Of a DNA stretch of 64,000 bases, positions 1-64,000 are shown one piece after another (positions within the stretch are counted from its first letter, which is position 1; each line of letters opens with the position of its first letter). The notes beneath the pieces are model-generated. The model was given only the letters and a program-made list of their open reading frames with translations. It was not told the DNA's origin and searched no databases. The translations under genes were made by a program, and so were the position numbers. Origin of the DNA: Bacteroidales bacterium (GTDB lineage: Bacteria; Bacteroidota; Bacteroidia; Bacteroidales; UBA10428); NCBI GenBank assembly GCA_050287785.1, contig JBNKCO010000018.1, forward strand, positions 73,149-137,148, in the 5' to 3' direction.

Positions 1-206
1 ATTGGCTGGTGGTAGCTGAAGCGATACAAACAATTTTAAGAAGAGAAGGATACCCAAACCCTTACGAAGCTTTACGTGATTTAACCAGAACAAACAAAAA
101 AATTGGCAACAACGAAATAGCCGAGTTTATTGACTCACTTGATATTGACAAAAAGATCAAAGAAGAAATTAAACAAATTACACCTTTTAATTACACAGGA
201 ATTTAA
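1..206 (+). CDS. purB: adenylosuccinate lyase, C-terminal fragment (gene starts upstream of window)
   Basis: Frame open to window edge; tail REGYPNPYEALRDLTRTN..FIDSL..ITPFNYTGI matches the conserved C-terminal segment of PurB. Confidence 0.7.
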   Translation, partial: WLVVAEAIQTILRREGYPNPYEALRDLTRTNKKIGNNEIAEFIDSLDIDKKIKEEIKQITPFNYTGI

Positions 207-208
207 TT

Positions 209-2056
209 ATGCGTGATGCTTTTAAGATTTTTCTCAGATTTTTTACAAAGCTAAAAAGTTATTTAATTGCGAATTTCGTTTTTAATACTCTTGGAGCACT
301 TTTCGGAGCATTTTCTTTTATTTCCCTAATTCCGGTGCTAAAAATTATATTAAACACAGATAGCGACAAGCTTTATGTAAAAAGAGAGATTGCTTTCTCA
401 ATTATCCCTTGGGAAATGCCCAGCTACGAAGACTTTATGAATAATATCTATGCTTGGTTAGCTGGTCTTATTGAGACTAATGGTTCATTACACGCATTGG
501 TTGCAGTTGGTGTGGTTGGCATTACACTTGTTTTATTTAAAACAGGATTCATTTTCATGGGGTCTTTTACAATGGTAAAGATTTTAAACCATACTGTGAA
601 AGACATGAGAGATAATATATTTATGAAGGTATTAACCCTGCCAATAGGATTCTTCAATGAGGAACGTAAAGGTGACATTATCTCACGGGCAACTACAGAC
701 ATAAAAGAAATTGAACTAGCTATTCAAGCAGCAATAGATATGCTATTTAAAAACCCTATGGTTATCATTATTAATGTGATAATAATGGTATTTATGAGCT
801 GGGAACTTACAATTTTTGTATTCGTAATGTTTCCAATTGCCGGGGGGATTATTGGATATATTGGTAAATCGCTTAGAGGTAAATCGCTAAAAGGCCAACA
901 GAAAGCAGGTGAAATACTTTCAACCTTTGAGGAAACATTAGGTGGACTCAGAATTATAAAAGGATTCAATGCAGAAAAAAGAATGTTTTCTAAACAAACA
1001 CAAGAGAACGAGGAGTACCGGCATATAATGGATGGCTTAATGTGGCGAAATTCTTTGGCCAGTCCTTTGAGTGAATTCCTGGGTACCATTGTTATTGTAA
1101 CAGTAATGTGGTATGGAGGAAGATTAATTTTAGGACACAATAGCCCCATAGATGCTCCACAATTTTTAGTATACCTAATATTCTTCTATAGCATTATCAA
1201 TCCGTCAAAAGCTTTCTCTACAGCGTATTATCGAATTCAAAAAGGTTTAGGATCTTTAGATAGAATTGATGAAGTTCTGAATACAGAATCAAATATTATT
1301 CTAAAGGAAAATGCAGATCCAATCAATGGATTTGAGAATGAGATTGAATACAATAAGGTTTGGTTCAAATATCAGGAAGACTTTGTGCTAAGTGACGTTA
1401 ACATTACAGTAAAGAAGGGACAGACGGTTGCACTGGTTGGACAATCGGGCTCAGGGAAATCAACTATGATAGACCTTATGCCTAGATTTTATGATGTTAT
1501 AAAAGGAAGCATTAAAATAGATGGAAAAGATATTCGCGACCTTGATATATACGATTTAAGGCATTTATTGGGAATTGTAAATCAAGAACCAATTTTGTTT
1601 AACGATACCATATACAACAACATTGCATTTGGATTAAATTCTACAACACCCAAAGATGTAGAACAAGCAGCCAAAATTGCCAATGCTCACGATTTTATTA
1701 TGGAAACCGAGAATGGTTACCAAACAAATATTGGCGACAGGGGCAACCGGCTATCAGGAGGCCAGCGTCAAAGAATATCCATTGCAAGAGCTATTCTGAC
1801 TAATCCTCCAATTATGATTTTAGATGAAGCAACTTCTGCACTTGATACCGAATCGGAAAGACTTGTACAAGATGCTATTAACAAGTTAATGAAAGACCGT
1901 ACCAGTATTGTTATTGCTCATAGATTATCGACCATTAGAAATGCTGATGTAATACATGTTTTAAAGTATGGGAAGATTATTGAAAGTGGAAATTACGAAG
2001 AATTACTTGCCCTGAATGGTGAGTTTAAAAAGCTTCACGATATTCAATTCAATTAG
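209..2056 (+). CDS. ABC exporter, fused permease/ATPase (MsbA/ABCB-like)
   Basis: 615 aa; N-terminal multi-TM domain; Walker A GQSGSGKST, signature LSGGQRQR, Walker B IMILDEATSALD. Confidence 0.9.
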   Translation: MRDAFKIFLRFFTKLKSYLIANFVFNTLGALFGAFSFISLIPVLKIILNTDSDKLYVKREIAFSIIPWEMPSYEDFMNNIYAWLAGLIETNGSLHALVAVGVVGITLVLFKTGFIFMGSFTMVKILNHTVKDMRDNIFMKVLTLPIGFFNEERKGDIISRATTDIKEIELAIQAAIDMLFKNPMVIIINVIIMVFMSWELTIFVFVMFPIAGGIIGYIGKSLRGKSLKGQQKAGEILSTFEETLGGLRIIKGFNAEKRMFSKQTQENEEYRHIMDGLMWRNSLASPLSEFLGTIVIVTVMWYGGRLILGHNSPIDAPQFLVYLIFFYSIINPSKAFSTAYYRIQKGLGSLDRIDEVLNTESNIILKENADPINGFENEIEYNKVWFKYQEDFVLSDVNITVKKGQTVALVGQSGSGKSTMIDLMPRFYDVIKGSIKIDGKDIRDLDIYDLRHLLGIVNQEPILFNDTIYNNIAFGLNSTTPKDVEQAAKIANAHDFIMETENGYQTNIGDRGNRLSGGQRQRISIARAILTNPPIMILDEATSALDTESERLVQDAINKLMKDRTSIVIAHRLSTIRNADVIHVLKYGKIIESGNYEELLALNGEFKKLHDIQFN

Positions 2057-2270
2057 AAAAAAGATAGGGTTTGTTTTAAAAATTAATTATCAGCAAAAAC
2101 TCATAGGAACAATGCAATTCTCTAAAATTATCCCAAGTAAGAAAATATAATCATATTAACTTATTGCCCTTGGAATCATATAAAAAAGTCACTTCGCAAT
2201 TAACTTTAATATACTGATTCTTCAAGGACGTAATAAATTATAAAACTCTTATTTCCTGTTATCTGTTTTT

Positions 2271-5200
2271 TTATTGTTTTAACAGCTTTCCGGTATATAC
2301 TTTATCCTCAGAAATAATCTGAACGAGGAAAAATTCATTCTTGTAATTGCTCAGATCTATTTCTTTTTTACTACCTGATAATACCGGTATTTCAAAATCT
2401 TTAATGATTCTTCCTCCCATATCTCTAATAACTACTCTTACATCTGTATTTATTTCTTCTGAATACTCAAAAGTTACTATACCTGAAGTCGGATTCGGAT
2501 AATACAACCATCTGTTTTCACTGTATGTATGATTAAGGCTGCTGCATTTTTTATAAGTAACTGCAATTGAGTCTATAGCTTTACATCCGTTTTGAGTAAC
2601 TGCAACCTGATATACGGAAGTACCATAACCTATGTCAGTTGTATCTCCGATCATGCTTTGTCCTGTCGATCCATCAGACCATAAATAGGAATCGAAACCC
2701 GAGCCTGCATCGATCAAATAACTTTCATCACATACCAGTATATCAGTACCAAGATTTATTTCAGGTGTTTCTTTAACCAAAATGGTAATAGTATCAACAT
2801 CAGTGCAGCCACTTAGATCTCCGGTAATAAAATAAACTGTAGTTGAATCAGGCCCGGCATAAAATTCACCAGAACCGGCAACAGTGGTTCCTTGTGTTGG
2901 AGACCAACTATAGCTGTCTGCTCCTGTCATCTGAATAAAAGATGTATCGCCCTGGCAAATGCTGTTCTCACTCACAGTTACGGTAATATCCGGAACAAAG
3001 GATTCTACAATACTAAAAGTTTTTGCAAGAATACACTTGCCATCATCCACATTAACACTATAGTTTTTGGCAGAAAGTCCTGAAGCATAGGCGCCAGTGT
3101 AGCTGACAACCGAACTATCCCAAGTGTAGGTGTAAGTACCGGAGCCTCCTGTAGCAACAACAGTTGCGGTTCCATTAGCCTCTGCACAGTCAGTATTCGT
3201 TGTATTAATTATAGCAGATGGAGTTTCGTTAATTACAACCTGCACCGTATCACTGTTTTCACATCCATTTGTGTCAGTAACAGAAAGTGAATAGGTTCCG
3301 GAACTTGCTACGGTTAGCTGTGAAGTACTTTCACCTGTAGCCCATCTGTAGGCAGGATAACTTTGCCCCGAAAGATCTTCAAGATTTGTACTGTCACAGG
3401 CTGTAATATCCGGCCCTAGTGTGATAACCGGTGGTTCATGAACCGTGTAAACAAAAAGACTATCGAACATATACTCACAACTAGTAGAAATTTGTGTGGT
3501 GAGAATATTAAAGACCGTAGTAGACGTTATAGTGCCGACAGGCAAGGATATTGTTCCACCTGTTCCAGTTACAGCAGCACCTATAAATGAGTTATCACTA
3601 TTGTTACGCAGCTGATATTCAACTCCAGTTTGTGAATTTTCTATTACAATATCGGCACTACCTGATTCCTCACAAGCCTCATCAATTGTAAGTTTAGCTG
3701 TTAAGATCTGCTCCTCATAGAGGGTTTGTATTTCATTTGGCAACAATTCCCAACTGTAGATTTTCACTTCATCAATAAAACCATTGAAATGATTACTTGA
3801 AGGAATATTGCTATATCCTGGTAAGATTGTATCGTAGGCAAACCTCCAGTAACCGTTATAATCACCTCCATTGGTTATTGCAGGATCAGAATCAACCAGC
3901 ATTCCATCAATGAAAAGCTTGGTTCCTGCCGATGACAAACATGCAGCTACATGATGCCAGTTATTATTATTAAATGCAGCTATGCTGGAAATAGTTTGTG
4001 GACTCCCATTGTTCACACCAAAATGAAGTCGGCCATCATCACTCATATAAACCTGCCTGTCACTATTCGTACTAGCATTCATACTAGCATCACCAAATCC
4101 GGCTAGTCTTCCTCCTACAATTGTTGAAGTTTTAAACCAGAACGACAAGGTAAACTCATCAGGATCAGTAAATCGTTTCCCTGTAGCGACATAACCGTCT
4201 ATACCGTCAAAATAAAAGGATTCATAGAATTCATCAAAACGATTATATTCAACAGTTACACCAAGAGTAGGCCAATTCCAGTTATTATTGCCTGAAAGGT
4301 CAGTATTTGAGCCATCAAATTCAAAGTACGAGACTAAGCCTGTATCAGGTACAGGCAATGCTTCTTCCAGTTTGGTTGCCAATGGATTTGCTGTTACTTC
4401 AATTGGATTAGAGCTTATTGTACAGGATATATTTGTGACTTGTGCAGTATAAGTACCTGATTCTGTTGCAGTATATATACTTGAAGTTGCACCGGAAACA
4501 GGTTCTCCGTTCAATGCCCAATTGATCGAATACCCTGCAAGCGTATATAAATCCAGATCTACAGAATTACCAGAACAGAAAATAGTATCTCCCAAAGCAC
4601 TGATATGTGCGGTATCAGGTTCAGGACTATAGGTAACCTCCAGATGGTCAGAGGTTGTAGTACATCCGTTTTCGGTAACTTCTGCCCAATACTCCCCATC
4701 CTCAGTAGGAGAATATGTACTCCAGGTTGCACCTTCAATTTCAGTGCCGTTCTTATACCATTGGTACTTACTCATACCCCAGTCAATTTGTAAACTTGGA
4801 GAACCAGATCCAATGCATCTGTCCAGCTCACCGAAGTGGTTTATATTCACAGATGGACAGGAATCTGGCATTGTAACCATCAGAGAATAATTGCCTTCCA
4901 CACCAGCTTGACCATCGGTTATAAAATAGTAGTCCATTCCACCAACCACAGGCAAAGTTTGGCTTGTAAGTGTATCTTCCAAGCCCCAAATAGCCATACT
5001 ATAAGTGCAGGTGTTTTCATTACATGTAGGTAATACCAGAACAAGCATATCTCCACTTACTCTCTCTGAAAATTCTATATTGGCCAAACCCGAATAAGGA
5101 GCTGTTATTTTATGGATAACCTCCTTCCCTTCCAGCATAAATGCACAGGAATAATCCTCAATATTTGCAGCTCCATAGGTATTTGTATTCCCGAAGTATC

Positions 5201-7127
5201 TTTCACCAGAAGTAAGTGAAACTGCAGAAGAACAATCCATAATACCTGCCACAGGGACATTAACACTAGCAAACGTAGTATTCAGACTTTCATCCGATTC
5301 ATCTACAACGGAATCTGCATCAACTTTATAAATAATATTATATCCACCTGGGCTAATACCACCTGGCATAGTCACGATTTTGGAAACATATTTAGACTCG
5401 CCCGCTAGTGTTGGTGAAATTTCTGTGCTGTCAATTAGAAAATCACTTCCATCAATAATATTATCAGTAGACAAATAGTATTTGATCTCATTGCTTCCAG
5501 CAGTAGTGTTGCCTATATTTTTAACTTCACAATCTAAATGAACATTGGGTTGAAAAGATTCAACATAATAAGGAGATACATTAGCTGACTCGAAAATCAG
5601 GTCAGCATCAATAGTCGGACAATTTACTGTGACAGTATAATCTCCCTCTGCACCATTTGTGCCATCAAGCACAAGGTAATATGTACCCGGAATGGAATTA
5701 TCATAGACTAAATTACCACTAGAATAGGTAAGAAGGCTATCCTTATTTGAATCGTTCAACAAGTAAATTCCAAAATTTGCAGTTGAACTGACTACTACTG
5801 AAATTCGTCCTGGCATGGAGGTTGTGAATGTATGTACCACCTCCGGTCCGGTTGCATCGTAGTAGCTATTGCCATAACGGTTTACTATATTTGTTGCAGT
5901 AAAGGTTGAACCAGAATAAGGAGTACCACAGCTTAAAGCAATAGCTCCGCTACAATCAAGGCCAGGAAAAGAATCTGGTGGTTCTATTCCAACTGTAGCC
6001 TCCTGTGAGTTGGTGTAATTACCAGATCCCGGTGTAAGATCATCCAGATAAAAATAACCGTTATAGCTTCCTCCCCATCCCCAGTTAAAATGGAAATAGT
6101 CGGTTCCCTGATGTCCATCAAGCACGAATGCGTGTCCACCCGATCCTGTTCCCTTATACATAACAGGTCTTCCTGCATTACATTCCTTTAACATTAGCTT
6201 GGCCCAACTGGTATCGGCATAACTTGATTTACTGGTATATACTGCATTTGACGAATAATTAAAATATTTGATCAACGCATTGGTTGCTGATGATACATAA
6301 GAACCAGAACCTGTTGGACTGTAATTCATTCTCACAGAAACACCACAATGAAAAAGCAACTGTTCCACATCTGCATCGTATGCACCATTTGGCACAGGCA
6401 TACTCGCCCAATCGTATGTAGTAGCTCCAAAATCGGCAGATATCAGTCCATATGTATTTGAAGTCCATGAGTAACTTCCTATACCTGTAACCGGATAATT
6501 ATGATACTTCATTACCATGGCCATGGATGTTGCAACACAACCAGCATAAACATGTCCACAAGCCCCTGATGCATCTTCAGGACATGCTGCGTTATATCCA
6601 CATCCTTGATTCCAGTTTGTAGTAAGCAAAGGACTTACATTTAAAAGAGCATATGAATCCAATGTACTATTTATACTAAACAAGGAAGGTTCTGACTGAT
6701 ATTCTTCCCATTGCTTATGCTTAGAAATACCAGCTACATCAGGAATAGATTTCAGTGTTTTTATTTCTTCTGCCCTTGACTCCATCCATGCCAGAAATTC
6801 TGGTGGTGCATCTTCGTCAAGATTAAAGTTACTTTCGAAAGAATAAGCTATAACCGGTATTGTACGGTCATCGCCAGAAACAATAACATACCCCTTGTCA
6901 TTAGAAATATTATATACATGATACACAGCCGAACCGTTTCTTTTTTCGCTGTATTTATACGACAATGAAATACTTTTAGAAGAAAGAGATTTTCTGGTAT
7001 TAGATCTTTCACTAAGAAAATTTTCCGCTACTTTTTTGGCTATCAACGAGTCTACATCTCCGGCCTGTAGTTTTAATGCAATAAAAAGAAATAGTAATAA
7101 AGCATTTAATTTGATAGTAGTTTTCAT
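2271..7127 (-). CDS. secreted multidomain cysteine protease, peptidase C10 (streptopain-like) with LamG, SprB/Ig-like repeats and T9SS C-terminal sorting domain
   Basis: 1618 aa; signal peptide; inhibitor-like propeptide; C10 core (TTNWNQGCGYN, catalytic Cys in YAGCVATSMAMVM, His in GSGGHAFVLDGH, NWGWGGSYNGYFY); LamG_3-like block (FTLSFWFK..WHHVAAC..FIDEVKIY); SprB-type repeat (CAEANGTATVVATGGSGTYTYTWD); C-terminal YPNPTSGIVTFEY.. beta-sandwich tail. Confidence 0.85.
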   Translation of the reverse strand: MKTTIKLNALLLFLFIALKLQAGDVDSLIAKKVAENFLSERSNTRKSLSSKSISLSYKYSEKRNGSAVYHVYNISNDKGYVIVSGDDRTIPVIAYSFESNFNLDEDAPPEFLAWMESRAEEIKTLKSIPDVAGISKHKQWEEYQSEPSLFSINSTLDSYALLNVSPLLTTNWNQGCGYNAACPEDASGACGHVYAGCVATSMAMVMKYHNYPVTGIGSYSWTSNTYGLISADFGATTYDWASMPVPNGAYDADVEQLLFHCGVSVRMNYSPTGSGSYVSSATNALIKYFNYSSNAVYTSKSSYADTSWAKLMLKECNAGRPVMYKGTGSGGHAFVLDGHQGTDYFHFNWGWGGSYNGYFYLDDLTPGSGNYTNSQEATVGIEPPDSFPGLDCSGAIALSCGTPYSGSTFTATNIVNRYGNSYYDATGPEVVHTFTTSMPGRISVVVSSTANFGIYLLNDSNKDSLLTYSSGNLVYDNSIPGTYYLVLDGTNGAEGDYTVTVNCPTIDADLIFESANVSPYYVESFQPNVHLDCEVKNIGNTTAGSNEIKYYLSTDNIIDGSDFLIDSTEISPTLAGESKYVSKIVTMPGGISPGGYNIIYKVDADSVVDESDESLNTTFASVNVPVAGIMDCSSAVSLTSGERYFGNTNTYGAANIEDYSCAFMLEGKEVIHKITAPYSGLANIEFSERVSGDMLVLVLPTCNENTCTYSMAIWGLEDTLTSQTLPVVGGMDYYFITDGQAGVEGNYSLMVTMPDSCPSVNINHFGELDRCIGSGSPSLQIDWGMSKYQWYKNGTEIEGATWSTYSPTEDGEYWAEVTENGCTTTSDHLEVTYSPEPDTAHISALGDTIFCSGNSVDLDLYTLAGYSINWALNGEPVSGATSSIYTATESGTYTAQVTNISCTISSNPIEVTANPLATKLEEALPVPDTGLVSYFEFDGSNTDLSGNNNWNWPTLGVTVEYNRFDEFYESFYFDGIDGYVATGKRFTDPDEFTLSFWFKTSTIVGGRLAGFGDASMNASTNSDRQVYMSDDGRLHFGVNNGSPQTISSIAAFNNNNWHHVAACLSSAGTKLFIDGMLVDSDPAITNGGDYNGYWRFAYDTILPGYSNIPSSNHFNGFIDEVKIYSWELLPNEIQTLYEEQILTAKLTIDEACEESGSADIVIENSQTGVEYQLRNNSDNSFIGAAVTGTGGTISLPVGTITSTTVFNILTTQISTSCEYMFDSLFVYTVHEPPVITLGPDITACDSTNLEDLSGQSYPAYRWATGESTSQLTVASSGTYSLSVTDTNGCENSDTVQVVINETPSAIINTTNTDCAEANGTATVVATGGSGTYTYTWDSSVVSYTGAYASGLSAKNYSVNVDDGKCILAKTFSIVESFVPDITVTVSENSICQGDTSFIQMTGADSYSWSPTQGTTVAGSGEFYAGPDSTTVYFITGDLSGCTDVDTITILVKETPEINLGTDILVCDESYLIDAGSGFDSYLWSDGSTGQSMIGDTTDIGYGTSVYQVAVTQNGCKAIDSIAVTYKKCSSLNHTYSENRWLYYPNPTSGIVTFEYSEEINTDVRVVIRDMGGRIIKDFEIPVLSGSKKEIDLSNYKNEFFLVQIISEDKVYTGKLLKQ

Positions 7128-7783
7128 AGTTGGTTTGAGTATTTAAATTACCTACCCTAACTTAGGACGGTTATCGTAATAATTAAGATACTTTTTTTTT
7201 ATACTGCAAAAACAACAAATAGGTTTTATTTTTTTTGTAAATTCTTGTTTATGTGTTTATTACAAAACAAATCAGCTAATCTAAACCTAACATTTTCAAT
7301 TGCTGTAACAAAGGCATAATACGCTAGATCTTTAGCTACTTCGCGGTCAGAAATGTATCTATAACAAATACCTATCAGTTTTCCAATTTATGTTACATTT
7401 TTGAACTTATGACATACACCAACCTGTTCTAAAAGAAGAATAAGCAAAAGTATTTAATGCCTTATAGTGGGGCTACCCGATTGACGGTATGTTGTTATTT
7501 TATCAATACCATTTTGTCTTTATTGCGTATGTGTAATTTATCAGGATATATAATTATTTCATCTCTTTTCATTGAAATCATTGTTGTTACATGATCTATG
7601 TTAGAACCAAAACAAGAAAATTCAGGTTCTGATGTCTCTGGAACTGTCATAATAGAACATTATAAACTATTTGTATCTGATTTTTATATGCCGCAATGTT
7701 CTCAAAGAATAGTAGACAATTGCGTTACACTTGTCTGATAATCCGCACAATAATTCTTGAAAATAATCATCTTTTCTTATTCT

Positions 7784-8560
7784 TTACAAATTAACTAATC
7801 CTATCCATTTTTTTATTTGATTTTGATAGCTTCTGCCAGATATAAGTTTTGTATTATTTGTGTCATTTAGTAGAATAGAATAGCGGGAGTTAAAATAGGT
7901 CTGAACCTCTTTTACAAATTGAGTATTAAGAATAAGCGACCGATGAATTCGAAGAAAGTATTCAGGTAATTTCTGTTCTAACTGAACAAGTGAAAGTTCG
8001 GAGACTTTTTCTTCCCCTTTTTTATTATACAGACTTACATATTTATCACTTGCCTTAAAATATGTTATATCCTCGAGTTTAACAAACACTAGTTTATTTC
8101 CATTTCGGATTGTAATAGATGACATCAGTTTATGGCTAGAGTTATTTGATAAATTCTTTAAAAGAGCCATAATTCTTTTTGTGTCAAAATCCTGCTTAAA
8201 AAAGTTGAGTTTAGCTATAGTTTGTTCGAGCCTATCTAGTTTCACAGGTTTTAAAAGGTAATCGATACTGTTGGTTTCAAATGCTTTAAAAGAGTATTGG
8301 TCATACGCCGTACAAAACACGATAATTGGAATTTTATCTAAGTGCTGAAGCATTTCAAAACCATTCATACCAGGCATTTGGACGTCTAAGAAGATTAAAT
8401 CAGGATTAAGGTTTGTAATTAAATCAATGGCACTTTTGCCATTCTTTGCTTGACCAATTACCTGAATTGTATCAGGGAAATGTTTGAACAAATCAATTAA
8501 GCGCTGAATGGCTGGTTGTTCATCATCAATAATAATTGTTTTGTATGAGATTGAATCCAT
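7784..8560 (-). CDS. LytTR-family response regulator
   Basis: Receiver domain (IIIDDE, FLDVQMPGMNG, LLKP) plus C-terminal LytTR domain (FLRIHRSLILN); 10 nt downstream of the kinase gene. Confidence 0.9.
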   Translation of the reverse strand: MDSISYKTIIIDDEQPAIQRLIDLFKHFPDTIQVIGQAKNGKSAIDLITNLNPDLIFLDVQMPGMNGFEMLQHLDKIPIIVFCTAYDQYSFKAFETNSIDYLLKPVKLDRLEQTIAKLNFFKQDFDTKRIMALLKNLSNNSSHKLMSSITIRNGNKLVFVKLEDITYFKASDKYVSLYNKKGEEKVSELSLVQLEQKLPEYFLRIHRSLILNTQFVKEVQTYFNSRYSILLNDTNNTKLISGRSYQNQIKKWIGLVNL

Positions 8561-8570
8561 AACTTTCTAT

Positions 8571-10391
8571 TTAATATTTGATGATTACGTATATCATTTT
8601 TTGGGGCTCATTCTGCCAATTTACTTCAGCCTTATTACCGTAACTTAAGTTTAACAAATCGTAAAGACTTTGCAAGCCATACCCACCAACTAATCCTTCT
8701 TCAAAGTCAGGGCCATTATCAGCAACTTCAATGATAATACCTTCGGAATTTTTATAAATATTTAATGATACTTCTCCATTTCCTTCAATTTTTGAGATAC
8801 CGTGCTTTATTGCATTCTCAATCAATGGTTGTAAAATAAATCTAGGTATAAGTTGATATTCAAGTTCTTTTGCTACCTCTATATTAAAACTCATTCGTTC
8901 ACCAAATCGTATTTGCTCAATTTCAAGATAGGTTCGTACCATGTCAACTTCATCTTCGATACTACTCATTAATTCACTATCTCGATTAATGCTGTAACGG
9001 TACAAATCAGAAAGTGATAGAGTCATCTTTTCGGCTATTTCTGGATTGCTATAAATAAGTCCAGCAATTGAATTTAATGAGTTATAAAGAAAATGTGGAT
9101 TTACACGTGCGTGAAGTGATTGCGCTTCTGCTCTGGCTTTTAATTCTTTTAATGCACTTAATTCAACATCTTTTTCTCGAATAAGTGAATCTGTTATACC
9201 CTTAAGAAACAATAAGGTACCTCTACCTATTGCTAATGCTAATCCAATCAAACAAAAATTAATGAATTTATCGGGTCCAGTTCCAGCAGCAATATTAAGA
9301 AATCCAAAAAAACCGATAAAAAGAATCAACAATAAAAACACCTTCAATACCAATTGCCAAGAAAATGAGTAGGTTGGTTTTACAATATACTTTTCAAGAA
9401 AGAACAGGATTGTTGATAATCCTAAAGCAATTATTATTGTTGAAGCACCAGCATTCTTAATAAATAGAATTAAATCATCGTTTGTTGCAAAAGCCTTATA
9501 TATAGTACCAACAAGCACAAAAGAAATTGCTACTAAAAAACCAGATACAAGATAACCCAGAAACTTATATTTATAATTGCGATTAAAGAAAAACTTATAA
9601 GACAGAATAAAAATAACCAACGCACAGATTATTGCAAAAATGTATCCTCTTAATTCCATATAAGCATTCTTTTGCTTTGCGTAATATGATTGAGAATAAT
9701 GCTCACTCATAAATAATTTAAATTGTTTATGAAAGTCGTTTGAATAAAACTTTTTAATTAGAAATTTATCTGCATCATTAAAGACAGTATTTGCAGGGGC
9801 ATAATCAAAGCTATTAAATACAGCATTATCTACAAATGTTTTTACCTCTTTTGCTTCACCTACAAAGGTGCATAAGGATCTTAGTATTATATATTCAATC
9901 GTCTGTTTTCGTTCTATATCTGAAGTAGCTTGATTTAACTTATAAGTAAACATTGGTGTAGAAATATACTTTCCAGATTTTTCTGTTTTTTCCGCAGTAT
10001 TAAATTGATTTTCATTAATTCTATTTGAACCATTTGTTTGTTTGTTTTGAGGAGCCATAGATGAATTGTTAAATTCAATTAAAATTGTCAATCCTTTTAA
10101 ATTAAGATTGTCTTTAGGCCAATAATCTATTTTTCTATTCGGAATTAATTGACGCAATGTATGAAACAGGTTATTTACAATTATGCTATCCTGGTTTGAT
10201 GCGCCATCTAATTTAACTAAAATATCTCCTTCAAGAGGTGTAGAAATTAGGTGATGACCATTATATAGGCGTTCTTTAATAAATTCCCAGTAGATTCTTT
10301 CTTTTGTTGATACATTAGTTGTATCAATAGAAAATAAAGATTGTGTTAAAAGAAAACCGATGACGGTAAGAAGAAATAATTTCGTTTTCAT
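8571..10391 (-). CDS. sensor histidine kinase, LytS/YehU (PF06580) type with large N-terminal extracytoplasmic domain
   Basis: 606 aa; signal/TM, ~240-aa exo-domain, about 6 TM helices, H-box VNPHFLYNSLNSI, ATPase boxes LIENAIKHG / DNGPDF / GYGLQS. Confidence 0.85.
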   Translation of the reverse strand: MKTKLFLLTVIGFLLTQSLFSIDTTNVSTKERIYWEFIKERLYNGHHLISTPLEGDILVKLDGASNQDSIIVNNLFHTLRQLIPNRKIDYWPKDNLNLKGLTILIEFNNSSMAPQNKQTNGSNRINENQFNTAEKTEKSGKYISTPMFTYKLNQATSDIERKQTIEYIILRSLCTFVGEAKEVKTFVDNAVFNSFDYAPANTVFNDADKFLIKKFYSNDFHKQFKLFMSEHYSQSYYAKQKNAYMELRGYIFAIICALVIFILSYKFFFNRNYKYKFLGYLVSGFLVAISFVLVGTIYKAFATNDDLILFIKNAGASTIIIALGLSTILFFLEKYIVKPTYSFSWQLVLKVFLLLILFIGFFGFLNIAAGTGPDKFINFCLIGLALAIGRGTLLFLKGITDSLIREKDVELSALKELKARAEAQSLHARVNPHFLYNSLNSIAGLIYSNPEIAEKMTLSLSDLYRYSINRDSELMSSIEDEVDMVRTYLEIEQIRFGERMSFNIEVAKELEYQLIPRFILQPLIENAIKHGISKIEGNGEVSLNIYKNSEGIIIEVADNGPDFEEGLVGGYGLQSLYDLLNLSYGNKAEVNWQNEPQKMIYVIIKY

Positions 10392-11127
10392 ATATGTAAA
10401 ATTAAGAAGTTTATTTATGGTACAAATGAACTTCTTAAATAAGAAAAAAGTAAGATCTTTCCGACAAACTGCTAATTGACGCGACCAACTGCAAACAACT
10501 AATTTCTTTATTGACTCAGTAATTCTATGAAAAATTTTAAGCTAGTCTGGTCGGCATGTTGGTTAAAGGCTATAGTTTACAAAAACTTTAGCCATTATAA
10601 TGATACCAGTAAACCGAATCCTCTACTTTTCAATAAGTACAAGATTCATATTGAAATGTGGCATTTGAACTAAAGAACAAAAATCCTGAAATTTCCATCC
10701 AATATTCTTACAAATAAAACATAAGTAACCCTTCTTCAATCCAATAGGTTTTAGCAATCAGCTTATCCTGTTAGACAAGGCATATGACAGGAACCAGTGA
10801 CCGCCTCAGGGAAAAATAAAGCCCTGAAACCTGAGAAGCTTTCTTGCGTATAACAGAAGTAAAAAATGGACCCTAGATTAGATTTCAGTCCAGCTAATTG
10901 AGTGGCAGAGCTACACACTAAGGACGAGAAATATTACTCGTTTGCCACGTTTACTAACATAAACACTAAAATCAATAAAATTGCCAGAACACTTCTCTTT
11001 TATCAAATTACTTAGCTTTCTTGTTGATTTTGTGCTATTCAATTTGCATTACTAAATGTATACTTGTAATCTGATTACTAATATAATTTGAATTATATAT
11101 CGCTTAATTAATTATTGAATTACCTTA

Positions 11128-14100
11128 ATGAATATTATGAGACGAACAATTACCTTTTTGTTGATTACTGGAATAATTTCCTTCAACAATGTAATACAAG
11201 CCCAAACCGATCCGGGTACGGCGAATTTGGTTCACCAATGGACCTTCGACGACGGCACTGCCAACGATGGTATAGCTACCGATCCTGTGAACGGCACCTT
11301 GGAAGGAGGGGCTACTATTGTTAACTATGCACTAAAACTTAATAGCCAAGGAGATTATGTATCTTTCTCGGGACCAGACATGGCAATAAATACTTATGCT
11401 ACTGTTACACAAGAAATATGGTACACTTCAGTGGCTGGAGCAAATTCCGGTTATACTATGTTATCCTATTTCGGAAAATCCAATGGATATAATTATATTT
11501 CTACTTCAACGGCCAGAGGCGATGATATAAGCTATACAGCAATTACCGATGGCACATACAATAGTGAGGTTGGTGCTGCAGGCCCCGAATACGATGATGG
11601 ATTATTGCACCACATGGTATCGATAGTTAGTACCGATTCGGTAATTCTTTACCTCGATGGTGAATTGATCGCGAAAACAAAGCACAGCATCCCTTTTTCA
11701 AGTGTTAATAATGCATTGGCTTTTTTAGGAAAAAGTGGTTATACTGCCGACCCTACCTGGATTGGTACTATATCGATGTTTAGTATTTACAACAAAAAGT
11801 TAAATGCCGATGAAGTGAAGTACTTGTTTGAGTTAGGGCCTGAACAAGCACCGATAATTTTTACATCTGCAACCGCAATTAACTTCGACGACATTATTAC
11901 AACCTCCTCTTTTACGGTATCAGGTTTAAATTTAAGCGATCCAATTACCATAACAGCTCCTCCAGGACTAACTATTTCAGAAACCGAATTAGCTGCAGAT
12001 ACTACAAATGCAATTATAAATGTAACTTACGATGGTGTTACAGCCGTGGATAGTGCAATAATTCTGGTGAGTGGCGGTGTGGAAGTGGAACTACCGGTAA
12101 AATCGGTAACAAACGACTGTTATTCACCATTATATGCTGATTTAACCAATTTAAACGACGATCCTTACGTTAGTTCCCTCAATAATTTTGATGGTTGGGG
12201 AGTGCGTAGCATCAATACAAATCCAGATTTTGTGTATTGTGGTGCTTCTAGTGGGAACGTTTCTGATGGGTCGCTAGATATACCTCTTACCGGCTTATTA
12301 TTACCAAGCACTCAGTACCGGGTAAAAGCAAAAGTGTATGCTGTTGGAGGATCATTCCAGGTTGGTGTATTAGGATGGTCATCGGGTAGTGGCGATTATA
12401 TCCACTTGATTAAAACAACCGATTCATGGCAAGATGTTGATTTTATATTCACCACCGGATCTAGTTTAGGGGCACCACCGCATCGAGTATTTTTTAATAG
12501 CGTAGGTCTTACCGGAAAATCTGGTTATATCGATAATTGGGAGGTTTTTGCAGTACCTAATATATATACTTCTGCTTCTTCTTTAAACTTTATTACACCT
12601 TCATTGGAAACAGTAACCATAAGAGGCGTTAATTTAACAGACGATATTACCCTTACTGCTCCATCTGGTTTTACCTTATCATCAACCACTTTAACACCCA
12701 ATGCAAACGGAGAAGAAATTACCGTAACTTATGAAGGAGCATCAACAACAGATGGTTATATTTATTTAACCAGCGGATCGATAACCGATAGTCTGTACGT
12801 GAGCGGATCTATTGACCCAACATTCATTACCTCTGTTGATAGATTAGTTGTCGACGAAATTTCTGATAGTAACAGTTTCATGGTGTCTGGTTATAATTTA
12901 ACCAGTAACGTAACTCTTACAGCACCCGATGGCATTACCCTTTCTGAATATAACTTACCGTCAACGGTAATGGATAAAATTATAACGGTAAAATACGACG
13001 GAGTAGCTAATTCATCCGGGGTAATTAAATTAACCAGTGGAACCTATACTTTCGATCTGAATCTTCAGGCTCAACTGAATGAAGATTGTTTTACACTGTT
13101 GTACACCGACCGGGAAAACCTTATCACAGATCCCACCTGTAATTCATTCACTGCTGAAGGAGAAGGAACTAGAATGATTAATTCTGATCCGGCCTTTGTT
13201 TATTGTGGTGCCCGGAGCGCACAAGTTGTAACTTCTGGTTCGATCGAAAGGAACTTAACAGGTGTGCTTAAACCTAATACATCCTATCGTATGCGTGCTA
13301 AACTTTATAAGAAGAGCCCGGCACAGGATGGAAATATGGGGCATATTACCTATACACTAGCTTTAGATAGCGCAGCAAATCCAACGAATTATAATCTTAT
13401 AAAAACCGCCATGGACAGTGCGTGTTACTATTACAACAAATACACTCCTTTTATTAATAATATCTATGTGTATTATAATGCTGGAATTCCAACAGCACAG
13501 GCTGGTTATCTTAGTAGCATTGGCTTTGGACCTAATACAAGGTATATGTGGGTTGGTACTGCCATGCACGAAATGGCTCATTACTTTGGTTCTGGAACTA
13601 CCTCCGATTGGCAAGAAAAAATGGTTGGTGGGAAATGGACCGGAAGTGTAGCTAATGAATTGATAAAAGAAATTACAAATGGATCCACTGAGACTGTTTC
13701 TGGAGATAATAATTCCAGTCCGGTACATTATTGGCCATATGGTATCAACCAGAAAGAAGAAATAACCAATCTAGGATCAGAAGCTACTCAGGTAAAAGCG
13801 TTGTCTGATATGGCAAGATTGGTAAAAGCTATGTTGGTTGACGATACTGGTTTACCTACCAATAATCCTGCAGTTGGTTTGGGTGTTTTTGGTTGGGACG
13901 ATTCTAACAATGATATTTATAAAGAAGTGTATATTTCGAACTCGTGGCAAGATATAGATATTACATTTACCACTGGTGCAAATCTGGATACAAAACAAGG
14001 CGTCTTTTTTAACGGAGGTACTGGGTATATTGATAACTGGGAGTTGTATGACCTTTCTGAGATCACAGGCATCAATAATACAGTAACCAATATTGCTTCC

Positions 14101-14316
14101 ATAGAGGTTTATCCAACAATTACAGCCGGAGATGTAACCATCAATTTTAAAGATGAACCAGGTACATTTCAAGTATATTCTATAACTGGTATAAAACTCA
14201 TGGAACAAACTACAGCTGTTTATAGACAGGGAATTTATCTTCAGTCAAAAGGAATTTATTTGATTAAATTGAAGACTCATAACAACGAAAAGTTGGTGAA
14301 AATAGTTGTTCAATAA
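11128..14316 (+). CDS. secreted LamG / repeated Ig-like + beta-sandwich protein with embedded HExxH module and T9SS C-terminal domain
   Basis: 1062 aa; signal peptide; LamG_3-like N-domain (LVHQWTFDDGTANDG..LLHHMV..SIYNKKLNADEV); three Ig-like repeats (SGLNLSDPITITAPPGLT / RGVNLTDDITLTAPSGFT / SGYNLTSNVTLTAPDGIT); two paralogous jelly-roll-like domains ending GYIDNWE[VL]; HEMAH at 13567-13581; tail VYPTITAGDVTINF..KIVVQ. Confidence 0.85.
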   Translation: MNIMRRTITFLLITGIISFNNVIQAQTDPGTANLVHQWTFDDGTANDGIATDPVNGTLEGGATIVNYALKLNSQGDYVSFSGPDMAINTYATVTQEIWYTSVAGANSGYTMLSYFGKSNGYNYISTSTARGDDISYTAITDGTYNSEVGAAGPEYDDGLLHHMVSIVSTDSVILYLDGELIAKTKHSIPFSSVNNALAFLGKSGYTADPTWIGTISMFSIYNKKLNADEVKYLFELGPEQAPIIFTSATAINFDDIITTSSFTVSGLNLSDPITITAPPGLTISETELAADTTNAIINVTYDGVTAVDSAIILVSGGVEVELPVKSVTNDCYSPLYADLTNLNDDPYVSSLNNFDGWGVRSINTNPDFVYCGASSGNVSDGSLDIPLTGLLLPSTQYRVKAKVYAVGGSFQVGVLGWSSGSGDYIHLIKTTDSWQDVDFIFTTGSSLGAPPHRVFFNSVGLTGKSGYIDNWEVFAVPNIYTSASSLNFITPSLETVTIRGVNLTDDITLTAPSGFTLSSTTLTPNANGEEITVTYEGASTTDGYIYLTSGSITDSLYVSGSIDPTFITSVDRLVVDEISDSNSFMVSGYNLTSNVTLTAPDGITLSEYNLPSTVMDKIITVKYDGVANSSGVIKLTSGTYTFDLNLQAQLNEDCFTLLYTDRENLITDPTCNSFTAEGEGTRMINSDPAFVYCGARSAQVVTSGSIERNLTGVLKPNTSYRMRAKLYKKSPAQDGNMGHITYTLALDSAANPTNYNLIKTAMDSACYYYNKYTPFINNIYVYYNAGIPTAQAGYLSSIGFGPNTRYMWVGTAMHEMAHYFGSGTTSDWQEKMVGGKWTGSVANELIKEITNGSTETVSGDNNSSPVHYWPYGINQKEEITNLGSEATQVKALSDMARLVKAMLVDDTGLPTNNPAVGLGVFGWDDSNNDIYKEVYISNSWQDIDITFTTGANLDTKQGVFFNGGTGYIDNWELYDLSEITGINNTVTNIASIEVYPTITAGDVTINFKDEPGTFQVYSITGIKLMEQTTAVYRQGIYLQSKGIYLIKLKTHNNEKLVKIVVQ

Positions 14317-14354
14317 TTTATAGAAGAACAAGTTTTTTGTTTTTCTACTTTAGT

Positions 14355-14417
14355 ATAAAACAAAAAAAACCCGCAAGTAAAGTACTTGCGGGTTTTTATT
14401 TTTTCAAAAATTTTGGC
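14355..14417. repeat. left copy of 63/64-nt imperfect direct repeat (candidate att site)
   Basis: Aligns end to end with 35963-36026 (identical hairpin core, few mismatches, one 1-nt indel); ends in ttttggc then diverges. Confidence 0.8.
14362..14404 (+). terminator. rho-independent terminator after the 1062-aa gene (bidirectional shape)
   Basis: A-tract, 10-bp stem cccgcaagta / tacttgcggg (14370-14379 / 14383-14392), 3-nt loop, T-tract. Confidence 0.8.
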
Positions 14418-14437
14418 AAATAATTAACATAAGGATA

Positions 14438-14468
14438 AACCACACTTAAACCACACTTAAACCACTCT
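14438..14468. repeat. tandem 11-mer aaccacactta x2 plus partial third unit
   Basis: aaccacactta aaccacactta aaccactct read directly, 20 nt inside the left direct repeat. Confidence 0.7.
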
Positions 14469-14833
14469 CAAACAATCAATTATATTAAGTTAGAAATTTT
14501 CATCATTCCAACTGATTCAATAATTAATTCATTGATTTTGTTATTAACAATGAATTGAGTTCCAAAATAACAGGAATAACTGAGGATGAAGAACTCCAAA
14601 TCACCATTAATTACGAAACTGCATACAGCAAAACTATTCTCGAAATGATTGAATATAAGGAATCCCTTTATCAAGAAGATGATTAGGTACAGACAAAATT
14701 GCGTGCATCGGACTACTCTCTCTGTCCAGTGTACGTCTAAATATTTAAAATAAGCCTACATAAATACTATCAAAACAAAAGCGCCAATATTATTTCTCCA
14801 TTTGTGCAATTCGCTAATTACAATAAACACTTA

Positions 14834-16171
14834 TCACTCGATAAATTCCCCTAAATAATATAGTCTCAAAAGATCCTTTTTGAGAAGAGTTTCATATCTC
14901 AAAAGTATATGCGCATTTTCGATTTCATTGAATTGTTTTTTATAAGACAAAACGGTAAATATATTGTCTTTTCCATTTGAATATAATTGCATCCGATTAC
15001 TCAGAATTGTTCTAATACTTAATAACTCTTGCTCTGCTAATGTGAGCTGTTCATTTGTATACTTTGCTTCAAAAAACTGATTCTTTAGTGAGTTTATAAT
15101 AATCATGTATTCTGATTCGATAGTATTTTCATGTTTTCGAATATCGTTTTCACTCAATAAAATCTGTGTTTTTATTTCCCTATTATTAAAAATTGGAATT
15201 GTTAATCGCAAACCAGCAAAACCAGAATAGGAATTCTGAAGAAACGACTCCCAATTACCTCCCTCTGCCCAAGGCTGAAAGCTTGAGTATCCGACTGTCA
15301 AGGAATAGTCAAGACTCAAAGTAGGTAAATTTTTGGCTCGAATAATTTGATGATTCCCTTTCAGATAAGATTGATGCAAATTTAAAATTTTGAGATATGG
15401 ATTATTCTCAACTGATACCTTTTCGAAAATATTATAGTTTTTTAATATGGTATCTGACTCTGTTTTAATACTCTCATAAAAAGTATAATCAAGGTCTAAA
15501 CTATCTTTTGTTTGAAGTGTGTTATTCAGTTTAATAATAGCTAGATCGTAATTTTTCTGCGCAATAAGGAGACTTTTTCTTTCTTGGATTAGTTGTAGTT
15601 TTGATTCTTCGACATCATTCTGCATGATTTTACCTAACTCAAACAATTTTTCTGTATAAGTTAATATACTATCAGCTATATCAAGTTGCTTTCTATTCGC
15701 TACTAATTGTTCATGGCTAAACAAAACTGTAAAGAAGCTTTCAATCACCTTACCTGTGATATCAAACATTGAATACTCTGCTTCAGATAATTCTCTATTC
15801 AAAGATATATTCGCAAGCTTTACTTTCTTCCAGTTATTAAACCAATTGAAAAGCATCGTGTTTCCGTTCAAGGAAAATGTACTGGAATAATTCTCCAAAA
15901 CCGGGGAATGTATTTCATTATGATTAATATTATGTGTAAAGGATGCATTTATTGAAGGAATAAATCCTAATTCAGCATTGCTAACACTATATTCCGCATT
16001 TTGAATTTCAACATCGGCATTTTTCAACTCTACCCTATTTTCTAATGCAATATCGATGCAATCAGATAGTTTAAGTTTTTGCTGTCCCAGCAATATTGGC
16101 TTTATAAGAAAGCTAAGGAGTATACTAATAATTGCGATAGTATGTGCCCTGGGTTTGGTATTTATTTGCAT
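14834..16171 (-). CDS. TolC-like outer-membrane efflux protein (OEP family)
   Basis: 445 aa; signal sequence; two coiled-coil/beta repeat halves typical of outer-membrane factors; 6 nt downstream of the C39 ABC exporter. Confidence 0.8.
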   Translation of the reverse strand: MQINTKPRAHTIAIISILLSFLIKPILLGQQKLKLSDCIDIALENRVELKNADVEIQNAEYSVSNAELGFIPSINASFTHNINHNEIHSPVLENYSSTFSLNGNTMLFNWFNNWKKVKLANISLNRELSEAEYSMFDITGKVIESFFTVLFSHEQLVANRKQLDIADSILTYTEKLFELGKIMQNDVEESKLQLIQERKSLLIAQKNYDLAIIKLNNTLQTKDSLDLDYTFYESIKTESDTILKNYNIFEKVSVENNPYLKILNLHQSYLKGNHQIIRAKNLPTLSLDYSLTVGYSSFQPWAEGGNWESFLQNSYSGFAGLRLTIPIFNNREIKTQILLSENDIRKHENTIESEYMIIINSLKNQFFEAKYTNEQLTLAEQELLSIRTILSNRMQLYSNGKDNIFTVLSYKKQFNEIENAHILLRYETLLKKDLLRLYYLGEFIE

Positions 16172-16177
16172 ATGATA

Positions 16178-18367
16178 TTAGTTTTTTGAGAGTTCTTCTT
16201 TAAAATGTATCTCATTATACATCTGGCTGTAAAGATTATCTGTTTTCATCAAGGTTTCTTTAGCACCTGAAATTTCAATAGTATTATTCTGAAGGATGTA
16301 GATTTTATCTGCTTTGTTTGCAATTTTCAGTTGATGGGTAACCAAAATTATCCCACATTTTTCTCTAAACTTGTTTAACACAGACAATGCAAAATTCTCT
16401 GTATTCCTATCCATTGCAGAAGTAGGTTCGTCGAGCAATAACAATGATGGCTTTTTAGTTAGAGCTCTACATAAACTAATCAATTGTTTTTGCCCGCCAG
16501 AAATATTAATTCCTTCTTCACCCAACATTGTGGAATAACTTTGAGGAAACAAAGAGAAATATTTATCAAATTCATGCTTTTGACAAAATTCAATGCACCT
16601 ATTTACTTCATTTTCATCTCCGCCCATGCATAAATTATCCATTAATGTTCCATTGAATATGGAAGCCTCCTGGGGTACTACACCTAGAATGTGGCGGTAA
16701 TCTGGTGGAAATACATTGTCTAGGTTACTGTTATTTAAAAATGTTTTACCACTTTCTGGTTTATAGAACCCTTGCAATATATTTAGCAATGTAGTTTTTC
16801 CGCCTCCACTCTCACCTAGAATAGCAACAACTTCACCTTTACTCAGAGATAAGTTTATATTTGATAGTATTTGTTTCCTTCCCGGAAAACGATAACTAAC
16901 GTTTTCTAATTCAAGGCTTTTGAAGGATATATCAATTGTAGTTCGTTCTTCCTGAATATTATATTCCGGATTAATAGTTGCAAATTCATACATTCTGTTG
17001 AAAGCTACTTTTGCTCCTTGTAGAGTAATATTTGCAAAGGCCAAAGAAGCTATTGCTGGAAATAAAGAGCCTGTTATACCTAAAACAGCCATTAGTGTTC
17101 CTGTTGACATACTAGTAGACACAACTAACCATGAACCTAGGCCCAAGACACCAATTGTTATAATTACCCCAACTATATCAGCAAGAGCCTGAATGCTTAT
17201 GCCTAGTTTACCTAGGTGAAATATTTTATCCTGAAAATGGCCGTAAATTAGCTGATTAATATTTGTAAAAATATTCTCTTTGTTTTGTGTTTTGATTGAA
17301 CTAACACATTCCATTGTATTAATATAATTGCTTGTTTTATGGGAGTTTGCTGACATTACTTCTTGTTGGGCATTTACAATATTCTTATGGTATTTAAATG
17401 ATATAAATGCAAATATTGGTAAGCTTGAAATTACAATAGTCCCAATAATTCCGGAATAAACGAATAATACAACCAAACCTACTACTACTAAAAGAAAATT
17501 CATCAGCAATTCCATAACAACCTGAGTAATTGCAATCTGTATTCTGGAGGTATCGTCCATACGTGCAACAAGTTCTCCTACTCTTCTGTTATCAAAAAAT
17601 GATTTAGGTAGGAATAAAAGGCTGCTATAAAAACTGCCAATTAACCTGATATTAAAACCTTTACTTTGAGTAATTCCAAAGAATCCGGTAAGGTACGATA
17701 AACCACTGCGGGCGATTAGAAGTGTTAATAGTAATATTGTACCAAGAATAATTTTTTCGTAATCTTTTTCTGGTAGAATAACATCAATTAACTTTTGGGA
17801 ATAAATAGCCATGCCAAGACCAAGAGCAGATACCATAAGGCTTAAAATGAATATGATACCAAGCAAACTTTTATCCTCTTCTATTATTTGCTTAAACCAT
17901 TTTATTTTATTCTTTTTTTCTTTTTGAACTTTCTCGAAACTACTATTGGGTGTTAATTTTAAAAGAGCTTTTGAGCGCCAGATAGCTTCTAATTCCTGCT
18001 CTGTATATTTAACAATGCCCTTTGCCGGATCTCCAATAATAAATTTCCCTGAATTAAAACGATAGCAAACAACATAATGCTGCATACTGTTATCTAAGAT
18101 AACGTGAAGAATAACAGGCGTTTCATTTTTTTTCAACCATTCAATTCCTACCTCAAGCCCTTCTGCATTAAAACCACATTTTTGCGAACTCTGATATAAA
18201 CCTAAAATAGTTGTGCCTTGTTTAGAAGTACCGCTTAACTCTCTGAGTTGTTCAAGACTTTTTCTGCCACCGTTATAATTAATAACCGATAACAAACAAG
18301 CTACTCCACAGTCTGACTGATCTTGTTGAACAACAAATGTTTTAGATAGACTTTTCTTTTCTTTCAT
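16178..18367 (-). CDS. peptidase C39-containing ABC transporter (PCAT, bacteriocin processing/export)
   Basis: 729 aa; N-terminal C39 domain (QQDQSDCGVACLLSVINYNGG, later HYVVCY); 6-TM domain; Walker A GESGGGKTT, signature ISGGQKQ, Walker B LLLLDEPTS. Confidence 0.9.
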   Translation of the reverse strand: MKEKKSLSKTFVVQQDQSDCGVACLLSVINYNGGRKSLEQLRELSGTSKQGTTILGLYQSSQKCGFNAEGLEVGIEWLKKNETPVILHVILDNSMQHYVVCYRFNSGKFIIGDPAKGIVKYTEQELEAIWRSKALLKLTPNSSFEKVQKEKKNKIKWFKQIIEEDKSLLGIIFILSLMVSALGLGMAIYSQKLIDVILPEKDYEKIILGTILLLTLLIARSGLSYLTGFFGITQSKGFNIRLIGSFYSSLLFLPKSFFDNRRVGELVARMDDTSRIQIAITQVVMELLMNFLLVVVGLVVLFVYSGIIGTIVISSLPIFAFISFKYHKNIVNAQQEVMSANSHKTSNYINTMECVSSIKTQNKENIFTNINQLIYGHFQDKIFHLGKLGISIQALADIVGVIITIGVLGLGSWLVVSTSMSTGTLMAVLGITGSLFPAIASLAFANITLQGAKVAFNRMYEFATINPEYNIQEERTTIDISFKSLELENVSYRFPGRKQILSNINLSLSKGEVVAILGESGGGKTTLLNILQGFYKPESGKTFLNNSNLDNVFPPDYRHILGVVPQEASIFNGTLMDNLCMGGDENEVNRCIEFCQKHEFDKYFSLFPQSYSTMLGEEGINISGGQKQLISLCRALTKKPSLLLLDEPTSAMDRNTENFALSVLNKFREKCGIILVTHQLKIANKADKIYILQNNTIEISGAKETLMKTDNLYSQMYNEIHFKEELSKN

Positions 18368-18742
18368 TTTGGACTAGTCTTTTAAAATAAAAACTTCGGT
18401 GCTTTTTTATATGTGATAGATTGTGATTGTATTGGTAAAATATTAAATATCGCAAAAACAAAATCCGCATTCATCACTACTCTTATACAGTCTTTAAAAA
18501 CTAGCCTTTTCCCCATTAGAAGACAACCAATATAGAGGCAACAGGTAGCGAAAATTGATTTCACAAAAAGAATCAGAATATTACTAATGTAACCTAGCCA
18601 TCCAGAAAGTTAAAATGGCATGTGAACTAGATATCACTCCATACCTCAATAAGGGTTTAGTGAAAATTAAGGCATAAGTATTCCGATTCTGAAAAGATCA
18701 ATGGGATTCTTCAAAACAATAATTACTATGTTTGCAATTAAT

Positions 18743-19246
18743 TTAACTTAACAATGAAGCTATTTTTAAATCAATCATTTTTCTTAAATACGAATGATAG
18801 AATGTTCCCCATAAAGGTTTATCTTGAAAGTACGTTATATCATTTTTATCGGTTTCAATAACAACTGGAATTTCAAAAGCGGCCCAATGTTTATTTGAAA
18901 GCTTTGAGCAAAACTGTTTTGCGTCTTCATTAGCTGTGTTTCCAATTAAAACAGCAATTGAAACAACTCCTGAATGCAAACCTCTGGGTAAGCCTTTCTT
19001 ATTTTTTAAAGCATATTTATAAACACTTTGAGAATAATGTTCAATTTCTTCAGGTGAAATAATTGCATTTTTAGAAATCCCAACACTAATAAATATATTT
19101 AGTTGAGTGGCGAACCAAACTAACTTAAACTTATTAAATTGTGCTATAATGCTTTCTGCATTGTAGTCAAATTTATATTTGGAATGGAAAATATTACTGC
19201 CTATAGATTCCATTTCAAAGCGTTTTAATAATTCTGTTTTACTCAT
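18743..19246 (-). CDS. hypothetical protein (167 aa), unknown function
   Basis: Long ORF co-directional with the bacteriocin run; no motif recognised. Confidence 0.55.
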   Translation of the reverse strand: MSKTELLKRFEMESIGSNIFHSKYKFDYNAESIIAQFNKFKLVWFATQLNIFISVGISKNAIISPEEIEHYSQSVYKYALKNKKGLPRGLHSGVVSIAVLIGNTANEDAKQFCSKLSNKHWAAFEIPVVIETDKNDITYFQDKPLWGTFYHSYLRKMIDLKIASLLS

Positions 19247-19846
19247 AATTCCACTTTTTTCTTAAATATTGTACTGTGTCTTAAGCTCTATATTATTCAA
19301 GCTCTTTTGTAAACTAAAATTATAGAGGCTTAATTGTTGATAGCAAGCAGGATACTCCATAGTCAGATTGGTCTTTCTGCCTTATAAAAGGATTGTTTTG
19401 ATTCATTTTCGAGAAAGATTGGAAATAAGTATCCTAAAATATAACACAGAACAATAAGATGTATAACTTACATTGAGTTAGGTTTTTACTGATATTTTGC
19501 CTTTAAGTAGGTCAGTTATCCGAGATCTCTATAATTTCAGGGAAACACACACTATCAAGTGGAGATGATCAATTTTTATATTCATTTCTATTATTTGACA
19601 ATGTATCCACTCCAATTAGGGCTATCCATGGAAAATAAATCCTTTAAGAGTTTTTTTATTACTCAAGATCTAATATTTATGTGTTTAAACTATATAAAGA
19701 GAAAACCGATAAATGACATGACTTAATTTCTTAAAATTGCTCATTTTTCAAGATAACATATTAAGGTTTTGCCTACTAAACATTACCACCACCAGAGGAC
19801 ATGGTTTTAACGACTATAATAAATTAAGATAGATTGTCGTCATTAT

Positions 19847-20053
19847 TTAGTGAAGCTTATCAACTAACTTTTTTTCCTTGATGCCCTCAACTATTAAAGT
19901 CAATCCAGCTAGGAGAAATGCAGTCCACCCAATCCAATCAATAATCCTAATATCAAGTTCGTTAACAAATCTATCTATCACATAAATAATAAGGATAGCA
20001 AATAGTACTATCCCAAAATAAATTTTTGTGTTTGGTTTTAATATTCTTTTCAT
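19847..20053 (-). CDS. small two-TM membrane protein (candidate immunity/accessory)
   Basis: 68 aa with two hydrophobic helices (IYFGIVLFAILIIYVI; WTAFLLAGLTLIV). Confidence 0.5.
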   Translation of the reverse strand: MKRILKPNTKIYFGIVLFAILIIYVIDRFVNELDIRIIDWIGWTAFLLAGLTLIVEGIKEKKLVDKLH

Positions 20054-20121
20054 AACAATAGGTTTATATAGTTAAAAATAATACTTTTCTTATCAAAATA
20101 CTCGTCGGTATTATACCAAGA

Positions 20122-20649
20122 TTACAAACATGTGTTTTGTTTCGTTAAACTTTCTATTATCTGGTCGTTAAGCTTGAATTCGTACTTATTGACCAACTGT
20201 CCTTTATAGAAAATGTATGTACTGGGAGTATGTCTTATTTTAAAATAAGTATTACCCACCTCTTCTACTGAATAAGATAATATCTTTAATTGTTTATCAA
20301 CAAAGGGGAAGTCTTCTTTGAATTCAATAAGTTTTTGTAAATCTTGTTCAGAAACAAGTAAAATCTGAAATTTATCCAATAATTTATTACTAGAAGATAT
20401 TAATTGAATTTCATCCCAACACAGATAACAGTCAGTATTAAAGAAAACTATCATAAGGTTTTCTCTGTTTATAGAATCAGAATTATACTCTTCACCCGAA
20501 AGGTTCATAAATGAAAACTTAGGTAGATTAGCTATTCCTTTTAAATCCTCGCGTTTTTTCAAAACTATATTCGCAACAAAAAAAAGCAGAATACAAATGA
20601 TAATAAAATAGGACGTATTTATAATTGTACGAGATTTACCAGAAATCAT
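20122..20649 (-). CDS. membrane-anchored thioredoxin-fold thiol-disulfide oxidoreductase (TlpA/redoxin-like)
   Basis: 175 aa; N-terminal TM anchor (YFIIICILLFFVANIV); redox motif FFNTDCYLCWDE (CxxC); 4 nt from the upstream gene. Confidence 0.75.
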   Translation of the reverse strand: MISGKSRTIINTSYFIIICILLFFVANIVLKKREDLKGIANLPKFSFMNLSGEEYNSDSINRENLMIVFFNTDCYLCWDEIQLISSSNKLLDKFQILLVSEQDLQKLIEFKEDFPFVDKQLKILSYSVEEVGNTYFKIRHTPSTYIFYKGQLVNKYEFKLNDQIIESLTKQNTCL

Positions 20650-20653
20650 AATA

Positions 20654-21295
20654 TCATAAAGTTAGAAATAATAAAGTAATCATTAAAAGGAATAGAATCA
20701 TAAAGGCACCATATCCAAACAATCCTATTTTTAGACTGTCAACAAGTTTAAGGTTTTTGTTTTTCTTATATAGAAACCACGATATTAATAAACCATAAAG
20801 CACCTCAAACACATTTATTTTTGACATTGCAAAATACAACCAATTATAGGTTTCTGCTACATTAGGAAAAACCCCTATTAAAGAAAACAATGTTGTTGGA
20901 TTTATGTCACCTCCATAATTGAGTAATAGAACAATATTCATTATACCAGACACTAACATGATAGACTCTGATAACAAGACTATTCTTATCCCGTCATAAG
21001 TAGTGATGGAAATATTCCTTAGTAACCCTGTTGTACGAATTGCTGTAAGTACAAAGACAATTTTTAAAAGAAAAAAAACAACAACTTCAAGATATATTAA
21101 CCAAGTAAATTTCTGTTGCAAGGAAAACATTTTTTTTATTGCTTCTGTATTAATGTACCCCTCTTTTGAAAAAAGATTAACATAAAAATCATAGTCCATT
21201 ACTTTATTAAGTAGCAAATACGACAGTATCAATTTAATCAAAAGTATTATCAGAAGAATTTGAGCATTACTAATAACAAAGGTGTGTATTTTCAT
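20654..21295 (-). CDS. polytopic membrane protein (about 5-6 TM), candidate bacteriocin immunity
   Basis: 213 aa, hydrophobic helices throughout; first gene downstream of the bacteriocin precursor. Confidence 0.65.
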   Translation of the reverse strand: MKIHTFVISNAQILLIILLIKLILSYLLLNKVMDYDFYVNLFSKEGYINTEAIKKMFSLQQKFTWLIYLEVVVFFLLKIVFVLTAIRTTGLLRNISITTYDGIRIVLLSESIMLVSGIMNIVLLLNYGGDINPTTLFSLIGVFPNVAETYNWLYFAMSKINVFEVLYGLLISWFLYKKNKNLKLVDSLKIGLFGYGAFMILFLLMITLLFLTL

Positions 21296-21337
21296 TTACT
21301 AAAGCTTTTTTAACTCATATTAATGTATCAATGTAAA

Positions 21338-21361
21338 TGCCTGTGCAATATAATACAGGCA
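21338..21361 (-). terminator. weak hairpin between bacteriocin gene and downstream genes (possible attenuating terminator)
   Basis: 7-bp stem tgcctgt / acaggca with 10-nt loop; only a T-poor tail on the minus strand. Confidence 0.3.
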
Positions 21362-21386
21362 CTTACAATAAAGTATATCTAATTAC

Positions 21387-21590
21387 TTAAAAACCACATG
21401 CTTCTCCCATTGCAATAGCGCCATAACTTGATGCTACAAAGCCCCCAGCACAAGCCAAACCTACAGAAGCAGCGCAGGTAGCAGCTGATATTACAACTAC
21501 TCCAGCATATAAGCCAATCATAATACCACATTTCCAACTGCCACCTTCAAGGTTTTCCATTTGTTCTAAACTTAAACTTTTCGTTTTCAT
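21387..21590 (-). CDS. double-glycine-leader class II (Blp-like) bacteriocin precursor, 4-Cys glycine/alanine-rich core
   Basis: MKTKSLSLEQMENLEGG / SWKCGIMIGLYAGVVVISAATCAASVGLACAGGFVASSYGAIAMGEACGF. The leader fits LSxxELxxIxGG. I prefer the ATG at 21590 over the track start at 21614. Confidence 0.85.
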   Translation of the reverse strand: MKTKSLSLEQMENLEGGSWKCGIMIGLYAGVVVISAATCAASVGLACAGGFVASSYGAIAMGEACGF

Positions 21591-21689
21591 AATTTTAATT
21601 TTTAAATTAGACATTAAGTTGAATTAATGTCCCCGTTGGCGCCTAACAGAGACAAAGCTTTATTTTGGATTTAACAAAACTCAAATAAA

Positions 21690-22157
21690 TTACTGTCCTA
21701 GAGGATTATTGTCCACATATCCATTCTTCCTAAGATATTGTTGAATGGCCATGTTTAAGCCCATACCCCATTGTTGTCCTAACACCATACTTTCTTGCGA
21801 AATAGCCGGAGTTTTTTCAGCTAATTTTTTGCCAGTTTCCGATTGATAGAAAGCGATAATTGCTTTTATATCTTCATGAGTAAAATGTTTTTGATAAATT
21901 GGAATTAGTTTCTTGCTAAACGATGTAACTTGCTCATCGAACACCTCTGTTTTAATTTCTGACCACGCCTTATCAGGTACATCTGGCATTGTTGCTTTTA
22001 GTTGCGCTACCATCTGATCGAAAATCATGTCATAGCTTTTTAACGACCCATTAAGTTTCTGCATTTTAGCAACATCTTTTGCAAACTGATCATCTTGCCC
22101 TATTAGGTTGGATGAGAACATTATTGCTACTATGGCAAATTGAAAAAACAACTTCAT
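21690..22157 (-). CDS. DUF2059-like periplasmic protein
   Basis: Signal peptide; IPIYQKHFTHEDIKAIIAFYQSETGKKLAEKTPAISQESMVLGQQWG resembles the DUF2059 signature. Confidence 0.7.
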   Translation of the reverse strand: MKLFFQFAIVAIMFSSNLIGQDDQFAKDVAKMQKLNGSLKSYDMIFDQMVAQLKATMPDVPDKAWSEIKTEVFDEQVTSFSKKLIPIYQKHFTHEDIKAIIAFYQSETGKKLAEKTPAISQESMVLGQQWGMGLNMAIQQYLRKNGYVDNNPLGQ

Positions 22158-22215
22158 AATGATTTAATTGTAAGGTTAATATTAACAGTATCAAAAATAT
22201 AAATGTAGAGTGCCA

Positions 22216-22455
22216 CTATAAAGCACTCGTAAAAAAAGACTCAAAAAAATTGAATTCATTCTTAAGAATATATGTGTTTTTGCATTTGCAAAACTCAATT
22301 TCTGCACCAAGGCTTCTTAGCTCATCCAGGTAACGAAATAAAGTTCGCCTTGAAATTTGCATTCTTGTTGCAAGCTCCTCTGATGTTCCTCTATTTTCCC
22401 TCTTTATAAATTCGACAAGCTGTGCCATCTTTAGTATGTAATTTTGGTTGCTCAT
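22216..22455 (-). CDS. small HTH (HTH_11/DeoR-N-like) transcriptional regulator
   Basis: 79 aa; TSEELATRMQISRRTLFRYLDELRSLG helix-turn-helix; alternative start at 22428. Confidence 0.65.
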   Translation of the reverse strand: MSNQNYILKMAQLVEFIKRENRGTSEELATRMQISRRTLFRYLDELRSLGAEIEFCKCKNTYILKNEFNFFESFFTSAL

Positions 22456-22460
22456 ACTGA

Positions 22461-23543
22461 TTATTTTAAGTCTGTGTCGGGAATTTTAACTTGATTGCCT
22501 AATTCCAAACCTTCAAGTATTTCTGTTTTAACGCCATCTGATATTCCGGCAATCATTGCTTTCTTAATGTATTTGTTCTCAACATCGTGCACATAAACAA
22601 AAGCACTGTCTTCTTCATAAGATATGTATTTTTCTTCTAAACATAAAACACTATCCTTCTCTGCAATTGTAATAATAGCAACTGCATTTATTCCTCCGTA
22701 AAGTTTTTGGTCGCAGTTTATTATAGCTGCCTCAACTGGAAATTTAACTATCCCATTTTTATCTATTCCTTTCGGATATATTTTATCTATCTTCCCTTTA
22801 ATCTTAACTCCTTCAGTAAAAACAGTCTCGATAAATAATTCCTGTTCTTTATAAATTTTATTCAAATCCCTTTCCTGTATTTCTCCAAAGAATTTCAATG
22901 AATTCATATTAGCTATAACAGCAATAGTTGTTCCTTCGTTAAAGTTGTTTTGCTTGATTACAGGGGAACCCGGTTTTGCAAACAATGTCAAAATTGTACC
23001 AGAGGCAGATGCATATATAATATTTGATAATTCCTTGTCCGAAGTAATAACTCCCTTTGTTGCCATTAGGAGTTTTTTTCTTGCACTTTCGAATTGTTCT
23101 ATTGTTTCTTTATATTTTGCATCAACACTTTCAAATTCTGCTTTTGAGCTCAGCCCTGCTTCGCACAAACTCCTTTCTCGTTCATAGTTTATCTTAGCCG
23201 TATTTTTCTGAATTTCAAAAAGACTAACTGCCGATTTTAGGCTTTCAACATCCATGGGTTCTGTTAGATTTCTAATTTCTGCAATCTTTTGCCCCTCTTC
23301 AACTACTTGGCCAACTTCAACAAAAACCTTTTCAACAATACCATTTATTTTTGATTTAACCTTTATCTCCTCTGCAGGCATTATTTTCCCATTTATCCTC
23401 CTGTCAATTTTTATTGATTCTATTGTGGGGTTGCCTATTAGATAATTAGATGTCACGTCTTTGCGATTGATCTCTTTGAAAACAATCATGCCAATAACTC
23501 CAACAAAGAATACCAGTAGCAATATATTTAAGAGTTTTTTCAT
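22461..23543 (-). CDS. efflux periplasmic adaptor (MFP, HlyD/MacA-like)
   Basis: 360 aa; N-terminal TM anchor; lipoyl-like hairpin (INGIVEKVFVEVGQVVEEGQKIAEI), coiled coil, beta-barrel. Confidence 0.85.
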   Translation of the reverse strand: MKKLLNILLLVFFVGVIGMIVFKEINRKDVTSNYLIGNPTIESIKIDRRINGKIMPAEEIKVKSKINGIVEKVFVEVGQVVEEGQKIAEIRNLTEPMDVESLKSAVSLFEIQKNTAKINYERERSLCEAGLSSKAEFESVDAKYKETIEQFESARKKLLMATKGVITSDKELSNIIYASASGTILTLFAKPGSPVIKQNNFNEGTTIAVIANMNSLKFFGEIQERDLNKIYKEQELFIETVFTEGVKIKGKIDKIYPKGIDKNGIVKFPVEAAIINCDQKLYGGINAVAIITIAEKDSVLCLEEKYISYEEDSAFVYVHDVENKYIKKAMIAGISDGVKTEILEGLELGNQVKIPDTDLK

Positions 23544-23672
23544 TATTTATTAGATTTAGTCTCAAGATGTGAGACATTAGACATGAGACTATCTGAATTC
23601 ATTATTTTAAATTTTTAATTCTCCATTATTCATTATAAATTACAAATTCTTCTCTCTTAACTCTTCACCCTA

Positions 23673-24926
23673 TCATAAACTCCTCATCGCTACAACCGGT
23701 TTAATTTTCGCAGCCTTAAAGGCCGGAAGAAATCCTGCTACAAGTCCTGAAAATAATAATATCGTAATAGCAAGAACTATGTATTTTGGCTCAAGTGCAG
23801 TATGTGTAAAAAATCGATCATCACCTGTGCTTTTTGAAACCATAAGGTTTATTAACTTTAGAAATCCTGTACCAATCACCAATCCTAATATTCCAGACAA
23901 AATAGTTAGAATAACAGATTCAAAGAGAAACTCTTTTAGAACCACAACAGAGGATGCTCCAACTGCTTTTTTTATCCCGATCTCACGAGTTCGCTCTTTT
24001 ACAATAATGTACATAACATTACTTACTCCAATCATTCCACTTAGTAACAAACAGCAACCAACGAAAACAAAAAAAATGTTTAAGCCATTAAAAAGTTTTG
24101 AAAAGCTCGACATTTGTTCTTCATAGTTCACTACATATAAAGCTTTATTATTATTACTATCGAAATGATACTTTTTTGCTAATAATGATGTTATTTTCTC
24201 GGCATACCATTTTGTGTTTCCATCTGCTACAGTAATACCGAAAGACTTAAATTCATGAATAGGCTTGATAACTTCTGAAAAGCTTGTGTAAGGAATGAAT
24301 ATACAGTTTTGTTCATTCATCGACATTAGCGACTTATTATCCATAATTCCAACTACTAGAAAGTCTGTTCCGTTAACAGAAATGTTTTTATTAATTGGGT
24401 TGGAATTGCTGAAGAACTGTTTAACAATTCGGTCTCCGATTATGCAAATATTTCGGCCTTCATGGATATCGCGCTTATTGATTCTTCGTCCTTGTTTAAC
24501 TTTAAGGTTTTTTAATTTAAAGCTTTGTGTATTTATACCCTTTATTGTGAAATGTCCTCGTTCAGAATTATGTATTACAACTGTTCCGGAATTCTGAATT
24601 TCTGGAGATATTGCAATAATATTTGGAATACTTTTTTTTATTACTTCCAAATCAAAGAATTTAAAAGTAATATCTTTTCCTGAATCGCGCATTGAAATAT
24701 TTTCATCAGATTCTCCGCCGTAAAACATGATGGTTTTTTGAGTAAATCCTTTAAATAATCTATATACTCCTTCCTGCACTCCTCCACTAATCCCTAAGAG
24801 AACAATTAGAATAAAGATTCCCCAAGCAATTCCAAAAGAAGTTAGCAGGGTTCTTAATTTGTGAGCTTTAAGATTACTGTATATTTCTTTAACTAATTCA
24901 TAATATTTCTGAAAAGGCACTTTCAT
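23673..24926 (-). CDS. MacB-type ABC permease (MacB periplasmic core domain + FtsX)
   Basis: 417 aa; N-terminal KLRTLLTSFGIAWGIF helix, large periplasmic loop, three C-terminal TM helices, EIGIKKAVGAS motif. Confidence 0.85.
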   Translation of the reverse strand: MKVPFQKYYELVKEIYSNLKAHKLRTLLTSFGIAWGIFILIVLLGISGGVQEGVYRLFKGFTQKTIMFYGGESDENISMRDSGKDITFKFFDLEVIKKSIPNIIAISPEIQNSGTVVIHNSERGHFTIKGINTQSFKLKNLKVKQGRRINKRDIHEGRNICIIGDRIVKQFFSNSNPINKNISVNGTDFLVVGIMDNKSLMSMNEQNCIFIPYTSFSEVIKPIHEFKSFGITVADGNTKWYAEKITSLLAKKYHFDSNNNKALYVVNYEEQMSSFSKLFNGLNIFFVFVGCCLLLSGMIGVSNVMYIIVKERTREIGIKKAVGASSVVVLKEFLFESVILTILSGILGLVIGTGFLKLINLMVSKSTGDDRFFTHTALEPKYIVLAITILLFSGLVAGFLPAFKAAKIKPVVAMRSL

Positions 24927-25632
24927 AAAAGGGCTGAGATTGGATTAGGGTTTTATCATTGACTATTCTGCCATCAACTAAATTAATTATTCGATTTGTT
25001 TGGGCTGCAATATTATTATCGTGTGTAACTAATATAATTGTTTTTCCTTCTGAGTTGATATCTTCTAATACAAGCATTATTTCTTCCGATGTTTTTGAAT
25101 CTAAAGCACCTGTTGGTTCGTCGGCCAAAATAATTTTTGGATCAGTTATTAAAGCTCTTGCAATTGCAACTCTTTGTTTTTGTCCTCCTGAAAGTTCATC
25201 AGGCAAATGTTTTGCTCTATCTGACAAACCCAATTTATCGAGAAAAAACATTGCTTTCTCTAATCTTATCCTATTTGAGAAATTCTGATAATATAAGGGA
25301 AGAGCAACATTTTCAATAGCTGTCCGATGTGAAAGAAGATTAAATGATTGGAAAATAAAACCGAGTGTTGTACTTCTTAATAAAGCTTGTTCACTATCGG
25401 TTAAATTTTTAGTTGATTTACCATTCAGAAAATATTCTCCGGAATCGTATTCATCAAGTATACCAATAATGTTTAGCAAAGTAGATTTTCCACAACCAGA
25501 TGGGCCCATTATAGAAATATACTCACCTTGTTTAATACTTAAACAAAGTTTATCTAACGCCACAACTGTATTTGAATGCGTTGAATAGTCTTTCCTTAAT
25601 TCTTTTATTTCTATTAACTTATTTTGAGACAT
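24898..25632 (-). CDS. ABC ATP-binding protein (MacB/LolD-type)
   Basis: Walker A GPSGCGKST, signature LSGGQKQRVAIARAL, Walker B ILADEPTGALD. ATG at 25632 preferred over the TTG at 25644. Overlaps the permease by 29 nt. Confidence 0.9.
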   Translation of the reverse strand: MSQNKLIEIKELRKDYSTHSNTVVALDKLCLSIKQGEYISIMGPSGCGKSTLLNIIGILDEYDSGEYFLNGKSTKNLTDSEQALLRSTTLGFIFQSFNLLSHRTAIENVALPLYYQNFSNRIRLEKAMFFLDKLGLSDRAKHLPDELSGGQKQRVAIARALITDPKIILADEPTGALDSKTSEEIMLVLEDINSEGKTIILVTHDNNIAAQTNRIINLVDGRIVNDKTLIQSQPFYESAFSEIL

Positions 25633-26068
25633 TCCTTTTAACAATCAATTGAAAAAACATATTTTAATTAAAGGGTTGAAAATGATTATAATCCTATATT
25701 TTACATTGTAATGATACAACCGAAAAGATAACAATGAAAATATTTTATGCTAATGCGGCTAATCTCTATTCCAATGAAGAAACCTGCACCACTATTGAAA
25801 AATAAGAAAACTTGTTTTAGTGTAAATGCGCACAAAGTGAACCAATAAATTGACTTTGTATTCAATGCCTTATATAGTCGGCTTAGCATGCAAGGTATGA
25901 CTAATTATATTCTGTCTATAAGCTTCACTAACTTCGTTGCACTCTACTTGAAATCCAGTCATTCCGATGCACGTTCGGGACTCCTGAACCCCAGGTCTCT
26001 CGCGCCTCGTTATTGATGCTTACAGAACAGACTTTTGGAAAAATGCAGACTTTATGGACAAACTCTAA

Positions 26069-26158
26069 TTAGTCTTGTTCTTTGTATTTAAACTCAGGAT
26101 GCCCAAATTGCCAAAGCAGAAAAGAAAAACTATCGGCATTTTCAGAAAACCAGGAATA
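26069..26158 (-). pseudogene. C-terminal remnant of a prolyl-oligopeptidase paralog
   Basis: Minus-strand translation YSWFSENADSFSFLLWQFGHPEFKYKEQD* closely matches the tail of the 30497-31339 paralog (RFSESADSFSFLFWQFAHPEFTLKY); an in-frame TGA lies just upstream and there is no start. Confidence 0.75.
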
Positions 26159-26178
26159 TCAGTTTAACATAACAAACA

Positions 26179-28380
26179 CTAATGAAATGCTTTTTCTTTT
26201 AGAGAATACTTGAGATGACCGGTCTGCCAAAATGCAAAAGAATATACATTTGCCAATTGTTCATAATATATTGATTTAGTATCATTCAAGCCATGCCCGG
26301 ATTTATAATTCACCGAGAATATAATCGGTTTGTCTGAAATGTTATTGGCTTGAAGTTTGGCAGCAAATTTCCCGGGTTGCCATGCAATTACACGTGGATC
26401 ATTCATGCCAGTTGTAATTAAAGTAGCCGGATAGTCCGTATTCATCTTTATATGAAGATAAGCATCCATCTCAATAAGAGCCATACACTCTGTAGAATCT
26501 TTTATTGTTCCAAACTCTTTGGCATTATTAGGGCCATTAGGGGTTTCTTCATTTCTAAGTGGATTCATCATTCCAACTTCTGCAATAGCCACAGCAAACA
26601 AGTCTGGCCTTTCTGTTAAAGCACGTCCAATAAGTATTCCTCCTGCACTCCCTCCCCTGATTACTGTTTTATTTTTAGATGTGTACCCCTCTTTAATCAT
26701 AAATTCAGTACAGGCTATAAGATCTTTCCATGTATTTGGCTTGGTTATCTTTTTACCCTCTTGATACCAATTGTCTCCTTTTTCTCCTCCTCCCCTTACA
26801 TGAGCTATACACAAAATACCTCCTTCTTCTACCCAGGTTAACCATTTTGGATTAAAGTAAGGTCTGATGGAATGTCCATAGGAACCATATCCATAGATCA
26901 TTGTCGGATGTTGTCCATTTAATGAAATATTCTTTTTATGTATCACAGATAGTGGAACTTTTTCTCCATCATACGAGGAAACAAGCAGCTCTTTTAATAC
27001 AAAATCATCAAACTCTGGGAAAAATGTTTTTGGTTCAAGATTTTCTTCAATAAATGTGTTTTTAGTAAAATTGTATTGATATCGGTTATAATCATTTATC
27101 CAGCCTATGGTTGATACCCATAATTCTGGATAATTGGTACCTTTATTAAAAATATTTATCCTACCTGATGGATTTGGTAAGACTATCTCATTTTCTTTTC
27201 CATCGTTTAAACTATATAGTTTGCCTTCAACACCATTTTTAGTACTTGTATAATAAAGGCAGTTAGAGGTTTGTTTTATATCTCTGATAACTTCGTCATG
27301 TTTTTCGTCTACCAGTACGGTCGCATTTTTTATATCAGGATCTCTTAACAAAGAACTCAACACTTGAAAGTTTGAAGAATTAAGTGCTGACAAACATATA
27401 AAAGTAGTATCCTCAAATATTATTTTTTCTACCTTATCCGCTTTCTTATGTAGAGGTTGCCATTCAAGATTTCCCTTTTGAATATTTTTAAGCAGTCCAT
27501 AATATCCATCATGGTATGCTGTAGCTCCACCAATATTTACATATAAATATTGATCTTCCTCTGACTGACACATAACAATAGGAAAATCTTCTGACCTCAA
27601 GTTAAGCTCAGGATGAGTCTCTCTACTTAATAAAACATTTAGTTTTTTGGGATCATCTCCTATTTTATAGAAAACAGACATCGTGTTTTTTAAAAAATTT
27701 TCTGAAGTATGATCTATTTCAGGTAAATGCACATACAAAATACCACTATTATCCGGAAGCCAACTTATCCCACCAATTCCTGTTGGCCAACAATGATCGA
27801 TAATTTGTGGCAATACTTTCCTGTTTCTCATATCTATAAAGATTATCTCTGAAACTTCTTCACCATTATGCGACAATGATACAGCTATATAGTCACCATT
27901 CCAACTTGGTTTAATATAATTAATAACATAGGTATTACCTGTCTCTATCTTGAAATTTTTGGGATCAAATAATAGTTCATCTTTGCTACTGAAACTCTCT
28001 CGATAAAACAAACGAGCTACATCCTCATCAGCTCCCTGCTTTAAAAAGAAATACTGATCGTTTCCTGTTACATATACCTTCCAGACTTCAAACGATACAC
28101 GTTGGTCATACATCTTCATTTTTTCTATCAATTCTGCTTTGCCAGTAATATTCCAAAAAATTCTTTTTGCAAATTCAGATTCTTCTTTAAACCATTTTTG
28201 TACAAGAGTATCTTTTAAGTTTTCAATATTTCTATAATCATCCTGAATAGTTTTACCAAAATACTTTTCTGAAACAATTTGCATTGGTGCTTCCGGATAA
28301 TCAAAACGTGATGAATTTATTTTCTCAGACTGATTACATCCAATTAATAAGATCAAAAGAAGTGGGCTTAGTTTTTTCAT
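26179..28380 (-). CDS. prolyl oligopeptidase (peptidase S9A), lipoprotein
   Basis: 733 aa; lipobox LLIGC; propeller region; catalytic domain with GGSAGG nucleophile elbow, NDPRV Asp, SGHG His. Confidence 0.9.
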   Translation of the reverse strand: MKKLSPLLLILLIGCNQSEKINSSRFDYPEAPMQIVSEKYFGKTIQDDYRNIENLKDTLVQKWFKEESEFAKRIFWNITGKAELIEKMKMYDQRVSFEVWKVYVTGNDQYFFLKQGADEDVARLFYRESFSSKDELLFDPKNFKIETGNTYVINYIKPSWNGDYIAVSLSHNGEEVSEIIFIDMRNRKVLPQIIDHCWPTGIGGISWLPDNSGILYVHLPEIDHTSENFLKNTMSVFYKIGDDPKKLNVLLSRETHPELNLRSEDFPIVMCQSEEDQYLYVNIGGATAYHDGYYGLLKNIQKGNLEWQPLHKKADKVEKIIFEDTTFICLSALNSSNFQVLSSLLRDPDIKNATVLVDEKHDEVIRDIKQTSNCLYYTSTKNGVEGKLYSLNDGKENEIVLPNPSGRINIFNKGTNYPELWVSTIGWINDYNRYQYNFTKNTFIEENLEPKTFFPEFDDFVLKELLVSSYDGEKVPLSVIHKKNISLNGQHPTMIYGYGSYGHSIRPYFNPKWLTWVEEGGILCIAHVRGGGEKGDNWYQEGKKITKPNTWKDLIACTEFMIKEGYTSKNKTVIRGGSAGGILIGRALTERPDLFAVAIAEVGMMNPLRNEETPNGPNNAKEFGTIKDSTECMALIEMDAYLHIKMNTDYPATLITTGMNDPRVIAWQPGKFAAKLQANNISDKPIIFSVNYKSGHGLNDTKSIYYEQLANVYSFAFWQTGHLKYSLKEKAFH

Positions 28381-28574
28381 ATTGTTGCCTTATTAGTAAA
28401 AATACTTTTATGGGTTTTAACCAGTAAAATAATTTTATGTAGAGTATTGCTGTTTATAAAATATTAAATAATCAGAATGTTGAACATAAATATATCATTA
28501 TATGTGCTTGAAAGTGTAATTACAGAATAAGCAAATTAGTATTTGCCCTACAACAAACTAATCTAGAAATCAAA

Positions 28575-29297
28575 CTAAGAAATATTCAATGCCTTAAGCA
28601 CCCCTTTTTTATAAGTTATTCCTATTGGGATATTTACTTTTTTATTCTTCCTTTCAATTAATATCTCACTACCTCTAACCGATTCTATTTTATCAATTGC
28701 CATTATATAAGACTTATGAATTCTAATAAAAATATCTTTTGGCAATATCTCCATTATGGAATTCATTGATTTATAAATAATATGCTTATTTTCTTCCATC
28801 ACAATTATAATATAATTCCTAGCAGCTTCAATGTATAGAATATCGTTAAAATCAATTTTAACCTTTTTCCCATCTACATCGGCAAAAAAGAAATTATGAA
28901 TTGGTTCTGCAGTTCTCTGTTTGTCCAGATCATTTAAAATTCGATCTACCGATTTTTTAAATCTTTTAAATGTTACTGGTTTCAATATATAATCAGATAC
29001 TCCCAACTCGTAACCGCTTAAAGTATAATCAATGTGCCCGGTTGTTAAAACTACATGCGGAATATTATGGCCCCACCTTTCTTTCATATTCTCAATTAAA
29101 TCAATTCCAGTAAATTCGGGCATTTGTATATCCAAAAACATTATATCTGGCTTATTGCTATCTAAAAAAGCAAGTACATCAATAGACTTGGTGCTTGCAT
29201 ACATTAATGCTAGCTGTGGTATTTTATTTATATGGTCTTTAATAAGGTTAATTGCCTCTTCCTGGTCATCGACAACTATGCAATTGTATTGTTTCAT
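28575..29297 (-). CDS. LytTR-family response regulator
   Basis: Receiver (IVVDDQE, FLDIQMPEFTG, ILKPV) plus LytTR domain (FIRIHKSYIMA). Confidence 0.9.
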   Translation of the reverse strand: MKQYNCIVVDDQEEAINLIKDHINKIPQLALMYASTKSIDVLAFLDSNKPDIMFLDIQMPEFTGIDLIENMKERWGHNIPHVVLTTGHIDYTLSGYELGVSDYILKPVTFKRFKKSVDRILNDLDKQRTAEPIHNFFFADVDGKKVKIDFNDILYIEAARNYIIIVMEENKHIIYKSMNSIMEILPKDIFIRIHKSYIMAIDKIESVRGSEILIERKNKKVNIPIGITYKKGVLKALNIS

Positions 29298-29316
29298 TGT
29301 TTTTTTTGTGAATTTC

Positions 29317-30357
29317 TTAACTATTAATCCTCAGTATACTATAATACATATTTTCTTTTTCTTCAGTAATCAACTCATAATTTTCGCTATAATGCAGATT
29401 AAGTATTTGCCTTGCGTTTTCAAGGCCTATACCAGAGCTTACTACATTTTTATTTTTATTTATCATGTTCTTCACATAAAACTCTATTTGATTTTCAGTA
29501 ATTACCAACTTGATTTCAATTGGATTTTCCTTTGTGCTATAAACTCCATGTTTAAAGGCATTTTCCACAAAGGTTATCAAAACTCTGGGATATATAGTAA
29601 TGCCATCCAAATTACCCTTGGTTACAATATCCACAAACACATCTTTGTTGAGTATTTTACGTAAACTAATATAATTGCTTAAGTATCTAATTTCATCCTT
29701 TAACTGAACGGTAACTTCAGGAGCATAGCTGGTATAATAACGTAACATGTCAGAATATTTCTCAATCGCTCTAGCAGTTTCTTTCGAGCATTGATTAGCG
29801 ATACTATAAATATGGTTTAAGAAATTAAACGTAACATGTGGATTAAACTGATTTTTAAAAAAAAACAGTTCCTTTTTTAAAAGGGCGGTGTCTTTTTCAT
29901 TCTGTAATCTAATTTTTTGCATTTTAAGTTTCCTAAAATAATAGGAAAAAGCAACAAGGCAAATTATAAAAAACCATGTAGAATAAATCCTAAAAAACCT
30001 TTGACTTGGAAATAAAAGTTGAGGTTTAATTTTTAAAATGGTAACATCATAGATAAAATAGGAATTCAAGTAACCAATAAAATAATAAACAAGTAATTGA
30101 ACAATAAAAAAGGTGAAAAACAACAGTTTCCCTTTAGGCCAAAATTTTGGTAAAGTGAACATTATCAATCCATAAAAAGCGACTAAATGATTAACATAAA
30201 GTATAGAGTTAAATATTATCTTCCCTGGATATATTTCTTTAATTTGAGCTGTATTATATAAATATACAATTAGCACAATCCAAATAGCAAAATGACTGAT
30301 GATATTCTTATTGAATTGATTTGTCACCTTATTTTTATAGACTAAAATCTTTCGCAT
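29317..30357 (-). CDS. membrane histidine kinase (PF06580 type) without a large sensory exo-domain
   Basis: 346 aa; about 5 N-terminal TM helices; H-box FNPHVTFNFLNHIYS; FVENAFKHG; SGIGLENARQIL. Confidence 0.85.
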   Translation of the reverse strand: MRKILVYKNKVTNQFNKNIISHFAIWIVLIVYLYNTAQIKEIYPGKIIFNSILYVNHLVAFYGLIMFTLPKFWPKGKLLFFTFFIVQLLVYYFIGYLNSYFIYDVTILKIKPQLLFPSQRFFRIYSTWFFIICLVAFSYYFRKLKMQKIRLQNEKDTALLKKELFFFKNQFNPHVTFNFLNHIYSIANQCSKETARAIEKYSDMLRYYTSYAPEVTVQLKDEIRYLSNYISLRKILNKDVFVDIVTKGNLDGITIYPRVLITFVENAFKHGVYSTKENPIEIKLVITENQIEFYVKNMINKNKNVVSSGIGLENARQILNLHYSENYELITEEKENMYYSILRINS

Positions 30358-30496
30358 ATTCTTATTTTAAAATAGCCTTTTTACTTTATGATCATATTCA
30401 TTTTCCATACATTAATAACTATTTATGAAAACTTTTCAGCAACTAAATATCTATGTGTCCAATATAAGAGATTAAAAAAAACATAACAACCTTAAC

Positions 30497-31339
30497 TTAG
30501 TCTTCAATATTTTCAGGGATTTTATTTTTCGGGTATTTTAATGTAAATTCAGGATGAGCGAACTGCCAGAATAAAAATGAAAAGCTGTCTGCACTTTCGG
30601 AAAACCTAGAATGTCCTTTATCAGATATGTTAAACAATATAATATTATTCTTAGAATTCAAACTTTGCAGGCGAGCAACTGTTTTACCTGTTTGCCATGG
30701 TGAAACGCGAGGATCATTCAACCCTGCAGAAAAAAGAATTGAAGGATAATTCACACCCGTTTTTATATGGTGATAAACATCCATATTATATATATATATT
30801 GAAACTCCAATAAATGCGACAAAATTAGCATCATAGGAAGGTTCATAATAATCAATCCTATATTCTACACTGTCGGCCATGTTTATGCTGTCTAAATTAA
30901 ACAACTCTTTAAGTGCGTCAGCAATAGAAGGCATGTAGTTTAAAGTATAAGCCTTTGTTGCATAAGAATACCTGGCGAAAAATAAATCTTCTCCAACTGC
31001 TCTAGGCAAGTCTGACCAATAGGTGCGTTGATTATTTAAATTGTTAATCTCTTCTTTGATAGAATCTCTACTAGTTATATTATACATTACAGAGTCATAA
31101 AATGCCCTTTGTCCTGCGTACCAAGTTTTAACTAATGCATCTTCTAAGTTTTCAATATTACGGTAAGGATCAATTACTTCCATTCCAAAATAGTTATCTA
31201 TAGCCGTATCAGGAGCTATTATTGGATAATTCCAGGTTGCTTGTTCCAATGGAACTTCTTGAGGATACGAAATAAGAATAATAAAACATGATAGGATAGA
31301 CAGGGTTGATTTCATTATGTTATTATGCAATATGGTCAT
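30497..31339 (-). pseudogene. prolyl oligopeptidase paralog with large in-frame internal deletion (no nucleophile, no propeller)
   Basis: N-terminal ~190 aa (DPYRNIENLEDALVKTWY..) and C-terminal ~95 aa (NMDVYHHIK..GLNDPRV..KGHS..FLFWQFAHPEF) align to residues ~1-170 and ~638-733 of the intact POP. The junction IYIY is encoded by (TA)6 at 30787-30799. Confidence 0.8.
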
Positions 31340-31375
31340 TTGTTTATATTATTACAGCTATTCGTTTACGTAGAT

Positions 31376-32389
31376 CTACCATATTATGGTTAACGTGCTG
31401 GTGTAAAATTCATTTAATTGTTTAATATCTATTTTGTACTTTCCTTTATAATGCATTTCCAGGATTTGTTTCAAATTGTCTTCACCTAAGCCAGCTAAAA
31501 TTGGTTTCTTATGTCTGGTTATTTTGTTTTTTACCGAAAAATCAAGTCTCTCTTTGCTAGCTTTCATGTTTATTTCAATAGGATATTCCTTGTTGTTTAA
31601 CTGCTCACGTATAAAGACATTCTCAACAAATGTCACTAAAAGTCGTGGTAAAATCGATTTATTCTTAGCCTTATTCTCGTAGTTAAAAACTACATACAAT
31701 TCTGAACTTAGCGCTTTTTGCAACTCAACAAAATTATCTAGATACTCAATCTCATGTTCCAGTGGAACACTTTCATTAAGATTAGTTCTTAATGAATATT
31801 CCAGCATATCAGAAAACACTTCTATCGAGTTTGTTGCTTTTTCAGAATATTTGTTCAAATGGCTGTAGCAAAAGTTTAAAAAATTAAAGGTTAAATGGGT
31901 GTTAAACTGTCCTTTAAGAAAATCAAGTTCGTTATTAATCAATACTTCTTCTTTTTGTTTTTGCAGGGCGAGTTTGTATATATTCAATTTGTTCAAATAA
32001 AACACAAATGCACAGGAACCTATAATAGAAAGTTGAAGAATTGCATCAATAATAAAAACTGTTACAGGTTTTCCATAAAGCTTGCTAGTACCACCAAGTT
32101 TTGGAACTATATACATCACCCTCACATATTTAATCAAAACAAATACAATAAAAACAGTACACAAACTCATAAAAAAAACTAAAAATTGTTTTGTATAGAG
32201 TTTTGGGAAAATATTTAAGGCCAGGGCATAGTATAAAAATATATAATTCCCAAATCCTACAGCACCACCAATTATATTTACTCTAACATCTCCGGGAATT
32301 GGATCAATTAGCATTATAAATGCAATAATTAGTACCCAACTGAAAAAGTGTTTCTTTAATTCTTTATTAGGTAGAGTAAAAGGATTCAT
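31376..32389 (-). CDS. membrane histidine kinase (PF06580 type), paralog of 29317-30357, no adjacent response regulator
   Basis: 337 aa; about 5 TM helices; H-box FNTHLTFNFLNFCYS; FVENVFI and AGLGEDN boxes are somewhat degenerate. Confidence 0.8.
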   Translation of the reverse strand: MNPFTLPNKELKKHFFSWVLIIAFIMLIDPIPGDVRVNIIGGAVGFGNYIFLYYALALNIFPKLYTKQFLVFFMSLCTVFIVFVLIKYVRVMYIVPKLGGTSKLYGKPVTVFIIDAILQLSIIGSCAFVFYLNKLNIYKLALQKQKEEVLINNELDFLKGQFNTHLTFNFLNFCYSHLNKYSEKATNSIEVFSDMLEYSLRTNLNESVPLEHEIEYLDNFVELQKALSSELYVVFNYENKAKNKSILPRLLVTFVENVFIREQLNNKEYPIEINMKASKERLDFSVKNKITRHKKPILAGLGEDNLKQILEMHYKGKYKIDIKQLNEFYTSTLTIIW

Positions 32390-32835
32390 AAAAACATATT
32401 TATCCGAAAGATAATTTTATTATTAGGGATATTATTAATTCTTATTCATACTTTGTTTTTTTTTGGACAAACATAAGAATTACTTATATGAATTTAGAAT
32501 AGGTAGACAAGTAAATATTACAAAAACATATGACTTTGTATGCTAACACTTAAGGTTTTCTAAACATGATAAAAAAAGGTAAAGCTTAGCTGATAATTAA
32601 TTTTTTAACCAAAACATTAAATACTAAAGGCACAATATACCAAATCAATAGATAAAAACTAAATGAGCTGATATAAATGAATAATAATTATACTAAATGC
32701 CAATTATTTAATATAAATTATCTATTGAGTTGTTTGAAATGGCTTTTTGACTTCACAAGTAAAAACATTAGAAATGAAATTAGTTATGAATTTAATTATG
32801 TTTGTACACACAAACCTTATTATAAAATTTCAAAT

Positions 32836-32995
32836 ATAAAAAAGACAAAAGAACTTCAACTTAAAAAACAGGTAATACAACATTTGACTAAAAATGAACA
32901 ACTCTTTATATAGAGGTGGTGGTGACACTGGGTATGGTAATAGTGATCTTACTGATAATCCATCTCAGATAGGTGGTACCGGCACAAAACACTAA
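32836..32995 (+). pseudogene. GG-leader precursor-peptide gene, apparently inactivated (ATA in place of ATG, +1 frameshift before the GG site)
   Basis: Frame 1 reads (ATA)KKTKELQLKKQVIQHLTKNEQLFI*. Frame 2 reads ..LYRGGGDTGYGNSDLTDNPSQIGGTGTKH* (ATG at 32894, stop 32993-32995). Lies just upstream of lanB. Confidence 0.5.
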
Positions 32996-33085
32996 TGTAA
33001 ATCAGTTTTAGAATACAAGGTGAATTCTTACATAAACCTTGTATTCTTACTTATTTAATTTTAATATCTCACTCTAAAGAATTAA

Positions 33086-35382
33086 ATGCCCTTTAAAATT
33101 CATCCGAAATTAATATTACGCTCTCCAAGTTTCCATTTTAAAGGATTAAAAACATAAAGAAATACATTAAACAGTTAAATATATCTTATAAAGAAAATAG
33201 AATTTTACAGACTGACCTGGTAAAAGAAGCCAAAACCTCTAAACTCAACCAGGGAATTCAAAAAACTCTGAAAAACGGTATTAACGCTTTACTGTATTTC
33301 ACACAAAAACCGATAAAATATAACTTAGAAAAGTTTAAAGAATCGTTTGTTAAAAGATACGAATTGAAAGAGGTACCCTTACTAAATGCCCTTGATACAG
33401 AAACCGGACTTGGCTACCCCATTGTCATTATTGGCAGCAAAACACCTCTAATTGAAAATATTGCTTTTACGCTTCATGAAACAAATAGTATTGCTTTTAA
33501 TGAAAGAGATAAGATTTGTCTGGAGATATTACAAAAGGCTCACTTGTTTAATGATTATTCTGTAGACATTAAAGATTTTATTTCGAACAAACCTAAACCA
33601 AATTGGGATAGTCTACCTCCTTCGTTTTCAGCAATGTTCAGAGTAACTAATTTTGAGAAAAATGAAATTTTTCTGGAATCGGTAGGGGGGAGCAGTGCGA
33701 TAAATCTTTTAGGCAGATTTGCACATACCGACAAGCAGATACACGAAATAATATCGAAAATAGCTAATGAAGAGCAAAAAAATAACCCTGATGTTATTTT
33801 TGCTGAGATAGCTCACAATCCGGAGAATCGTACGGGAAATATTATCTCACACCCTGCTTTTAGAGATTATGAAATCCCAATTGTATCTTCATCTAACCCA
33901 AATGTTAAGCATTCAATTGCATTGTGTGATCTTTTATTATCAGTAAGAAACAACAGGATTATTCTAAGGTCGAAAAAGTTAGACAAAGAAATAATTCCTC
34001 GATTAAGCAATGCACATAATTTTCCCAAGAGTGAACTACCTATATATAGGTTTCTGTGCGATCTTCAAACACAAAATAACAATTCATCACTTTCATTCAA
34101 TTGGGGAAGTCTATCAGACAATTTTCTGTTTCTTCCTAGAATAACACATGATAATACAATTCTCAGTCTTGCTACCTGGAAATTGCCAAAAAGCGAACTA
34201 CTCATCTTAACAAAGAATAAGAATGCTTATTTGCTTTTGCCTGAATTTCTAAAGAAATGGAAGATTCCAAATCAAGTAGTAATTGCTGACAGAGATAACG
34301 AGCTATTTATTGATTTTAGTAATGATTTATCTGTTGAAGTTTTTTTAGACGTAATAAGAAAAAAAGAAAGCATTGTTTTAAAAGAATTTCTTTTCGATGA
34401 AAATACTCCTATTGTCGATGAGAATGGGAAAAGATATACTAATCAGTTTATAGCCTCTTTCGTAAAAGATGAAGCTGTTTACAAGAGGAAATCTTTTTCC
34501 CATGAATCGAATATTGAAGTTAAGCGTGAATTTACGCCAGGTTCTAAGTGGGTATATTTAAAATACTATTGTGGAACAAATACAGCTGACAACCTGTTAA
34601 GCGATATTATTAAGCCAATAGCTGATAAATTCCTAAAAGAACAAATTATTGATAAATGGTTTTTTATACGTTATCGCGATGAAGATGAACACTTAAGGGT
34701 AAGATTCCACATAACTAACACAAAGTATCTCTCCGAGGTAATGCAAACAAACTCAGGATACACACAGAAATATATCGACCAAGGTCTTATCTGGAAAGTA
34801 CAAACCGACACTTATATTAGAGAAATAGAGCGGTATGGTGCTGCAACAATGGAATTAAGCGAACAGCTTTTCTTTTATGATAGCGAAGCTATTTCAATAT
34901 TTCTATCATCAATTGATGAAACTACTGATACAAACATACGATGGCTATGGGGAATAAAAGCCATAGACACTCTAATGAATTGCTTTGGCTTAGAGCTGGA
35001 AGATAAAAAGAAATTAATGGAGCAATTAAAAATTGCATTTGCAAATGAGTTTAAGTTAGAAAAACCATCCAAGCTTCAAGTTGATAAGAATTATCGAAAA
35101 TACTCTAAGCAGATATGTTCTGCATTAGATAATAATTTGGAGGAAAATCCCTTGTATTCTTACCTGAATATTATTGAAGATTATCAAATTAATATCTTGA
35201 AAATTGCACCGAATATAATTTTAAGAACGTCTAACTCTTCTGATTTATGGAGTTATCTCAAAAGCTATATTCATATGCATATTAATAGGTTGCTAAAAAG
35301 CTCTCAACGCCTAAATGAAATGGTTATTTACGATTACATTTATAGGTACTATCGTTCTCTTATGGCCAGGGGAAATAAATAA
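33086..35382 (+). pseudogene. lanthipeptide dehydratase (LanB-like), 5'-truncated and frameshifted
   Basis: MPFKIHPKLILRSPSFHFKGLKT* (33086-33157) is in a different frame from the 33142-35382 ORF. That ORF has FKESFVKRYELKEVPLLNALDTETGLGYP, which lies ~380 aa into NisB but ~90 aa in here. C-terminal elimination domain present (WVYLKYYCG..WFFIRYRDEDEHLRVRF..ERYG). Confidence 0.7.
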
Positions 35383-35401
35383 AACATCACATAAAAAAAT
35401 G

Positions 35402-35437
35402 GGTGCTATCAAACCAATGATAGCACCAGACATTTTT
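35402..35437 (+). terminator. hairpin terminator after lanB
   Basis: 10-bp stem ggtgctatca / tgatagcacc, 6-nt loop, downstream attttt. Confidence 0.5.
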
Positions 35438-35962
35438 GTGAACCAACCTAAATACTCCCTAATTTTTGTAAATTGTTTTAACGGCACTGAGTATCCCAAA
35501 ATTTATTTCAATTCTCATTCCTTTAATTTCAACCATAACATTTTGTAACTTTTTCATTGGATATAGCATAACTTTAAAAAATTACCTCTATAGATGTTTA
35601 TTCGCTTAATGTTTAAATAGGATTGAAAAATCACTTTTGGTATTAGAGATTTCATTTGTATTGGTTTATTAACACTTCAAGAATATAATCTTTGCTTGAA
35701 AAAATAAAATCTATTATCCCAATTGAATGAATCTATATTCAAATGTAAAAATGAGCCTTACATCTAAAATTTGTGTTTAGAAAATTAACCTCGGTGTAAG
35801 CGACAATAAAATGAAACAATCTAAATTATTTGTTAAGAATTAATCTATCAGATAAAGATTAATACATCTACTATCATATTATGTAACTAATTGTATATTC
35901 TCAATGTGAACGCACATATATCCTGACAAATCAGACTTTCAGAACTTCAAGCTTACTCATTA

Positions 35963-36026
35963 ATAAAACACAAAAAACCCGCAAGTAAAGTACTTGCGGG
36001 TTTTTATTTTCTCCTAAAATTTTGGC
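35963..36026. repeat. right copy of 63/64-nt imperfect direct repeat (candidate att site) overlapping the last 4 nt of tRNA-Ser
   Basis: Aligns with 14355-14417; its last 4 nt (tggc) are the discriminator + CCA of the tRNA on the minus strand. Confidence 0.8.
35971..36006 (-). terminator. terminator hairpin immediately 3' of tRNA-Ser
   Basis: Same stem cccgcaagta / tacttgcggg (35978-35987 / 35991-36000), flanked by A- and T-tracts. Confidence 0.75.
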
Positions 36027-36110
36027 GGAGAAAGAGGGATTCGAACCCCCGGTGCGTTGCCGCACAATGGTTTTCAAGACCACCGCATTCGACCACTCTG
36101 CCATTTCTCC
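36023..36110 (-). tRNA. tRNA-Ser (anticodon UGA), type II with long variable arm, CCA encoded
   Basis: Hand-folded: acceptor GGAGAAA/TTTCTCC, anticodon arm GTGGT-CTTGAAA-ACCAT, variable arm TGTGCGGCAACGCACCGG, T-arm GGGGG-TTCGAAT-CCCTC, G-CCA end. Confidence 0.9.
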
Positions 36111-36429
36111 GGCGGCAAAAGTAAAACATTTTTTAATACCCGCAATACAATCACTTCAAAAAAAAATATTTATTTACAGCTTTCAATCTTACATAGCTAG
36201 ATATCAAGTATTAAGATGACTGATTTTTCTGCACAAACAAAAACAGAAATTTTTTATTGTATTCATGAGGCTAAAAAAAGTGCCACTAAATCCAACAAAA
36301 CACCAGCAAAACTGAACCTCTCGTTCATATTTTAGTCCGTTTAAAAAACAATACCTGTAAAAATTTACCCTTTTCTAAAAATAAAAACGCCAAAAGTCTT
36401 ATCTCTCTAGCGAAAAAGTAGCTTTGAAA

Positions 36430-36460
36430 TTTGCAAGAGTAAACAAATACTCTATATTTG
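36430..36460 (+). promoter_or_regulatory. Bacteroidota-type promoter for the HU gene
   Basis: -33 TTTG (36430-36433), 19-nt spacer, -7 TATATTTG (36453-36460) matching TAnnTTTG. Confidence 0.45.
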
Positions 36461-36512
36461 TATACACATTTACTACTGTGAAAAATATTTACTAACCCAA
36501 AATTTGTTTAAC

Positions 36513-36785
36513 ATGAACAAGGCAGAATTAATTGATGCAATCGCTGGTAATGCAGGTTTAACTAAAGCAGATGCTAAAAAAGCTTTGGATGCTTTCATAG
36601 AATCTACTACTGAATCGCTAAAAAAGGGTGACCGTGTTGCTCTTGTTGGTTTTGGTTCATTTTCAGTTGCGGAAAGAAGTGCTAGAACTGGCAGAAACCC
36701 ACAAACTGGTAAAGAAATTAAAATTGCAGCTAAAAATGTTGTAAAATTTAAAGCTGGACAAGAACTTGCTGATGCCGTAAAATAA
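36513..36785 (+). CDS. hup: DNA-binding protein HU
   Basis: [48 protein letters not shown] is the canonical HU/IHF fold sequence. Confidence 0.95.
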
Positions 36786-36805
36786 GCATTAATGAATTTT
36801 ATTAC

Positions 36806-36837
36806 AAGGGAGCTATGAATCATTGCTCCCTTTTTTG
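36806..36837 (+). terminator. rho-independent terminator after the HU gene
   Basis: Stem aagggagc / gctccctt followed by ttttttg. It overlaps the track's TTG start at 36823, which argues for the ATG at 36853. Confidence 0.6.
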
Positions 36838-36852
36838 TTTGTTAAAGTTGTC

Positions 36853-37524
36853 ATGAATAAAGATCTTATAGCCTTTCTGGAAGAATTTATTACTGAAAGA
36901 AGAAAAAACCTTTTTCATAAAATAATAGAGTCAAGAACACGATATTTAACTGTAGTGCTTGAAGACATATATCAGTCACAAAACGCAAGTGCTGTATTGC
37001 GTACCTGCGACTGTTTTGGAATTCAAGATGTTCATGTTATTGAAAACCGAAATGAATATACACTAAATCCAGAAGTTACCCTTGGTTCAGATAAATGGTT
37101 AAACCTGAATATATATAATTCAGAAGGAAGCAACACTGTTAATACGCTTGAGAAACTAAAAAATGATGGTTATAGAATAGTGGCCACAACGCCTCATACA
37201 GACGATGTCAATCTTGAGGATTTCGACCTCTCCAAAGGAAAAACAGCCTTACTCTTTGGAACTGAATTAAAAGGATTATCGAAAGAAGCTTTATCCCATG
37301 CCGATGAATATCTTAAAATTCCAATGCAAGGATTCACTGAAAGCTTTAATATTTCTGTCTCTGCAGCCATTATTCTACATCAATTAAGCTCTAAATTGAG
37401 AGCCTCAGATATTAAATGGAATCTTACCGATGATGAAAGAAGTGAAGTTTTATTTCAATGGTTAAAGAATACTATTAAAGACCCGCAAGGCCTTATAGAT
37501 AAATACAATGCGAAAACTAATTAA
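36853..37524 (+). CDS. SpoU/TrmH-family RNA 2'-O-methyltransferase
   Basis: VVLEDIYQSQNASAVLRTCDCFG.., LLFGTELKGLS, IPMQGFTESFNISVSAAI are SpoU motifs. Confidence 0.85.
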   Translation: MNKDLIAFLEEFITERRKNLFHKIIESRTRYLTVVLEDIYQSQNASAVLRTCDCFGIQDVHVIENRNEYTLNPEVTLGSDKWLNLNIYNSEGSNTVNTLEKLKNDGYRIVATTPHTDDVNLEDFDLSKGKTALLFGTELKGLSKEALSHADEYLKIPMQGFTESFNISVSAAIILHQLSSKLRASDIKWNLTDDERSEVLFQWLKNTIKDPQGLIDKYNAKTN

Positions 37525-37633
37525 AAAATAGCATACCAATTCAAAAATATCCTTCGTCTTATTTTCAAAATTTTTATATATTTGGCTAATTGTTTGATGA
37601 ATATTTCATTTTAATTGACGAACCCTTTTTAGT

Positions 37634-38335
37634 ATGAATTGTATAATCATCGATGACGATTTAATGTCCAGAAGAGTGCTAGAAGAATTTGTTGGACGTA
37701 CAGAACAACTTAATCTACTGAACTCCTATGAGAATGCTGTTGATGCAATAAACGCATTTAACACAGGTGAAGATGTTGATCTTATTTTTTTGGACATTGA
37801 AATGCCTGAAATGAGTGGAATTGATTTTTTAGAGACATTGCAAAATCCTCCCCAAATTATTATTGTTTCTTCAAAAGAAAAGTATGCACTAGATGCATTT
37901 AACTACGATGTTACAGACTATTTATTGAAACCGGTCTCTTATAGTCGATTCTTTAAAGCCATTAACAAGGCTAATGTTCGATTTAAAAATAAGGTTGACT
38001 CTAAAGAAGATGAAATATTTATTAAAAAGAACTCTGCTCTTGTAAGACTAAAATATGACGAGATTCTTTGGGTTGAGGCTCTTGAAAATTACGTAATATT
38101 CACTACCTATTCCGATAAGTATACTATTCATTTTACAATGAAAGCTATTGAGCAGAAGTTGCCTTCAACGATGTTTACTAGGGTACACCGCTCGTTTATT
38201 GTAAATACCAGAAGTATCAATCTTATAGAGGATAACTCTGTTATCATTAAAACAAAAGAGGGAAGTAAAACAATTCCTATTGGTAAATCATACAAAGACA
38301 AGCTAATGGGTGATATTAACCTCATGATAAAATAA
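37634..38335 (+). CDS. LytTR-family response regulator (orphan)
   Basis: Receiver (IIIDDD, FLDIEMPEMSG, LLKPV) plus LytTR domain (FTRVHRSFIVN); no kinase adjacent. Confidence 0.9.
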   Translation: MNCIIIDDDLMSRRVLEEFVGRTEQLNLLNSYENAVDAINAFNTGEDVDLIFLDIEMPEMSGIDFLETLQNPPQIIIVSSKEKYALDAFNYDVTDYLLKPVSYSRFFKAINKANVRFKNKVDSKEDEIFIKKNSALVRLKYDEILWVEALENYVIFTTYSDKYTIHFTMKAIEQKLPSTMFTRVHRSFIVNTRSINLIEDNSVIIKTKEGSKTIPIGKSYKDKLMGDINLMIK

Positions 38336-38374
38336 ATCCTCTTCCTTCAGAGTTATTATTTATAAAATAGATTT

Positions 38375-39208
38375 ATGCGAATCAGAATTCTGGCTTTACT
38401 AGGCTTGGGATTATTTATGGTTGTACAGCAAAGTATAGCCCAGAAAATCGACACTAGCTTCTTCCCGAAGAAAGAACAAATGCTTATTGAAACCTATAAC
38501 TCTATTCTTTCATCAAAAGGAGCAGAACATCAAAAGGCTGAACTTGTATTTCAGGATTCTTTACTAAATGTTTTAAAAACCAACGGAGCTTTCGATTATA
38601 AATTCGACTCCTTAAAGCGAATAGGCAGAATAACTTCTGACGACAAGAAGCTTGTGATATTTACCTGGAACATCCCTCATGGAATGTTCCACAATTATTA
38701 TGGTATTATTCAATACTATTCTAAAAAAGAAAAAAAAGTATTTACCTATTCGCTCAAGGAAGACCCAGGTATACTAAGTCGTTCTCGACAAGCACAGGCT
38801 AACATTAGTGATTGGCCAGGTGCTTTATATTATAAAATTGTAACATCAAAATATAAAGGTCAGGTTTATTACACCGTACTAGGTTACAATTTTAACAATC
38901 TGCTATCCAATTATAAGTTGATAGAAGTAATAGCTTTCGATGAACATAACTACCCATATTTCCCTCAACGAAAATTTATGTTCAAAGGGAAAGTGCAAAA
39001 CCGGATAATCCTTGAATTTGCGGAGCAAGCAAATGTTTCACTTGATTACGATAAACATAAAAAAATGATTGTATTTGATCATTTATCTCCTGCCCGCCCC
39101 TCTCTTGAAGGTCAGTTTCAATTTTACGGACCAGATTTTTCTTTTGATGGATTACTTTTTGAAGACGGTATTTGGATGCACAAGTCAGATATTGACATTA
39201 GCAACTGA
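38375..39208 (+). CDS. secreted hypothetical protein
   Basis: 277 aa with signal peptide (LALLGLGLFMVVQQSIAQ); no motif recognised. Confidence 0.7.
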   Translation: MRIRILALLGLGLFMVVQQSIAQKIDTSFFPKKEQMLIETYNSILSSKGAEHQKAELVFQDSLLNVLKTNGAFDYKFDSLKRIGRITSDDKKLVIFTWNIPHGMFHNYYGIIQYYSKKEKKVFTYSLKEDPGILSRSRQAQANISDWPGALYYKIVTSKYKGQVYYTVLGYNFNNLLSNYKLIEVIAFDEHNYPYFPQRKFMFKGKVQNRIILEFAEQANVSLDYDKHKKMIVFDHLSPARPSLEGQFQFYGPDFSFDGLLFEDGIWMHKSDIDISN

Positions 39209-39323
39209 TATTTTTTCAGGTTTTTTACTTCATTCTCATAAAAACATGACTGATTGTCACCTTATTCTACTTGGCACAAGGTTTGACTGTTGCCATTCAG
39301 AATAACAAAAAATACGTTTACAA

Positions 39324-41369
39324 ATGGAGAAAGGTAAAATAGGAGTAACAACGGAAAACATATTTCCGATAATTAAAAAATTCCTTTATAGCGATCATGA
39401 GATATTTCTACGCGAACTTGTTTCCAACGCAGTAGATGCAACGCAGAAACTAAAAACTTTATCGAATACCGGTGAATTTAAGGGTGAACTTGGCGATCTA
39501 ACAATTAGAATTAGTGCCGATGCCAAGAAAAAAACTCTTACTATTTCCGACAGTGGAATAGGAATGACTGAAGAGGAGGTTAAAAAATACATTAACCAAA
39601 TTGCCTTGTCCAGTGCAGAAGATTTTGTAGAAAAATATAAAGATAAGGCTAGTGCAATAATTGGTCATTTTGGATTAGGATTCTATTCTTCTTTCATGGT
39701 ATCGGAGAAAGTTGAAGTGATAACAAAATCGTATAAAGATGATTCAAAAGCAGTAAAATGGAGCTGCGATGGTACACCTGAATATGATATTGAAGAAATT
39801 AAAAAAGAAACCAGGGGTACTGATATCATTCTTCATATTGATGATGAGTCGAAAGAATTCTTGGCTGATAACAAGATAAATGAGCTTCTGAACAAATACT
39901 GCAAATTCTTACCTGTTGAAATCGCTTTTGGTAAAGAGAAAGAATGGAAGGATGGTAAAGAAGTTGAATTGGACAAGGATAAAATTATTAATAATCCAAA
40001 TCCAATCTGGACAAAAAAACCTGTTGACTTAAAGGATGAAGACTATGGAAAGTTCTATAAAGATCTTTATCCAATGTCTGAAGACCCTTTGTTCAATATA
40101 CATTTAAATGTTGATTACCCATTTAACTTAACTGGTGTTCTTTATTTCCCCAAAATTAAGGACAACTTAGATATTCAAAGAAATAAAATTCAACTATACA
40201 GCAACCAGGTGTTTGTAACCGATTCGGTTGAAGGTATTGTGCCTGAGTTTTTGACATTACTACATGGAGTAATAGATTCTCCAGATATTCCATTGAACGT
40301 TTCTCGTTCATACTTACAAAGCGACTCTAATGTAAAGAAAATTTCAAGTCACATTACGAAAAAAGTTGCCGATAGATTATTGGATATTTTTAAGAATGAC
40401 CGAGAGCAATTTGAAGCAAAATGGGATAACCTTAAACTATTCATTACTTATGGAATGATTTCCGAGGAGAAGTTTTATGACAAAGCAGAGAAATTTGCTC
40501 TTTTCAAAAACACTGATGGAAAGTATTTCACATTTGAAGAGTATCAGAAACTAATTAAAGAAAATCAGACTGATAAAAACAAAAGCCTGATATACTTATA
40601 TTCAACAGATAAAGAAGGTCAGTATAGCTTTATTGATGCAGCCAAAGCAAAAGGTTATGATGTTATTCTTATGGACGGTCATCTAGACACTCATTATTTG
40701 AATCATTTGGAGCAAAAATTTAAAGATGCCCGATTTGTAAGAGTTGATGCCGAAGTTATCGATAAGCTAATTGAGAAAGATGAAAACAAAGAAGTTAAGC
40801 TTACTTCTGAACAACAAGGGAACCTGTCACCTGTATTTAGAAGCCAGTTACCCGAAACTGCTAACTTCATTATCATGTACGAAGGTTTAACTGAAACTGA
40901 TAGTCCGGTTATTATAACACAATCGGAATTTATGCGTCGAATGAAAGATATGTCAGCCTTGGGTGGTGGCATGAATTTTTATGGAGAATTACCGGACAGT
41001 TACAATCTCGCAATTAATGGTAATCATCCACTGGTTCTTAAAATAAATGAAGAATTAGAAAAGAAAGTTGGCGAGGAGATAGGTAAGATCAATGAGAAAA
41101 TAAAGCCTATTGAAAAAAACAAAGCCGACCTTGAAGCAGCTAATAAGGACAAGAAAGAAGAAGAGATAACTCAGGAAGAAAAAGATCGTATTGAAAAACT
41201 TGACAAGAAAATAAGTCAGCTCAGAGCGAAAAAAGAAGAATCTCTGACTAAGTTTGGTAAGGATAACGCACGTGTTAAACAACTAATTGACCTTGCTTTA
41301 CTTGCCAACAACATGCTCAAAGGTGAAGAACTATCTAAGTTTGTAAAAAGAAGTATTGAACTACTTTAA
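39324..41369 (+). CDS. htpG: molecular chaperone HtpG (Hsp90)
   Basis: KFLYSDHEIFLRELVSNAVDA, DSGIGMT, GHFGLGFYS, LNVSRSYLQ are Hsp90 signatures. Confidence 0.95.
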   Translation: MEKGKIGVTTENIFPIIKKFLYSDHEIFLRELVSNAVDATQKLKTLSNTGEFKGELGDLTIRISADAKKKTLTISDSGIGMTEEEVKKYINQIALSSAEDFVEKYKDKASAIIGHFGLGFYSSFMVSEKVEVITKSYKDDSKAVKWSCDGTPEYDIEEIKKETRGTDIILHIDDESKEFLADNKINELLNKYCKFLPVEIAFGKEKEWKDGKEVELDKDKIINNPNPIWTKKPVDLKDEDYGKFYKDLYPMSEDPLFNIHLNVDYPFNLTGVLYFPKIKDNLDIQRNKIQLYSNQVFVTDSVEGIVPEFLTLLHGVIDSPDIPLNVSRSYLQSDSNVKKISSHITKKVADRLLDIFKNDREQFEAKWDNLKLFITYGMISEEKFYDKAEKFALFKNTDGKYFTFEEYQKLIKENQTDKNKSLIYLYSTDKEGQYSFIDAAKAKGYDVILMDGHLDTHYLNHLEQKFKDARFVRVDAEVIDKLIEKDENKEVKLTSEQQGNLSPVFRSQLPETANFIIMYEGLTETDSPVIITQSEFMRRMKDMSALGGGMNFYGELPDSYNLAINGNHPLVLKINEELEKKVGEEIGKINEKIKPIEKNKADLEAANKDKKEEEITQEEKDRIEKLDKKISQLRAKKEESLTKFGKDNARVKQLIDLALLANNMLKGEELSKFVKRSIELL

Positions 41370-41419
41370 GGATTTGAATAGAATTCTTGAAAATAAATAA
41401 ATATTATCTTTTAAATTAA

Positions 41420-41456
41420 AACTGCCCTGTCTATTTTTGACAGGGCAGTTTTTTAT
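41420..41456 (+). terminator. rho-independent terminator after htpG
   Basis: 10-bp stem ctgccctgtc / gacagggcag, 7-nt loop, ttttttatt tail. Confidence 0.85.
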
Positions 41457-41548
41457 TAATCCTGATAGATATCATAATAAATAAAATTCTGCTAAATTTG
41501 GATTTTATTGATGCAAATATACAAACACAACTATAACAATTTTAAAGA

Positions 41549-42742
41549 ATGGAACAAGTAGCAGCTCGCATTACAGCAATGGCACCTTCAGCCACAATGG
41601 CCATGAATCAGGCCACTAGAGAACTGAAAGCAAAAGGTGTTGATGTTATTAATCTTAGTGTTGGAGAACCTGATTTTAACACTCCCGACCATATTAAAAC
41701 TGCCGTAAAGAAAGCGGTTGATGATAATTTTTCTTTCTATCCACCAGCAACAGGAATTCCTGAACTTCGCGAAGCTGTTTCTCTGAAGTTTAAAAGAGAA
41801 AACAATCTTGATTATTCTCCTGACCAAATTATTGTTTCAGCCGGAGCTAAAAACTCGCTGGCCAATGTAATTCTGGCTCTTATCGATAAAGACGATGAGG
41901 TTATTGTTCCATCGCCATATTGGGTAACTTATGTTGAATTAGTTACTCTTGCTGAAGGTAAGAATGTTATTATTCGTGGTGGGTTCGAGAATGATTTTAA
42001 AGTTACTCCTGAACAAATAGAAGCAGCTATAACACCAAAAACTAAAGCACTATTATTATGCTCCCCTTCAAATCCTACAGGAAGCGTTTATTCAAAGGAG
42101 GAATTAGAAGCTATTGCAAAAGTTATTGAAAAACATCCTAGAGTATTTGTTATAACCGACGAGATATACGAACATATAAATTTTATCGGCAAACATGAGA
42201 GTATTGCTCAGTTTGATTCTATTAAAGATAGAGTTGTTGTTATTAATGGGGTTTCTAAAGCTTATGCAATGACTGGGTATAGAATTGGCTATATTGGCGC
42301 TCCTGTATGGCTTGCAAAAGCTGTTGCAAAGTTACAGGGACAATTACTTACAGGTCCGGCTACTATTGCACAAAAAGCTGCTGCTGCTGCCCTTAACGAA
42401 GACCAAACTTGCGTAAAAGATATGAAAGTTGCCTTCGAACGCAGAAAAGAACTGGTATACGGACTAATTAAAGAAATGCCAGGTGTTGAAATTAATAATC
42501 CTGATGGAGCCTTTTATGTGTTCCCAAAAATCAGTAGCTATTTCGGAAAATCATACAATGGCAAAAAAATTGAATCATCAAACGACTTAGCTCTTTTCTT
42601 ATTGTACGAAGGTCATATTGGCACTGTACCAGGTGAAGCTTTTGGCGAACCGGAATGTATTCGTATTTCCTTTGCTACATCAGATGAGAACCTAACCGTG
42701 GCAATGAAAAGAATGAAAGAAGCTTTAGCGAAATTAAGCTAG
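41549..42742 (+). CDS. class I pyridoxal-phosphate aminotransferase (aspartate aminotransferase-like)
   Basis: INLSVGEPDFNTP, SPSNPTG, PLP-lysine context NGVSKAYAMTGYRIGY. Confidence 0.9.
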   Translation: MEQVAARITAMAPSATMAMNQATRELKAKGVDVINLSVGEPDFNTPDHIKTAVKKAVDDNFSFYPPATGIPELREAVSLKFKRENNLDYSPDQIIVSAGAKNSLANVILALIDKDDEVIVPSPYWVTYVELVTLAEGKNVIIRGGFENDFKVTPEQIEAAITPKTKALLLCSPSNPTGSVYSKEELEAIAKVIEKHPRVFVITDEIYEHINFIGKHESIAQFDSIKDRVVVINGVSKAYAMTGYRIGYIGAPVWLAKAVAKLQGQLLTGPATIAQKAAAAALNEDQTCVKDMKVAFERRKELVYGLIKEMPGVEINNPDGAFYVFPKISSYFGKSYNGKKIESSNDLALFLLYEGHIGTVPGEAFGEPECIRISFATSDENLTVAMKRMKEALAKLS

Positions 42743-42765
42743 TTCAAAAATAAACATATAACATA

Positions 42766-42795
42766 GAAAAAGCCTGGCAATGCCAGGCTTTTTCT
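42766..42795. terminator. bidirectional terminator between convergent aminotransferase and mgsA genes
   Basis: aaaaagcctgg caatg ccaggcttttt: 7-bp GC-rich stem with A- and T-tracts on either side. Confidence 0.8.
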
Positions 42796-42824
42796 ATTGC
42801 TTAATTTTATCTTCAAGTTTTTAG

Positions 42825-43292
42825 CTAAACTTTTCGAGTAATATAGCTTGAGTAATCCTTTAATATCGGTTTATAATCTTCTTGCATTAAATTAGAAGAA
42901 ATCAAGAAATCAGCAGTTGATCGATTACAAGCTGTGGGCACATTATACAGAGCAGTAATTCGCAATAATGCTTTCACATCAACATCATGAGGCTGAGGCT
43001 GCATTGGATCCCAAAGAAAAATTAACATATCTACTTTCCCTTCTGATATTAGTGCACCAAGCTGTTGGTCACCACCAAGCGGACCACTCTTTAATTTTGT
43101 CATTCTCAACTTAGAATGTTGATTAATCTGTAGCTTTTCAAGAAGTGCTTCTTCAACCAATCTACCAGTTGTTCCAGTACAAATCAGTTCGTGTTTTACT
43201 AACTCAACATGATTCCAACTAGTCCATTCAATTAAGTCCTTCTTCCTATTATCGTGGGCCACCAGGCCAATTCGTTTAATATTTTCCTTCAT
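42825..43292 (-). CDS. mgsA: methylglyoxal synthase
   Basis: IGLVAHDNRKKDL, LICTGTTG, SGPLGGDQQLGA, LIFLWDP, PHDVDVKALLR. Confidence 0.9.
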   Translation of the reverse strand: MKENIKRIGLVAHDNRKKDLIEWTSWNHVELVKHELICTGTTGRLVEEALLEKLQINQHSKLRMTKLKSGPLGGDQQLGALISEGKVDMLIFLWDPMQPQPHDVDVKALLRITALYNVPTACNRSTADFLISSNLMQEDYKPILKDYSSYITRKV

Positions 43293-43295
43293 ATT

Positions 43296-44432
43296 TTATG
43301 GTGTGTTTTTAAAATTAATTTGCTCCTCGTATTTCTTAAATAAAATATCTATAATTTTTAATCTTTCAATAGCTGCTTCTTTCTTACGAACCTCATAATC
43401 TTCCTTTGATTCGCCTTTTTGTTTTTGCTTGAAAAGAGGATTTGAATCAAGCTTTGCATTTAACTGATCGTTAAAATATGTTTTAACAGCAATAACTTTC
43501 CCCGATTCATATAAAAAAACTCTTCCATCTTTTCCTCCGGTTGCAACCATACTCCCATCAGAACTTGCTTTAACAACATTTACCGGACCTTCGTGTGAAA
43601 TATAACTATATAGCTTATTTCCTGTACTAACCTCGTAGATTATAGCTACACCGTCGAAAGAAGCTGTATAAAGAAAGTAACCATCAGGTGAAAAATCAAT
43701 ATCCATAATTGCAGCATCGTGACCAGTATATGTTTTTACAACTTTTCCTGTTTCTATATCCCAAAGTCTTACCGTTTTATCGCCCGATGCTGATGCAAAA
43801 TATCTTGCATTTGGATGGAATTCCACATCGTATATATTATCTGAATGACGCTCTAATGAATATAATATTTCTCCTGTTTTTGCATTCCAAACTTTCACAG
43901 TCTGATCTCTCGATCCTGTTACAATATATTTTTCATCGAGACTAAAAGCTACAGGCAATACACTTTTTTCATGCCCTTCTAAAATAATATCTGTTTGCGT
44001 AGAAGCTACATCCCAAATTCGAATTTTCTTATCATAAGAGCCACCCGTAATTTTATTTCTCTCGGGTGCGAAATCGATTGACCAGAAATATGTTGTGTTT
44101 CCTTCGTATAATGCTAAGGTATTATTATTCAAATCAATTAACCTAATGTCATTGCCTGCTGTTATAAACAATTGTTTATTACCAAAAAAATGAATTGCTT
44201 TTACTGGAAAATAAAGTGATTTATGTTCATGCAATACACTTCCATCTGCTGTATTATAAATAAATAAAGAATTATCATCGCCACCTGTTGCTAATAAATT
44301 ATTCGATTGATTAAATGACAGCCCCTTAACTTCAGACTTATGATCTTTAAATGTATGTAACAAGTAATCATCACTCTGAGCATTAATTGCATTGATAGAA
44401 AACAATAAAATCAAAAAGGTTAGCTGCTTCAT
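43296..44432 (-). CDS. secreted WD40-repeat protein
   Basis: Signal peptide; repeated GH..V..v.FSpDg..l.tgS.D.t..vW units. Confidence 0.8.
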   Translation of the reverse strand: MKQLTFLILLFSINAINAQSDDYLLHTFKDHKSEVKGLSFNQSNNLLATGGDDNSLFIYNTADGSVLHEHKSLYFPVKAIHFFGNKQLFITAGNDIRLIDLNNNTLALYEGNTTYFWSIDFAPERNKITGGSYDKKIRIWDVASTQTDIILEGHEKSVLPVAFSLDEKYIVTGSRDQTVKVWNAKTGEILYSLERHSDNIYDVEFHPNARYFASASGDKTVRLWDIETGKVVKTYTGHDAAIMDIDFSPDGYFLYTASFDGVAIIYEVSTGNKLYSYISHEGPVNVVKASSDGSMVATGGKDGRVFLYESGKVIAVKTYFNDQLNAKLDSNPLFKQKQKGESKEDYEVRKKEAAIERLKIIDILFKKYEEQINFKNTP

Positions 44433-44440
44433 AAATTACT

Positions 44441-45283
44441 TTATTTTGTAGTTTCTATCGGATATTTAAGTCCTTTATACGATTCAAGATAAGCTTTTAC
44501 AGACCCAATCAGGATTTTTGCTTCTACCAAAACAGGAACTTTGTTTTTATCGTCGGTAACCCAAACAATTAAATCCTCACCACCTTTAAAAATAGTCCCT
44601 TCAACTAATAAGGCTGAAAACTTAACACAATTATATTTGTTCCCTTTTCGGTCTTCTATCTCTTCTTTCCCTAAGTAGCGAATATATAAATAAAAGATTT
44701 CGTTATCAATTATAGAAATTACCGGTACAGAATCATTTTCTTGCATATCTGAAAAATCTATGCTTCTAAAAAAGTAGATTAATGAAAGTACATCCAGTGT
44801 ACAATCCTGTATTTCAAGAGTATCAGCAGAAAGATCTTTTTTTGAATTTTCTGTAAATGTAAAGGCCTTATTATTTTCCCAGTCGAAGAAATATTTGTTA
44901 TCAACTTCATAACCGCCTTCGTAGTTTTGCCTGTGAAACCATAGGGGCTGAAATTCATCTTTCTGAAGATAAGCCTGATATCTATCTCTGACTTTATACA
45001 ACCAATCGTAAGATTTATGGCTTGAACCACGAGCATCAAAATGAAAAACTTCCTGATTATTATATACTGCTGGTTTTACAGCGAACTGAACCCATCCTGC
45101 ATTCAACCAGATAAAACCCCAGTTGTAATAGACCGAATAATTAATTTCTTCACCCTCGGTAAAAGGAGGATTTAATTCCTGACATTGCGAGAAAGAGAAT
45201 TGAGCAATGAAACAAAAAAACAATATAAAGAAATACCTAAACAAAGTTTTGTTTTTAAAATTACTCAACACTTCTCTATTCAA
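44441..45283 (-). CDS. DUF3108-like protein
   Basis: 280 aa; N-terminal hydrophobic segment; GEEINYSVYYNWGFIWLNAGWVQF resembles DUF3108 (recognition only). Confidence 0.55.
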   Translation of the reverse strand: MNREVLSNFKNKTLFRYFFILFFCFIAQFSFSQCQELNPPFTEGEEINYSVYYNWGFIWLNAGWVQFAVKPAVYNNQEVFHFDARGSSHKSYDWLYKVRDRYQAYLQKDEFQPLWFHRQNYEGGYEVDNKYFFDWENNKAFTFTENSKKDLSADTLEIQDCTLDVLSLIYFFRSIDFSDMQENDSVPVISIIDNEIFYLYIRYLGKEEIEDRKGNKYNCVKFSALLVEGTIFKGGEDLIVWVTDDKNKVPVLVEAKILIGSVKAYLESYKGLKYPIETTK

Positions 45284-45793
45284 CTACTTTTTATCAATTA
45301 ATTTTCTGTAGATCTCAACATTCTCGATATCAAATACTGCAAAAACTAATTTTTCAAGATATTCTGAAGTCTTAATAAAATTATTAACCGAATTAATTGC
45401 GACCTCAGCTGCCTTATCTTTTGGATATCCGTATATACCTGTACTGATATTTGGGAATGCTATTGACTTCATTTTAAACTCTTCGGCAATTCGCAGACAA
45501 TTTGTATAACAACTGCTTAGCAACTTTTCTTCATTGTTATTTCCTCCATGCCAAACAGGCCCAACTGTATGAATAACCCATTTAGCTAGCAGGTTATAGC
45601 CACTTGTTAGTTTAGCTTCTCCTGAGGGGCATCCCTCGAGTGTTTTACATTCCTCGAGCAAACCCGGACCAGCAGCATTGTGGATAGCACCATCTACCCC
45701 ACCACCACCTAGAAGTGTACTATTCGCAGCATTTACAATTGCTTCTACATCTAATTGGGTAATATCACATTGAATTAATTCTATTGAAACCAT
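45284..45793 (-). CDS. macro-domain protein (O-acetyl-ADP-ribose deacetylase, YmdB-like)
   Basis: GDITQLDVEAIVNAANSTLLGGGGVDGAIH, SIAFPNISTGIYGYP. Confidence 0.85.
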   Translation of the reverse strand: MVSIELIQCDITQLDVEAIVNAANSTLLGGGGVDGAIHNAAGPGLLEECKTLEGCPSGEAKLTSGYNLLAKWVIHTVGPVWHGGNNNEEKLLSSCYTNCLRIAEEFKMKSIAFPNISTGIYGYPKDKAAEVAINSVNNFIKTSEYLEKLVFAVFDIENVEIYRKLIDKK

Positions 45794-45806
45794 TATAAAT
45801 AGGGTT

Positions 45807-48260
45807 TTAGCGTAATTCAGCTTTAAAATCTCTAATCAAGCGTTCGGTAATCTTTCCTATTATACGGTCAATTTCTTTATCGGTTAGGGTTTTTGTTTCA
45901 TCCTGGATATAAAATCCTACAGCATAAGATTTTTTTCCCTCTGGAACTCCCTTTCCTTTATAGTAATCAAACAGATTTACCCGTTTAAGCATATTCTTTC
46001 CTGTTTGTCGGGCCGCAGACTCTATTTCTGCAAATTCAACAGTTTCATCTAATAATAAGGCTAAATCTCTTCGAACTATCGGGAACTTCGGAATTTCCTT
46101 AAACCTCACTTCGCTATTGAGTCTTTTAACAAGCTCATCCCAACGAATTTCTGCAAAAACAACTTCTTTGTCAATATCGAATTTCTTAAGTATAGCAGGG
46201 TGAACAGAAGCTATTTCAAAAAGTTCAGTGTTTTTATCTTTAAACACTAAACCTCCGGAATACACATCATCTTTAGCCTCTAAACCAGAAACCGATAATC
46301 TTTCAGGATCTATACCTAATTTCTCAAGTAAATTCTCGCAATAGGCTTTTAATCGAAAAAATCCTGCTTTTTTATCTTCTTCCTGCCAAGTTGAATCTAC
46401 AATATTTCCAGTAAAGAATAGTCCAAACCTACGTTCCTCGGAATAACCAGCCAATGGATAGTTTGCATTATCTTTTCCTGTGGCTTTGTAACAGCGACCA
46501 TACTCAAACAATTGTAAGTTTGAATTCTGTCTGTTAACATTATATTGAATGGCCTCTAAACCATTAAACAATAATGTCTGGCGCAATATTCCCAAATCGG
46601 AGCTTAACGGATTAATTATTTCAACAGAATTACTATCTGACCAGGTTTTCAAATCGGCATAATAACCAACTTTGGTCAACGAATTCGACATTATTTCATT
46701 AAATCCATTGGCAGCAAAATAGTCTGATACCTGGTTAACCAACTGCTCATTATCAGGCTTATTTTTTGGAGAAAGGCTTGCATTTATACGCTCAGAAAAC
46801 TCAACATTATTGTATCCGTAAATCCTGAGAATTTCTTCAATAACATCGGCCTCCCTTGTAACATCAACTCGGTAGGGAGGAACTGTAATATCGAGCACAT
46901 CGTTATTTTCCTTAACCACCTTAATATCGAGAGATGTAAGTATTTTTTTTATTAATTGACGATCTAATCGTTTCCCTATCAAACGATCGATATGTGCATA
47001 AGAAACCTGAAATTCGAACTCCTGTATTGGTTCAGGGTATATATCAGTTATTTCAGATGTAATTTCTCCTCCAGCCAACTCTTCAATTAGCATGGCAGCT
47101 CTTTTAAGTGCATAAACTGTTATGTCAGGATCAACACCTCGCTCGAAACGGAAAGACGAGTCGGTACTTAAACCATGACGTTTTGCCGTTTTACGCACGC
47201 TTACAGGATCGAAATACGCTGATTCCAGAAAAATATTCTTGGTGCTTTCAGAAACACCTGAATGAATTCCACCAAATACACCCGCAATACATGCTCCATC
47301 TTCGGAATCACAAATCATTAAATCTTGCTCCGATAAGCTTCTTTCAACCTCATCAAGTGTGGTAAACTTTGTCCCTTCCTTCATTTTGCGAACAACAATC
47401 TGGTTCCCTTTCAGCTTATCGGCATCGAAAGCATGAAGTGGCTGCCCAAGTTCATGTAGTACGAAGTTTGTAATATCCACTACATTATTAATAGGCCCCA
47501 AACCAATGGCAGATATCTTTTCCTGCAACCATTTAGGCGAAGACTGAATATTTACATTTTTAATTGTTAAACCTGTATATCTTTTGCAAGCTTCTTTGTC
47601 TTCCAGCTTAACATCTACTTTAAAACTATTGTTCCCAGCCTTAAAACCCGACACATCTGGTTTGGTTAATTCAACAGCACTATCCTGACTAAAATAGGCT
47701 GCTAAATCGCGTGCCACTCCATAATGCGAACCTGCATCAATTCTATTAGGAGTTAAACCAATTTCAAATATCGTATCTGTTTTAAGCTTGAAATAATCAG
47801 CAGCTGGAGTTCCAATTTTAGCATCATTTTCAAGAACCATTATTCCGTGGTGACTATCGCCCATGCCAATTTCATCTTCGGCACAAATCATTCCTTCTGA
47901 TGGCTCTCCGCGAAGTTTTGTCTTTTTAATTGAAAAGCTTTTGTCGCCCATGTAGAGCTCTGCTCCTTCTGTTGCAACAATAACCTTCTGCCCTGCTGAA
48001 ACATTTGGAGCACCACAAACTATATTTAAAGGATCGCCAAAACCTACATTTACAGTGGTAACGCTTAATTTATCTGCATTGGGATGTTTTCCACAGGTTA
48101 ACACCTCTCCCACAAAAAACTTTTTGAGTCCGCCTTTTACTTCCTCATGAGTTTCTATTCCTTCAACCTCAAGGCCTATATCTGTTAGTATTTGTCCAAG
48201 TTTTTCGGGATCGAGATCTGTCTTAATGTAATCTTTTAGCCAGTTGTATGAAATCTTCAT
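45807..48260 (-). CDS. pheT: phenylalanine--tRNA ligase beta subunit
   Basis: MKISYNWLKDYI start (ATG at 48260 preferred over 48278); tRNA-binding, B3/4, B5 and FDX-ACB regions recognisable. Confidence 0.9.
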   Translation of the reverse strand: MKISYNWLKDYIKTDLDPEKLGQILTDIGLEVEGIETHEEVKGGLKKFFVGEVLTCGKHPNADKLSVTTVNVGFGDPLNIVCGAPNVSAGQKVIVATEGAELYMGDKSFSIKKTKLRGEPSEGMICAEDEIGMGDSHHGIMVLENDAKIGTPAADYFKLKTDTIFEIGLTPNRIDAGSHYGVARDLAAYFSQDSAVELTKPDVSGFKAGNNSFKVDVKLEDKEACKRYTGLTIKNVNIQSSPKWLQEKISAIGLGPINNVVDITNFVLHELGQPLHAFDADKLKGNQIVVRKMKEGTKFTTLDEVERSLSEQDLMICDSEDGACIAGVFGGIHSGVSESTKNIFLESAYFDPVSVRKTAKRHGLSTDSSFRFERGVDPDITVYALKRAAMLIEELAGGEITSEITDIYPEPIQEFEFQVSYAHIDRLIGKRLDRQLIKKILTSLDIKVVKENNDVLDITVPPYRVDVTREADVIEEILRIYGYNNVEFSERINASLSPKNKPDNEQLVNQVSDYFAANGFNEIMSNSLTKVGYYADLKTWSDSNSVEIINPLSSDLGILRQTLLFNGLEAIQYNVNRQNSNLQLFEYGRCYKATGKDNANYPLAGYSEERRFGLFFTGNIVDSTWQEEDKKAGFFRLKAYCENLLEKLGIDPERLSVSGLEAKDDVYSGGLVFKDKNTELFEIASVHPAILKKFDIDKEVVFAEIRWDELVKRLNSEVRFKEIPKFPIVRRDLALLLDETVEFAEIESAARQTGKNMLKRVNLFDYYKGKGVPEGKKSYAVGFYIQDETKTLTDKEIDRIIGKITERLIRDFKAELR

Positions 48261-48477
48261 GTGATATTCCTTAATCAATTATACGATAGTTGACAAAAAT
48301 AGTGTTTTTTGAACGATGAGAAACACTAGCGAAAATAAAATTGTAAGGAAATGCTTTTCAAATGATTAATTCTATTTATTCAGTACAATAGCTAACTAAA
48401 AAATAACAACCACAATTTCTAGTAAAATCAATTAATCAAAAAAAACGAAGAAGCTGTTTGAAGTTTATAATTTAAAA

Positions 48478-49746
48478 CTATTTCTTCCGCTTTTTTAATG
48501 GGATTTTCTTACGATATGTAAGCACCCGCCACAGCCACTCCAAGGGGCCGTAATTAAAATGCTTTAACCATTGTGGTGAGATAATTAATATAAGTACCCA
48601 AATAGTTAAAACAATACCAAACTGAAATATTCTTTCAACCTTTCCAAATAACGAAAAACCATGTCCATAAAATATTAATCCAGCTATAACAGACATAAAA
48701 ATATAACTCGAAAATGCCATTTTACCAACCGCAGACAACACTCTTTTAAAAGCAATATACTTAACCGATTTTGCTATAAGCATAACTATTCCAATATAAC
48801 CCAAAGAAACAGCAATGCTTCCCAAGTAATTTGGAATTACACCAAAAAACATTGAATATTCCATTTTCCAGTTATGAGCATAGTTTTGCCAAACGCCAAC
48901 AATACTTAACAGATAGCCAACAGATAATCCGACAGCAACCATTCTCACATAATACACATGTGATTTTCTTGCAAGAATAACACCACTTTTAGAAAGAGCC
49001 ATACCAACTAACATCATTGACACTACTCTCCAAAATACATTCAAAAAGAATAAAAATGGTTGCATAAAAACAGCCATTGGTATGCGATATTCCATTTGTT
49101 CAACAAAGCTACCTCGCATCACACTTAATTCTTTATTAATAAATTCTGTTGATGGCAGCCATGTATTCATTGCTTGGAAATAGGATTCTTCCGGCCAATA
49201 TGGAATTGAAAATCCACTCATAAGATTTGTCAGAACGGGAACAAGAAAGAAAAATGAGGCCAAAATAATCAACCCTTCGGGCTTCATTTTCCGGAACAAA
49301 TATACGAAGAACCCACAAAGGCTATATGCTACAAGAAAATCGCCATGCCAGATAAAATATGCATCAACAACCCCAAAAACTAATAGCCAGAAATTACGGA
49401 AATAATGAACTTTACCCGGGTGCCTTCCTTGCCTTTTCTTTCTTGTATAAAGCAATATTATTCCTGCACCAAATAATATTGAGAAAATGTTCATGAATTT
49501 TTCGCTTGCAAAGACATAACTAATAATCCACACCCATTTATTTATGCCTGTAAAATCGCCCCAAGCTGTAGGATTAATATTGGCAGCACCAATCATTGAA
49601 AAGCTTTGGATATTCACAATGAGTATGCCAAGTACAGCAATTCCCCTAAGGATGTCTATTGATATAATTCTTTCAGCTGGCAGGGTTGCTGGAGATTGTT
49701 GGATATTGGAATGCATAACTGTTAAGGATTTAGGCATAAAACGCAT
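48478..49746 (-). CDS. DUF418/YeiB-like polytopic membrane protein
   Basis: ERIISIDILRGIAVLGILIVNI opening motif, many TM helices, GPLEWLWR near the C-terminus; start ambiguous (Met1/4/11). Confidence 0.75.
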   Translation of the reverse strand: MRFMPKSLTVMHSNIQQSPATLPAERIISIDILRGIAVLGILIVNIQSFSMIGAANINPTAWGDFTGINKWVWIISYVFASEKFMNIFSILFGAGIILLYTRKKRQGRHPGKVHYFRNFWLLVFGVVDAYFIWHGDFLVAYSLCGFFVYLFRKMKPEGLIILASFFFLVPVLTNLMSGFSIPYWPEESYFQAMNTWLPSTEFINKELSVMRGSFVEQMEYRIPMAVFMQPFLFFLNVFWRVVSMMLVGMALSKSGVILARKSHVYYVRMVAVGLSVGYLLSIVGVWQNYAHNWKMEYSMFFGVIPNYLGSIAVSLGYIGIVMLIAKSVKYIAFKRVLSAVGKMAFSSYIFMSVIAGLIFYGHGFSLFGKVERIFQFGIVLTIWVLILIISPQWLKHFNYGPLEWLWRVLTYRKKIPLKKRKK

Positions 49747-49929
49747 TTTAAAATTAGAACTTATCGTAAAGAATTTTGCTTTGTAATTAAAAAGTTATTA
49801 ATACTACAATGGTTTTTATTTTCAAACGTCTAAAGGGTATCTGAGTAATCGTTTTTTTTGAGCTACGACTCCTTCCAAATACTTTAAAAACTTTCATTCA
49901 AATCGCCCACGCGAAAACACTTAAACAAC

Positions 49930-49937
49930 TATATTTG
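49930..49937 (+). promoter_or_regulatory. -7 promoter box upstream of surE
   Basis: TATATTTG matches TAnnTTTG, 25 nt upstream of the ATG at 49962; no clear -33 TTTG seen. Confidence 0.35.
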
Positions 49938-49961
49938 TATCTTACTTCAGGGCAAAAGAGA

Positions 49962-50732
49962 ATGGAAAAAGAGAAGTTGATATTAGTTACCAATGATGAT
50001 GGTTACCAGGCAAAAGGTTTTAAGTCTCTTATTGAGGCTGTGCGCCCACTTGGAAAAATAATTGCTATTGCTCCACTTGAGCCACAATCGGGTATGTCAC
50101 ATGCAATAACCGTCAAGCATCCTTTGCGAATAAAAACATTAAATAAAGAACCCGGGCTTACAATTTACGGTGTAAATGGCACTCCGGTTGATTGTGTCAA
50201 GCTGGCCATAAACCAAATTTTAGATATTAAACCAGATATGCTGGTTTCGGGAATTAATCATGGCAGTAATTCTTCAACAAGCATACTATATTCAGGTACT
50301 ATGGGTGCTGCACTAGAAGGTAGTATTCACCATATTCCTTCAATTGGTTTTTCACTTCTAAGTTATGATCACGATGCTGATTTTTCTGCATCAATACAAT
50401 ACGCTCGACAAATTACCAAAATGGTTTTAAAAGATTCACTTCCTACAAACATTTGCCTAAATGTAAACTTCCCTAATGCTTCGAAAGATGAAATTAAAGG
50501 AATAAAATCCTGTAGACAAACCATGGGGTTCTGGCGTGAAGAGTTTGATCAGCGTAAAGATCCTGTTGGTAATGAATATTTCTGGCTTACCGGAAGTTAC
50601 CACAATATTGAACCCGAAGCTGAAGACACCGACGAATGGGCATTGAAGAATAATTTTATTTCAATTGTGCCTGTTCAAACCGATCTCACCAGGTACGAAT
50701 CTCTTAATCAAATTAGCAAATGGAATTTCTAA
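49962..50732 (+). CDS. surE: 5'/3'-nucleotidase SurE
   Basis: ILVTNDDGYQAKG, SGINHGSN, YSGTMGAA. The track's TTG start at 49935 sits inside the promoter box, so the ATG at 49962 is preferred. Confidence 0.9.
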   Translation: MEKEKLILVTNDDGYQAKGFKSLIEAVRPLGKIIAIAPLEPQSGMSHAITVKHPLRIKTLNKEPGLTIYGVNGTPVDCVKLAINQILDIKPDMLVSGINHGSNSSTSILYSGTMGAALEGSIHHIPSIGFSLLSYDHDADFSASIQYARQITKMVLKDSLPTNICLNVNFPNASKDEIKGIKSCRQTMGFWREEFDQRKDPVGNEYFWLTGSYHNIEPEAEDTDEWALKNNFISIVPVQTDLTRYESLNQISKWNF

Positions 50733-51040
50733 ATAAACTTCGCAAACGAGATAATTTTTGGATTGGCTTAATTATTGGCATCGCACTTCCTTTTTTATTA
50801 TATCCATTAATTCGCCCACTAAATCCAGAAAATTTCAATTTCATAGATATTGAATATAAAAAAACGGTTATGAAGATGTTGCCTATGCTTCTTAGTCGAT
50901 GTGTATTTCCTAATGCACTTTTATTTTTTCTTTTCCTATGGGGAAATTTTGAAAAAACTGCTAAGGGAGTACTTTATTCAACCGTTGGAATTGTTGCAAT
51001 CCTTGGTATTATGCATGTTATTTTTAAATTCATATCATGA
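50720..51040 (+). CDS. small membrane protein
   Basis: 106 aa, three hydrophobic helices; translationally coupled (13-nt overlap with surE, ATGA overlap with lpxB). Confidence 0.6.
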   Translation: MEFLNKLRKRDNFWIGLIIGIALPFLLYPLIRPLNPENFNFIDIEYKKTVMKMLPMLLSRCVFPNALLFFLFLWGNFEKTAKGVLYSTVGIVAILGIMHVIFKFIS

Positions 51041-52173
51041 AATATTACATAATAGCCGGAGAACCTTCCGGTGACTTGCATGCTGCTAACCTAATGAAGG
51101 AATTAGTTATTCTGGATAAAAAGTCGGAATTCAGGTTTTGGGGCGGGGACCTTATGCAGGAAGTTGGCGGAACAATGGTTAAGCATTACAGCGAAACTGC
51201 TTTTATGGGAGTATTTGAAGTGGTAGCAAACCTTAAGACCATAAAGAATAATTTTAAAGTTTGTAAATCCGACATTCTTGAATATAATCCAGATGTTGTA
51301 ATTCTTGTTGACTATCCGGGTTTCAACCTGAGAATGGCAGAATTTGCACATAAGCATAAATTCAAAGTATACTACTATATTTCTCCTAAGCTATGGGCCT
51401 GGAATACAAAACGAGTAAAAAAGGTAAAGAAATATGTTGATCAAATGTTTTCAATTTTGCCCTTTGAGACTAAGTTTTATGAACAATATAATGTTACCGT
51501 AAATTATATTGGGAACCCAATAATGGACTCAATTGCTCAGAAACATAATAAGGATGAGCTTTTTGAAGATTTTACCAAACGAAACAAACTTAACAATAAA
51601 CCTATTATTGGCATACTGGCTGGTAGCCGGAAACAAGAGCTGGAAAGAATTCTTCCAGATATGCTTTTAATGATTGATAAATTTCCTGAACACCAATTTG
51701 TAATTGCAGGTGCTCCTTCCTTTACTGTAAAAGATTACGAGCCATTTATCTCTGGTTATGATGTAAAAGTTCTTTTCGATGAAACATACTCAATTCTTCA
51801 CCATGCAAAAGTTGCTATGGTAACATCGGGGACAGCAACACTTGAAGCAGGATTATTAAATTGTCCGCAAGTAGTCTGCTACAAAATGTGGGGAGGTGCA
51901 TTTACAGATTTTATGGGTAAAAAGGTTTTTATGAAAGTAAAGTTTATCTCTCTTGTTAATCTCATACTCGAAAAAGAAAGTGTTTTAGAGCTTTTCCAAA
52001 AAACATTTAGTCTGAAAGCACTTGAGGAAGAACTTTCTTTGTTATTAACCGATGATTCAAGAAGAAAGCAACTCTTTGCCGACTATGATGAACTGAGAAA
52101 AAGAACCGGCAAAGCTGGTTCTTCTAAACGAGCAGCAGAAATAATGATTAACACTTTAACTTCTGATAAATAG
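51037..52173 (+). CDS. lpxB: lipid-A-disaccharide synthase
   Basis: YYIIAGEPSGDLHAANLMKEL, ISPKLWAW, TSGTATLE. Confidence 0.9.
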   Translation: MKYYIIAGEPSGDLHAANLMKELVILDKKSEFRFWGGDLMQEVGGTMVKHYSETAFMGVFEVVANLKTIKNNFKVCKSDILEYNPDVVILVDYPGFNLRMAEFAHKHKFKVYYYISPKLWAWNTKRVKKVKKYVDQMFSILPFETKFYEQYNVTVNYIGNPIMDSIAQKHNKDELFEDFTKRNKLNNKPIIGILAGSRKQELERILPDMLLMIDKFPEHQFVIAGAPSFTVKDYEPFISGYDVKVLFDETYSILHHAKVAMVTSGTATLEAGLLNCPQVVCYKMWGGAFTDFMGKKVFMKVKFISLVNLILEKESVLELFQKTFSLKALEEELSLLLTDDSRRKQLFADYDELRKRTGKAGSSKRAAEIMINTLTSDK

Positions 52174-53310
52174 ATGAAAACTGTATTCACATACTTCCTT
52201 CTGTTATTGGCTTTTTCTTCTGGTGCACAAACAATGCAATTCGGATTGTTTAACAGTAAAAACGTTAATGCTTTCACAGTATCTATTCGTAGTGGAAAAT
52301 ACTTGTTAGTATGCGATGGCGAGAAATATGGCGAATACAAAAAAAATAACATATTCTTTGTAAGCAGACAAGGCAATAAAATAGAAATTCGGGACAAAAA
52401 AAACACAATTGGGATATTTAAAGAAGTAAAACTTTCGCACCTTACTTCTGATGCTATCTTCACATTAAAAGGAGTAAACCCAACAACAGTATCGCACGAA
52501 TACGAGGAGTCTATCAACTTTAATGTACTGAATAATAAATTGCAAGCCAAAAACTATATCGACCTTGAAAAATACATTGCCGGAGTTATTGAGGCAGAAG
52601 GAGGAATAGATGCTCCTTTGGAATACTACAAAGCTCAGGCAGTTTTAATCAGAACTTATACAATAAAGAATATTTATAAGCATGCCGAAGAAGGTTTTAA
52701 CCTCTGCGATGAAGTACATTGCCAGGCCTATCACGGAAGAAGTGTAAGAAATGAGGAAATCTATACAGCTACTAAAGCAACTGCCGGACTTGTTTTAATG
52801 GATACCGACTCTGTACTCGTAATGTCGCCTTTCCACTCAAGTTGTGGCGGAGAAACCTGCTCGGCAGGAATATACTGGCAGTCGGATCTCCCCTACCTAA
52901 AAAGCGTTAAGGATCCATTCTGTGTTGGTATGCGCAATTACAATTGGGAAAAGGAAATTCCAATAATGGATTGGTTTGCCTTTCTTAAAACAAAGGGAAT
53001 ATCAGATCCAAACAATTACACTAACTACAAAAGCATGCACCGGCAAAAGTATTACATCAACAACCCGCATCAGGTGACTTTTAGACAAATCAGGGAGAAA
53101 TTTGGTTTGCGTTCATCGTTTTTTTCTATTTCCCGTAAAGGCTCAAAAATTGTTTTTTCCGGGCATGGCTATGGGCACGGCATAGGTATGTGTCAAATTG
53201 GAGCTATGGAAATGGCTAAAGTTGGATTTACATATATTGATATTGTTCACTTTTATTTTCAAGATATATACATTACCGATTACAGAGAAATGGAATTGCA
53301 CAGATATTGA
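52174..53310 (+). CDS. SpoIID/LytB-domain protein
   Basis: LEKYIAGVIEAEGG, YKAQAVLIRTY, C..VHCQAYHG, SSCGGET. Confidence 0.85.
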   Translation: MKTVFTYFLLLLAFSSGAQTMQFGLFNSKNVNAFTVSIRSGKYLLVCDGEKYGEYKKNNIFFVSRQGNKIEIRDKKNTIGIFKEVKLSHLTSDAIFTLKGVNPTTVSHEYEESINFNVLNNKLQAKNYIDLEKYIAGVIEAEGGIDAPLEYYKAQAVLIRTYTIKNIYKHAEEGFNLCDEVHCQAYHGRSVRNEEIYTATKATAGLVLMDTDSVLVMSPFHSSCGGETCSAGIYWQSDLPYLKSVKDPFCVGMRNYNWEKEIPIMDWFAFLKTKGISDPNNYTNYKSMHRQKYYINNPHQVTFRQIREKFGLRSSFFSISRKGSKIVFSGHGYGHGIGMCQIGAMEMAKVGFTYIDIVHFYFQDIYITDYREMELHRY

Positions 53311-53398
53311 ATATCAAAATCTTGTCAATTTCCGGGGAATTGCTCAAAAAGATAAAAGTGGACTACTTTCTATTAAAGAAATAGAGTACTTTTGCAAT

Positions 53399-53926
53399 AT
53401 GCCTGATTACACTGAGAAACTAAAATCGTTTAATAACATTAAGCTTATTGATGTTGTAAAAAACTATAAGCAATACAATTATGACGAATCGTTAAGAAAA
53501 ATTGCCCTGGATATTCTAAACGAAAGAGGCGTTAGTGAGGAAGACCTGAAACTTTCAGGCAACTTTGAAAACTCCGAATTCAAGAATGCCGAAGGTCTCT
53601 ATCGAAATTTCAGGAAGTATTCAAGAACAGCTTTCATATGTTATCTACTCATCTTTGGATTCGAAATATTAGGAAACTTCCTTGATACTGATTATGCAAC
53701 CTTGACTAAAATTCTATTGATATGCTCTTTTACAGCATTACTATTATACTTTGTGTTTCTTATAAAATCAATTCTTACTGAAAGAAATTTTTATAATTCT
53801 ATTGGCAAAAAGCAGGGACTTAGCACAGTTTTAATCTATATATTTATTGGAATGCCGTTTTACTTCCTAATGTATTTTTATTTTAATAAGCACTTGATGA
53901 AGGATGAAATGATGATGATAAGGTAA
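53399..53926 (+). CDS. hypothetical membrane protein (start uncertain)
   Basis: The track ORF begins at 53198 inside SpoIID; the first ATG past the SpoIID stop is 53399; three C-terminal TM helices. Confidence 0.5.
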   Translation: MPDYTEKLKSFNNIKLIDVVKNYKQYNYDESLRKIALDILNERGVSEEDLKLSGNFENSEFKNAEGLYRNFRKYSRTAFICYLLIFGFEILGNFLDTDYATLTKILLICSFTALLLYFVFLIKSILTERNFYNSIGKKQGLSTVLIYIFIGMPFYFLMYFYFNKHLMKDEMMMIR

Positions 53927-54110
53927 CTTGAACTGGGTGAGGTATAAAAAAATAAATACCTCTCTGTATTCCTTTTAAGTTACTATGCTAGATTAGTTTT
54001 ATTATTGTTTGCTATTGTACCAGTATCTGCAATTTGACTTATTATTCCCTTTGATCATGAAATCGCTTTGCTTTTTTCTCTTTTCAACTGCGATTTTAGC
54101 GAACAATCAA

Positions 54111-54563
54111 TTATTTTTTTTTATCGTATTCTTCCTTCAGGTAGCTAATTGGAACCATAAACAAAAACCCGTAGTTTTTCTTTCCCTTATGATGATCGTC
54201 GTGTGCACGAACAATTGCCTTAAAGTACCAACTTTTGGCTTTCCCAAACATTATAATTCTTCGATGGTAGAAAACATCATGAAATAGAAAATATGCAAGC
54301 CCATATAGTGCAATTCCTGCACCTAATGCCACCATGTAGGTATTTCCCAGTAAAAGACCAAAGTAAATTAGTAAAAAGCTAGGTATTGCAAATATCACTG
54401 CAAAAATATCATTCCTCTCAAAAAGCTTTTTCTTTGGTGAGTGGTGGTCTTTATGAAGCACCCATAAAAATCCATGCATTACATATTTATGAGTAAACCA
54501 AGCTGTAAACTCCATAAACAAAAACCCAAATAAAACAGTTAGTGCTAAAAGAAAATATAACAT
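54111..54563 (-). CDS. crtZ: beta-carotene hydroxylase-like (fatty acid hydroxylase superfamily)
   Basis: 150 aa; histidine boxes HKYVMHG, HKDHH, HDVFYHRR, AHDDHH in the order and spacing of CrtZ. Confidence 0.65.
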   Translation of the reverse strand: MLYFLLALTVLFGFLFMEFTAWFTHKYVMHGFLWVLHKDHHSPKKKLFERNDIFAVIFAIPSFLLIYFGLLLGNTYMVALGAGIALYGLAYFLFHDVFYHRRIIMFGKAKSWYFKAIVRAHDDHHKGKKNYGFLFMVPISYLKEEYDKKK

Positions 54564-54639
54564 TAAAGTTTGTTTCTAATACTAACAATTCTCTTGCTAA
54601 ATAGTTTGGATTTGTTTGTATAAGCGCATGTTGGATATC

Positions 54640-55473
54640 CTACTCAAGCAATAAAATACTTTCGTCGGTGATATTTACTAATTTACGTTTATACAAATTA
54701 CCTATTGCTTTTTTAAAGTTCTTTTTGCTTATTCCAAATACATTACTGATTTCTTCAGGCGAACTTTTGTCGGTAAGTTCTAATCTGCCATTATTATTTC
54801 TCAGGTAATTAAGAATTGTTTCAGAAGTATCATCGATTTGTTGATAGCCAGGCTTGTAAAGTGATAGATCTATCTTCTCATCTTCTCTTATTTTTTTAAT
54901 ATATGCGAAAATACGCTGACCAATGGTTAGAGGCGTAAATAATTCGTTAGCATAAAGCATTCCCCAATGCGCATCTTCAATTATTGCCCTATAGCCAAGG
55001 TCTGTTTTATTCGCAATTAGCAATTCAACCTTCTGCTCTTCAACATATTCAACAGGTAAGTTATCTACAAATTTATCGAGTTTAGAAGATGCAGCTATTC
55101 GCTTGCTTTCAATATCAAAGTATAAATAAACAACATAAGATTCGCCTTCTTGCATTCTGGTTTTTTGCTCGCGAAAAGGCACAAATAAGTCTTTCATTAA
55201 ACCCCAATCTAAAAATGCACCGACAGATGTTACAGCTTTTACTTTTAGAAAAGCAAACTCATCAACAGTAGCAAAAGGCTCTTCAGTAGTAGCGATTATT
55301 CTGTCTTCTGAATCAAGATATATGAATACATCTAATATATCACCCTCTTCAGTGTTTTCTGGAACATATCTTGTTGGCAAAAGAATTTCGCCTTGCCCGC
55401 CTCCATCTAAATAAATTCCAAAATCGACTTTCTTAACAACCTCAAGCGAATTATATTTACCTATTTCTGCCAT
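54640..55473 (-). CDS. S1-domain RNA-binding protein (CvfB/YitL family)
   Basis: IGKYNSLEVVKKVDFGIYLDGG..GEILLP, repeated S1-like units, C-terminal winged-helix-like segment. Confidence 0.75.
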   Translation of the reverse strand: MAEIGKYNSLEVVKKVDFGIYLDGGGQGEILLPTRYVPENTEEGDILDVFIYLDSEDRIIATTEEPFATVDEFAFLKVKAVTSVGAFLDWGLMKDLFVPFREQKTRMQEGESYVVYLYFDIESKRIAASSKLDKFVDNLPVEYVEEQKVELLIANKTDLGYRAIIEDAHWGMLYANELFTPLTIGQRIFAYIKKIREDEKIDLSLYKPGYQQIDDTSETILNYLRNNNGRLELTDKSSPEEISNVFGISKKNFKKAIGNLYKRKLVNITDESILLLE

Positions 55474-55981
55474 TTCTCATTTCTTAAAATATTTGCTAAG
55501 GTAAACAGAAGCTTTCAAATATAATTCAGTAATTAGATAATTTCATTAAATGAACTTCTACACTGCAAGCGAACTGATTATTGTTAAAGTAATTTCTGTA
55601 ATTGCTCAGGAACGTTTTACATAAAACAAAACTTCCGGTAAGTAAAAAGAAAATTACTCTTAAGCACATAAAATTTCTAGAATGTCGATTATAATATTAC
55701 CCAACTAGCCTGATTAATTTTCCTAAAAACACAAATAAATTAAAATTATTTATATATTGTATATACGTTATGCAATATTGATTGATTTTGTAAATTATTA
55801 AATTTCAAAATTCAAGCTATTGGGTTGCATTAATGCTGATTTGAGTATACTCTATTCTGAATTTAATAAAACTAAACCAACCTAGCCCTACATGTAGAAT
55901 CTGGGAAGTGGAACTCATTAACTAAAGAAACAAAATGAGTTCCAACTGGATAAATAATACTCACTTTTAAAACAACCTATT

Positions 55982-58042
55982 ATGAAAAAAAGATCATTAC
56001 TATTATTATTCCTGCTAATTTTTTCTTTAGCTATCACCAGCGCCCAAAACAGAGGCGACCTGATTAACGTGAATCTCATAGCCTCATGGACACCTGATGA
56101 TCAGAAAAACTATGTGTTAGAACAACTAGGAACAGAACTCCCAATCGACGAAGGCCTAGTCAATGCCATTCTAGAGGTTTTAGCTAATTATGTTCACTCG
56201 TATAACATTAACATATACAAAGTAAGATACTGGACAGAAGATCTGGCGGGAAATGCTGTACAGGCAACTGGTGCTATGACAATACCACAAAGCGATCACG
56301 GCAAAACGATGATCCTTTTTGGCAGAGGACACGTCTATGATGAAAGCGATGTATTCTCCAATCTTAGGTCAGGCGGTGGCAGTAATTTATTTGCCACGTT
56401 ATACAGTATGATTGACTTTATTGTTATGGTTCCTGACTATATTGGATGTGGAGATGGTGAGGGACGTGAAAAAGGGTTCAATCACAATGAGGGAGCCAAT
56501 GCTATGGTAGATATGTACCGGGCAGGTTTGCAAGTAACAGATCAACTCTCTGTGAAAAGAAACGAACAAGTCTTTGTGGGTGGATATTCACAAGGAGGAG
56601 GAAACGCCATGGCTACTATAAGATACCTACAAGAAACAGGTTTAATATGGGATGAACTTCCAGTGCACAGTGCTATTTTTGGTGGTGGCCCATATGATTT
56701 TAGCAATACTACTTTAAATTATTCTTTATCTATAGATGAAAATATAGATCCTGAATACTACTTTATTTTTTGCCGAGGTGCAGATGATGCTGGCTTTGAC
56801 ATTTATGATGATCCACACAATTATATTACCCCTGAGTATTGGGATGAATGGGACTATTATATCGCAAATGATGCCATCAGAAAAGAAAATATCCCAACAC
56901 AATGGAAGACCTTGTTTTTACCTGAAGCTCTTGAGAATATGTCTCAGCCTGGCAGCCAGCTTTTTGAATATGCTAAAACCCTGGATGTATATGACTGGCG
57001 TAATCACATCTCCATTTTAATGACATATGGTACTGCAGATACGGAAGTACCTCATGAAAACACCCTAATCGCGCAAGAGGCTATTCGTAATCAAGTACCC
57101 ATAGAGAACTTTTGGGAGAAATGGCTAGTGAATACAACGAATTTTGGTGAAGTTGATCATAGGACTGCCGGGGCTTATACTCTACTAGCATCTTTAGTGG
57201 AATTTGGACTTCATCGCGACGCTCACAATATTGCCAATCCTTTTAATTATTTCAAGGATGCTGATCAAAGTAAAGACATTCCTCAACCTTTATTTAGGTC
57301 AAATTTGAGTGCCATAACTCCTCAGATTACCCTAAATTCAGGGCTAAAATCCAGTGCATCGAGCAAAATATCAGATGTAAAAGCTTTTCCAATAACAGTA
57401 AAAGGTCTAGGTAAAGAGATTAATTTTACAGGAAATGTTTTGGACATGACTGCTGTTGAGCCTGGTTTTTACGCAATAGAAGCCACGGTAAATGGCGAAA
57501 GAAAAATGGAATTGTACAATCGCAAGAATTATGAGCTGATCACAGAAGACGATAATATTGACGGATATTTCCCGTTGCAGCAAAAAGATGGAATATGGAA
57601 CCTGGATTTAAGTTATCTGGAAAATGCAACCCAGGTAACTATTTTCGATCAAGATAAGAAATCTGTGAACTCATATTCTGCATTAGGTGAGAAAGAAGTA
57701 TCTTTTCCCGGGCTAAATAAGGGGATTTATACTGTTGAGGTGTTGACTAACAAGACTGCTTTTTATATAGAACTGAAAAACACAGCCGACATCATCGATA
57801 ATAACACTATTACATACTTACAGAATACAAATGAACTGCTTGTATCTCTCGAAAGTGAAGCGGCAAAAATAAAAACCATTGAGGTAATTAATATTAAAGG
57901 CCAGTTAGTACAAACAATATCTAAGGTTGAAGAAAGTTCTGTCAAAACTGATATTGAGTTACAACCAGGCATTTATATTGTCAAGGCTTCTTTGTCTGAT
58001 GATTCTTTTATAACCAGGAAAATTGTTGTAAAAGGTCTGTAA
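55982..58042 (+). CDS. secreted alpha/beta-hydrolase (lipase-like) with T9SS C-terminal domain
   Basis: Signal peptide; nucleophile elbow GGYSQGGG; C-terminal beta-sandwich tail (IEVINIKGQLV..GIYIVKA..KIVVKGL). Confidence 0.75.
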   Translation: MKKRSLLLLFLLIFSLAITSAQNRGDLINVNLIASWTPDDQKNYVLEQLGTELPIDEGLVNAILEVLANYVHSYNINIYKVRYWTEDLAGNAVQATGAMTIPQSDHGKTMILFGRGHVYDESDVFSNLRSGGGSNLFATLYSMIDFIVMVPDYIGCGDGEGREKGFNHNEGANAMVDMYRAGLQVTDQLSVKRNEQVFVGGYSQGGGNAMATIRYLQETGLIWDELPVHSAIFGGGPYDFSNTTLNYSLSIDENIDPEYYFIFCRGADDAGFDIYDDPHNYITPEYWDEWDYYIANDAIRKENIPTQWKTLFLPEALENMSQPGSQLFEYAKTLDVYDWRNHISILMTYGTADTEVPHENTLIAQEAIRNQVPIENFWEKWLVNTTNFGEVDHRTAGAYTLLASLVEFGLHRDAHNIANPFNYFKDADQSKDIPQPLFRSNLSAITPQITLNSGLKSSASSKISDVKAFPITVKGLGKEINFTGNVLDMTAVEPGFYAIEATVNGERKMELYNRKNYELITEDDNIDGYFPLQQKDGIWNLDLSYLENATQVTIFDQDKKSVNSYSALGEKEVSFPGLNKGIYTVEVLTNKTAFYIELKNTADIIDNNTITYLQNTNELLVSLESEAAKIKTIEVINIKGQLVQTISKVEESSVKTDIELQPGIYIVKASLSDDSFITRKIVVKGL

Positions 58043-58054
58043 TTATTTTTAGAT

Positions 58055-58181
58055 GTGTCTGCAAGAACCGAGTATATAAACAAATTATGTTTATGAGCTT
58101 CCGCTAGTCGATTACGAGCTCTGTGAAACTATAACTCCCTATTCCGCAGTGATGTATAGCTTTAAGAGTTCTTGCAGACAC
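58055..58181. repeat. 127-bp unit bounded by a perfect 14-bp inverted repeat
   Basis: gtgtctgcaagaac (58055-58068) and gttcttgcagacac (58168-58181), extendable to about 18 bp with one bulge; lies between convergent genes. Confidence 0.7.
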
Positions 58182-58243
58182 TCTATGAATTTAAACAACA
58201 ATACATTCCGATGATATCAAGGTAAACTGCACAAAGATTTTCT

Positions 58244-60169
58244 TTATTTCTCTTCTTTTCTGTTGCTATATTGTTCCTTTACTTCTTCCCTAAGCGTAGC
58301 AGTATCCCAAGCACTATCAGACTCGTGAATAGATGCAGTTCTTTCAGCTTCAAACATTTCTTCGAGTTCTTTTGTATATCGCTGTGCTTGTTGGATATAT
58401 TTATCTTTATCTTCCAGCCAGTGAATATACATATCAGCAAGAATATCCTTATTATGTTTTTTAAAGGTCTGAGCTGCACGATACGATTGATAATTTGAAA
58501 ATCCTAATCTTTGCATAGCCAAAACGCCTAACTCAAGGGCTGAATCGAAGACCTCAACCTGCACATCGGTAATTTCTAAATTATAATATTCATACAAATG
58601 TTTTAGATCAACTGCTCGTGCTACAATTTTAAGGTTGGGATAAGTACGTTTTATGTATTTGGCAGTTTCCAGTGCTTTTTCTTTATCATCAATTGCCATA
58701 ATCAAAAGTTTGGCTTTGTCGGCTCCTGCTGATTTTAACAAATCGGGTCTGGAAGCATCGCCATAATATACTTTAAGACCAAATTTCCTTAGTATTTGTA
58801 TATTCTTTGGATTATTGTCAAGAACCGTTGCCTGAATTCCATTAGCAAAAAGTAATCGACCTATTACAACTCCAAATCTACCAAAGCCGGCAATAATTAC
58901 CTTGTTATCATTTTCCGCTATCTCATCGGACTTTGGTTCGTTCACCACTTTTTCGTACAAGGGTTGAATAACTTTTTCATTTATTATTAACAAAATAGGT
59001 GTTATGGCCATTGAAAGAGCCACTGATAAAACTAATAAACTGGACCACTCATCAGGAAATAGGTTCACCCCTTGAGAAAAACTTATAAGAACAAATGCAA
59101 ACTCACCTCCTTGAGCAAGAGTCATTGCTAATTGTGTTTCCTTTCCATTTCGTAGTTTAAAAAACCGCCCTAAAACAAACAATACCAGAAATTTAACAGA
59201 TATTAGTCCTAACAATATAACAAGTACCATTACCGGTTTTTGAAAGAGTAAATTAAAATCAATTCCGGCACCAACGGCTATAAAAAACAATCCCAGAAGT
59301 AGCCCTTTAAAGGGTTCAACATCGGCTTCCAATTCATGCCTATACTCACTATCAGCTAAAACTACCCCGGCTAAAAATGTTCCCAGAGCAGGTGATAATC
59401 CAACCTTATCCATTGCAAGTGCTATTGAAATAATAATAAGCAAAGCTGCAGCAGTGAATATTTCTCTAATTCCGGTAGCTGCAATAAAGCGGAAAATATA
59501 ACGTGCAATAAACCTACCCGCAACAATAATAAATAAAACAAGCCCGATAATTAACAGTAATTGTTGCAAGCCAGTTAATGCTAAAACATCTGTCTCGGCC
59601 ACAGTATGAACCTCTTCGCTAATTATATTATTTGGAACATTCTGATTTTTTGTAGCAAGCAAGGGTAATATTGCTAAAATTGGAATAACAGCAATATCCT
59701 GAAAAAGAAGAACGGAGAACGAAGCCTGTCCGGCAGTAGTTTTCAATAAATTCTTTTCTGCAAGTGTTTGCAGAACAATTGCGGTTGAAGACAAAGAAAG
59801 AATTAAACCAACACCTATCGATTGAGTTATTGAAAGTCCTATAAATAATGAAATCCCTCCTATTATAGTGGTGGTTAATAGAACCTGTAAGCCACCAAGT
59901 CCGAAAATAGATCTTCGTAGTTTCCAAAGAAGTGATGGTCTAAGCTCAAGACCTATAAGAAATAGCATAATAACTACTCCAAATTCTGCAATATGCATTA
60001 CATCATCCCCTTCCGTACCAATTAAACGCAATACATATGGCCCAATAACAATACCGGCCAATAAGTATCCTAATACCGACCCTAACCCTAGCTTCTTTGC
60101 AATTGGAACCGAAACTACGGCTGCCATCAAATAAATAAATGCTTGAGTAAAGAAATTTTCATTATGCAT
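58244..60169 (-). CDS. CPA2 K+/H+ antiporter, KefB/KefC-like with TrkA-N domain
   Basis: 641 aa; about 12 TM helices; Rossmann IIAGFGRFGVVIGRLL. Confidence 0.85.
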   Translation of the reverse strand: MHNENFFTQAFIYLMAAVVSVPIAKKLGLGSVLGYLLAGIVIGPYVLRLIGTEGDDVMHIAEFGVVIMLFLIGLELRPSLLWKLRRSIFGLGGLQVLLTTTIIGGISLFIGLSITQSIGVGLILSLSSTAIVLQTLAEKNLLKTTAGQASFSVLLFQDIAVIPILAILPLLATKNQNVPNNIISEEVHTVAETDVLALTGLQQLLLIIGLVLFIIVAGRFIARYIFRFIAATGIREIFTAAALLIIISIALAMDKVGLSPALGTFLAGVVLADSEYRHELEADVEPFKGLLLGLFFIAVGAGIDFNLLFQKPVMVLVILLGLISVKFLVLFVLGRFFKLRNGKETQLAMTLAQGGEFAFVLISFSQGVNLFPDEWSSLLVLSVALSMAITPILLIINEKVIQPLYEKVVNEPKSDEIAENDNKVIIAGFGRFGVVIGRLLFANGIQATVLDNNPKNIQILRKFGLKVYYGDASRPDLLKSAGADKAKLLIMAIDDKEKALETAKYIKRTYPNLKIVARAVDLKHLYEYYNLEITDVQVEVFDSALELGVLAMQRLGFSNYQSYRAAQTFKKHNKDILADMYIHWLEDKDKYIQQAQRYTKELEEMFEAERTASIHESDSAWDTATLREEVKEQYSNRKEEK

Positions 60170-60186
60170 AATCAGGTAGGTTTAAA

Positions 60187-60780
60187 TTAATTGATCAAGT
60201 CATTTAAATATTCAAGCTTTATAATTTCTTTTTCATCGAATAAGTTGTCCCTTAAAGCCAAAATTGTTCGCTTATAATCTTGGGCATAAGTTAATATCTC
60301 TTTTTCTTTCAACAAATGGGTTCCATGAACTACGTATGGGGGCAAATAATTCATTGAACAAAGATTAGCTGATTGACGATAAGGTAAAAGAAAATCTATA
60401 ATTGTGTGGCAATTACGGCCATCTTCACAATAGGCATTTTTACCTCCACCAGCTGTTACTACATTAAATATCGACTTACCAGCCAAAGCATTCCCTAGCT
60501 TGCCGTATGCAAAATTATGTTCAAGCACCAGATCCATCCATTCCTTAATTATTGCCGGGGCACTATACCAATAAAGCGGGTGGTGCCAAACAATAATATC
60601 ATGCTCCAGTAACAAGCTCTGTTCTTTTTTTACGTCAATCTGGAAATCGGGATATTCTTCATACAGCTCGTGCACAGTAACATTTTCTTCATTAATTACC
60701 TCATTTAGCAGATACCTGTTAACCTTTGATTTATGCTTTGCAGGATGCGCAAATAATATCAGTACATTATTTCTTTTCAT
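60187..60780 (-). CDS. flavodoxin-like NAD(P)H oxidoreductase, KefF/KefG-type ancillary protein
   Basis: VLILFAHPAKHKSKVNR, HPLYWYSAPAIIKEWMD; immediately upstream of the Kef antiporter. Confidence 0.8.
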   Translation of the reverse strand: MKRNNVLILFAHPAKHKSKVNRYLLNEVINEENVTVHELYEEYPDFQIDVKKEQSLLLEHDIIVWHHPLYWYSAPAIIKEWMDLVLEHNFAYGKLGNALAGKSIFNVVTAGGGKNAYCEDGRNCHTIIDFLLPYRQSANLCSMNYLPPYVVHGTHLLKEKEILTYAQDYKRTILALRDNLFDEKEIIKLEYLNDLIN

Positions 60781-61475
60781 AATTTCATAATTCCATAAAC
60801 ATTATTATGAATATAACACTTAGATATAAAAAGGGTTAAGCTATAATTAAAATAATCAATTTTGCGTAAAACAAATATTAATACTTGAAATTATTATTTG
60901 TGGAAATATCCTGAAACAATCCAAGATAAAAACGCACAACAATTTGTATTGCAAAATGCTAATTGAAAGATTCTTCGATTCAAACCTTTATTCTCAACGG
61001 GAGGAGCCCAAAACCAAGTATGCATGAAATATTGCTAATAAACAAAAATTATTGTAGCTTTCAGTAGCATGTCGTTTATTTAGAGAAACGTCTAAGCAAC
61101 GAGTTTTCTCAGAAAATCGAACTTTATCAAGGTATATGTAATTTGCAGCCAATCAACTAATAAAAAAATTAAAGATTTTGAACTCAGAATTTTAAAAAAT
61201 ATAGATGAAGTAAAAACCTAGGCAATGGAAAAGGGAAAACCGCAATCCAAGAGACTTTTTTTACGGTAAGCAATCCTTCGATACCCTGTCAGGAGCAAGA
61301 TATCGACTAACTGTCAGAATTTAATTGTATGAATTAACCTGAACATTCTGATGAAATAGTATGTAACTTCAGACTGCCACCATCTGCAAACCTATGAAAT
61401 CAATAACTTACAAAGAGGGTACAAAAACAATTGATTAAAATAAATCTGATTATAAACTTTTAAAAATTATAAATC

Positions 61476-62567
61476 ATGCCTACATCAGCTTTAGTAATTA
61501 CAGGAGCCGCTGCTCGCATTTCGCAAGAAACTGCTTTAATAGAGAATTTGTTATATGATAATGAAAATTTCAAACTAGAAAATGTACAGTTTATTTCAGG
61601 TGCAAGTTCGGGAGCTTTAAATACAGTTTTGTTTAATGCAATTATACATGCCGGTCACAATAAAGGTCAAGAGATACTCGAATGGTTTAAAAATGATATT
61701 CTTTTCCCATTAAAAACATCTGATGTATTTAAATTCGACACTTATAAATTACCCGGACATCCATTATCAATACAGCTCGCTCCATTAGATACATCACCAT
61801 TAAGAAAAACTCTTGAAGAAAGAATTGAAGGAGGATTGAACTACCATAAAATAAAAGACTTGCCAATAAATACATCCTTATCGGCAGTATTACCAGCAAT
61901 AATACCTTCATTACAATTAGTACCAAAAACCCGAAGATTTACAAATACAGATAATAAATTCAATGATTTTTATTTAACTGATGTTCTAATGGCTTCTACA
62001 GCGATACCTTTTATATTTCCCATGCAAATAATACGTAAATGCAAGCTATTAAACTCTCCCTTTTTTCAATATATCGATGGTGGAACGCTGAATGATAGAG
62101 TTCCATATATGGGATTTGTAGATTGGGTTAATCAAGATAAGGAAAACAGAAAAGTAGACAACTTATATATTGTTACTCGCCAACGCTCCGAAAGTGTTTT
62201 AAAAGATATTATTGAGAATATTAAAAATGATCTTAGTTTTTTACATTCAGAAATACATAAGTCAGATAAAAACGAAGTATACCAAATCCTCTCAGAACAA
62301 ACCGAAGAAGAAGGCTTTTGGGATAAACTACTTGAGATTATTAAACCCTATTCATTTAAAACAAGATTAGAAAAACTCAGAGATAAGTATAGTTACATAG
62401 CCGAAAATATTTACGTTTATCAACCCGATTTAGATAAAAATTATCCGTTTATATTATTTAATGAGCAAGAAGAGCAATACAATGCAACCAAAACATGGTG
62501 CGAAACTAACAATCCTGTTTTACTTGATGACTTTATAAATAGTTTAGAGGGAAAAGAGATGTTTTAG
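61476..62567 (+). CDS. patatin-like phospholipase
   Basis: Oxyanion region ITGAAARIS, nucleophile GASSGAL (GxSxG), catalytic Asp in IDGGTLND. Confidence 0.8.
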   Translation: MPTSALVITGAAARISQETALIENLLYDNENFKLENVQFISGASSGALNTVLFNAIIHAGHNKGQEILEWFKNDILFPLKTSDVFKFDTYKLPGHPLSIQLAPLDTSPLRKTLEERIEGGLNYHKIKDLPINTSLSAVLPAIIPSLQLVPKTRRFTNTDNKFNDFYLTDVLMASTAIPFIFPMQIIRKCKLLNSPFFQYIDGGTLNDRVPYMGFVDWVNQDKENRKVDNLYIVTRQRSESVLKDIIENIKNDLSFLHSEIHKSDKNEVYQILSEQTEEEGFWDKLLEIIKPYSFKTRLEKLRDKYSYIAENIYVYQPDLDKNYPFILFNEQEEQYNATKTWCETNNPVLLDDFINSLEGKEMF

Positions 62568-62721
62568 CAACAAGTCTGTTTAGGCTCTAACATTTATCAT
62601 ACCCAAGGCATTTAACTCGGTTTATGCATTTTGTCAGCTTATATTGCAGGTCGTCAGATAATGCTCGCAAAAAAATGAAAGTAGGTGTTTATTTACACCA
62701 TAAACTTTTAATTTTAAAGCG

Positions 62722-64000
62722 ATGAAAATAAAAATTACAACCTTATTTCTTACAGGGCTTTTTCTCTGCTTGCAGACAATAAAGGCTGATGATCTATTCT
62801 CTCACCTTGATAAGGAAACAGAAAAAAAGTATTGGGACTTTATGAGTGAACGCTTATTTGATCCTGATTCCAGAGTTTTTGCAACCTTTCCAAACACAAA
62901 TATAAATTTTGTGTTGGTAAATGCCACTAAACAAGATAGTTTAATTGTAATGAACTTAATGGATCAATTACAAGAACTAATTCCAAATAGAAGATTTCAA
63001 TTCTTATTAGGGGACACCAATGGATATTTAAAAAATTGGCCTGATTTATACCTTTATTTTTCTCAAAGAGATACACTAAATAATCCTCCATTTGAAACAG
63101 CCAATGAGTCATTTTTGAGTTTTAAGGATAATAATGGTAATATGCTTGAATACATTGGATATGCTCCATCTCCACCAACAGTGATTTTTACCCAGCGTAA
63201 TTTTCTTTTTTTTAACGATAGCACATCGTACTCTTTAAGGAAGCAATACATAGAGTTCACGATATTACGTTCAATGTGTTATTTTAACAATAAAGGTCCA
63301 TGGGCCACATCTATTAAAAATGCCATTTTCAATGACGAAAAATTCATTCCAACAAACACCGAATTTAGAGAGGTAGACAAATTTCTGATTCATAAATTAT
63401 ACTCAGAAAATCTGGAAAAAAAACACCGTAATTTTGTAATAAGTAATCATGGCTGGAAAACATATTATAAACCATACATTCAGAAAATAACTGAGAAAAT
63501 AACCTTCAAAGTAATTGCAATACTTCTAGGTGTTTTTCTTCTTATTTTTTCTTACAAAAGAATCTTTCTCCTTAAGTTTAGAAAGCCTTTCTTGGAATAT
63601 TTAGTCCCTGGCCTGGTTATGGCTGTAATATTATCATTGGTGTTGCTTTGTTATAATTTCCAAGATATACTATCATTACGGGATTCTGCAAGACCATGGA
63701 CTAGAATTGCTTTTGATATAGTTGTACCATTTAGTATGCTTATTGGTTCATTCGGAGCTATTGCATCGTTATTGTACGTTATTGAAAAGTTATTTTTGCT
63801 CACTCGGGTTAATATTACAAAACAATTGATTTTTAAGTTCTTTACATTACCTCTAATTTTATTGTTAATATCTGCAATAGTCTTTATTGCATCTGGATTT
63901 AAATTAGAAATGTTTTCTTTTTCTACCCATATATTAACGATTGGTATACCTATTGCAATTTTAAGGGGAATATTCCTTTACCTAAAAAACATTACTGAAT
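62722..64000 (+). CDS. sensor histidine kinase paralog of 8571-10391, N-terminal part (runs off window end)
   Basis: ATG at 62722, no stop to position 64000 (hand translated; absent from the ORF track). Signal peptide; exo-domain shares KKYWDFMSERL / DSLIVMNLMDQLQELIPNRR with the 606-aa kinase (RIYWEFIKERL / DSIIVNNLFHTLRQLIPNRK), then multiple TM helices. Confidence 0.75.
   Translation, partial: MKIKITTLFLTGLFLCLQTIKADDLFSHLDKETEKKYWDFMSERLFDPDSRVFATFPNTNINFVLVNATKQDSLIVMNLMDQLQELIPNRRFQFLLGDTNGYLKNWPDLYLYFSQRDTLNNPPFETANESFLSFKDNNGNMLEYIGYAPSPPTVIFTQRNFLFFNDSTSYSLRKQYIEFTILRSMCYFNNKGPWATSIKNAIFNDEKFIPTNTEFREVDKFLIHKLYSENLEKKHRNFVISNHGWKTYYKPYIQKITEKITFKVIAILLGVFLLIFSYKRIFLLKFRKPFLEYLVPGLVMAVILSLVLLCYNFQDILSLRDSARPWTRIAFDIVVPFSMLIGSFGAIASLLYVIEKLFLLTRVNITKQLIFKFFTLPLILLLISAIVFIASGFKLEMFSFSTHILTIGIPIAILRGIFLYLKNITE

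Follow-up and report, generated by a model that had tools for sequence, protein, structure and literature searches.

The sequence studied here, referred to as the window, is a stretch of 64,000 nt from a Bacteroidales bacterium (GCA_050287785.1 JBNKCO010000018.1:73149-137148). In it, a variable region lies between purB and an ABC exporter on the left and tRNA-Ser(UGA), an HU-like protein, and a SpoU methyltransferase on the right (Table 1). To the right of SpoU the synteny goes on with LytTR, HtpG, and aminotransferase genes. Over the whole window, the Pfam search covered 35 main ORFs with a length of 80 aa or more.

Table 1. Features of the variable region and its flanks, with position in the window, strand, and basis of assignment or remark.
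Feature	Position	Strand	Basis or remark
purB (adenylosuccinate lyase), 3′ end	3-203	+	tblastn with purB of relative L005, 69 % identity, last 67 residues; left anchor
ABC exporter (ABC_membrane + ABC_tran)	209-2056	+	Pfam; neighbours tRNA-Ser in relatives
Distal variable segment	2057-14354		Lacking between ABC exporter and tRNA in relatives
C10-peptidase T9SS protein	2271-7127	-	Pfam
LytTR regulator	7784-8560	-	Pfam
Histidine kinase	8571-10391	-	Pfam
1062-aa LamG/CBM protein	11128-14316	+	Pfam
Left repeat copy	14355-14417		Between the 1062-aa gene and TolC-like operon; bidirectional terminator role (predicted from fold)
Tandem repeat of an 11-nt unit, 3.5 copies (TAAACCACACT)	14436-14473	+	19 nt inside the left repeat copy
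TolC-like outer-membrane protein	14834-16171	-	Pfam, NCBIfam
C39-peptidase bacteriocin export ABC transporter	16178-18367	-	Pfam, NCBIfam
Candidate bacteriocin precursor, 75 aa	21387-21614	-	ORF translation; double-glycine leader ...LEQMENLEGG/SWKCG...
HlyD/MacA-like adaptor, MacB-type permease, ABC ATPase	22461-25644	-	Pfam
S9 prolyl oligopeptidase	26179-28380	-	Pfam
LytTR response regulator	28575-29297	-	Pfam
Histidine kinase	29317-30357	-	Pfam
S9 peptidase fragment (280 aa) and second, orphan histidine kinase	30497-32389	-	Pfam, repeat D3
Candidate frameshifted lanthipeptide precursor	32677-32995	+	ORFs compared by eye with 50-aa GG-leader ORF of L112
Lantibiotic dehydratase (LanB) remnant, 5′-truncated	33364-35382	+	Pfam, homologue lengths, NCBIfam TIGR03891
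Non-coding stretch, 580 bp	35383-35962		Integrase position in relatives
Right repeat copy	35963-36026		Native terminator and 3′ trailer of tRNA-Ser, with discriminator and CCA
tRNA-Ser(UGA), intact	36023-36110	-	ARAGORN; Rfam RF00005, 60.9 bits
HU-like protein and SpoU methyltransferase	36504-37524	+	Conserved right anchor

The block between the two repeat copies carries, as the original prediction stated, bacteriocin/RiPP, pump, peptidase, and sensor genes, of which several have decayed; this is supported by Pfam, NCBIfam, and comparison with the intact cluster of the related locus L112. The C39 transporter contains Peptidase_C39, ABC_membrane, and ABC_tran domains and scores 415 bits against TIGR01193, which is under the curated cut-off of 524. 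No NCBIfam family matches the 75-aa ORF, and its motif and its context with the C39 transporter suggest that it encodes a bacteriocin precursor. A C39 ABC transporter and a GG-leader ORF, the components of a double-glycine export system, are thus both present, with the peptide assigned by motif only. The HlyD/MacA-MacB-ATPase set is probably a peptide efflux or immunity pump. Judged from its genes, this double-glycine bacteriocin export, immunity, and quorum-sensing set is probably still functional.

The lanthipeptide module, on the other hand, appears from its sequence to be dead. It has the gene set of Bacteroidota class I lanthipeptide (LanB-type) clusters, with S9 peptidase, LytTR two-component system, and C39 transporter. 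The order of S9 peptidase, response regulator, kinase, precursor, and LanB is that of L112, with 32-50 % identity, and the 26179-30357 module is syntenic with the intact cluster. Unlike L112, however, the LanB of the window is without about 350 N-terminal residues: it has 672 aa, compared with about 1020 aa in homologues, the profile match starts at position 322, and Pfam found no N-terminal remnant upstream of 33364 in the plus-strand frames of 32390-33363. The 406-aa gene that follows LanB in L112 has no counterpart in the block, nor is there a cyclase. The precursor is apparently frameshifted, with a leader-like frame (...KELQLKKQVIQHLTKNEQLFI, ending in a stop) and then ...YRGGGDTGYGN... 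in another frame, although this assignment is tentative. Part of the module has also been duplicated and broken, as 30497-32389 is a decayed partial duplicate of the 26179-30357 module to its left, in which N- and C-terminal pieces of the S9 peptidase are fused. After the L112 cluster come DUF4238 and an excisionase-like HTH_17 gene.

No integrase, excisionase, or transposase gene was found in the block by Pfam on the ORFs, by the gap scan, or by tblastn, which agrees with what had been predicted, and transfer genes are absent as well. The six-frame Pfam scan took in four of the six long non-coding gaps of the block, all except 18368-18742 and 19247-20121, with gap 32390-33363 covered in its plus-strand frames only. 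The roughly 580 bp of non-coding DNA reported beside the tRNA is present. The check for recombinase remnants proposed for 35.4-36.0 kb, run in six frames, revealed no protein remnant in this stretch (Pfam, E<=1; tblastn with the integrase of relative L036, E<=10), and no similar DNA occurs in any relative locus compared. With the same integrase and threshold, tblastn gave no tyrosine integrase match in the whole window. Hardly any compositional contrast with the flanks exists: GC is 0.309 in the block and 0.341 in the flank, and the tetranucleotide correlation with the right flank is r = 0.987. The slight AT enrichment is equally well explained by non-coding and decayed DNA.

The direct repeat that brackets the block is real, as is the identical hairpin in its two copies. 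MAFFT and a repeat search give a 63/64-nt pair of about 94 % identity, with three substitutions and a single 1-nt indel in 64 aligned columns and a perfect core of 39 nt (AAAAAACCCGCAAGTAAAGTACTTGCGGGTTTTTATTTT); it is the longest direct repeat in the 64-kb window. The 23-nt hairpin occurs exactly twice in the window (expected 0.00 in shuffles). When both strands of the whole window were scanned by Smith-Waterman alignment, the second copy scored 106, compared with a background maximum of 28, and a third copy was absent. The left hairpin is the exact point at which a short-read assembly of the same organism breaks, as is expected if the repeat is true. On either strand, both copies fold into strong hairpins (-21 to -23 kcal/mol, z about -5) bordered by A and U tracts. 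The predicted fold has the features of an intrinsic terminator, namely a GC-rich stem of 10 bp, or 15 bp with the A/U tracts, and T tracts on both strands. The copies are therefore predicted to be bidirectional intrinsic-terminator-like sites, lying 3′ of the tRNA and of the TolC operon on the minus strand and 3′ of the 1062-aa gene on the plus strand. The 11-nt tandem units could be arm-type sites of a recombinase; no counterpart was found near the right copy.

In 24 unrelated metagenome contigs, a terminator with the stem AACCCGCAAGT...ACTTGCGGGTT has arisen independently; the hairpin by itself is thus not diagnostic. This would suit a repeat that belongs to a dispersed terminator or REP-like family, two members of which flank the block by coincidence. 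Such a coincidence is very unlikely, however, as the metagenome contigs have neither loop nor flanks in common with the repeat and none of the matches is near tRNA-Ser, viral contigs contain no match, only two copies are present in 64 kb, and the loci of 80 relatives contain only two copies, both at the tRNA of relative L002. In addition, the identity of the two copies runs past the hairpin through the loop and the 22-nt spacer separating hairpin from tRNA, up to the CCA and discriminator. Because it holds this spacer and the CCA/discriminator, the left copy derives from the tRNA flank and not from an unrelated terminator.

ARAGORN and the Rfam bounds (36026-36110, CCA left out) bear out that the repeat ends with the discriminator and CCA of tRNA-Ser(UGA). 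The left copy does diverge after GCCA: beyond this point its local score against the tRNA is 5, a value matched by 64 % of random windows, and no displaced tRNA-Ser fragment was detected by this comparison. The tRNA portion shared by the copies is GCCA only, the remainder being trailer and terminator, and with just 4 nt of tRNA duplicated no displaced fragment arises. The attL/attR geometry proposed for the pair is therefore not present in its canonical form. The right copy is native to the tRNA as its terminator, since its stem recurs at this place in the closest relative; in L002 the stem CCCGCAAGT/ACTTGCGGG is at the orthologous position, and every relative has a hairpin at this spot. From this conservation the right copy appears to be the ancestral terminator of tRNA-Ser.

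The extent of the insertion differs from that first described. The distance from purB-ABC to the 3′ end of tRNA-Ser is 72-1665 nt in about ten relatives (including L004, L005, L019, L031, L032, L044, L050, L056, and L064, all from other genera or families, the closest relative having 70 % identity in SpoU), compared with 33,966 nt in the window. On this evidence the whole of 2057-36022 would have been inserted, about 34 kb and not 21.7 kb, with the left repeat copy internal to it. The true left edge is marked by the ABC exporter, whose position next to tRNA-Ser is conserved in relatives. The ancestral order 1062-aa gene, terminator, tRNA was accordingly wrong: it is purB-ABC (3-2056) that is conserved beside the tRNA, and homologues of the 1062-aa gene, with at most 60 % identity, are in unrelated contexts in other genomes and never by tRNA-Ser. 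The flanks are thus adjacent in relatives for the whole 34 kb and not for the 21.6-kb block specifically. No repeat copy was found at the ABC-side edge in the Smith-Waterman scan of the window, and the repeat bounds only the tRNA-proximal segment of the insertion.

A left copy within a larger variable region might also have originated in situ. The region between ABC exporter and tRNA would then have grown piecemeal, and the left copy would have come from the tRNA terminator by local duplication or gene conversion and been recruited for the converging 1062-aa gene and TolC operon, so that the repeat delimits no mobile unit. Relative L057 has a plain 170-nt tandem duplication 3′ of the same tRNA, both copies in the window look like functional bidirectional terminators and are likely to be under selection, and integrase, tRNA fragment, and compositional contrast are all lacking. 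Yet a terminator needs neither the non-hairpin spacer nor the CCA/discriminator that were copied, the copies, in direct orientation with 21.6 kb between them, exactly bracket a coherent accessory cluster, and the same geometry with true tRNA fragments is seen in two relatives (L002 and L017). An origin in situ is therefore unlikely.

In those two relatives, direct repeats of 230 nt (L002) and about 140 nt (L017) at the same tRNA consist of the terminator with 27 and 15 nt of the tRNA 3′ end, respectively, and bracket 2.3-3 kb of cargo without an integrase. The tRNA-side limit of these repeats is in the T-loop/T-stem region, and that of the window is at the discriminator base. Three other relatives (L036, L059, and L067) have a tyrosine integrase about 250 nt from tRNA-Ser (251 nt in L036 and L059). 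It carries Arm-DNA-bind_5, SAM_5, and Phage_integrase domains in L036 and L059 and is split in L067; a 31-aa remnant is kept in L060. Integrases therefore use this site in relatives.

There is, nevertheless, a modest chance that no integrase took part. A related strain could have supplied DNA, circular or linear, that had already acquired a tRNA-Ser trailer and terminator through aberrant excision. This DNA would have undergone RecA-dependent homologous recombination with the resident terminator in a Campbell insertion, which would duplicate the homology and never require an element-encoded integrase here. The repeats are long and host-like in the window, L017, and L002, far past what an integrase core needs; none of these three inserts has an integrase; the tRNA-side boundary varies (4, 15, and 27 nt); and the native-like composition is as expected of a donor from the same lineage. 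The perfect core of 39 nt is short for efficient RecA recombination, however, the boundaries in L002 and L017 resemble those of integrase-mediated events, and integrases do occur at this site.

It is probable that 2057-36022 is acquired variable DNA and that 14418-35962 (21.6 kb) is the remnant of one element integrated at the terminator. The region between purB-ABC and tRNA-Ser(UGA)-HU-SpoU would have been acquired horizontally. The incoming DNA would have borne a site like the tRNA-Ser 3′ trailer and terminator, which recombined with the resident terminator, most likely via a tyrosine integrase of the type found in relatives, and left one terminator copy at each junction. The block would thus have been brought in by recombination at the repeat, and an integrase may once have been present at this locus. 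The recombination module and the 3′ part of the lanthipeptide cluster, both formerly at the place of today's non-coding stretch, would have been lost later. It is proposed that this loss has left the block fixed, and that a role as bidirectional terminator has preserved each of the repeat copies, the right one serving the tRNA and the left one the converging 1062-aa gene and TolC operon. Points against integration of an element are the 4 nt of duplicated tRNA, the absence of integrase, excisionase, or remnant, the core-like composition, the position of the left copy away from the edge of the variable region, and the 11-nt motif at the left junction only.

Of the island originally predicted at the tRNA 3′ end, an accessory, decayed, integrase-less block beside a copy of the tRNA terminator stands; its extent, ancestral order, and attL/attR geometry do not. 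The block is an island, now eroded, at a tRNA hotspot, and its repeat is non-canonical in comprising the terminator only. Since it forms the inner portion of a 34-kb insertion, and related bacteria have inserts at this site too, it is a genomic island of the ordinary, eroded kind.

NBU2-type elements are under 20 kb in size, with int and mob genes and short att identities. The Bacteroides mobilizable transposon MTnBf8 has a 25-bp attR adjoining tRNA-Ser (PMC13597742). The window block has in common with these elements the phylum and order-level group, the target at the tRNA-Ser 3′ end, and direct repeats at the ends, but it is without int and mob, and its 64-nt repeat is almost wholly outside the tRNA. 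In canonical tDNA islands, crossover is in the anticodon or T-stem region and a recognisable tRNA fragment is produced (Islander, PMC4383910). Here, an accessory block likewise lies by the 3′ end of an intact tRNA, with direct repeats from the tRNA locus, and integrase-bearing inserts occupy this tRNA in relatives. The displaced copy, however, has 4 nt of tRNA and 60 nt of trailer and terminator in place of a tRNA fragment, no tyrosine integrase was found inside by Pfam or tblastn, the crossover is not in the anticodon-loop/T-stem, and a larger variable region contains the block as its inner portion. CIMEs, described in Streptococcus, are att-flanked DNA without recombination or transfer genes. 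The block resembles them in keeping att-type direct repeats around DNA that lacks integrase, excisionase, and transfer genes, and in occupying a site that relatives with an integrase also use.

The longest direct repeat in the window is the pair of copies that bounds the bacteriocin/lanthipeptide block. Their full-length alignment contains three substitutions and a single 1-nt indel, with 39 nt of perfect identity at its core, in agreement with the imperfect 63/64-nt repeat with an identical hairpin of the original prediction. The core contains the hairpin CCCGCAAGTA-AAG-TACTTGCGGG, with an A tract ahead of it and a T tract behind. This 23-nt hairpin has two exact occurrences in the window and none in shuffled sequences, and in a Smith–Waterman search of both strands of the window the other copy reaches a score of 106, the background does not exceed 28, and no third copy was found. 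On either strand, the folding energy of each copy is −21 to −23 kcal/mol (z about −5), and each is predicted to be terminator-like on both strands. The tRNA is the sole match in the Rfam scan, and from its placement by ARAGORN and Rfam the repeat terminates at the discriminator and CCA of tRNA-Ser(UGA), as predicted. A decayed tRNA fragment past the left copy was rejected; tRNA likeness there is no better than that of 64 % of random windows and is indistinguishable from chance. Likewise, arm-type sites were rejected as a role for the 11-nt tandem repeat beside the left copy, there being no copies near the right junction and a chance-level count elsewhere. In a short-read assembly of the same organism, one contig (L082) stops within the left hairpin, which is what a true repeat exceeding the k-mer would produce. 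Another contig (L001) begins within the tRNA. K-mer assemblies are therefore split exactly at the island junctions by the repeat and the tRNA.

Features of the window, and of the same tRNA-Ser site in relatives (prefixed with the locus)
Feature	Location	Strand	Remarks
Direct repeat, left copy	14355-14417		
Tandem repeat, 11-nt unit	14436-14473		3.5 copies (TAAACCACACT); 19 nt inward of the left copy
End of contig L082	about 14393		Logan SRR36185847 contig 3027; inside the left hairpin
TolC-like protein and C39-peptidase bacteriocin ABC exporter	in block		
75-aa ORF	21387-21614	minus	double-glycine leader (LEGG|S)
Thioredoxin-like protein and several unknown membrane proteins	in block		
DUF2059 and small HTH protein	in block		
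MacA/MacB/ATPase pump	in block		
S9 prolyl oligopeptidase, LytTR regulator and histidine kinase	in block		
280-aa S9 fragment and second, orphan kinase	in block		
Non-coding DNA, ~1 kb	in block		precursor possibly frameshifted
LanB dehydratase	in block		~350 N-terminal residues missing
Non-coding DNA, 580 bp	35383-35962		tRNA-proximal end of block
Direct repeat, right copy	35963-36026		
tRNA-Ser(UGA)	36023-36110 (ARAGORN); body 36026-36110 (Rfam)	minus	
378-aa WD40-repeat protein	43296-44432	minus	core flank
Tyrosine integrase	L036:8163-9377; L059:8163-9377; L067:3374-4598 (split)	that of the tRNA	Arm-DNA-bind_5, SAM_5, Phage_integrase
Integrase remnant	L060:8929-9021		31 residues
Direct repeat, 230 nt	L002:6346-6575 and L002:8891-9119		98 % identity
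Direct repeat, about 140 nt	L017:200-340 and L017:3284-3422		Salinivirgaceae MAG; terminator and 15 nt of the tRNA-Ser 3′ end
Tandem duplication, 170 nt	L057:8787-8949 and L057:8994-9163		94 % identity; just downstream of tRNA-Ser, tRNA excluded

The stem also recurs in 24 metagenome contigs in a hairpin scan, with different loops and flanks and none near tRNA-Ser; there was no match to the hairpin in viral contigs. These 24 are unrelated terminators, so the stem is a generic solution and the hairpin by itself proves nothing. The metagenome matches also give no sign of a dispersed family related to the window. It is highly improbable that the two copies belong to a dispersed terminator family and flank the block by coincidence. 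A hairpin lies directly 3′ of the tRNA-Ser end in every relative fetched via the SpoU gene, and in the closest, a Bacteroidales MAG (L002; SpoU 70 %, LytTR regulator 96 % and HtpG 86 % identical to the window), the tRNA is followed by the same CCCGCAAGT/ACTTGCGGG stem; a scan of GTDB genomes for closer relatives or an empty site gave at best this 70 % SpoU identity. The right copy therefore represents the native terminator of the tRNA, at its ancestral position, and the left one is derived. Since the left copy also contains the 22-nt spacer between hairpin and tRNA, together with GCCA, it originated from the tRNA-Ser flank and not from an unrelated terminator. The repeat departs from canonical attL/attR geometry in that it consists of the terminator only, with no displaced tRNA fragment. 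A derived copy could also have arisen if a useful terminator had been duplicated in situ or by gene conversion, with no mobile unit, but this is quite unlikely.

The right flank (HU, SpoU, LytTR, a 277-aa protein, HtpG, an aminotransferase and PheT) is core, with synteny in many Bacteroidales and Marinilabiliales genomes. On the left, the ancestral order had been proposed to be the 1062-aa gene, terminator and tRNA. Homologues of this gene have at most 60 % identity, lie in unrelated contexts throughout and never adjoin tRNA-Ser, and it was therefore rejected as the left anchor; in one MAG with a homologue in an unrelated context, the tRNA-Ser flank is among those closest to that of the window. 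The conserved neighbour is instead purB (adenylosuccinate lyase) with an ABC exporter, the end of which lies 72-1665 nt from the tRNA 3′ end in nine loci of relatives (L004, L005, L019, L031, L032, L044, L050, L056 and L064). At the start of the window are the final 67 codons of purB (69 % identity to L005) and then the ABC gene (209-2056), and the gap to the tRNA here is 33,966 nt. The variable DNA therefore spans the whole of 2057-36022; the 21.6 kb block makes up the part next to the tRNA, and the left copy falls inside the variable region and not at its edge. No repeat copy was found by Smith–Waterman at the ABC-side edge, and an older third copy at 2057-2270 was rejected, scoring as background. 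Composition barely sets the block apart from the core (GC 0.309 versus 0.341; tetranucleotide r = 0.987 with the right flank).

The contents of the block, read from Pfam, NCBIfam and ORF inspection, bear out the partly decayed accessory cargo of bacteriocin/RiPP genes, pumps, peptidases and sensors that had been described. About 20 % of the block is non-coding by the ORF lists. The 75-aa ORF has a hydrophobic core rich in Gly, Ala and Cys (SWKCGIMIGLYAGVV...) and no match among Pfam and NCBIfam models; it is a candidate new bacteriocin from a poorly sampled Bacteroidota lineage. The LanB dehydratase is 672 aa long, compared with about 1020 aa across 120 homologues, the best of which has 47 % identity. 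A distant, syntenic and intact locus (L112) carries a C39-ABC gene, adaptor, S9 peptidase, regulator, kinase, 50-aa GG-leader precursor, full LanB and 406-aa gene, and continues with DUF4238 and an excisionase-like HTH_17 gene. The right-hand module of the window is therefore a broken copy of a known Bacteroidota lanthipeptide cluster type. This module is dead, and the cluster should thus not be counted as a producer locus. Neither locus fetched for its LanB homologue was accepted as a donor element: L112 is syntenic, yet a 16.8 kb contig without a tRNA, and the context of L113 is unrelated.

No integrase, transposase or transfer genes were found anywhere in the window with Pfam, the block included, as predicted. 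Six-frame Pfam searches (E≤1) of four of the six long non-coding gaps of the block, 35383-35962, 14418-14833, 25645-26178 and 32390-33363 (plus strand), found no protein remnants, and tblastn of the whole window with the L036 integrase (E≤10) gave no match; the search for remnants at 35.4-36.0 kb suggested in the original prediction was therefore empty by both methods. The non-coding ends of the block have no meaningful similarity to any of the fetched loci.

In three relatives (MAGs L036, L059 and L067), a Bacteroidota-type tyrosine integrase is situated some 250 nt from the 3′ end of tRNA-Ser(UGA), the position of the 580-bp gap in the window. The distal ends of these elements, and of that with the integrase remnant (MAG L060), were not found within 9.6 kb. 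The L002 repeat is made up of downstream DNA (about 140 nt), the terminator, the spacer and the 3′-terminal 27 nt of the tRNA, an unusual length for an att identity block. Between its copies are 2.3 kb that carry an unknown ORF of 116 aa and an AlbA_2/HATPase_c_4-HTH gene pair and lack an integrase. The L017 repeats likewise enclose no integrase, their contents being a hipB/hipA toxin-antitoxin cassette, DUF7686/7713 and DUF4248. From the inserts in L036/L059/L067, L002 and L017, the tRNA flank is a recurrent insertion site, with the terminator regularly within the duplicated junction. The L057 duplication could be a plain one or the scar of a lost insert. In a near relative (L028:300-730), tRNA-Ser(CGA) lies upstream of tRNA-Ser(UGA), and the GC-rich sequence that follows the tRNA-Ser(CGA) 3′ end recurs, in degenerate form, about 300 nt away; the second copy may be a further junction scar, again at a serine tRNA.

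Probably, the ancestral order was purB-ABC, terminator and tRNA-Ser, followed by more than one insertion of DNA on the 3′ side of the tRNA, of which the bacteriocin/lanthipeptide block would be the latest or innermost. The incoming DNA would have carried a site similar to the resident trailer/terminator and recombined with it there, so that each junction kept one copy, and the most economical agent would be a tyrosine integrase like those of L036, L059 and L067. Later deletion beside the tRNA would have removed the integrase along with the lanthipeptide cluster's 3′ end, and both terminator copies would have persisted because each was in use. The repeat and its fold, the conserved anchors, the decay of the cargo and the use of the site in relatives are observed; the recombination event itself and a former integrase here are inferred. 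Entry by homologous recombination through captured host trailer DNA, with no integrase, would account for the long, host-like repeats and for tRNA-side boundaries that vary between 4, 15 and 27 nt, but is unlikely.

The only less ordinary thread is that, in three lineages, integrase-less cassettes at this tRNA are surrounded by long repeats containing the terminator. It is doubtful that the tRNA-Ser(UGA) trailer/terminator of a Marinilabiliales-like Bacteroidota branch is a target of recurrent cassette insertion without an element-encoded integrase, possibly through homology-driven Campbell insertion of circles that had captured host trailer DNA, or through recombinases acting in trans with the terminator hairpin as core. 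If so, the direct repeats left by the insertions would contain the terminator and be unusually long (64, about 140 and 230 nt), and the site would be stocked with small competition or defence cassettes: bacteriocins in the window, hipBA in L017 and the AlbA_2/HATPase_c_4 pair in L002.

All 3,919 Islander islands fall into two crossover classes, in the anticodon or T-stem region (PMC4383910). The block is like a tRNA-linked genomic island overall, but lies outside the strict Islander definition, having no integrase, no displaced tRNA fragment and a boundary outside the anticodon/T-stem region. The NBU-type elements are Bacteroides mobilizable transposons at tRNA-Ser. Another, MTnBf8, also occupies tRNA-Ser (PMC13597742). 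The block is similar to these in its target and its phylum but has no int or mob gene, and the best fit is with decayed, att-flanked, integrase-less relics. The feature is real and, largely as originally predicted, an eroding island at a tRNA, although its boundaries and ancestral order differ from those first described, and its junction repeat is non-canonical because it consists of the terminator only. The main value is for annotation, the variable region being bounded by purB-ABC and tRNA-Ser and not by the repeat. Because the duplicated junction of an island can be the terminator of the tRNA itself, island finders based on tRNA fragments would miss this case. The tRNA-Ser(UGA) flank is an insertion hotspot in an under-sampled Bacteroidota group, where genes of bacteriocin, toxin-antitoxin and defence type gather. 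Genomic islands as currently understood are not called into question by any of these findings.

Two inverted matches were also seen. The window has three LytTR regulators, and a 58-nt inverted repeat (29090-29147 and 37778-37835, 78 % identity) falls in the receiver-domain coding sequence of two paralogous ones, of which one lies in the island and the other, on the opposite strand, in the core; it reflects paralogy and is not a structural element. A 28-nt inverted match (2070-2097 and 32586-32613, 89 %), between sequence just past the ABC stop and the non-coding stretch that precedes the LanB remnant, has borderline significance (small search, E about 0.002) and may be an AT-rich chance match. 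The 378-aa WD40 protein of the core flank matches eukaryote-type beta-propeller families with E-values down to 1e-63, and has 50-57 % identity in relatives.

Follow-up and report, generated by a model that had tools for sequence, protein, structure and literature searches.

Bacteroidetocins of Bacteroides and Phocaeicola are made by a four-gene system whose C39-peptidase ABC exporter (PCAT) normally has no adaptor (Coyne et al. 2019; PMC6671954). Full activity depends on the peptide, on a 5-TM protein and on a thiol oxidoreductase alike, and the peptides are GG-cleaved and disulfide-bonded, their crossing of the outer membrane being unexplained (PMC6671954). MacB-type pumps take their cargo from the periplasm, including the disulfide-bonded STII, pyoverdine and dispersin (PMC5985334, PMC8277102). 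The E. coli heat-stable enterotoxin STII is a small peptide whose disulfide bonds form by oxidation in the periplasm, ahead of its expulsion by MacAB-TolC (PMC5985334).

The locus described here lies in a 64-kb window, the whole stretch of DNA analysed, from a Bacteroidales bacterium. The window is low in GC and of Bacteroidota origin, with T9SS cargo. A minus-strand run of 12 co-directional genes had been proposed in the initial annotation, and profile searches found all 12 with the domain content first described. The order from 5' to 3' is ATPase, permease, adaptor, HTH_11, DUF2059, peptide, polytopic protein, Trx-like protein, two unknowns, PCAT and outer-membrane factor (OMF). The features are:

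24898..25632, minus strand, MacB/LolD/DarD-type ABC ATPase, a separate polypeptide (ABC_tran 1e-31)
23673..24926, minus strand, MacB-type permease (MacB_PCD 3e-28, FtsX 6e-19)
22461..23543, minus strand, membrane-anchored periplasmic adaptor of MacA/RND type by profile (RND_mfp TIGR01730, 98.9 bits, cut-off 94.9)
22216..22455, minus strand, HTH_11 regulator, 79 aa (HTH_11 5e-8), starting 5 nt past the adaptor stop
21690..22157, minus strand, DUF2059 protein with a signal-peptide-like hydrophobic N-terminus (PF09832 4.6e-23)
21387..21590, minus strand, bacteriocin precursor with GG leader, 67 aa (from the translation and gene calls elsewhere)
21332..21367, minus strand, 13-bp stem-loop just past the peptide stop (RNA fold, z = -2.3 for a 105-nt stretch)
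20654..21295, minus strand, polytopic membrane protein, 213 aa, Cys-free (five hydrophobic segments, four of them strong, one weaker)
20122..20649, minus strand, membrane-anchored Trx-like protein, a TlpA/ResA-like thiol-disulfide oxidoreductase by family profile, active site CYLC
19847..20053, minus strand, two-TM hairpin protein, 68 aa (two hydrophobic segments)
19332..19409, minus strand, 26-aa PCAT N-terminal relic (tblastn search of the window, E 0.005)
18743..19246, minus strand, soluble protein, 167 aa, 43% identical to the gene after the peptide in a related locus (L027)
16178..18367, minus strand, PCAT whose C39 domain is catalytically complete (C39 7.5e-31, ABC_membrane, ABC_tran)
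14834..16171, minus strand, TolC-like OMF (OEP 5.7e-38, two repeats), starting 6 nt past the PCAT stop
14365..14397, both strands, strong bidirectional intrinsic-terminator-like hairpin (15-bp stem and a T-run on each strand)

The C39, OEP, MacB_PCD/FtsX and HlyD_D23 domains expected at the outset were all matched in the profile searches, and the coordinates confirmed the 29-nt overlap of the ATPase and permease genes. Intergenic gaps of 129, 375 and 600 nt occur within the run, which ends at the bidirectional terminator-like hairpin. Colicin V in Proteobacteria, with which the locus had been compared at first, was the wrong baseline, as the host belongs to Bacteroidota and the core is that of a described bacteroidetocin-type locus.

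This core consists of the PCAT, the peptide, the polytopic protein and the Trx-like protein. The C39 residues Q14, C20, H97 and D113 of the PCAT are all present as read off the sequence, and its match to TIGR01193 (5e-124) lies below the subfamily cut-off. The early remark that this PCAT has no adaptor beside it extends to its relatives: MFP, OMF and MacB genes were absent from six related loci (L001, L003-L005, L027 and L028) in the sequence at hand, up to 10 kb on each side. These loci carry TM-Trx-PCAT or peptide-PCAT, with GG/Cys peptides upstream. The precursor comprises a 17-aa leader, MKTKSLSLEQMENLEGG, and a 50-aa core that is Gly/Ala-rich, hydrophobic and neutral, with Cys at core positions 4, 22, 30 and 48. 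Translation from 21614 would instead give 75 aa; gene calls elsewhere begin at M9 of this longer form. The four cysteines noted earlier are thus present, but across the peptide family (18 clusters with a conserved leader) only the outermost pair is conserved, as a near-invariant Cys just past the GG and another near the C-terminus. The stem-loop following the peptide gene may act as an attenuator or terminator.

The 213-aa polytopic protein, which had no Pfam or NCBIfam match, resembles the bacteroidetocin 5-TM protein by position and architecture. Its homologues lie directly 5' of Trx-PCAT in L001, L003, L004, L010 and L017, and are also present in L027 and L028. The redoxin assignment of the Trx-like protein was weak from the single sequence (AhpC-TSA 3.6e-4, below the cut-off) but became clear with a profile of eight orthologues, which matched TlpA/ResA/Etrx-type structures in the PDB at 1.6e-14. 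C74, C77 and P142 are invariant in the alignment, the proline standing where the cis-Pro of thioredoxin is expected, and six of the eight family members matched AhpC-TSA/Redoxin. By these matches the protein belongs to the extracytoplasmic TlpA/ResA family. The positive-inside rule was ambiguous for the anchor in all eight orthologues, and an outward topology is suggested by analogy. TlpA/ResA proteins are often reductases, which counts against a route through periplasmic oxidation; there is also no obvious partner to reoxidise such an enzyme, the 5-TM protein being Cys-free.

Three short features lie between the Trx-like and PCAT genes. The 68-aa two-TM protein is a candidate dedicated immunity protein; two-TM proteins of similar size occur 3' of the peptide genes in L026 and L028, the likeness being in size and topology only. 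The relic is 54% identical to PCAT residues 4-29 and sits between the two unknowns, where the PCAT genes of L010 and L017 start. The 167-aa protein had no family match in Pfam or NCBIfam, and its AF2 model was of low confidence.

To this core are added the pump genes. The ATPase begins at an ATG at 25632, giving 244 aa as in the L021 gene call, a TTG at 25644 marking a possible longer ORF. Its best NCBIfam matches were DarD (1.8e-75) and the MacB NBD (3.7e-73), and it also matched the lactococcin-972-type ABC model (2.9e-68), all below the equivalog cut-offs. The best solved relatives of the permease are genuine MacB structures (5LIL, 7.7e-41, residues 15-414, full length), which marks it as a true MacB relative by homology. 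Its layout is TM1, a large periplasmic core domain and then C-terminal TM segments, of which solved MacB has three; a hydropathy scan showed four hydrophobic peaks. The adaptor also matched HlyD_D23 in Pfam, failed TIGR01843 for HlyD type I secretion (30 bits, cut-off 208) and matched the DarC model weakly (9.6e-8, below the equivalog cut-off). Its alpha-hairpin aligns to those of TriA, MexJ and MacA and bears the tip motif R122-x3-L126-x6-S133, and hydropathy places its TM segment at residues 4-22, with about 3 cytoplasmic residues ahead. On these profile matches the adaptor is of MacA/RND type and not of HlyD/CvaA type. The proposal that the sole adaptor is coupled to the MacB-type pump therefore held, as it adjoins the MacB genes and passes TIGR01730, and as the 64 kb encode no other. 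The pump genes share 22-26% identity with generic Bacteroidota MacAB sets, as against 57-58% with the pump of L010.

No second OMF gene was found within the 64-kb window. Only four relatives of the OMF above 30% identity were found among 5.8 billion proteins, and the gene just 5' of the relatives' OMF is a PCAT gene or a Wzy_C/TPR gene, itself 3' of the PCAT in L010; in L017 the PCAT and OMF genes overlap by 4 nt. Since the OMF gene lies so close to the PCAT gene and its relatives are PCAT-linked, the channel would be co-expressed with the exporter of the bacteriocin. The sole access to it, however, is through the MacA-type adaptor.

The HTH_11 protein has orthologues in L010 and L025 (55% and 59% identity) and is 29% identical to an 82-aa HTH protein of the pump-less peptide locus L028 (pairwise E 1e-12). 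Because the HTH gene follows the adaptor gene so closely and has this homologue in a pump-less locus, the arrangement suggests that the pump genes share a transcript with a bacteriocin-system regulator. The DUF2059 protein is presumably periplasmic; a promoter-like TAnnTTTG motif lies 42 nt 5' of its gene, and the DUF2059 structures 2x3o and 3oao in the PDB have no assigned function. L010 and L025 likewise have the DUF2059 gene immediately 5' of the peptide gene, which makes three loci in which HTH-DUF2059 borders directly on that gene. Both genes accompany the pump genes in both full blocks, and HTH_11 occurs also in L028. It is likely that HTH_11 is a regulator and DUF2059 a periplasmic helper or binder.

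The full block FtsX-MFP-HTH-DUF2059-peptide-...-TM-Trx-PCAT-...-OMF was found again in L010, with identities of 58% (FtsX), 57% (MFP), 55% (HTH), 53% (DUF2059), 30% (TM), about 21% (Trx), 64% (PCAT) and 44% (OMF). The L010 block differs by internal gene insertions and other downstream flanks. Since the same block recurs in a second genome, the grouping of the genes is beyond chance. Partial blocks occur on two short contigs, L017 and L025, the latter truncated and carrying HTH-DUF2059-peptide; the complete block was recovered in two full-length examples, this locus and L010. Gene identities, family assignments and this conserved linkage are direct observations. Of about ten related loci, six have no pump; since these are the majority, the pump is, judged by gene content, accessory and not the general export route of the family. 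A pump dispensable for the family could be a resistance add-on, which speaks against its use for export.

We consider it about an even chance (roughly 50%) that this is a bacteroidetocin-type (class IIf-like) locus with an acquired dedicated MacAB-OMF pump, in which the peptide passes from PCAT to periplasmic oxidation and then to expulsion by the pump. From the above we infer the topology, step order and cargo of this route as follows. The C39 domain of the PCAT would recognise the double-glycine leader of the 67-aa precursor, cut after G17 and, as in a PCAT family without its own adaptor, move the peptide across the inner membrane only. In the periplasm, the CxxC TlpA/ResA-like protein would oxidise the first and last Cys into an end-to-end staple and could also oxidise the extra inner pair of this peptide; the Cys-free, co-conserved 5-TM protein probably partners it. 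An oxidation step in the periplasm would require a periplasmic intermediate. The MacB ATPase and permease, having no transmembrane substrate path, would load cargo from the periplasmic side, and the oxidised hydrophobic peptide would leave by way of the MacA-type adaptor and the TolC-like channel coupled to the PCAT. The peptide would thereby be kept off the producer's own inner membrane, and secretion and self-protection would therefore be one act. The two-step route of the initial annotation thus stands in part: the adaptor-less PCAT, the MacA-type adaptor, the TlpA/ResA-type oxidoreductase, the Cys pair and the L010 linkage favour it, but the pump is accessory in the family.

The rival that we take most seriously, though clearly less probable, is that the pump serves immunity alone, clearing re-entering or self-made peptide from the periplasm or inner membrane, while most of the bacteriocin gets out by another route, such as lysis, vesicles or a channel encoded elsewhere, as it would in relatives that lack the pump. 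MacB-family transporters such as BceAB, AS-48EFGH and YknXYZ do give peptide resistance or bacteriocin immunity (PMC5985334), most related loci lack the pump, and bacteroidetocin producers are without immunity and may free their toxin by lysis (PMC6671954). Such a role is at odds with the separate small immunity-like two-TM gene and with an OMF coupled to the PCAT gene and not to the pump genes. Moreover, to drive a peptide out of the periplasm by way of an OMF amounts physically to secreting it, so that the distinction between secretion and immunity is quantitative. The earlier alternative, a self-immunity pump whose adaptor is shared with the PCAT, is quite possible in its first half but unlikely in its second, as the adaptor fails the HlyD model. 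That sharing is assumed by a one-step colicin-V-like conduit of PCAT, adaptor and OMF with MacB as a separate immunity transporter, which we regard as improbable. To our knowledge, PCATs have no periplasmic domain on which the membrane-proximal region of an adaptor could dock, and we counted this against it. The conduit would also bypass the family-conserved periplasmic oxidoreductase, and the adaptor scores as RND/MacA-type, has almost no cytoplasmic residues before its TM segment and adjoins the MacB permease gene; related PCATs, too, are adaptor-less. In its favour are the 6 nt between the PCAT and OMF genes, the proteobacterial norm of PCAT, MFP and TolC (PMC12219008) and the puzzle already noted of Bacteroidales BGCs with PCAT and OMP and no detected MFP (PMC10352776).

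A further rival to be taken seriously, rather unlikely but more probable than the one-step conduit, is that MacB-adaptor, HTH and DUF2059 form a general efflux or envelope system, linked to the peptide genes in a few related genomes only by shared regional ancestry. Bacteroidota often carry MacB-type sets together with an MFP and an OMF (L022, L024), complete co-occurrence was found just twice, and large intergenic gaps break up the run. Here, however, no OMF lies beside the pump genes, the sole one being at the far end next to the PCAT; the linkage has outlasted 36-56% protein divergence, internal insertions and changed flanks; HTH-DUF2059 adjoins the peptide gene in three loci, with the HTH type also in L028; and the pump clade is set apart from generic MacAB sets. 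Least probable of all, and by our reckoning very improbable, is that the pump expels the DUF2059 protein (Sec-exported, ~15 kDa), as the MacB-type Aat system expels dispersin, the peptide not being cargo. MacB-type pumps do export ~10-kDa Sec-dependent proteins (PMC8277102), the N-terminus is signal-like, and in each of the two full blocks the gene comes after those for the pump and HTH, as it does after HTH in truncated L025; yet DUF2059 proteins occur widely among bacteria apart from such pumps, and the tie of the OMF to the PCAT would be left unexplained.

Among known systems, darobactin DarBCD, BceAB, AS-48EFGH and the lactococcin-972 ABC transporter likewise place a MacB-type pump inside a peptide-antibiotic locus. 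Because our matches to DarD, DarC and lactococcin-972 all fell short of the equivalog cut-offs, none counts as an orthologue; the Gram-positive systems lack an OMF and act in immunity, and we know of no PCAT or oxidoreductase in the darobactin locus. Pyoverdine of Pseudomonas aeruginosa is matured in the periplasm and then exported by PvdRT-OpmQ. Its precursor first reaches the periplasm through the ABC exporter PvdE, and the genes for the pump lie with those of the pathway; unlike the present peptide, pyoverdine is a non-ribosomal siderophore, and no leader peptidase is involved. Colicin V and the class II microcins (CvaB, CvaA and TolC) share with this locus the GG leader, the C39 PCAT, the Gram-negative setting and the need for an OMF. 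Their route is one-step with an HlyD/CvaA-type adaptor, whereas here a MacA/RND-type adaptor is encoded next to a MacB permease, a conserved periplasmic oxidoreductase is present and related PCATs are adaptor-less. With MacAB-TolC and STII of E. coli, the locus shares a MacB-type ABC transporter, a MacA-type adaptor and a TolC-type channel; here, in contrast, the first step would be by PCAT and not Sec, the oxidant would be TlpA-like and not DsbA, the ATPase is a separate polypeptide and the OMF is encoded in the locus.

The likeness to bacteroidetocin loci, drawn from gene content and architecture, extends to a GG-leader Cys peptide of similar size, a multi-TM protein, a thiol oxidoreductase and an adaptor-less PCAT in the same phylum. 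The order differs, as the peptide gene here precedes the TM protein gene, and the neutral, Gly/Ala-rich, strongly hydrophobic core belongs to a separate small family. Beyond the bacteroidetocin genes there are two further small genes, and new is the addition to the known core of the MacB ATPase, permease, MacA-type adaptor, HTH_11, DUF2059 and PCAT-coupled OMF. If the two-step route is true, the locus offers a testable answer to how the disulfide-bonded peptides of such loci cross the outer membrane.

The genes at 14834-25644 form one co-directional minus-strand run, closed by a strong bidirectional terminator. In 5' to 3' order, the run encodes a MacB-type ATPase, its permease, a periplasmic adaptor, an HTH_11 protein, a DUF2059 protein, the GG-leader peptide, a 213-aa polytopic (5-TM) protein, an anchored CxxC (Trx-like) protein, a 68-aa protein (u68), a 167-aa protein (u167), a C39-peptidase ABC exporter (PCAT) and a TolC-like outer-membrane factor (OMF). 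The gene list and domain assignments of the initial annotation were borne out, and profile searches agreed for each named family. All proteins of the locus are singletons at 90% identity. Intergenic gaps of 129, 375 and 600 nt are present within the run. Search for TAnnTTTG revealed a single intergenic site, upstream of the DUF2059 gene, while a sigma-70 promoter scan, the consensus of which differs from that reported for Bacteroidota, gave no excess over shuffled sequence (66 matches against 61.5). Additional features of the run are as follows.

18743-19246, minus strand: u167, 43% identical to a homologue at 10362-10871 of L027, a related locus in another genome
19332-19409, minus strand: relic of a PCAT N-terminus, 26 aa, 54% identity with the intact PCAT over residues 4-29 of the latter
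21332-21367, minus strand: 13-bp stem-loop directly 3' of the peptide stop codon

The PCAT relic lies inside the 600-nt gap, where PCAT starts in the related loci L010 and L017, and indicates a past rearrangement; its position points to insertion of the u167 segment or to rearrangement of the region. The u167 homologue in L027 follows a peptide gene and belongs to an unrelated 6.2-Mb genome. Judged by this homologue, u167 is a real gene and not a stray ORF. The u167 protein matched no family, and its AF2 model (pLDDT 50) was too uncertain for assignment of a fold. The two-TM u68 resembles small proteins located 3' of peptide genes in two related loci, L026 and L028. The stem-loop following the peptide gene is a possible attenuator, which would set the peptide-to-machinery stoichiometry.

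In gene calls of other assemblies the peptide starts at M9, giving a length of 67 aa. Its 17-aa double-glycine leader, MKTKSLSLEQMENLEGG, carries hydrophobic residues at -4, -7 and -12, which is the pattern of canonical double-glycine leaders (PMC8277102). The core of 50 aa is rich in Gly and Ala, neutral and highly hydrophobic, its cysteines occupying positions 4, 22, 30 and 48. A word-indexed homologue search with the peptide and with the 5-TM protein returned essentially self-matches only. Exhaustive HMMER search of 1.84 billion representatives retrieved only 18 clusters at E<=1e-3, which share the leader and two cysteines, one near-invariant and located just past the cleavage site, the other close to the C-terminus; all the relatives are named 'hypothetical protein'. 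Most members possess exactly two Cys. Therefore, the family trait would be an end-to-end disulfide staple, and the inner pair of the window peptide is lineage-specific. The four cysteines recorded in the initial annotation are present in the window core, and the first and last of them are conserved in the family. Together these sequences make up a small family, as yet without a name, of hydrophobic GG-leader peptides with a predicted end-to-end Cys staple. The pump-less locus L028 holds a multi-bacteriocin array of the same peptide family at 10001-12426, in which a gene for a 2-Cys GG-leader peptide and one for a small multi-TM protein occur as three tandem pairs. The AF2 model of the peptide precursor, built on a 16-sequence alignment, showed a helix-turn-helix with pLDDT 60, too weak for use.

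The PCAT contains C39, ABC_membrane and ABC_tran domains, and the catalytic residues Q14, C20, H97 and D113 are intact. The Trx-like protein on its own gave a weak match to the thioredoxin fold (3.6e-4), but the assignment is solid with a profile of eight orthologues, which matched TlpA/ResA/Etrx-type structures in the PDB at 1.6e-14. The CxxC motif is invariant among the orthologues, and a conserved Pro is present where the thioredoxin cis-Pro is expected. Orientation of the anchor by the positive-inside rule was ambiguous in all eight orthologues. Proteins of the TlpA/ResA type are often reductases. The 5-TM protein shows four strong and one weaker hydrophobic segment and had no family match in profile searches. 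Its homologues are located directly upstream of Trx-PCAT in L001, L003, L004, L010 and L017, and are also found in L027 and L028. A role of the 5-TM protein as a DsbB/VKOR-like reoxidiser was rejected, as it has no cysteine and the alignment has no conserved Cys column.

The ATPase matched ABC_tran (1e-31), and its best NCBIfam matches were DarD, the ATPase of the darobactin exporter, and the nucleotide-binding domain (NBD) of MacB, the match to NF007826 (MacB) being 3.7e-73 over profile positions 3-231. The NBD is thus of the MacB/LolD/FtsE class. The NBD is fused in E. coli MacB, whereas it is a separate polypeptide in the window. The permease gene shares a 29-nt overlap with the ATPase gene. 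The permease itself contains MacB_PCD (residues 26-236) and FtsX (288-410) domains, has an FtsX fold in which a large periplasmic domain separates TM1 from TM2, and aligned over its full length with the MacB structures 5LIL, 5GKO and 5NIK (1e-30 to 1e-41; best, 5LIL at 7.7e-41). The adaptor scored 98.9 bits on the RND/MacA-type model TIGR01730 (cut-off 94.9) but just 30 bits on TIGR01843, the HlyD model for type I secretion (cut-off 208). It has an N-terminal TM at residues 4-22 and almost no cytoplasmic tail. The adaptor hairpin aligns with those of TriA, MexJ and MacA, and R122, L126 and S133 at its tip fit R-x3-L-x6-S, which we take to be the motif docking OMF tips. A metagenome scan with the adaptor found relatives at 22-24% identity only.

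The OMF, which has two OEP repeats, is encoded in the same co-directional run by a gene beginning 6 nt past the PCAT stop codon. No second adaptor or OMF was found in the 64-kb window, in which all ORFs of at least 150 aa were annotated. Only 4 relatives of the OMF with more than 30% identity were detected among 5.8 billion proteins; the next ones, at about 25%, belong to ordinary OMF-MFP or MacB operons and are uninformative on a link with bacteriocins. By its sequence features, the pump, with the OMF as candidate partner, qualifies as a MacAB-TolC-type system (type VII ABC).

We compared the window with related loci in other genomes and contigs. The PCAT genome scan yielded 5 useful loci (L001-L005) at 39-49% identity, none of them from the window's own species. 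The relatives came from Cytophagaceae, Flavobacteriaceae, Chitinophaga, Niabella and unclassified Bacteroidota. An anchored CxxC protein of about 170 aa is encoded directly 5' of PCAT in L001-L005, preceded in L001, L003 and L004 by a multi-TM protein of about 220 aa, and small GG-leader Cys peptides are encoded upstream in L001 and L003-L005. This gene order shows that the TM-Trx-PCAT triad together with a GG/Cys peptide is a conserved Bacteroidota module. L027 has the order LytTR, peptide, u167 homologue, TM, Trx, PCAT, and in L028 the TM, Trx and PCAT genes are followed by three peptide/small-TM pairs and an HTH_11-like gene. MacB, adaptor, OMF and DUF2059 genes were all absent from L001, L003-L005, L027 and L028 within the <=10 kb inspected on each side. 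The proposal that the adaptor is coupled to the MacB genes and that the PCAT has none of its own was upheld, the only adaptor of the window being of the RND/MacA type and these six related PCAT loci having none in the stretch inspected.

The same block as in the window, co-directional and tightly spaced, is present in L010, a 63-kb contig of GCA_041583495.1, and the downstream flanks of the two are unlike. Identities to the window proteins are 58% for the FtsX permease, 57% for the adaptor, 55% for HTH_11, 53% for DUF2059, 30% for 5-TM, 64% for PCAT and 44% for OMF, and the Trx-like protein is also present. Between the window and L010, identity of the pump genes is 57-58%, as compared to 22-26% with ordinary Bacteroidota MacAB sets. 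L010 also encodes a 2-Cys GG peptide, a 4-TM protein of 122 aa and, at 7585-9999 between PCAT and OMF, an 804-aa membrane protein with Wzy_C (O-antigen-ligase-like) and TPR domains. A Wzy_C/TPR gene (39-42% identity) is located just before the OMF gene in L014-L016 as well, and no such gene is present in the window. L017 shows TM-Trx-PCAT-OMF with a 4-nt PCAT/OMF overlap, its contig ending on the upstream side. A peptide relative led to L025, a short contig that carries HTH_11 (59%) and DUF2059 (55%) followed by two peptide genes.

The window HTH gene begins 5 nt past the adaptor gene and seems to share a transcript with the pump genes. Since a homologue of the HTH protein (29% identity, pairwise E 1e-12) is encoded in the pump-less L028, the HTH is part of the bacteriocin system. 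Linkage of the pump to the bacteriocin genes is real, on the basis of two complete and two partial examples. From these gene contents we conclude that the MacB ATPase, permease, adaptor, DUF2059 and OMF represent an accessory module, acquired and kept by a subclade of these bacteriocin loci.

Genes in the neighbourhood of the locus are as follows.

209-2056, plus strand: MsbA-like ABC exporter without C39 (TIGR02203, 8.7e-138, below cut-off)
7784-10391, minus strand: LytTR/PF06580 genes
26179-28380, minus strand: S9 prolyl oligopeptidase, lipoprotein-like and intact, adjoining the pump genes on their upstream side
28575-30357, minus strand: LytTR/PF06580 genes, about 3 kb upstream of the pump genes
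30497-31339, minus strand: 280-aa ORF of S9 paralogue fragments, a few kb beyond the intact S9 gene
31376-32389, minus strand, and 37634-38335, plus strand: LytTR/PF06580 genes
33364-35382, plus strand: LanB-type lantibiotic dehydratase, C-terminal domain complete, lacking some 320 positions from the start of the N-terminal domain model

The three LytTR response regulators and three PF06580 histidine kinases are arranged as two adjacent pairs and a separated kinase and regulator. As a LytTR gene is located directly upstream of the peptide gene in L027, the system at 28575-30357 may regulate the bacteriocin locus; such LytTR control would be analogous to that of Gram-positive class II systems. 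The LanB-type gene lies about 8 kb away from the bacteriocin genes and could be a remnant of a class I lanthipeptide cluster or a split gene of one; no obvious LanC or precursor gene was seen in 32.4-36.8 kb. The MsbA-like exporter shares 24% identity with the ABC portion of the PCAT and is probably housekeeping.

Three features point to a putative periplasmic peptide intermediate: most loci with a PCAT of this family have no adaptor, the oxidoreductase kept by the loci belongs to the TlpA/ResA type, which is extracytoplasmic, and the peptide family retains its Cys pair. MacB-type transporters, which lack a transmembrane path for the substrate, take their cargo from the periplasm, known cargo being disulfide-bonded STII, pyoverdine and dispersin (PMC5985334, PMC8277102). 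If the sole OMF is taken as expressed with the PCAT and reachable only through the MacA/RND-type adaptor, the pump is tied to the bacteriocin pathway. In the most economical model, to which we assign a probability of about 0.5, the PCAT would cleave the peptide and deliver it to the periplasm, where it would be oxidised, and MacB-adaptor-OMF would then eject it to the outside. Since the cargo is a membrane-active-looking hydrophobic peptide, its ejection would protect the producer too, and secretion and immunity would become one activity. A variant in which the MacB pump serves immunity alone is a live alternative, which we consider less likely than the model. The u68 protein is a candidate immunity protein separate from the pump. 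We tentatively extend the export route, with somewhat less assurance than the route itself, to a Bacteroidota subclade with a complete, dedicated three-stage line of PCAT, periplasmic stapling by the TlpA-like and 5-TM proteins, and a specialised MacB-MacA-OMF pump, the channel gene of which is tied to the PCAT. In this line the DUF2059 protein might hold the very hydrophobic peptide in the periplasm.

Literature searches turned up no PCAT that is coupled to a MacB pump. Each element is already known. The arrangement, if true, would provide the first instance in which a PCAT passes its product to a MacB-type pump. Confirmation would show that a PCAT can serve simply as an exporter across the inner membrane of a diderm, would link secretion mechanistically with self-immunity, and would offer a portable export module for production of disulfide peptides in Bacteroidota.

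Proteobacterial colicin V, used as the baseline in the initial annotation, turned out to be the wrong comparison, given the GC content of about 32%, the T9SS Por_Secre_tail sorting domain on several window proteins and the relatives in Bacteroidota. In colicin V and class II microcin systems, an HlyD/CvaA-type adaptor accompanies the PCAT, whereas the sole adaptor of the window is of the RND/MacA type and adjoins the MacB permease. In the absence of an HlyD-type adaptor, the locus does not qualify as a colicin-V-type one-step system. The closer parallel is with the bacteroidetocin regions described by Coyne et al. in 2019, which consist of four genes, for a five-TM protein, a GG-leader four-Cys peptide, a thiol oxidoreductase and a peptidase-containing ABC transporter (PMC6671954). 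The window core has the same four parts and, by gene architecture, qualifies as a bacteroidetocin-type (class IIf-like) locus. Bacteroidetocins A/B are further characterised by antibacterial activity exerted through BamA. The five-TM, peptide and oxidoreductase genes are each required for full bacteroidetocin activity, the peptides arise by GG cleavage and run as disulfide-bonded species, Bacteroides is without general Dsb machinery, and no immunity gene was found (PMC6671954). How bacteroidetocins cross the outer membrane is unexplained, lysis being possible according to the authors (PMC6671954), and a puzzle has been noted in Bacteroidales, where peptide clusters combine a PCAT with an outer-membrane protein yet contain no MFP (PMC10352776). 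The proposed route, if true, would be the first concrete answer on outer-membrane crossing, both by bacteroidetocin-type peptides and by the products of PCAT+OMP loci that lack a T1SS adaptor. The window and L010 provide a natural experiment, in which the missing outer-membrane step appears to be encoded as a MacB-type pump, and confirmation would extend the two-step MacB logic of STII, pyoverdine and dispersin to leader-cleaved ribosomal bacteriocins.

Follow-up and report, generated by a model that had tools for sequence, protein, structure and literature searches.

A predicted class-II-type bacteriocin precursor with four mirror-placed cysteines beside bacteroidetocin-type export genes in a Bacteroidales genome

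What a very small gene of a Bacteroidales bacterium encodes, and which of its neighbours serve it, is the question raised by the locus described here. The gene lies in a stretch of 64,000 nucleotides, hereafter the window, and an initial annotation described its product as a double-glycine, class-II-type bacteriocin-like peptide in a Bacteroidota genome. The comparisons reported below support that description. We consider, with a probability of about 0.68, that the gene encodes the precursor of a secreted class-II-type bacteriocin, unmodified save for disulfides, that is made by bacteroidetocin-type machinery. The assignment to bacteriocins is a well-supported prediction and comes as no surprise. 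The features on which the argument draws, all on the minus strand, are as follows.

14834..16171, minus: 445-aa TolC-like outer membrane efflux protein (OEP domain)
16178..18367, minus: 729-aa C39-peptidase ABC exporter, PCAT (Peptidase_C39, ABC_membrane and ABC_tran domains)
18436..18600, minus: remnant of a further gene from the membrane-protein family of 20654..21295, directly upstream of the exporter gene
18743..19246, minus: 167-aa soluble protein without family matches, outside the canonical locus
19847..20053, minus: 68-aa protein with two hydrophobic segments, immunity candidate
20122..20649, minus: thioredoxin-like protein of 175 aa, anchored in the membrane by a single N-terminal segment; active site CYLC
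20654..21295, minus: 213-aa polytopic membrane protein without Cys, of a family found beside bacteroidetocin-type peptides
21332..21367, minus: RNA hairpin separating the genes for peptide and membrane protein, without a U-tract
21390..21539, minus: 50-aa core peptide; four Cys (4, 22, 30, 48); two predicted helices, 2-24 and 29-48, with a loop at 25-28 between them
21540..21590, minus: 17-aa double-glycine leader MKTKSLSLEQMENLEGG, a match to the Bacteroidota leader consensus
21690..22157, minus: DUF2059 protein of 155 aa, N-terminal segment hydrophobic; gene immediately upstream of that for the peptide
22216..22455, minus: 79-aa HTH_11 putative regulator
22461..25644, minus: MacB-type pump (ABC ATPase, MacB/FtsX permease, periplasmic adaptor)

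The peptide gene occupies positions 21387-21590 of the minus strand, ends with a TAA stop at 21387-21389 and specifies 67 aa, MKTKSLSLEQMENLEGG followed by SWKCGIMIGLYAGVVVISAATCAASVGLACAGGFVASSYGAIAMGEACGF. Its open reading frame and leader identify it as a real small gene for an exported peptide. An in-frame ATG further upstream, at 21614, would give a 75-aa alternative product; in relatives the leader is 15-17 aa long and its MK opens the peptide, which supports a start at 21590. The leader fits the Bacteroidota consensus MKxLxLxQMExxxGG with a 2-aa N-terminal extension that also occurs in loci L024, L026 and L102, and the double-glycine consensus read into it earlier holds residue by residue (L at -12, S at -11, M at -7, L at -4, then GG). 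Four other leaders are 17 aa long, three of them in loci with the exporters most similar to that of the window (L024, L026), and the leader of L102, METKKLSLEQMENLEGG, is nearly identical to that of the window peptide. The predicted cleavage site follows Gly17, at the junction of leader and core.

The core is neutral, consists for 40% of Gly and Ala, and has six Ser/Thr residues. Its four cysteines form an exact mirror about residue 26, as 4 and 48 add up to 52 just as 22 and 30 do, and the true middle of the core is at 25.5; the symmetry pointed out in the initial annotation is therefore genuine. Four randomly placed cysteines would yield an exact mirror with a probability of 0.04 and a mirror that is also centred with a probability of 0.004. 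Small-xxx-small motifs, which had likewise been noted before, are found 16 times in the core as compared to 11.2 +/- 1.8 times in shuffled sequences (P = 0.008). AlphaFold2 modelling of the core gave a helix at 2-24, a loop at 25-28 and a helix at 29-48 with a pLDDT of 73.5; this confidence is only moderate, a point against the model, and the prediction bears on secondary structure. Foldseek gave no match in the PDB, and a profile search of the PDB sequences returned only a chance match to PetM. The core is extremely hydrophobic (GRAVY 1.33), which counts against a bacteriocin as regards both solubility and passage across the outer membrane of a target.

A survey of 66 leader peptides from 48 related Bacteroidota loci shows how this architecture varies. 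Half of the surveyed peptides are Gly/Ala-rich, and 51 of the 66 have exactly two cysteines, near both ends; the first cysteine is at a median core position of 5 and the last at a median of 4 residues from the C-terminus. Among 41 related cores the outer pair, C4 and C48, is conserved in at least 90%, and the inner pair, C22 and C30, occurs in the window peptide only. The four closest relatives that were checked all keep the outer pair alone. P0003 (locus L001) and P0004 (L013) have APPAG in place of the window's C22-x7-C30; this replacement, with the outer pair kept, suggests nested C4-C48 / C22-C30 connectivity, to which the predicted fold also points. Other four-Cys Gly/Ala-rich peptides show near-mirror arrangements, with cysteines at 5, 13, 35 and 45 in L064, at 2, 9, 45 and 51 in L081 and at 7, 18, 35 and 48 in L094. 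The nested hairpin that had been suggested at the outset is hence backed by cysteine conservation, by near-mirror relatives and by the modelled helix-loop-helix, and two disulfides probably pin the core into a hairpin of two helices.

With the window peptide as query, a word-indexed search of 5.8 billion proteins returned the query itself only, and a profile of two sequences recovered P0003 and P0004 only from the same collection. An exhaustive HMMER search of 1.84 billion representatives yielded P0003 and P0002, a long, low-complexity protein that we judged to be a compositional match and rejected as a relative. P0003, P0004 and the peptide of L102 share with the window peptide the leader and a core start of the type [SG]W.C / KCGI..GLY, and P0003 and P0004 also share its ACG end. 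The locus is accessory: none of the 24 other species in the genus has the peptide or the 213-aa membrane protein.

The machinery was characterised by means of exporter-anchored comparison of loci. The order peptide, membrane protein, thioredoxin-like protein, exporter is found in most of 80 named Bacteroidota loci. The 213-aa membrane protein has no Pfam or NCBIfam match and, used alone in the word-indexed search, found only itself; BLAST and HMM place members of its family in 71 of 100 loci, that of Nubsella among them (L099, 1e-35), and N161, E164, Y167 and Y195 are conserved. It may be added that the family became visible only via exporter-anchored loci. A role as DsbB-like re-oxidiser was considered for this protein and dropped because it lacks cysteine; searching the genome for DsbB or VKOR gave no candidate. 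The 175-aa thioredoxin-like protein has weak AhpC-TSA and ResA matches and belongs to a family present in 81 of the 100 loci, L099 included (BLAST E 2e-11 to the L099 protein), in which the CxxC is conserved at 97% and the cis-Pro P142 at 100%.

The exporter scores 415 bits against TIGR01193, below the cut-off of 524; its Q14, C20, H97 and D113 as well as the ATPase motifs are invariant in alignment A2, and it is 64% identical to the L026 exporter and 44% to the L099 exporter. The TolC-like gene begins 6 nt after the exporter gene and is 44% identical to a gene in L026. The exporter has no paired canonical adaptor of the HlyD type, which counts against the bacteriocin model, and the sole nearby adaptor (22461-23543) is part of the MacB-type pump, together with a MacB/FtsX permease (23673-24926) and an ABC ATPase (24898-25644). 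That adaptor is 57% identical to an L026 counterpart at the same position, and in L029 and L035 the MacB-type genes come after the exporter. The DUF2059 gene is kept in the same position in L026 (53%), L022 and L038. Homologues of the HTH_11 regulator occur in L026 (55%), with the same order as in the window, and in L001 (37%) and L013 (30%), where each immediately precedes the peptide gene.

The segment between the thioredoxin-like gene and the exporter differs from the common order by two unrelated genes and a gene remnant, a point against the bacteriocin model which shows that the present arrangement is a rearranged mosaic. The remnant corresponds to positions 59-113 of the 211-position membrane-protein profile (E 9e-16; 41% identity to the L022 protein), from which we conclude that an older cassette was truncated. 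The related loci contain no homologue of the 167-aa soluble protein, nor do the 100 loci contain one of the 68-aa protein, which might be a candidate immunity protein. All parts of the machinery are present and apparently intact.

The closest known system is, by these homologies, the bacteroidetocin-type locus, in which a membrane protein, a thiol oxidoreductase and a peptidase-exporter accompany the peptide. Bacteroidetocins, for which class IIf was proposed (Coyne et al. 2019, PMC6671954; Matano et al. 2021, PMC8546649), have leaders of 15-16 aa ending in GG and mature peptides of 42-53 aa with at least two Cys, and 19 loci have been published, including that of Nubsella zeaxanthinifaciens TDMA-5 (PMC6671954). 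Cleavage at GG was shown by MS, toxin activity requires the membrane protein, the peptide and the oxidoreductase each, the known target is BamA, and only four of these peptides, all from Bacteroidales, have been tested experimentally. Bacteroidetocin B has been expressed in a laboratory E. coli strain. The window shares with these loci a GG-leader Cys peptide, a polytopic membrane protein (5-TM in bacteroidetocin loci), a thiol oxidoreductase and a C39-peptidase ABC exporter; its membrane and thioredoxin-like proteins belong to the same HMM families as those of Nubsella L099, its 50-aa mature peptide falls within the known length range, and its four cysteines equal those of bacteroidetocins A and B. 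It differs in having a leader of 17 rather than 15-16 aa, a Gly/Ala-rich, neutral core with a predicted helical hairpin, and additional DUF2059, HTH regulator, MacB-type pump and TolC-like genes. Comparison of the core with Nubsella-type FWG...YYVLG cores (A4), which served as proxy for bacteroidetocins A-D so that likeness to A-D is judged indirectly, gave an hhalign probability of 0.06%, and BLAST aligned the leader only. The cargo of the window is a peptide type different from the Nubsella-type peptides, and the whole seems to be an uncharacterised variant of the known export-and-oxidise system of bacteroidetocin-type toxins.

The narrower label Blp-like, given to the peptide initially, was not borne out. 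One could suppose that it truly belongs to the Gly-rich Blp / class IIc-IIb family of Gram-positives, acquired or inherited, and acts as the members of that family do, with the Bacteroidota context being secondary, and its best curated matches do belong there, namely TIGR03949 (class IIb lactobin A/cerein 7B; E 0.012) and PF10439 (E 0.079). These scores of 15.4 and 13.4 bits are well under the cut-off of 21.5 and the gathering threshold of 27.1, respectively, and they take in the generic leader and compositionally biased Gly/Ala stretches; the TIGR01847 leader HMM, which had been proposed as a check, did not match the peptide at E <= 10. No curated family threshold is passed by the peptide at all, which counts against the bacteriocin model as well. 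Among the 41 related Bacteroidota peptides, 15 match PF10439 at E <= 0.1 (best 5e-7), six match TIGR03949 and five match TIGR01847 at E <= 0.1. Like the Gly-rich class II peptides of Firmicutes, the window peptide combines a GG leader with small-xxx-small motifs and a hydrophobic core rich in Gly and Ala; unlike them it comprises two helices in one chain instead of two separate peptides, and it comes with a predicted disulfide staple, a dedicated oxidoreductase, a Gram-negative producer and a TolC-like gene. No second GG-leader peptide that could be the partner in a two-peptide system was found in the window, the leader is of Bacteroidota type, the accessory genes all belong to Bacteroidota-specific families, and the 80 nearest exporter loci carry Bacteroidota labels except for one Veillonella and one Balneolaceae. 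True membership is thus unlikely, and the Blp likeness is only a distant resemblance, though not an empty one. Class II microcins of the microcin V type (PMC12219008, PMC9746304) resemble the window system in their Gram-negative producer, GG leader, Gly-rich core, disulfide(s), which are predicted for the window peptide, peptidase-ABC exporter and TolC-type channel; they differ in that the window exporter lacks a paired CvaA-type adaptor, that the peptide has no match to PF17508 (MccV), and that the window locus has a dedicated oxidoreductase and membrane protein. The microcin V Pfam model is matched at E <= 0.1 by nine of the 41 related peptides.

A heavily modified product, either a lanthipeptide made by a nearby LanB or a glycosylated, glycocin-like hairpin, would suit a core with six Ser/Thr and four Cys, and we hold it to be quite improbable. 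The lantibiotic dehydratase gene at 33364-35382 is on the opposite strand, 12 kb away; some 320 profile positions are missing from the start of its N-domain, and a scan of ORFs of 150 aa or longer turned up no LanC; because of this truncated LanB and missing LanC the lanthipeptide idea was dropped for the window peptide. Glycocins such as sublancin and glycocin F are helix-loop-helix hairpins with two nested disulfides and a mirror-like Cys pattern, whose production involves a glycosyltransferase, thiol-disulfide oxidoreductases and also a peptidase-exporter (PMC12457901). The predicted nested-disulfide hairpin resembles them, as does a locus with a GG-leader peptide, a peptidase-exporter and a thiol-disulfide oxidoreductase, and a GT1 glycosyltransferase adjoins the exporter in L001 and L013, the loci of P0003 and P0004, and in the four-Cys locus L081. 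Against this, the window holds no homologue of the relatives' glycosyltransferase, the sole match in the genome is weak and on another contig, and the peptide shows no sequence similarity to glycocins, its helices being much longer and hydrophobic and its Cys spacing x17 versus x6. A non-toxic exported membrane peptide, be it a small part of the envelope or the cargo of a gene that has decayed or is not expressed in a rearranged locus, is just as improbable: extreme hydrophobicity, the want of a confidently recognisable immunity gene, and the remnant and two inserted genes speak for it, whereas the ORF, leader, Cys pair and every machinery gene are intact and a distribution as sporadic and species-specific as this one typifies competition genes. 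Pheromones are among the double-glycine peptides exported by peptidase-ABC transporters, and the known ones measure 17-27 aa. Histidine kinase and LytTR regulator genes at 28575-30357 and 31376-32389 could sense such a signal, yet a 50-aa neutral, membrane-like four-Cys hairpin is unlike these pheromones, the kinase/regulator cassette lies outside the synteny common to L001, L013 and L026, and the dedicated oxidoreductase argues for a structured product; of the explanations weighed here a pheromone is the least probable.

The preferred reading, a disulfide-only bacteriocin made by bacteroidetocin-type machinery, would work as follows. The ORF, the leader, the homology of the machinery and the conserved outer Cys pair are seen directly; cleavage site, disulfide connectivity, export route, antibacterial activity and target are what we infer from the locus. 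The precursor would be translated with its 17-aa double-glycine leader, after which the C39 domain of the adjacent ABC exporter would cleave behind Gly17 and the 50-aa core would be moved across the inner membrane. In the periplasm, the cysteines of the core would be oxidised by the membrane-anchored CxxC thioredoxin-like protein in concert with the Cys-free polytopic membrane protein. The product would be an antiparallel two-helix hairpin with small-xxx-small ladders on both helices, its ends joined by C4-C48 and its turn closed by C22-C30. It may leave through the TolC-like channel, possibly by way of the co-located MacB-type pump, and would then act on the envelope or membrane of competing bacteria.

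If active, the window 50-mer would be a compact and chemically simple scaffold with two disulfides and no other modification, and its system would test how Gram-negative cells without DsbB/VKOR oxidise and release very hydrophobic peptides. Natural 'experiments' are at hand because the one-staple relatives have a Pro/Gly turn instead. The surveyed loci suggest that in environmental Bacteroidota the same machinery mostly carries other cargo, hydrophobic hairpins with one or two staples. A wider, joint reading, which we put forward tentatively and regard as doubtful, is that the export-and-oxidise module of Bacteroidota, made up of membrane protein, CxxC thioredoxin-like protein and peptidase-exporter, serves a large class of cargo on which no experiments exist, namely terminally disulfide-tied Gly/Ala-rich helical hairpins. 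If true, this class would not be homologous to the bacteroidetocin A-type toxins and would provide single-chain counterparts of two-peptide (class IIb) bacteriocins, with two glycine-zipper helices pinned by disulfides in one chain and with membranes rather than BamA as targets. The Pro/Gly turn of the relatives would have been replaced in the window by a second, turn-closing disulfide, and the GT1-carrying relatives would be Gram-negative glycocin-like peptides.

The hairpin 3' of the gene, described initially as weak and placed at 21338-21361, is real; it is larger and stronger than stated, extending over 21332-21367 with a 13-bp stem (one G.U) and a 10-nt loop. The 90 nt past the stop fold with -20.2 kcal/mol, as compared to -10.5 +/- 3.3 for 90-nt stretches drawn at random from the locus (z = -2.9), and a terminator scan did not call this hairpin. 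Hairpins are enriched 3' of the peptide genes of 59 relatives (p = 0.004), and in the proposed scheme the hairpin probably lifts the transcript level of the peptide gene above that of the genes downstream. The Bacteroidota -7 motif TAnnTTTG has no exact copy in the 100 nt upstream of the peptide gene, which counts against the model, and is not enriched in the window; the nearest copy in the right orientation, at 22192-22199, precedes the DUF2059 gene.

The peptide is encoded by a 67-codon ORF on the minus strand (21387-21590), whose product has MKTKSLSLEQMENLEGG as its 17-aa leader and SWKCGIMIGLYAGVVVISAATCAASVGLACAGGFVASSYGAIAMGEACGF as its 50-aa core. The initial annotation had singled out this ORF for its double-glycine leader and mirror-symmetric cysteines, and both observations are confirmed: L-12, S-11, M-7, L-4 and GG are all in place, and the core cysteines at positions 4, 22, 30 and 48 form an exact mirror about residue 26. 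Four randomly placed cysteines would give an exact mirror with a chance of 4%, and one that is also centred with a chance of 0.4%. The core consists for 40% of Gly+Ala, is very hydrophobic (GRAVY 1.33) and neutral, with one Lys and one Glu (pI 5.7), and contains 16 small-xxx-small motifs versus 11.2 +/- 1.8 in shuffles. An alternative ATG lies upstream at 21614; since all relatives begin with a leader of 15-17 aa, 21590 is the likely translation start. The usual leader length is 15 aa; leaders of 17 aa (MKTK.../METK...) are found in the window and at related loci L024, L026 and L102, and the exporters of L024 and L026 are the most similar to that of the window, a hint that leader and exporter peptidase co-vary.

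Genes around the peptide gene, in order of transcription.
25644-22461, minus: MacB-type pump (ATPase, MacB/FtsX permease, periplasmic adaptor)
22455-22216, minus: HTH_11 protein, 79 aa
22157-21690, minus: DUF2059 protein
21590-21387, minus: peptide
21295-20654, minus: polytopic membrane protein, 213 aa, no Cys, no family hit
20649-20122, minus: thioredoxin-like protein, 175 aa, one membrane anchor, CYLC site
20053-19847, minus: protein with two hydrophobic segments, 68 aa
19246-18743, minus: protein without family hits, 167 aa
18367-16178, minus: C39-peptidase ABC exporter, 729 aa, with C39 catalytic residues Q14, C20, H97 and D113 and ATPase motifs retained
16171-14834, minus: TolC-like outer membrane protein

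A family of related loci was built by anchoring on the exporter. The 80 named loci retrieved carry Bacteroidota taxon labels, except for one Veillonella and one Balneolaceae, and the best exporter match (64% identity) comes from a Marinilabiliaceae MAG. The usual order is one or more GG-leader peptides, a membrane protein of ~215 aa, a CxxC thioredoxin-like protein of ~175 aa and the exporter. Of 100 loci searched with HMMs seeded from the window's proteins, 71 have the membrane-protein family and 81 the thioredoxin-like one, the latter with CxxC conserved at 97% and the cis-proline at 100%. The closest locus, L026 from the Marinilabiliaceae MAG, has an extended order in common with the window: adaptor (57% identity), HTH (55%), DUF2059 (53%), peptide, membrane protein, thioredoxin-like protein and exporter, with a TolC-like gene (44%) further on. 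Its MacB-type adaptor and TolC-like gene lie at 5831-6907 and 14591-15925.

The same four-gene set is carried by the bacteroidetocin loci, for which leader cleavage at GG was demonstrated and for which toxin activity needs each of peptide, membrane protein and oxidoreductase (Coyne et al. 2019, PMC6671954). One of their 19 loci, Nubsella zeaxanthinifaciens TDMA-5 (PMC6671954), was retrieved here as L099. Bacteroides is described as being without general disulfide machinery (Coyne et al. 2019, PMC6671954), and the window's genome (98.6% complete) is similar in that neither DsbB (PF02600) nor VKOR (PF07884) was found at E <= 0.01.

The peptide has few close relatives. Exhaustive HMMER and word-indexed searches gave only P0003 and P0004, both metagenomic, a lower bound given that peptides this small are often missed in gene calling; a metagenome scan contributed the peptides of L102 and L103/L104. 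Common to P0003, P0004 and L102 are the leader (MKELSLEKMEMIEGG, METKKLSLEQMENLEGG) and the core start, [SG]W.C and KCGI..GLY, and P0003 and P0004 also have the core end ACG. The outer cysteine pair is kept in all these close relatives (P0003, P0004, L102, L103/L104) and the inner pair is absent from all of them, with APPAG in P0003 and P0004 at the site of the window's C22-x7-C30. The genus has 24 other species genomes, and neither the peptide nor the 213-aa membrane protein occurs in any of them, by which the locus is judged accessory.

A wider survey of leader peptides comprised 66 distinct peptides from 48 loci. Exactly two cysteines occur in 51 of the 66; taking medians, the first of them is core residue 5 and the last lies 4 residues from the C-terminus. 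Of the 66, 33 have at least 30% Gly+Ala, and many show a central Pro/Gly turn (APPAG, NP..G, GP.GW). A second group has FWG...YYVLG-type cores; the two Nubsella peptides belong to it, as do the 41-aa four-Cys peptides found in Bacteroidales MAGs. Profile-profile comparison found no relation between Gly/Ala-rich and FWG...YYVLG-type cores (probability 0.06%), and BLAST alignment of the window and Nubsella peptides was confined to the leader. On these comparisons the machinery is of bacteroidetocin type but the cargo is no detectable relative of the Nubsella-type cores, through which any likeness to bacteroidetocins A-D is judged indirectly.

When 41 Gly/Ala-rich cores are aligned, conservation reaches 90% or more only at C4 and C48. 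If the two cysteines of the relatives pair together, C4-C48 would be paired in the window, C22-C30 would be left as second bond, and the nested pattern proposed at the outset would follow. Near-mirror four-Cys arrangements recur in Gly/Ala-rich peptides of L064 (5, 13, 35, 45 of 48), L081 (2, 9, 45, 51 of 57) and L094 (7, 18, 35, 48 of 49), and in none of the four-Cys peptides of FWG...YYVLG type. AlphaFold2 with the 41-core alignment predicted helices 2-24 and 29-48 (mean pLDDT 73.5) around a loop, 25-28, that coincides with the mirror centre, in a register that would set small residues opposite one another: G5/A47, G9/A43, A12/G40, A19/G33, A20/G32 and A23/A29. Structure searches with the peptide gave no match, and we infer disulfide pattern and hairpin fold from this alignment and model.

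The comparison with Blp peptides is a fair description of the peptide's look and gives no family assignment. The window peptide scores below threshold with PF10439 (13.4 bits, cut-off 27.1) and TIGR03949 (15.4 bits, cut-off 21.5), and has no listed match to the TIGR01847 leader model, which the initial annotation had proposed as a check. Yet among the 41 Gly/Ala-rich Bacteroidota peptides 15 match PF10439 at E <= 0.1 (best 5e-7), and at the same threshold 9 match microcin V, 6 TIGR03949 and 5 TIGR01847; as a group they do lean in the Blp direction.

Other readings of the locus were weighed. A lanthipeptide could be made with the LanB encoded at 33364-35382, but this gene is on the opposite (+) strand, its product looks N-terminally truncated, matching only positions 322-649 of the N-terminal-domain profile with the first ~320 missing, and none of the nearby ORFs of 150 aa or more was seen to be a LanC. 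Glycocins combine a nested-disulfide hairpin with an oxidoreductase/exporter set (PMC12457901); the locus here has such a gene set and a predicted hairpin of that kind. It has no glycosyltransferase, whereas a GT1 (UDPGT-type) enzyme adjoins the exporter in L001 (4475-5848) and L013 (2795-4195), the loci of the close relatives P0003 and P0004, and in L081 (3987-5333). These three are possible glycocin-like systems in Bacteroidota; the four-Cys peptide of L081, from a Cytophagaceae MAG, has the pattern C-x6-C ... C-x5-C. A pheromone sensed by the neighbouring kinase/LytTR genes is argued against by the size and hydrophobicity of the peptide and by the position of those genes outside the common synteny. 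The gene might also be non-toxic or silent.

The bacteriocin interpretation is supported in part. We give a probability of roughly two in three to the overall mechanism, in which bacteroidetocin-type machinery exports and oxidises a hairpin cargo. The system is best filed under such machinery, its Gly/Ala-rich cargo being a hairpin with two predicted staples that resembles microcin V and the Gly-rich bacteriocins of class II. The exporter would cleave after Gly17 and carry the core over the inner membrane; on the periplasmic side, oxidation of the cysteine pairs would fall to the anchored thioredoxin-like protein, and the hairpin would exit via the TolC-like channel. In E. coli, MacAB-TolC takes a disulfide-bonded peptide out of the periplasm. 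A candidate for the exit step here is the MacB-type pump. It is kept at L026, and L029 and L035 also have MacB-type genes 3' of the exporter; most related loci have neither pump nor TolC-like genes. The pump could just as well serve immunity, for which the 68-aa two-segment protein is the most plausible candidate. Core composition suggests that the peptide may insert into the membrane, by analogy with the helix-helix packing of two-peptide bacteriocins.

At 18436-18600 (minus), just upstream of the exporter, a second gene of the membrane-protein family survives as a remnant of 55 residues (E 9e-16, profile positions 59-113), 41% identical to the protein of L022, a Prolixibacteraceae locus. Identity to L026 is 53-64% for HTH, DUF2059 and exporter but only 21-30% for the intact membrane and thioredoxin-like proteins, and no related locus has a gene matching the 68-aa or the 167-aa one. 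Because of this remnant, identity gap and unmatched genes, we infer that a peptide-membrane protein-thioredoxin cassette was probably swapped in, truncating an older one.

The hairpin that the initial annotation noted 3' of the peptide gene, and called weak, is real. It spans 21332-21367, with a stem of 13 bp, a loop of 10 nt and no U-tract, and its folding energy is -20.2 kcal/mol versus -10.5 +/- 3.3 in random windows taken from the locus. Relatives' peptide genes are likewise followed by stable hairpins more often than expected: the 90 nt following 59 GG-leader peptide genes (L021-L100) fold at a mean of -16.6 versus -13.8 kcal/mol in random windows from the same loci (Wilcoxon p = 0.004), with z < -2 for 20%, which fits a raised level of the peptide message or partial termination.

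Elsewhere in the genome, a second C39-peptidase ABC exporter (contig C47:127295-129514, plus strand) is 30% identical in the peptidase domain, and another GG-leader ORF (contig C7:230929-231087, minus strand) encodes MTKKRAQKNEIMTLSFNEMALIKGG and, after it, a Lys/Pro-rich, Cys-free tail.
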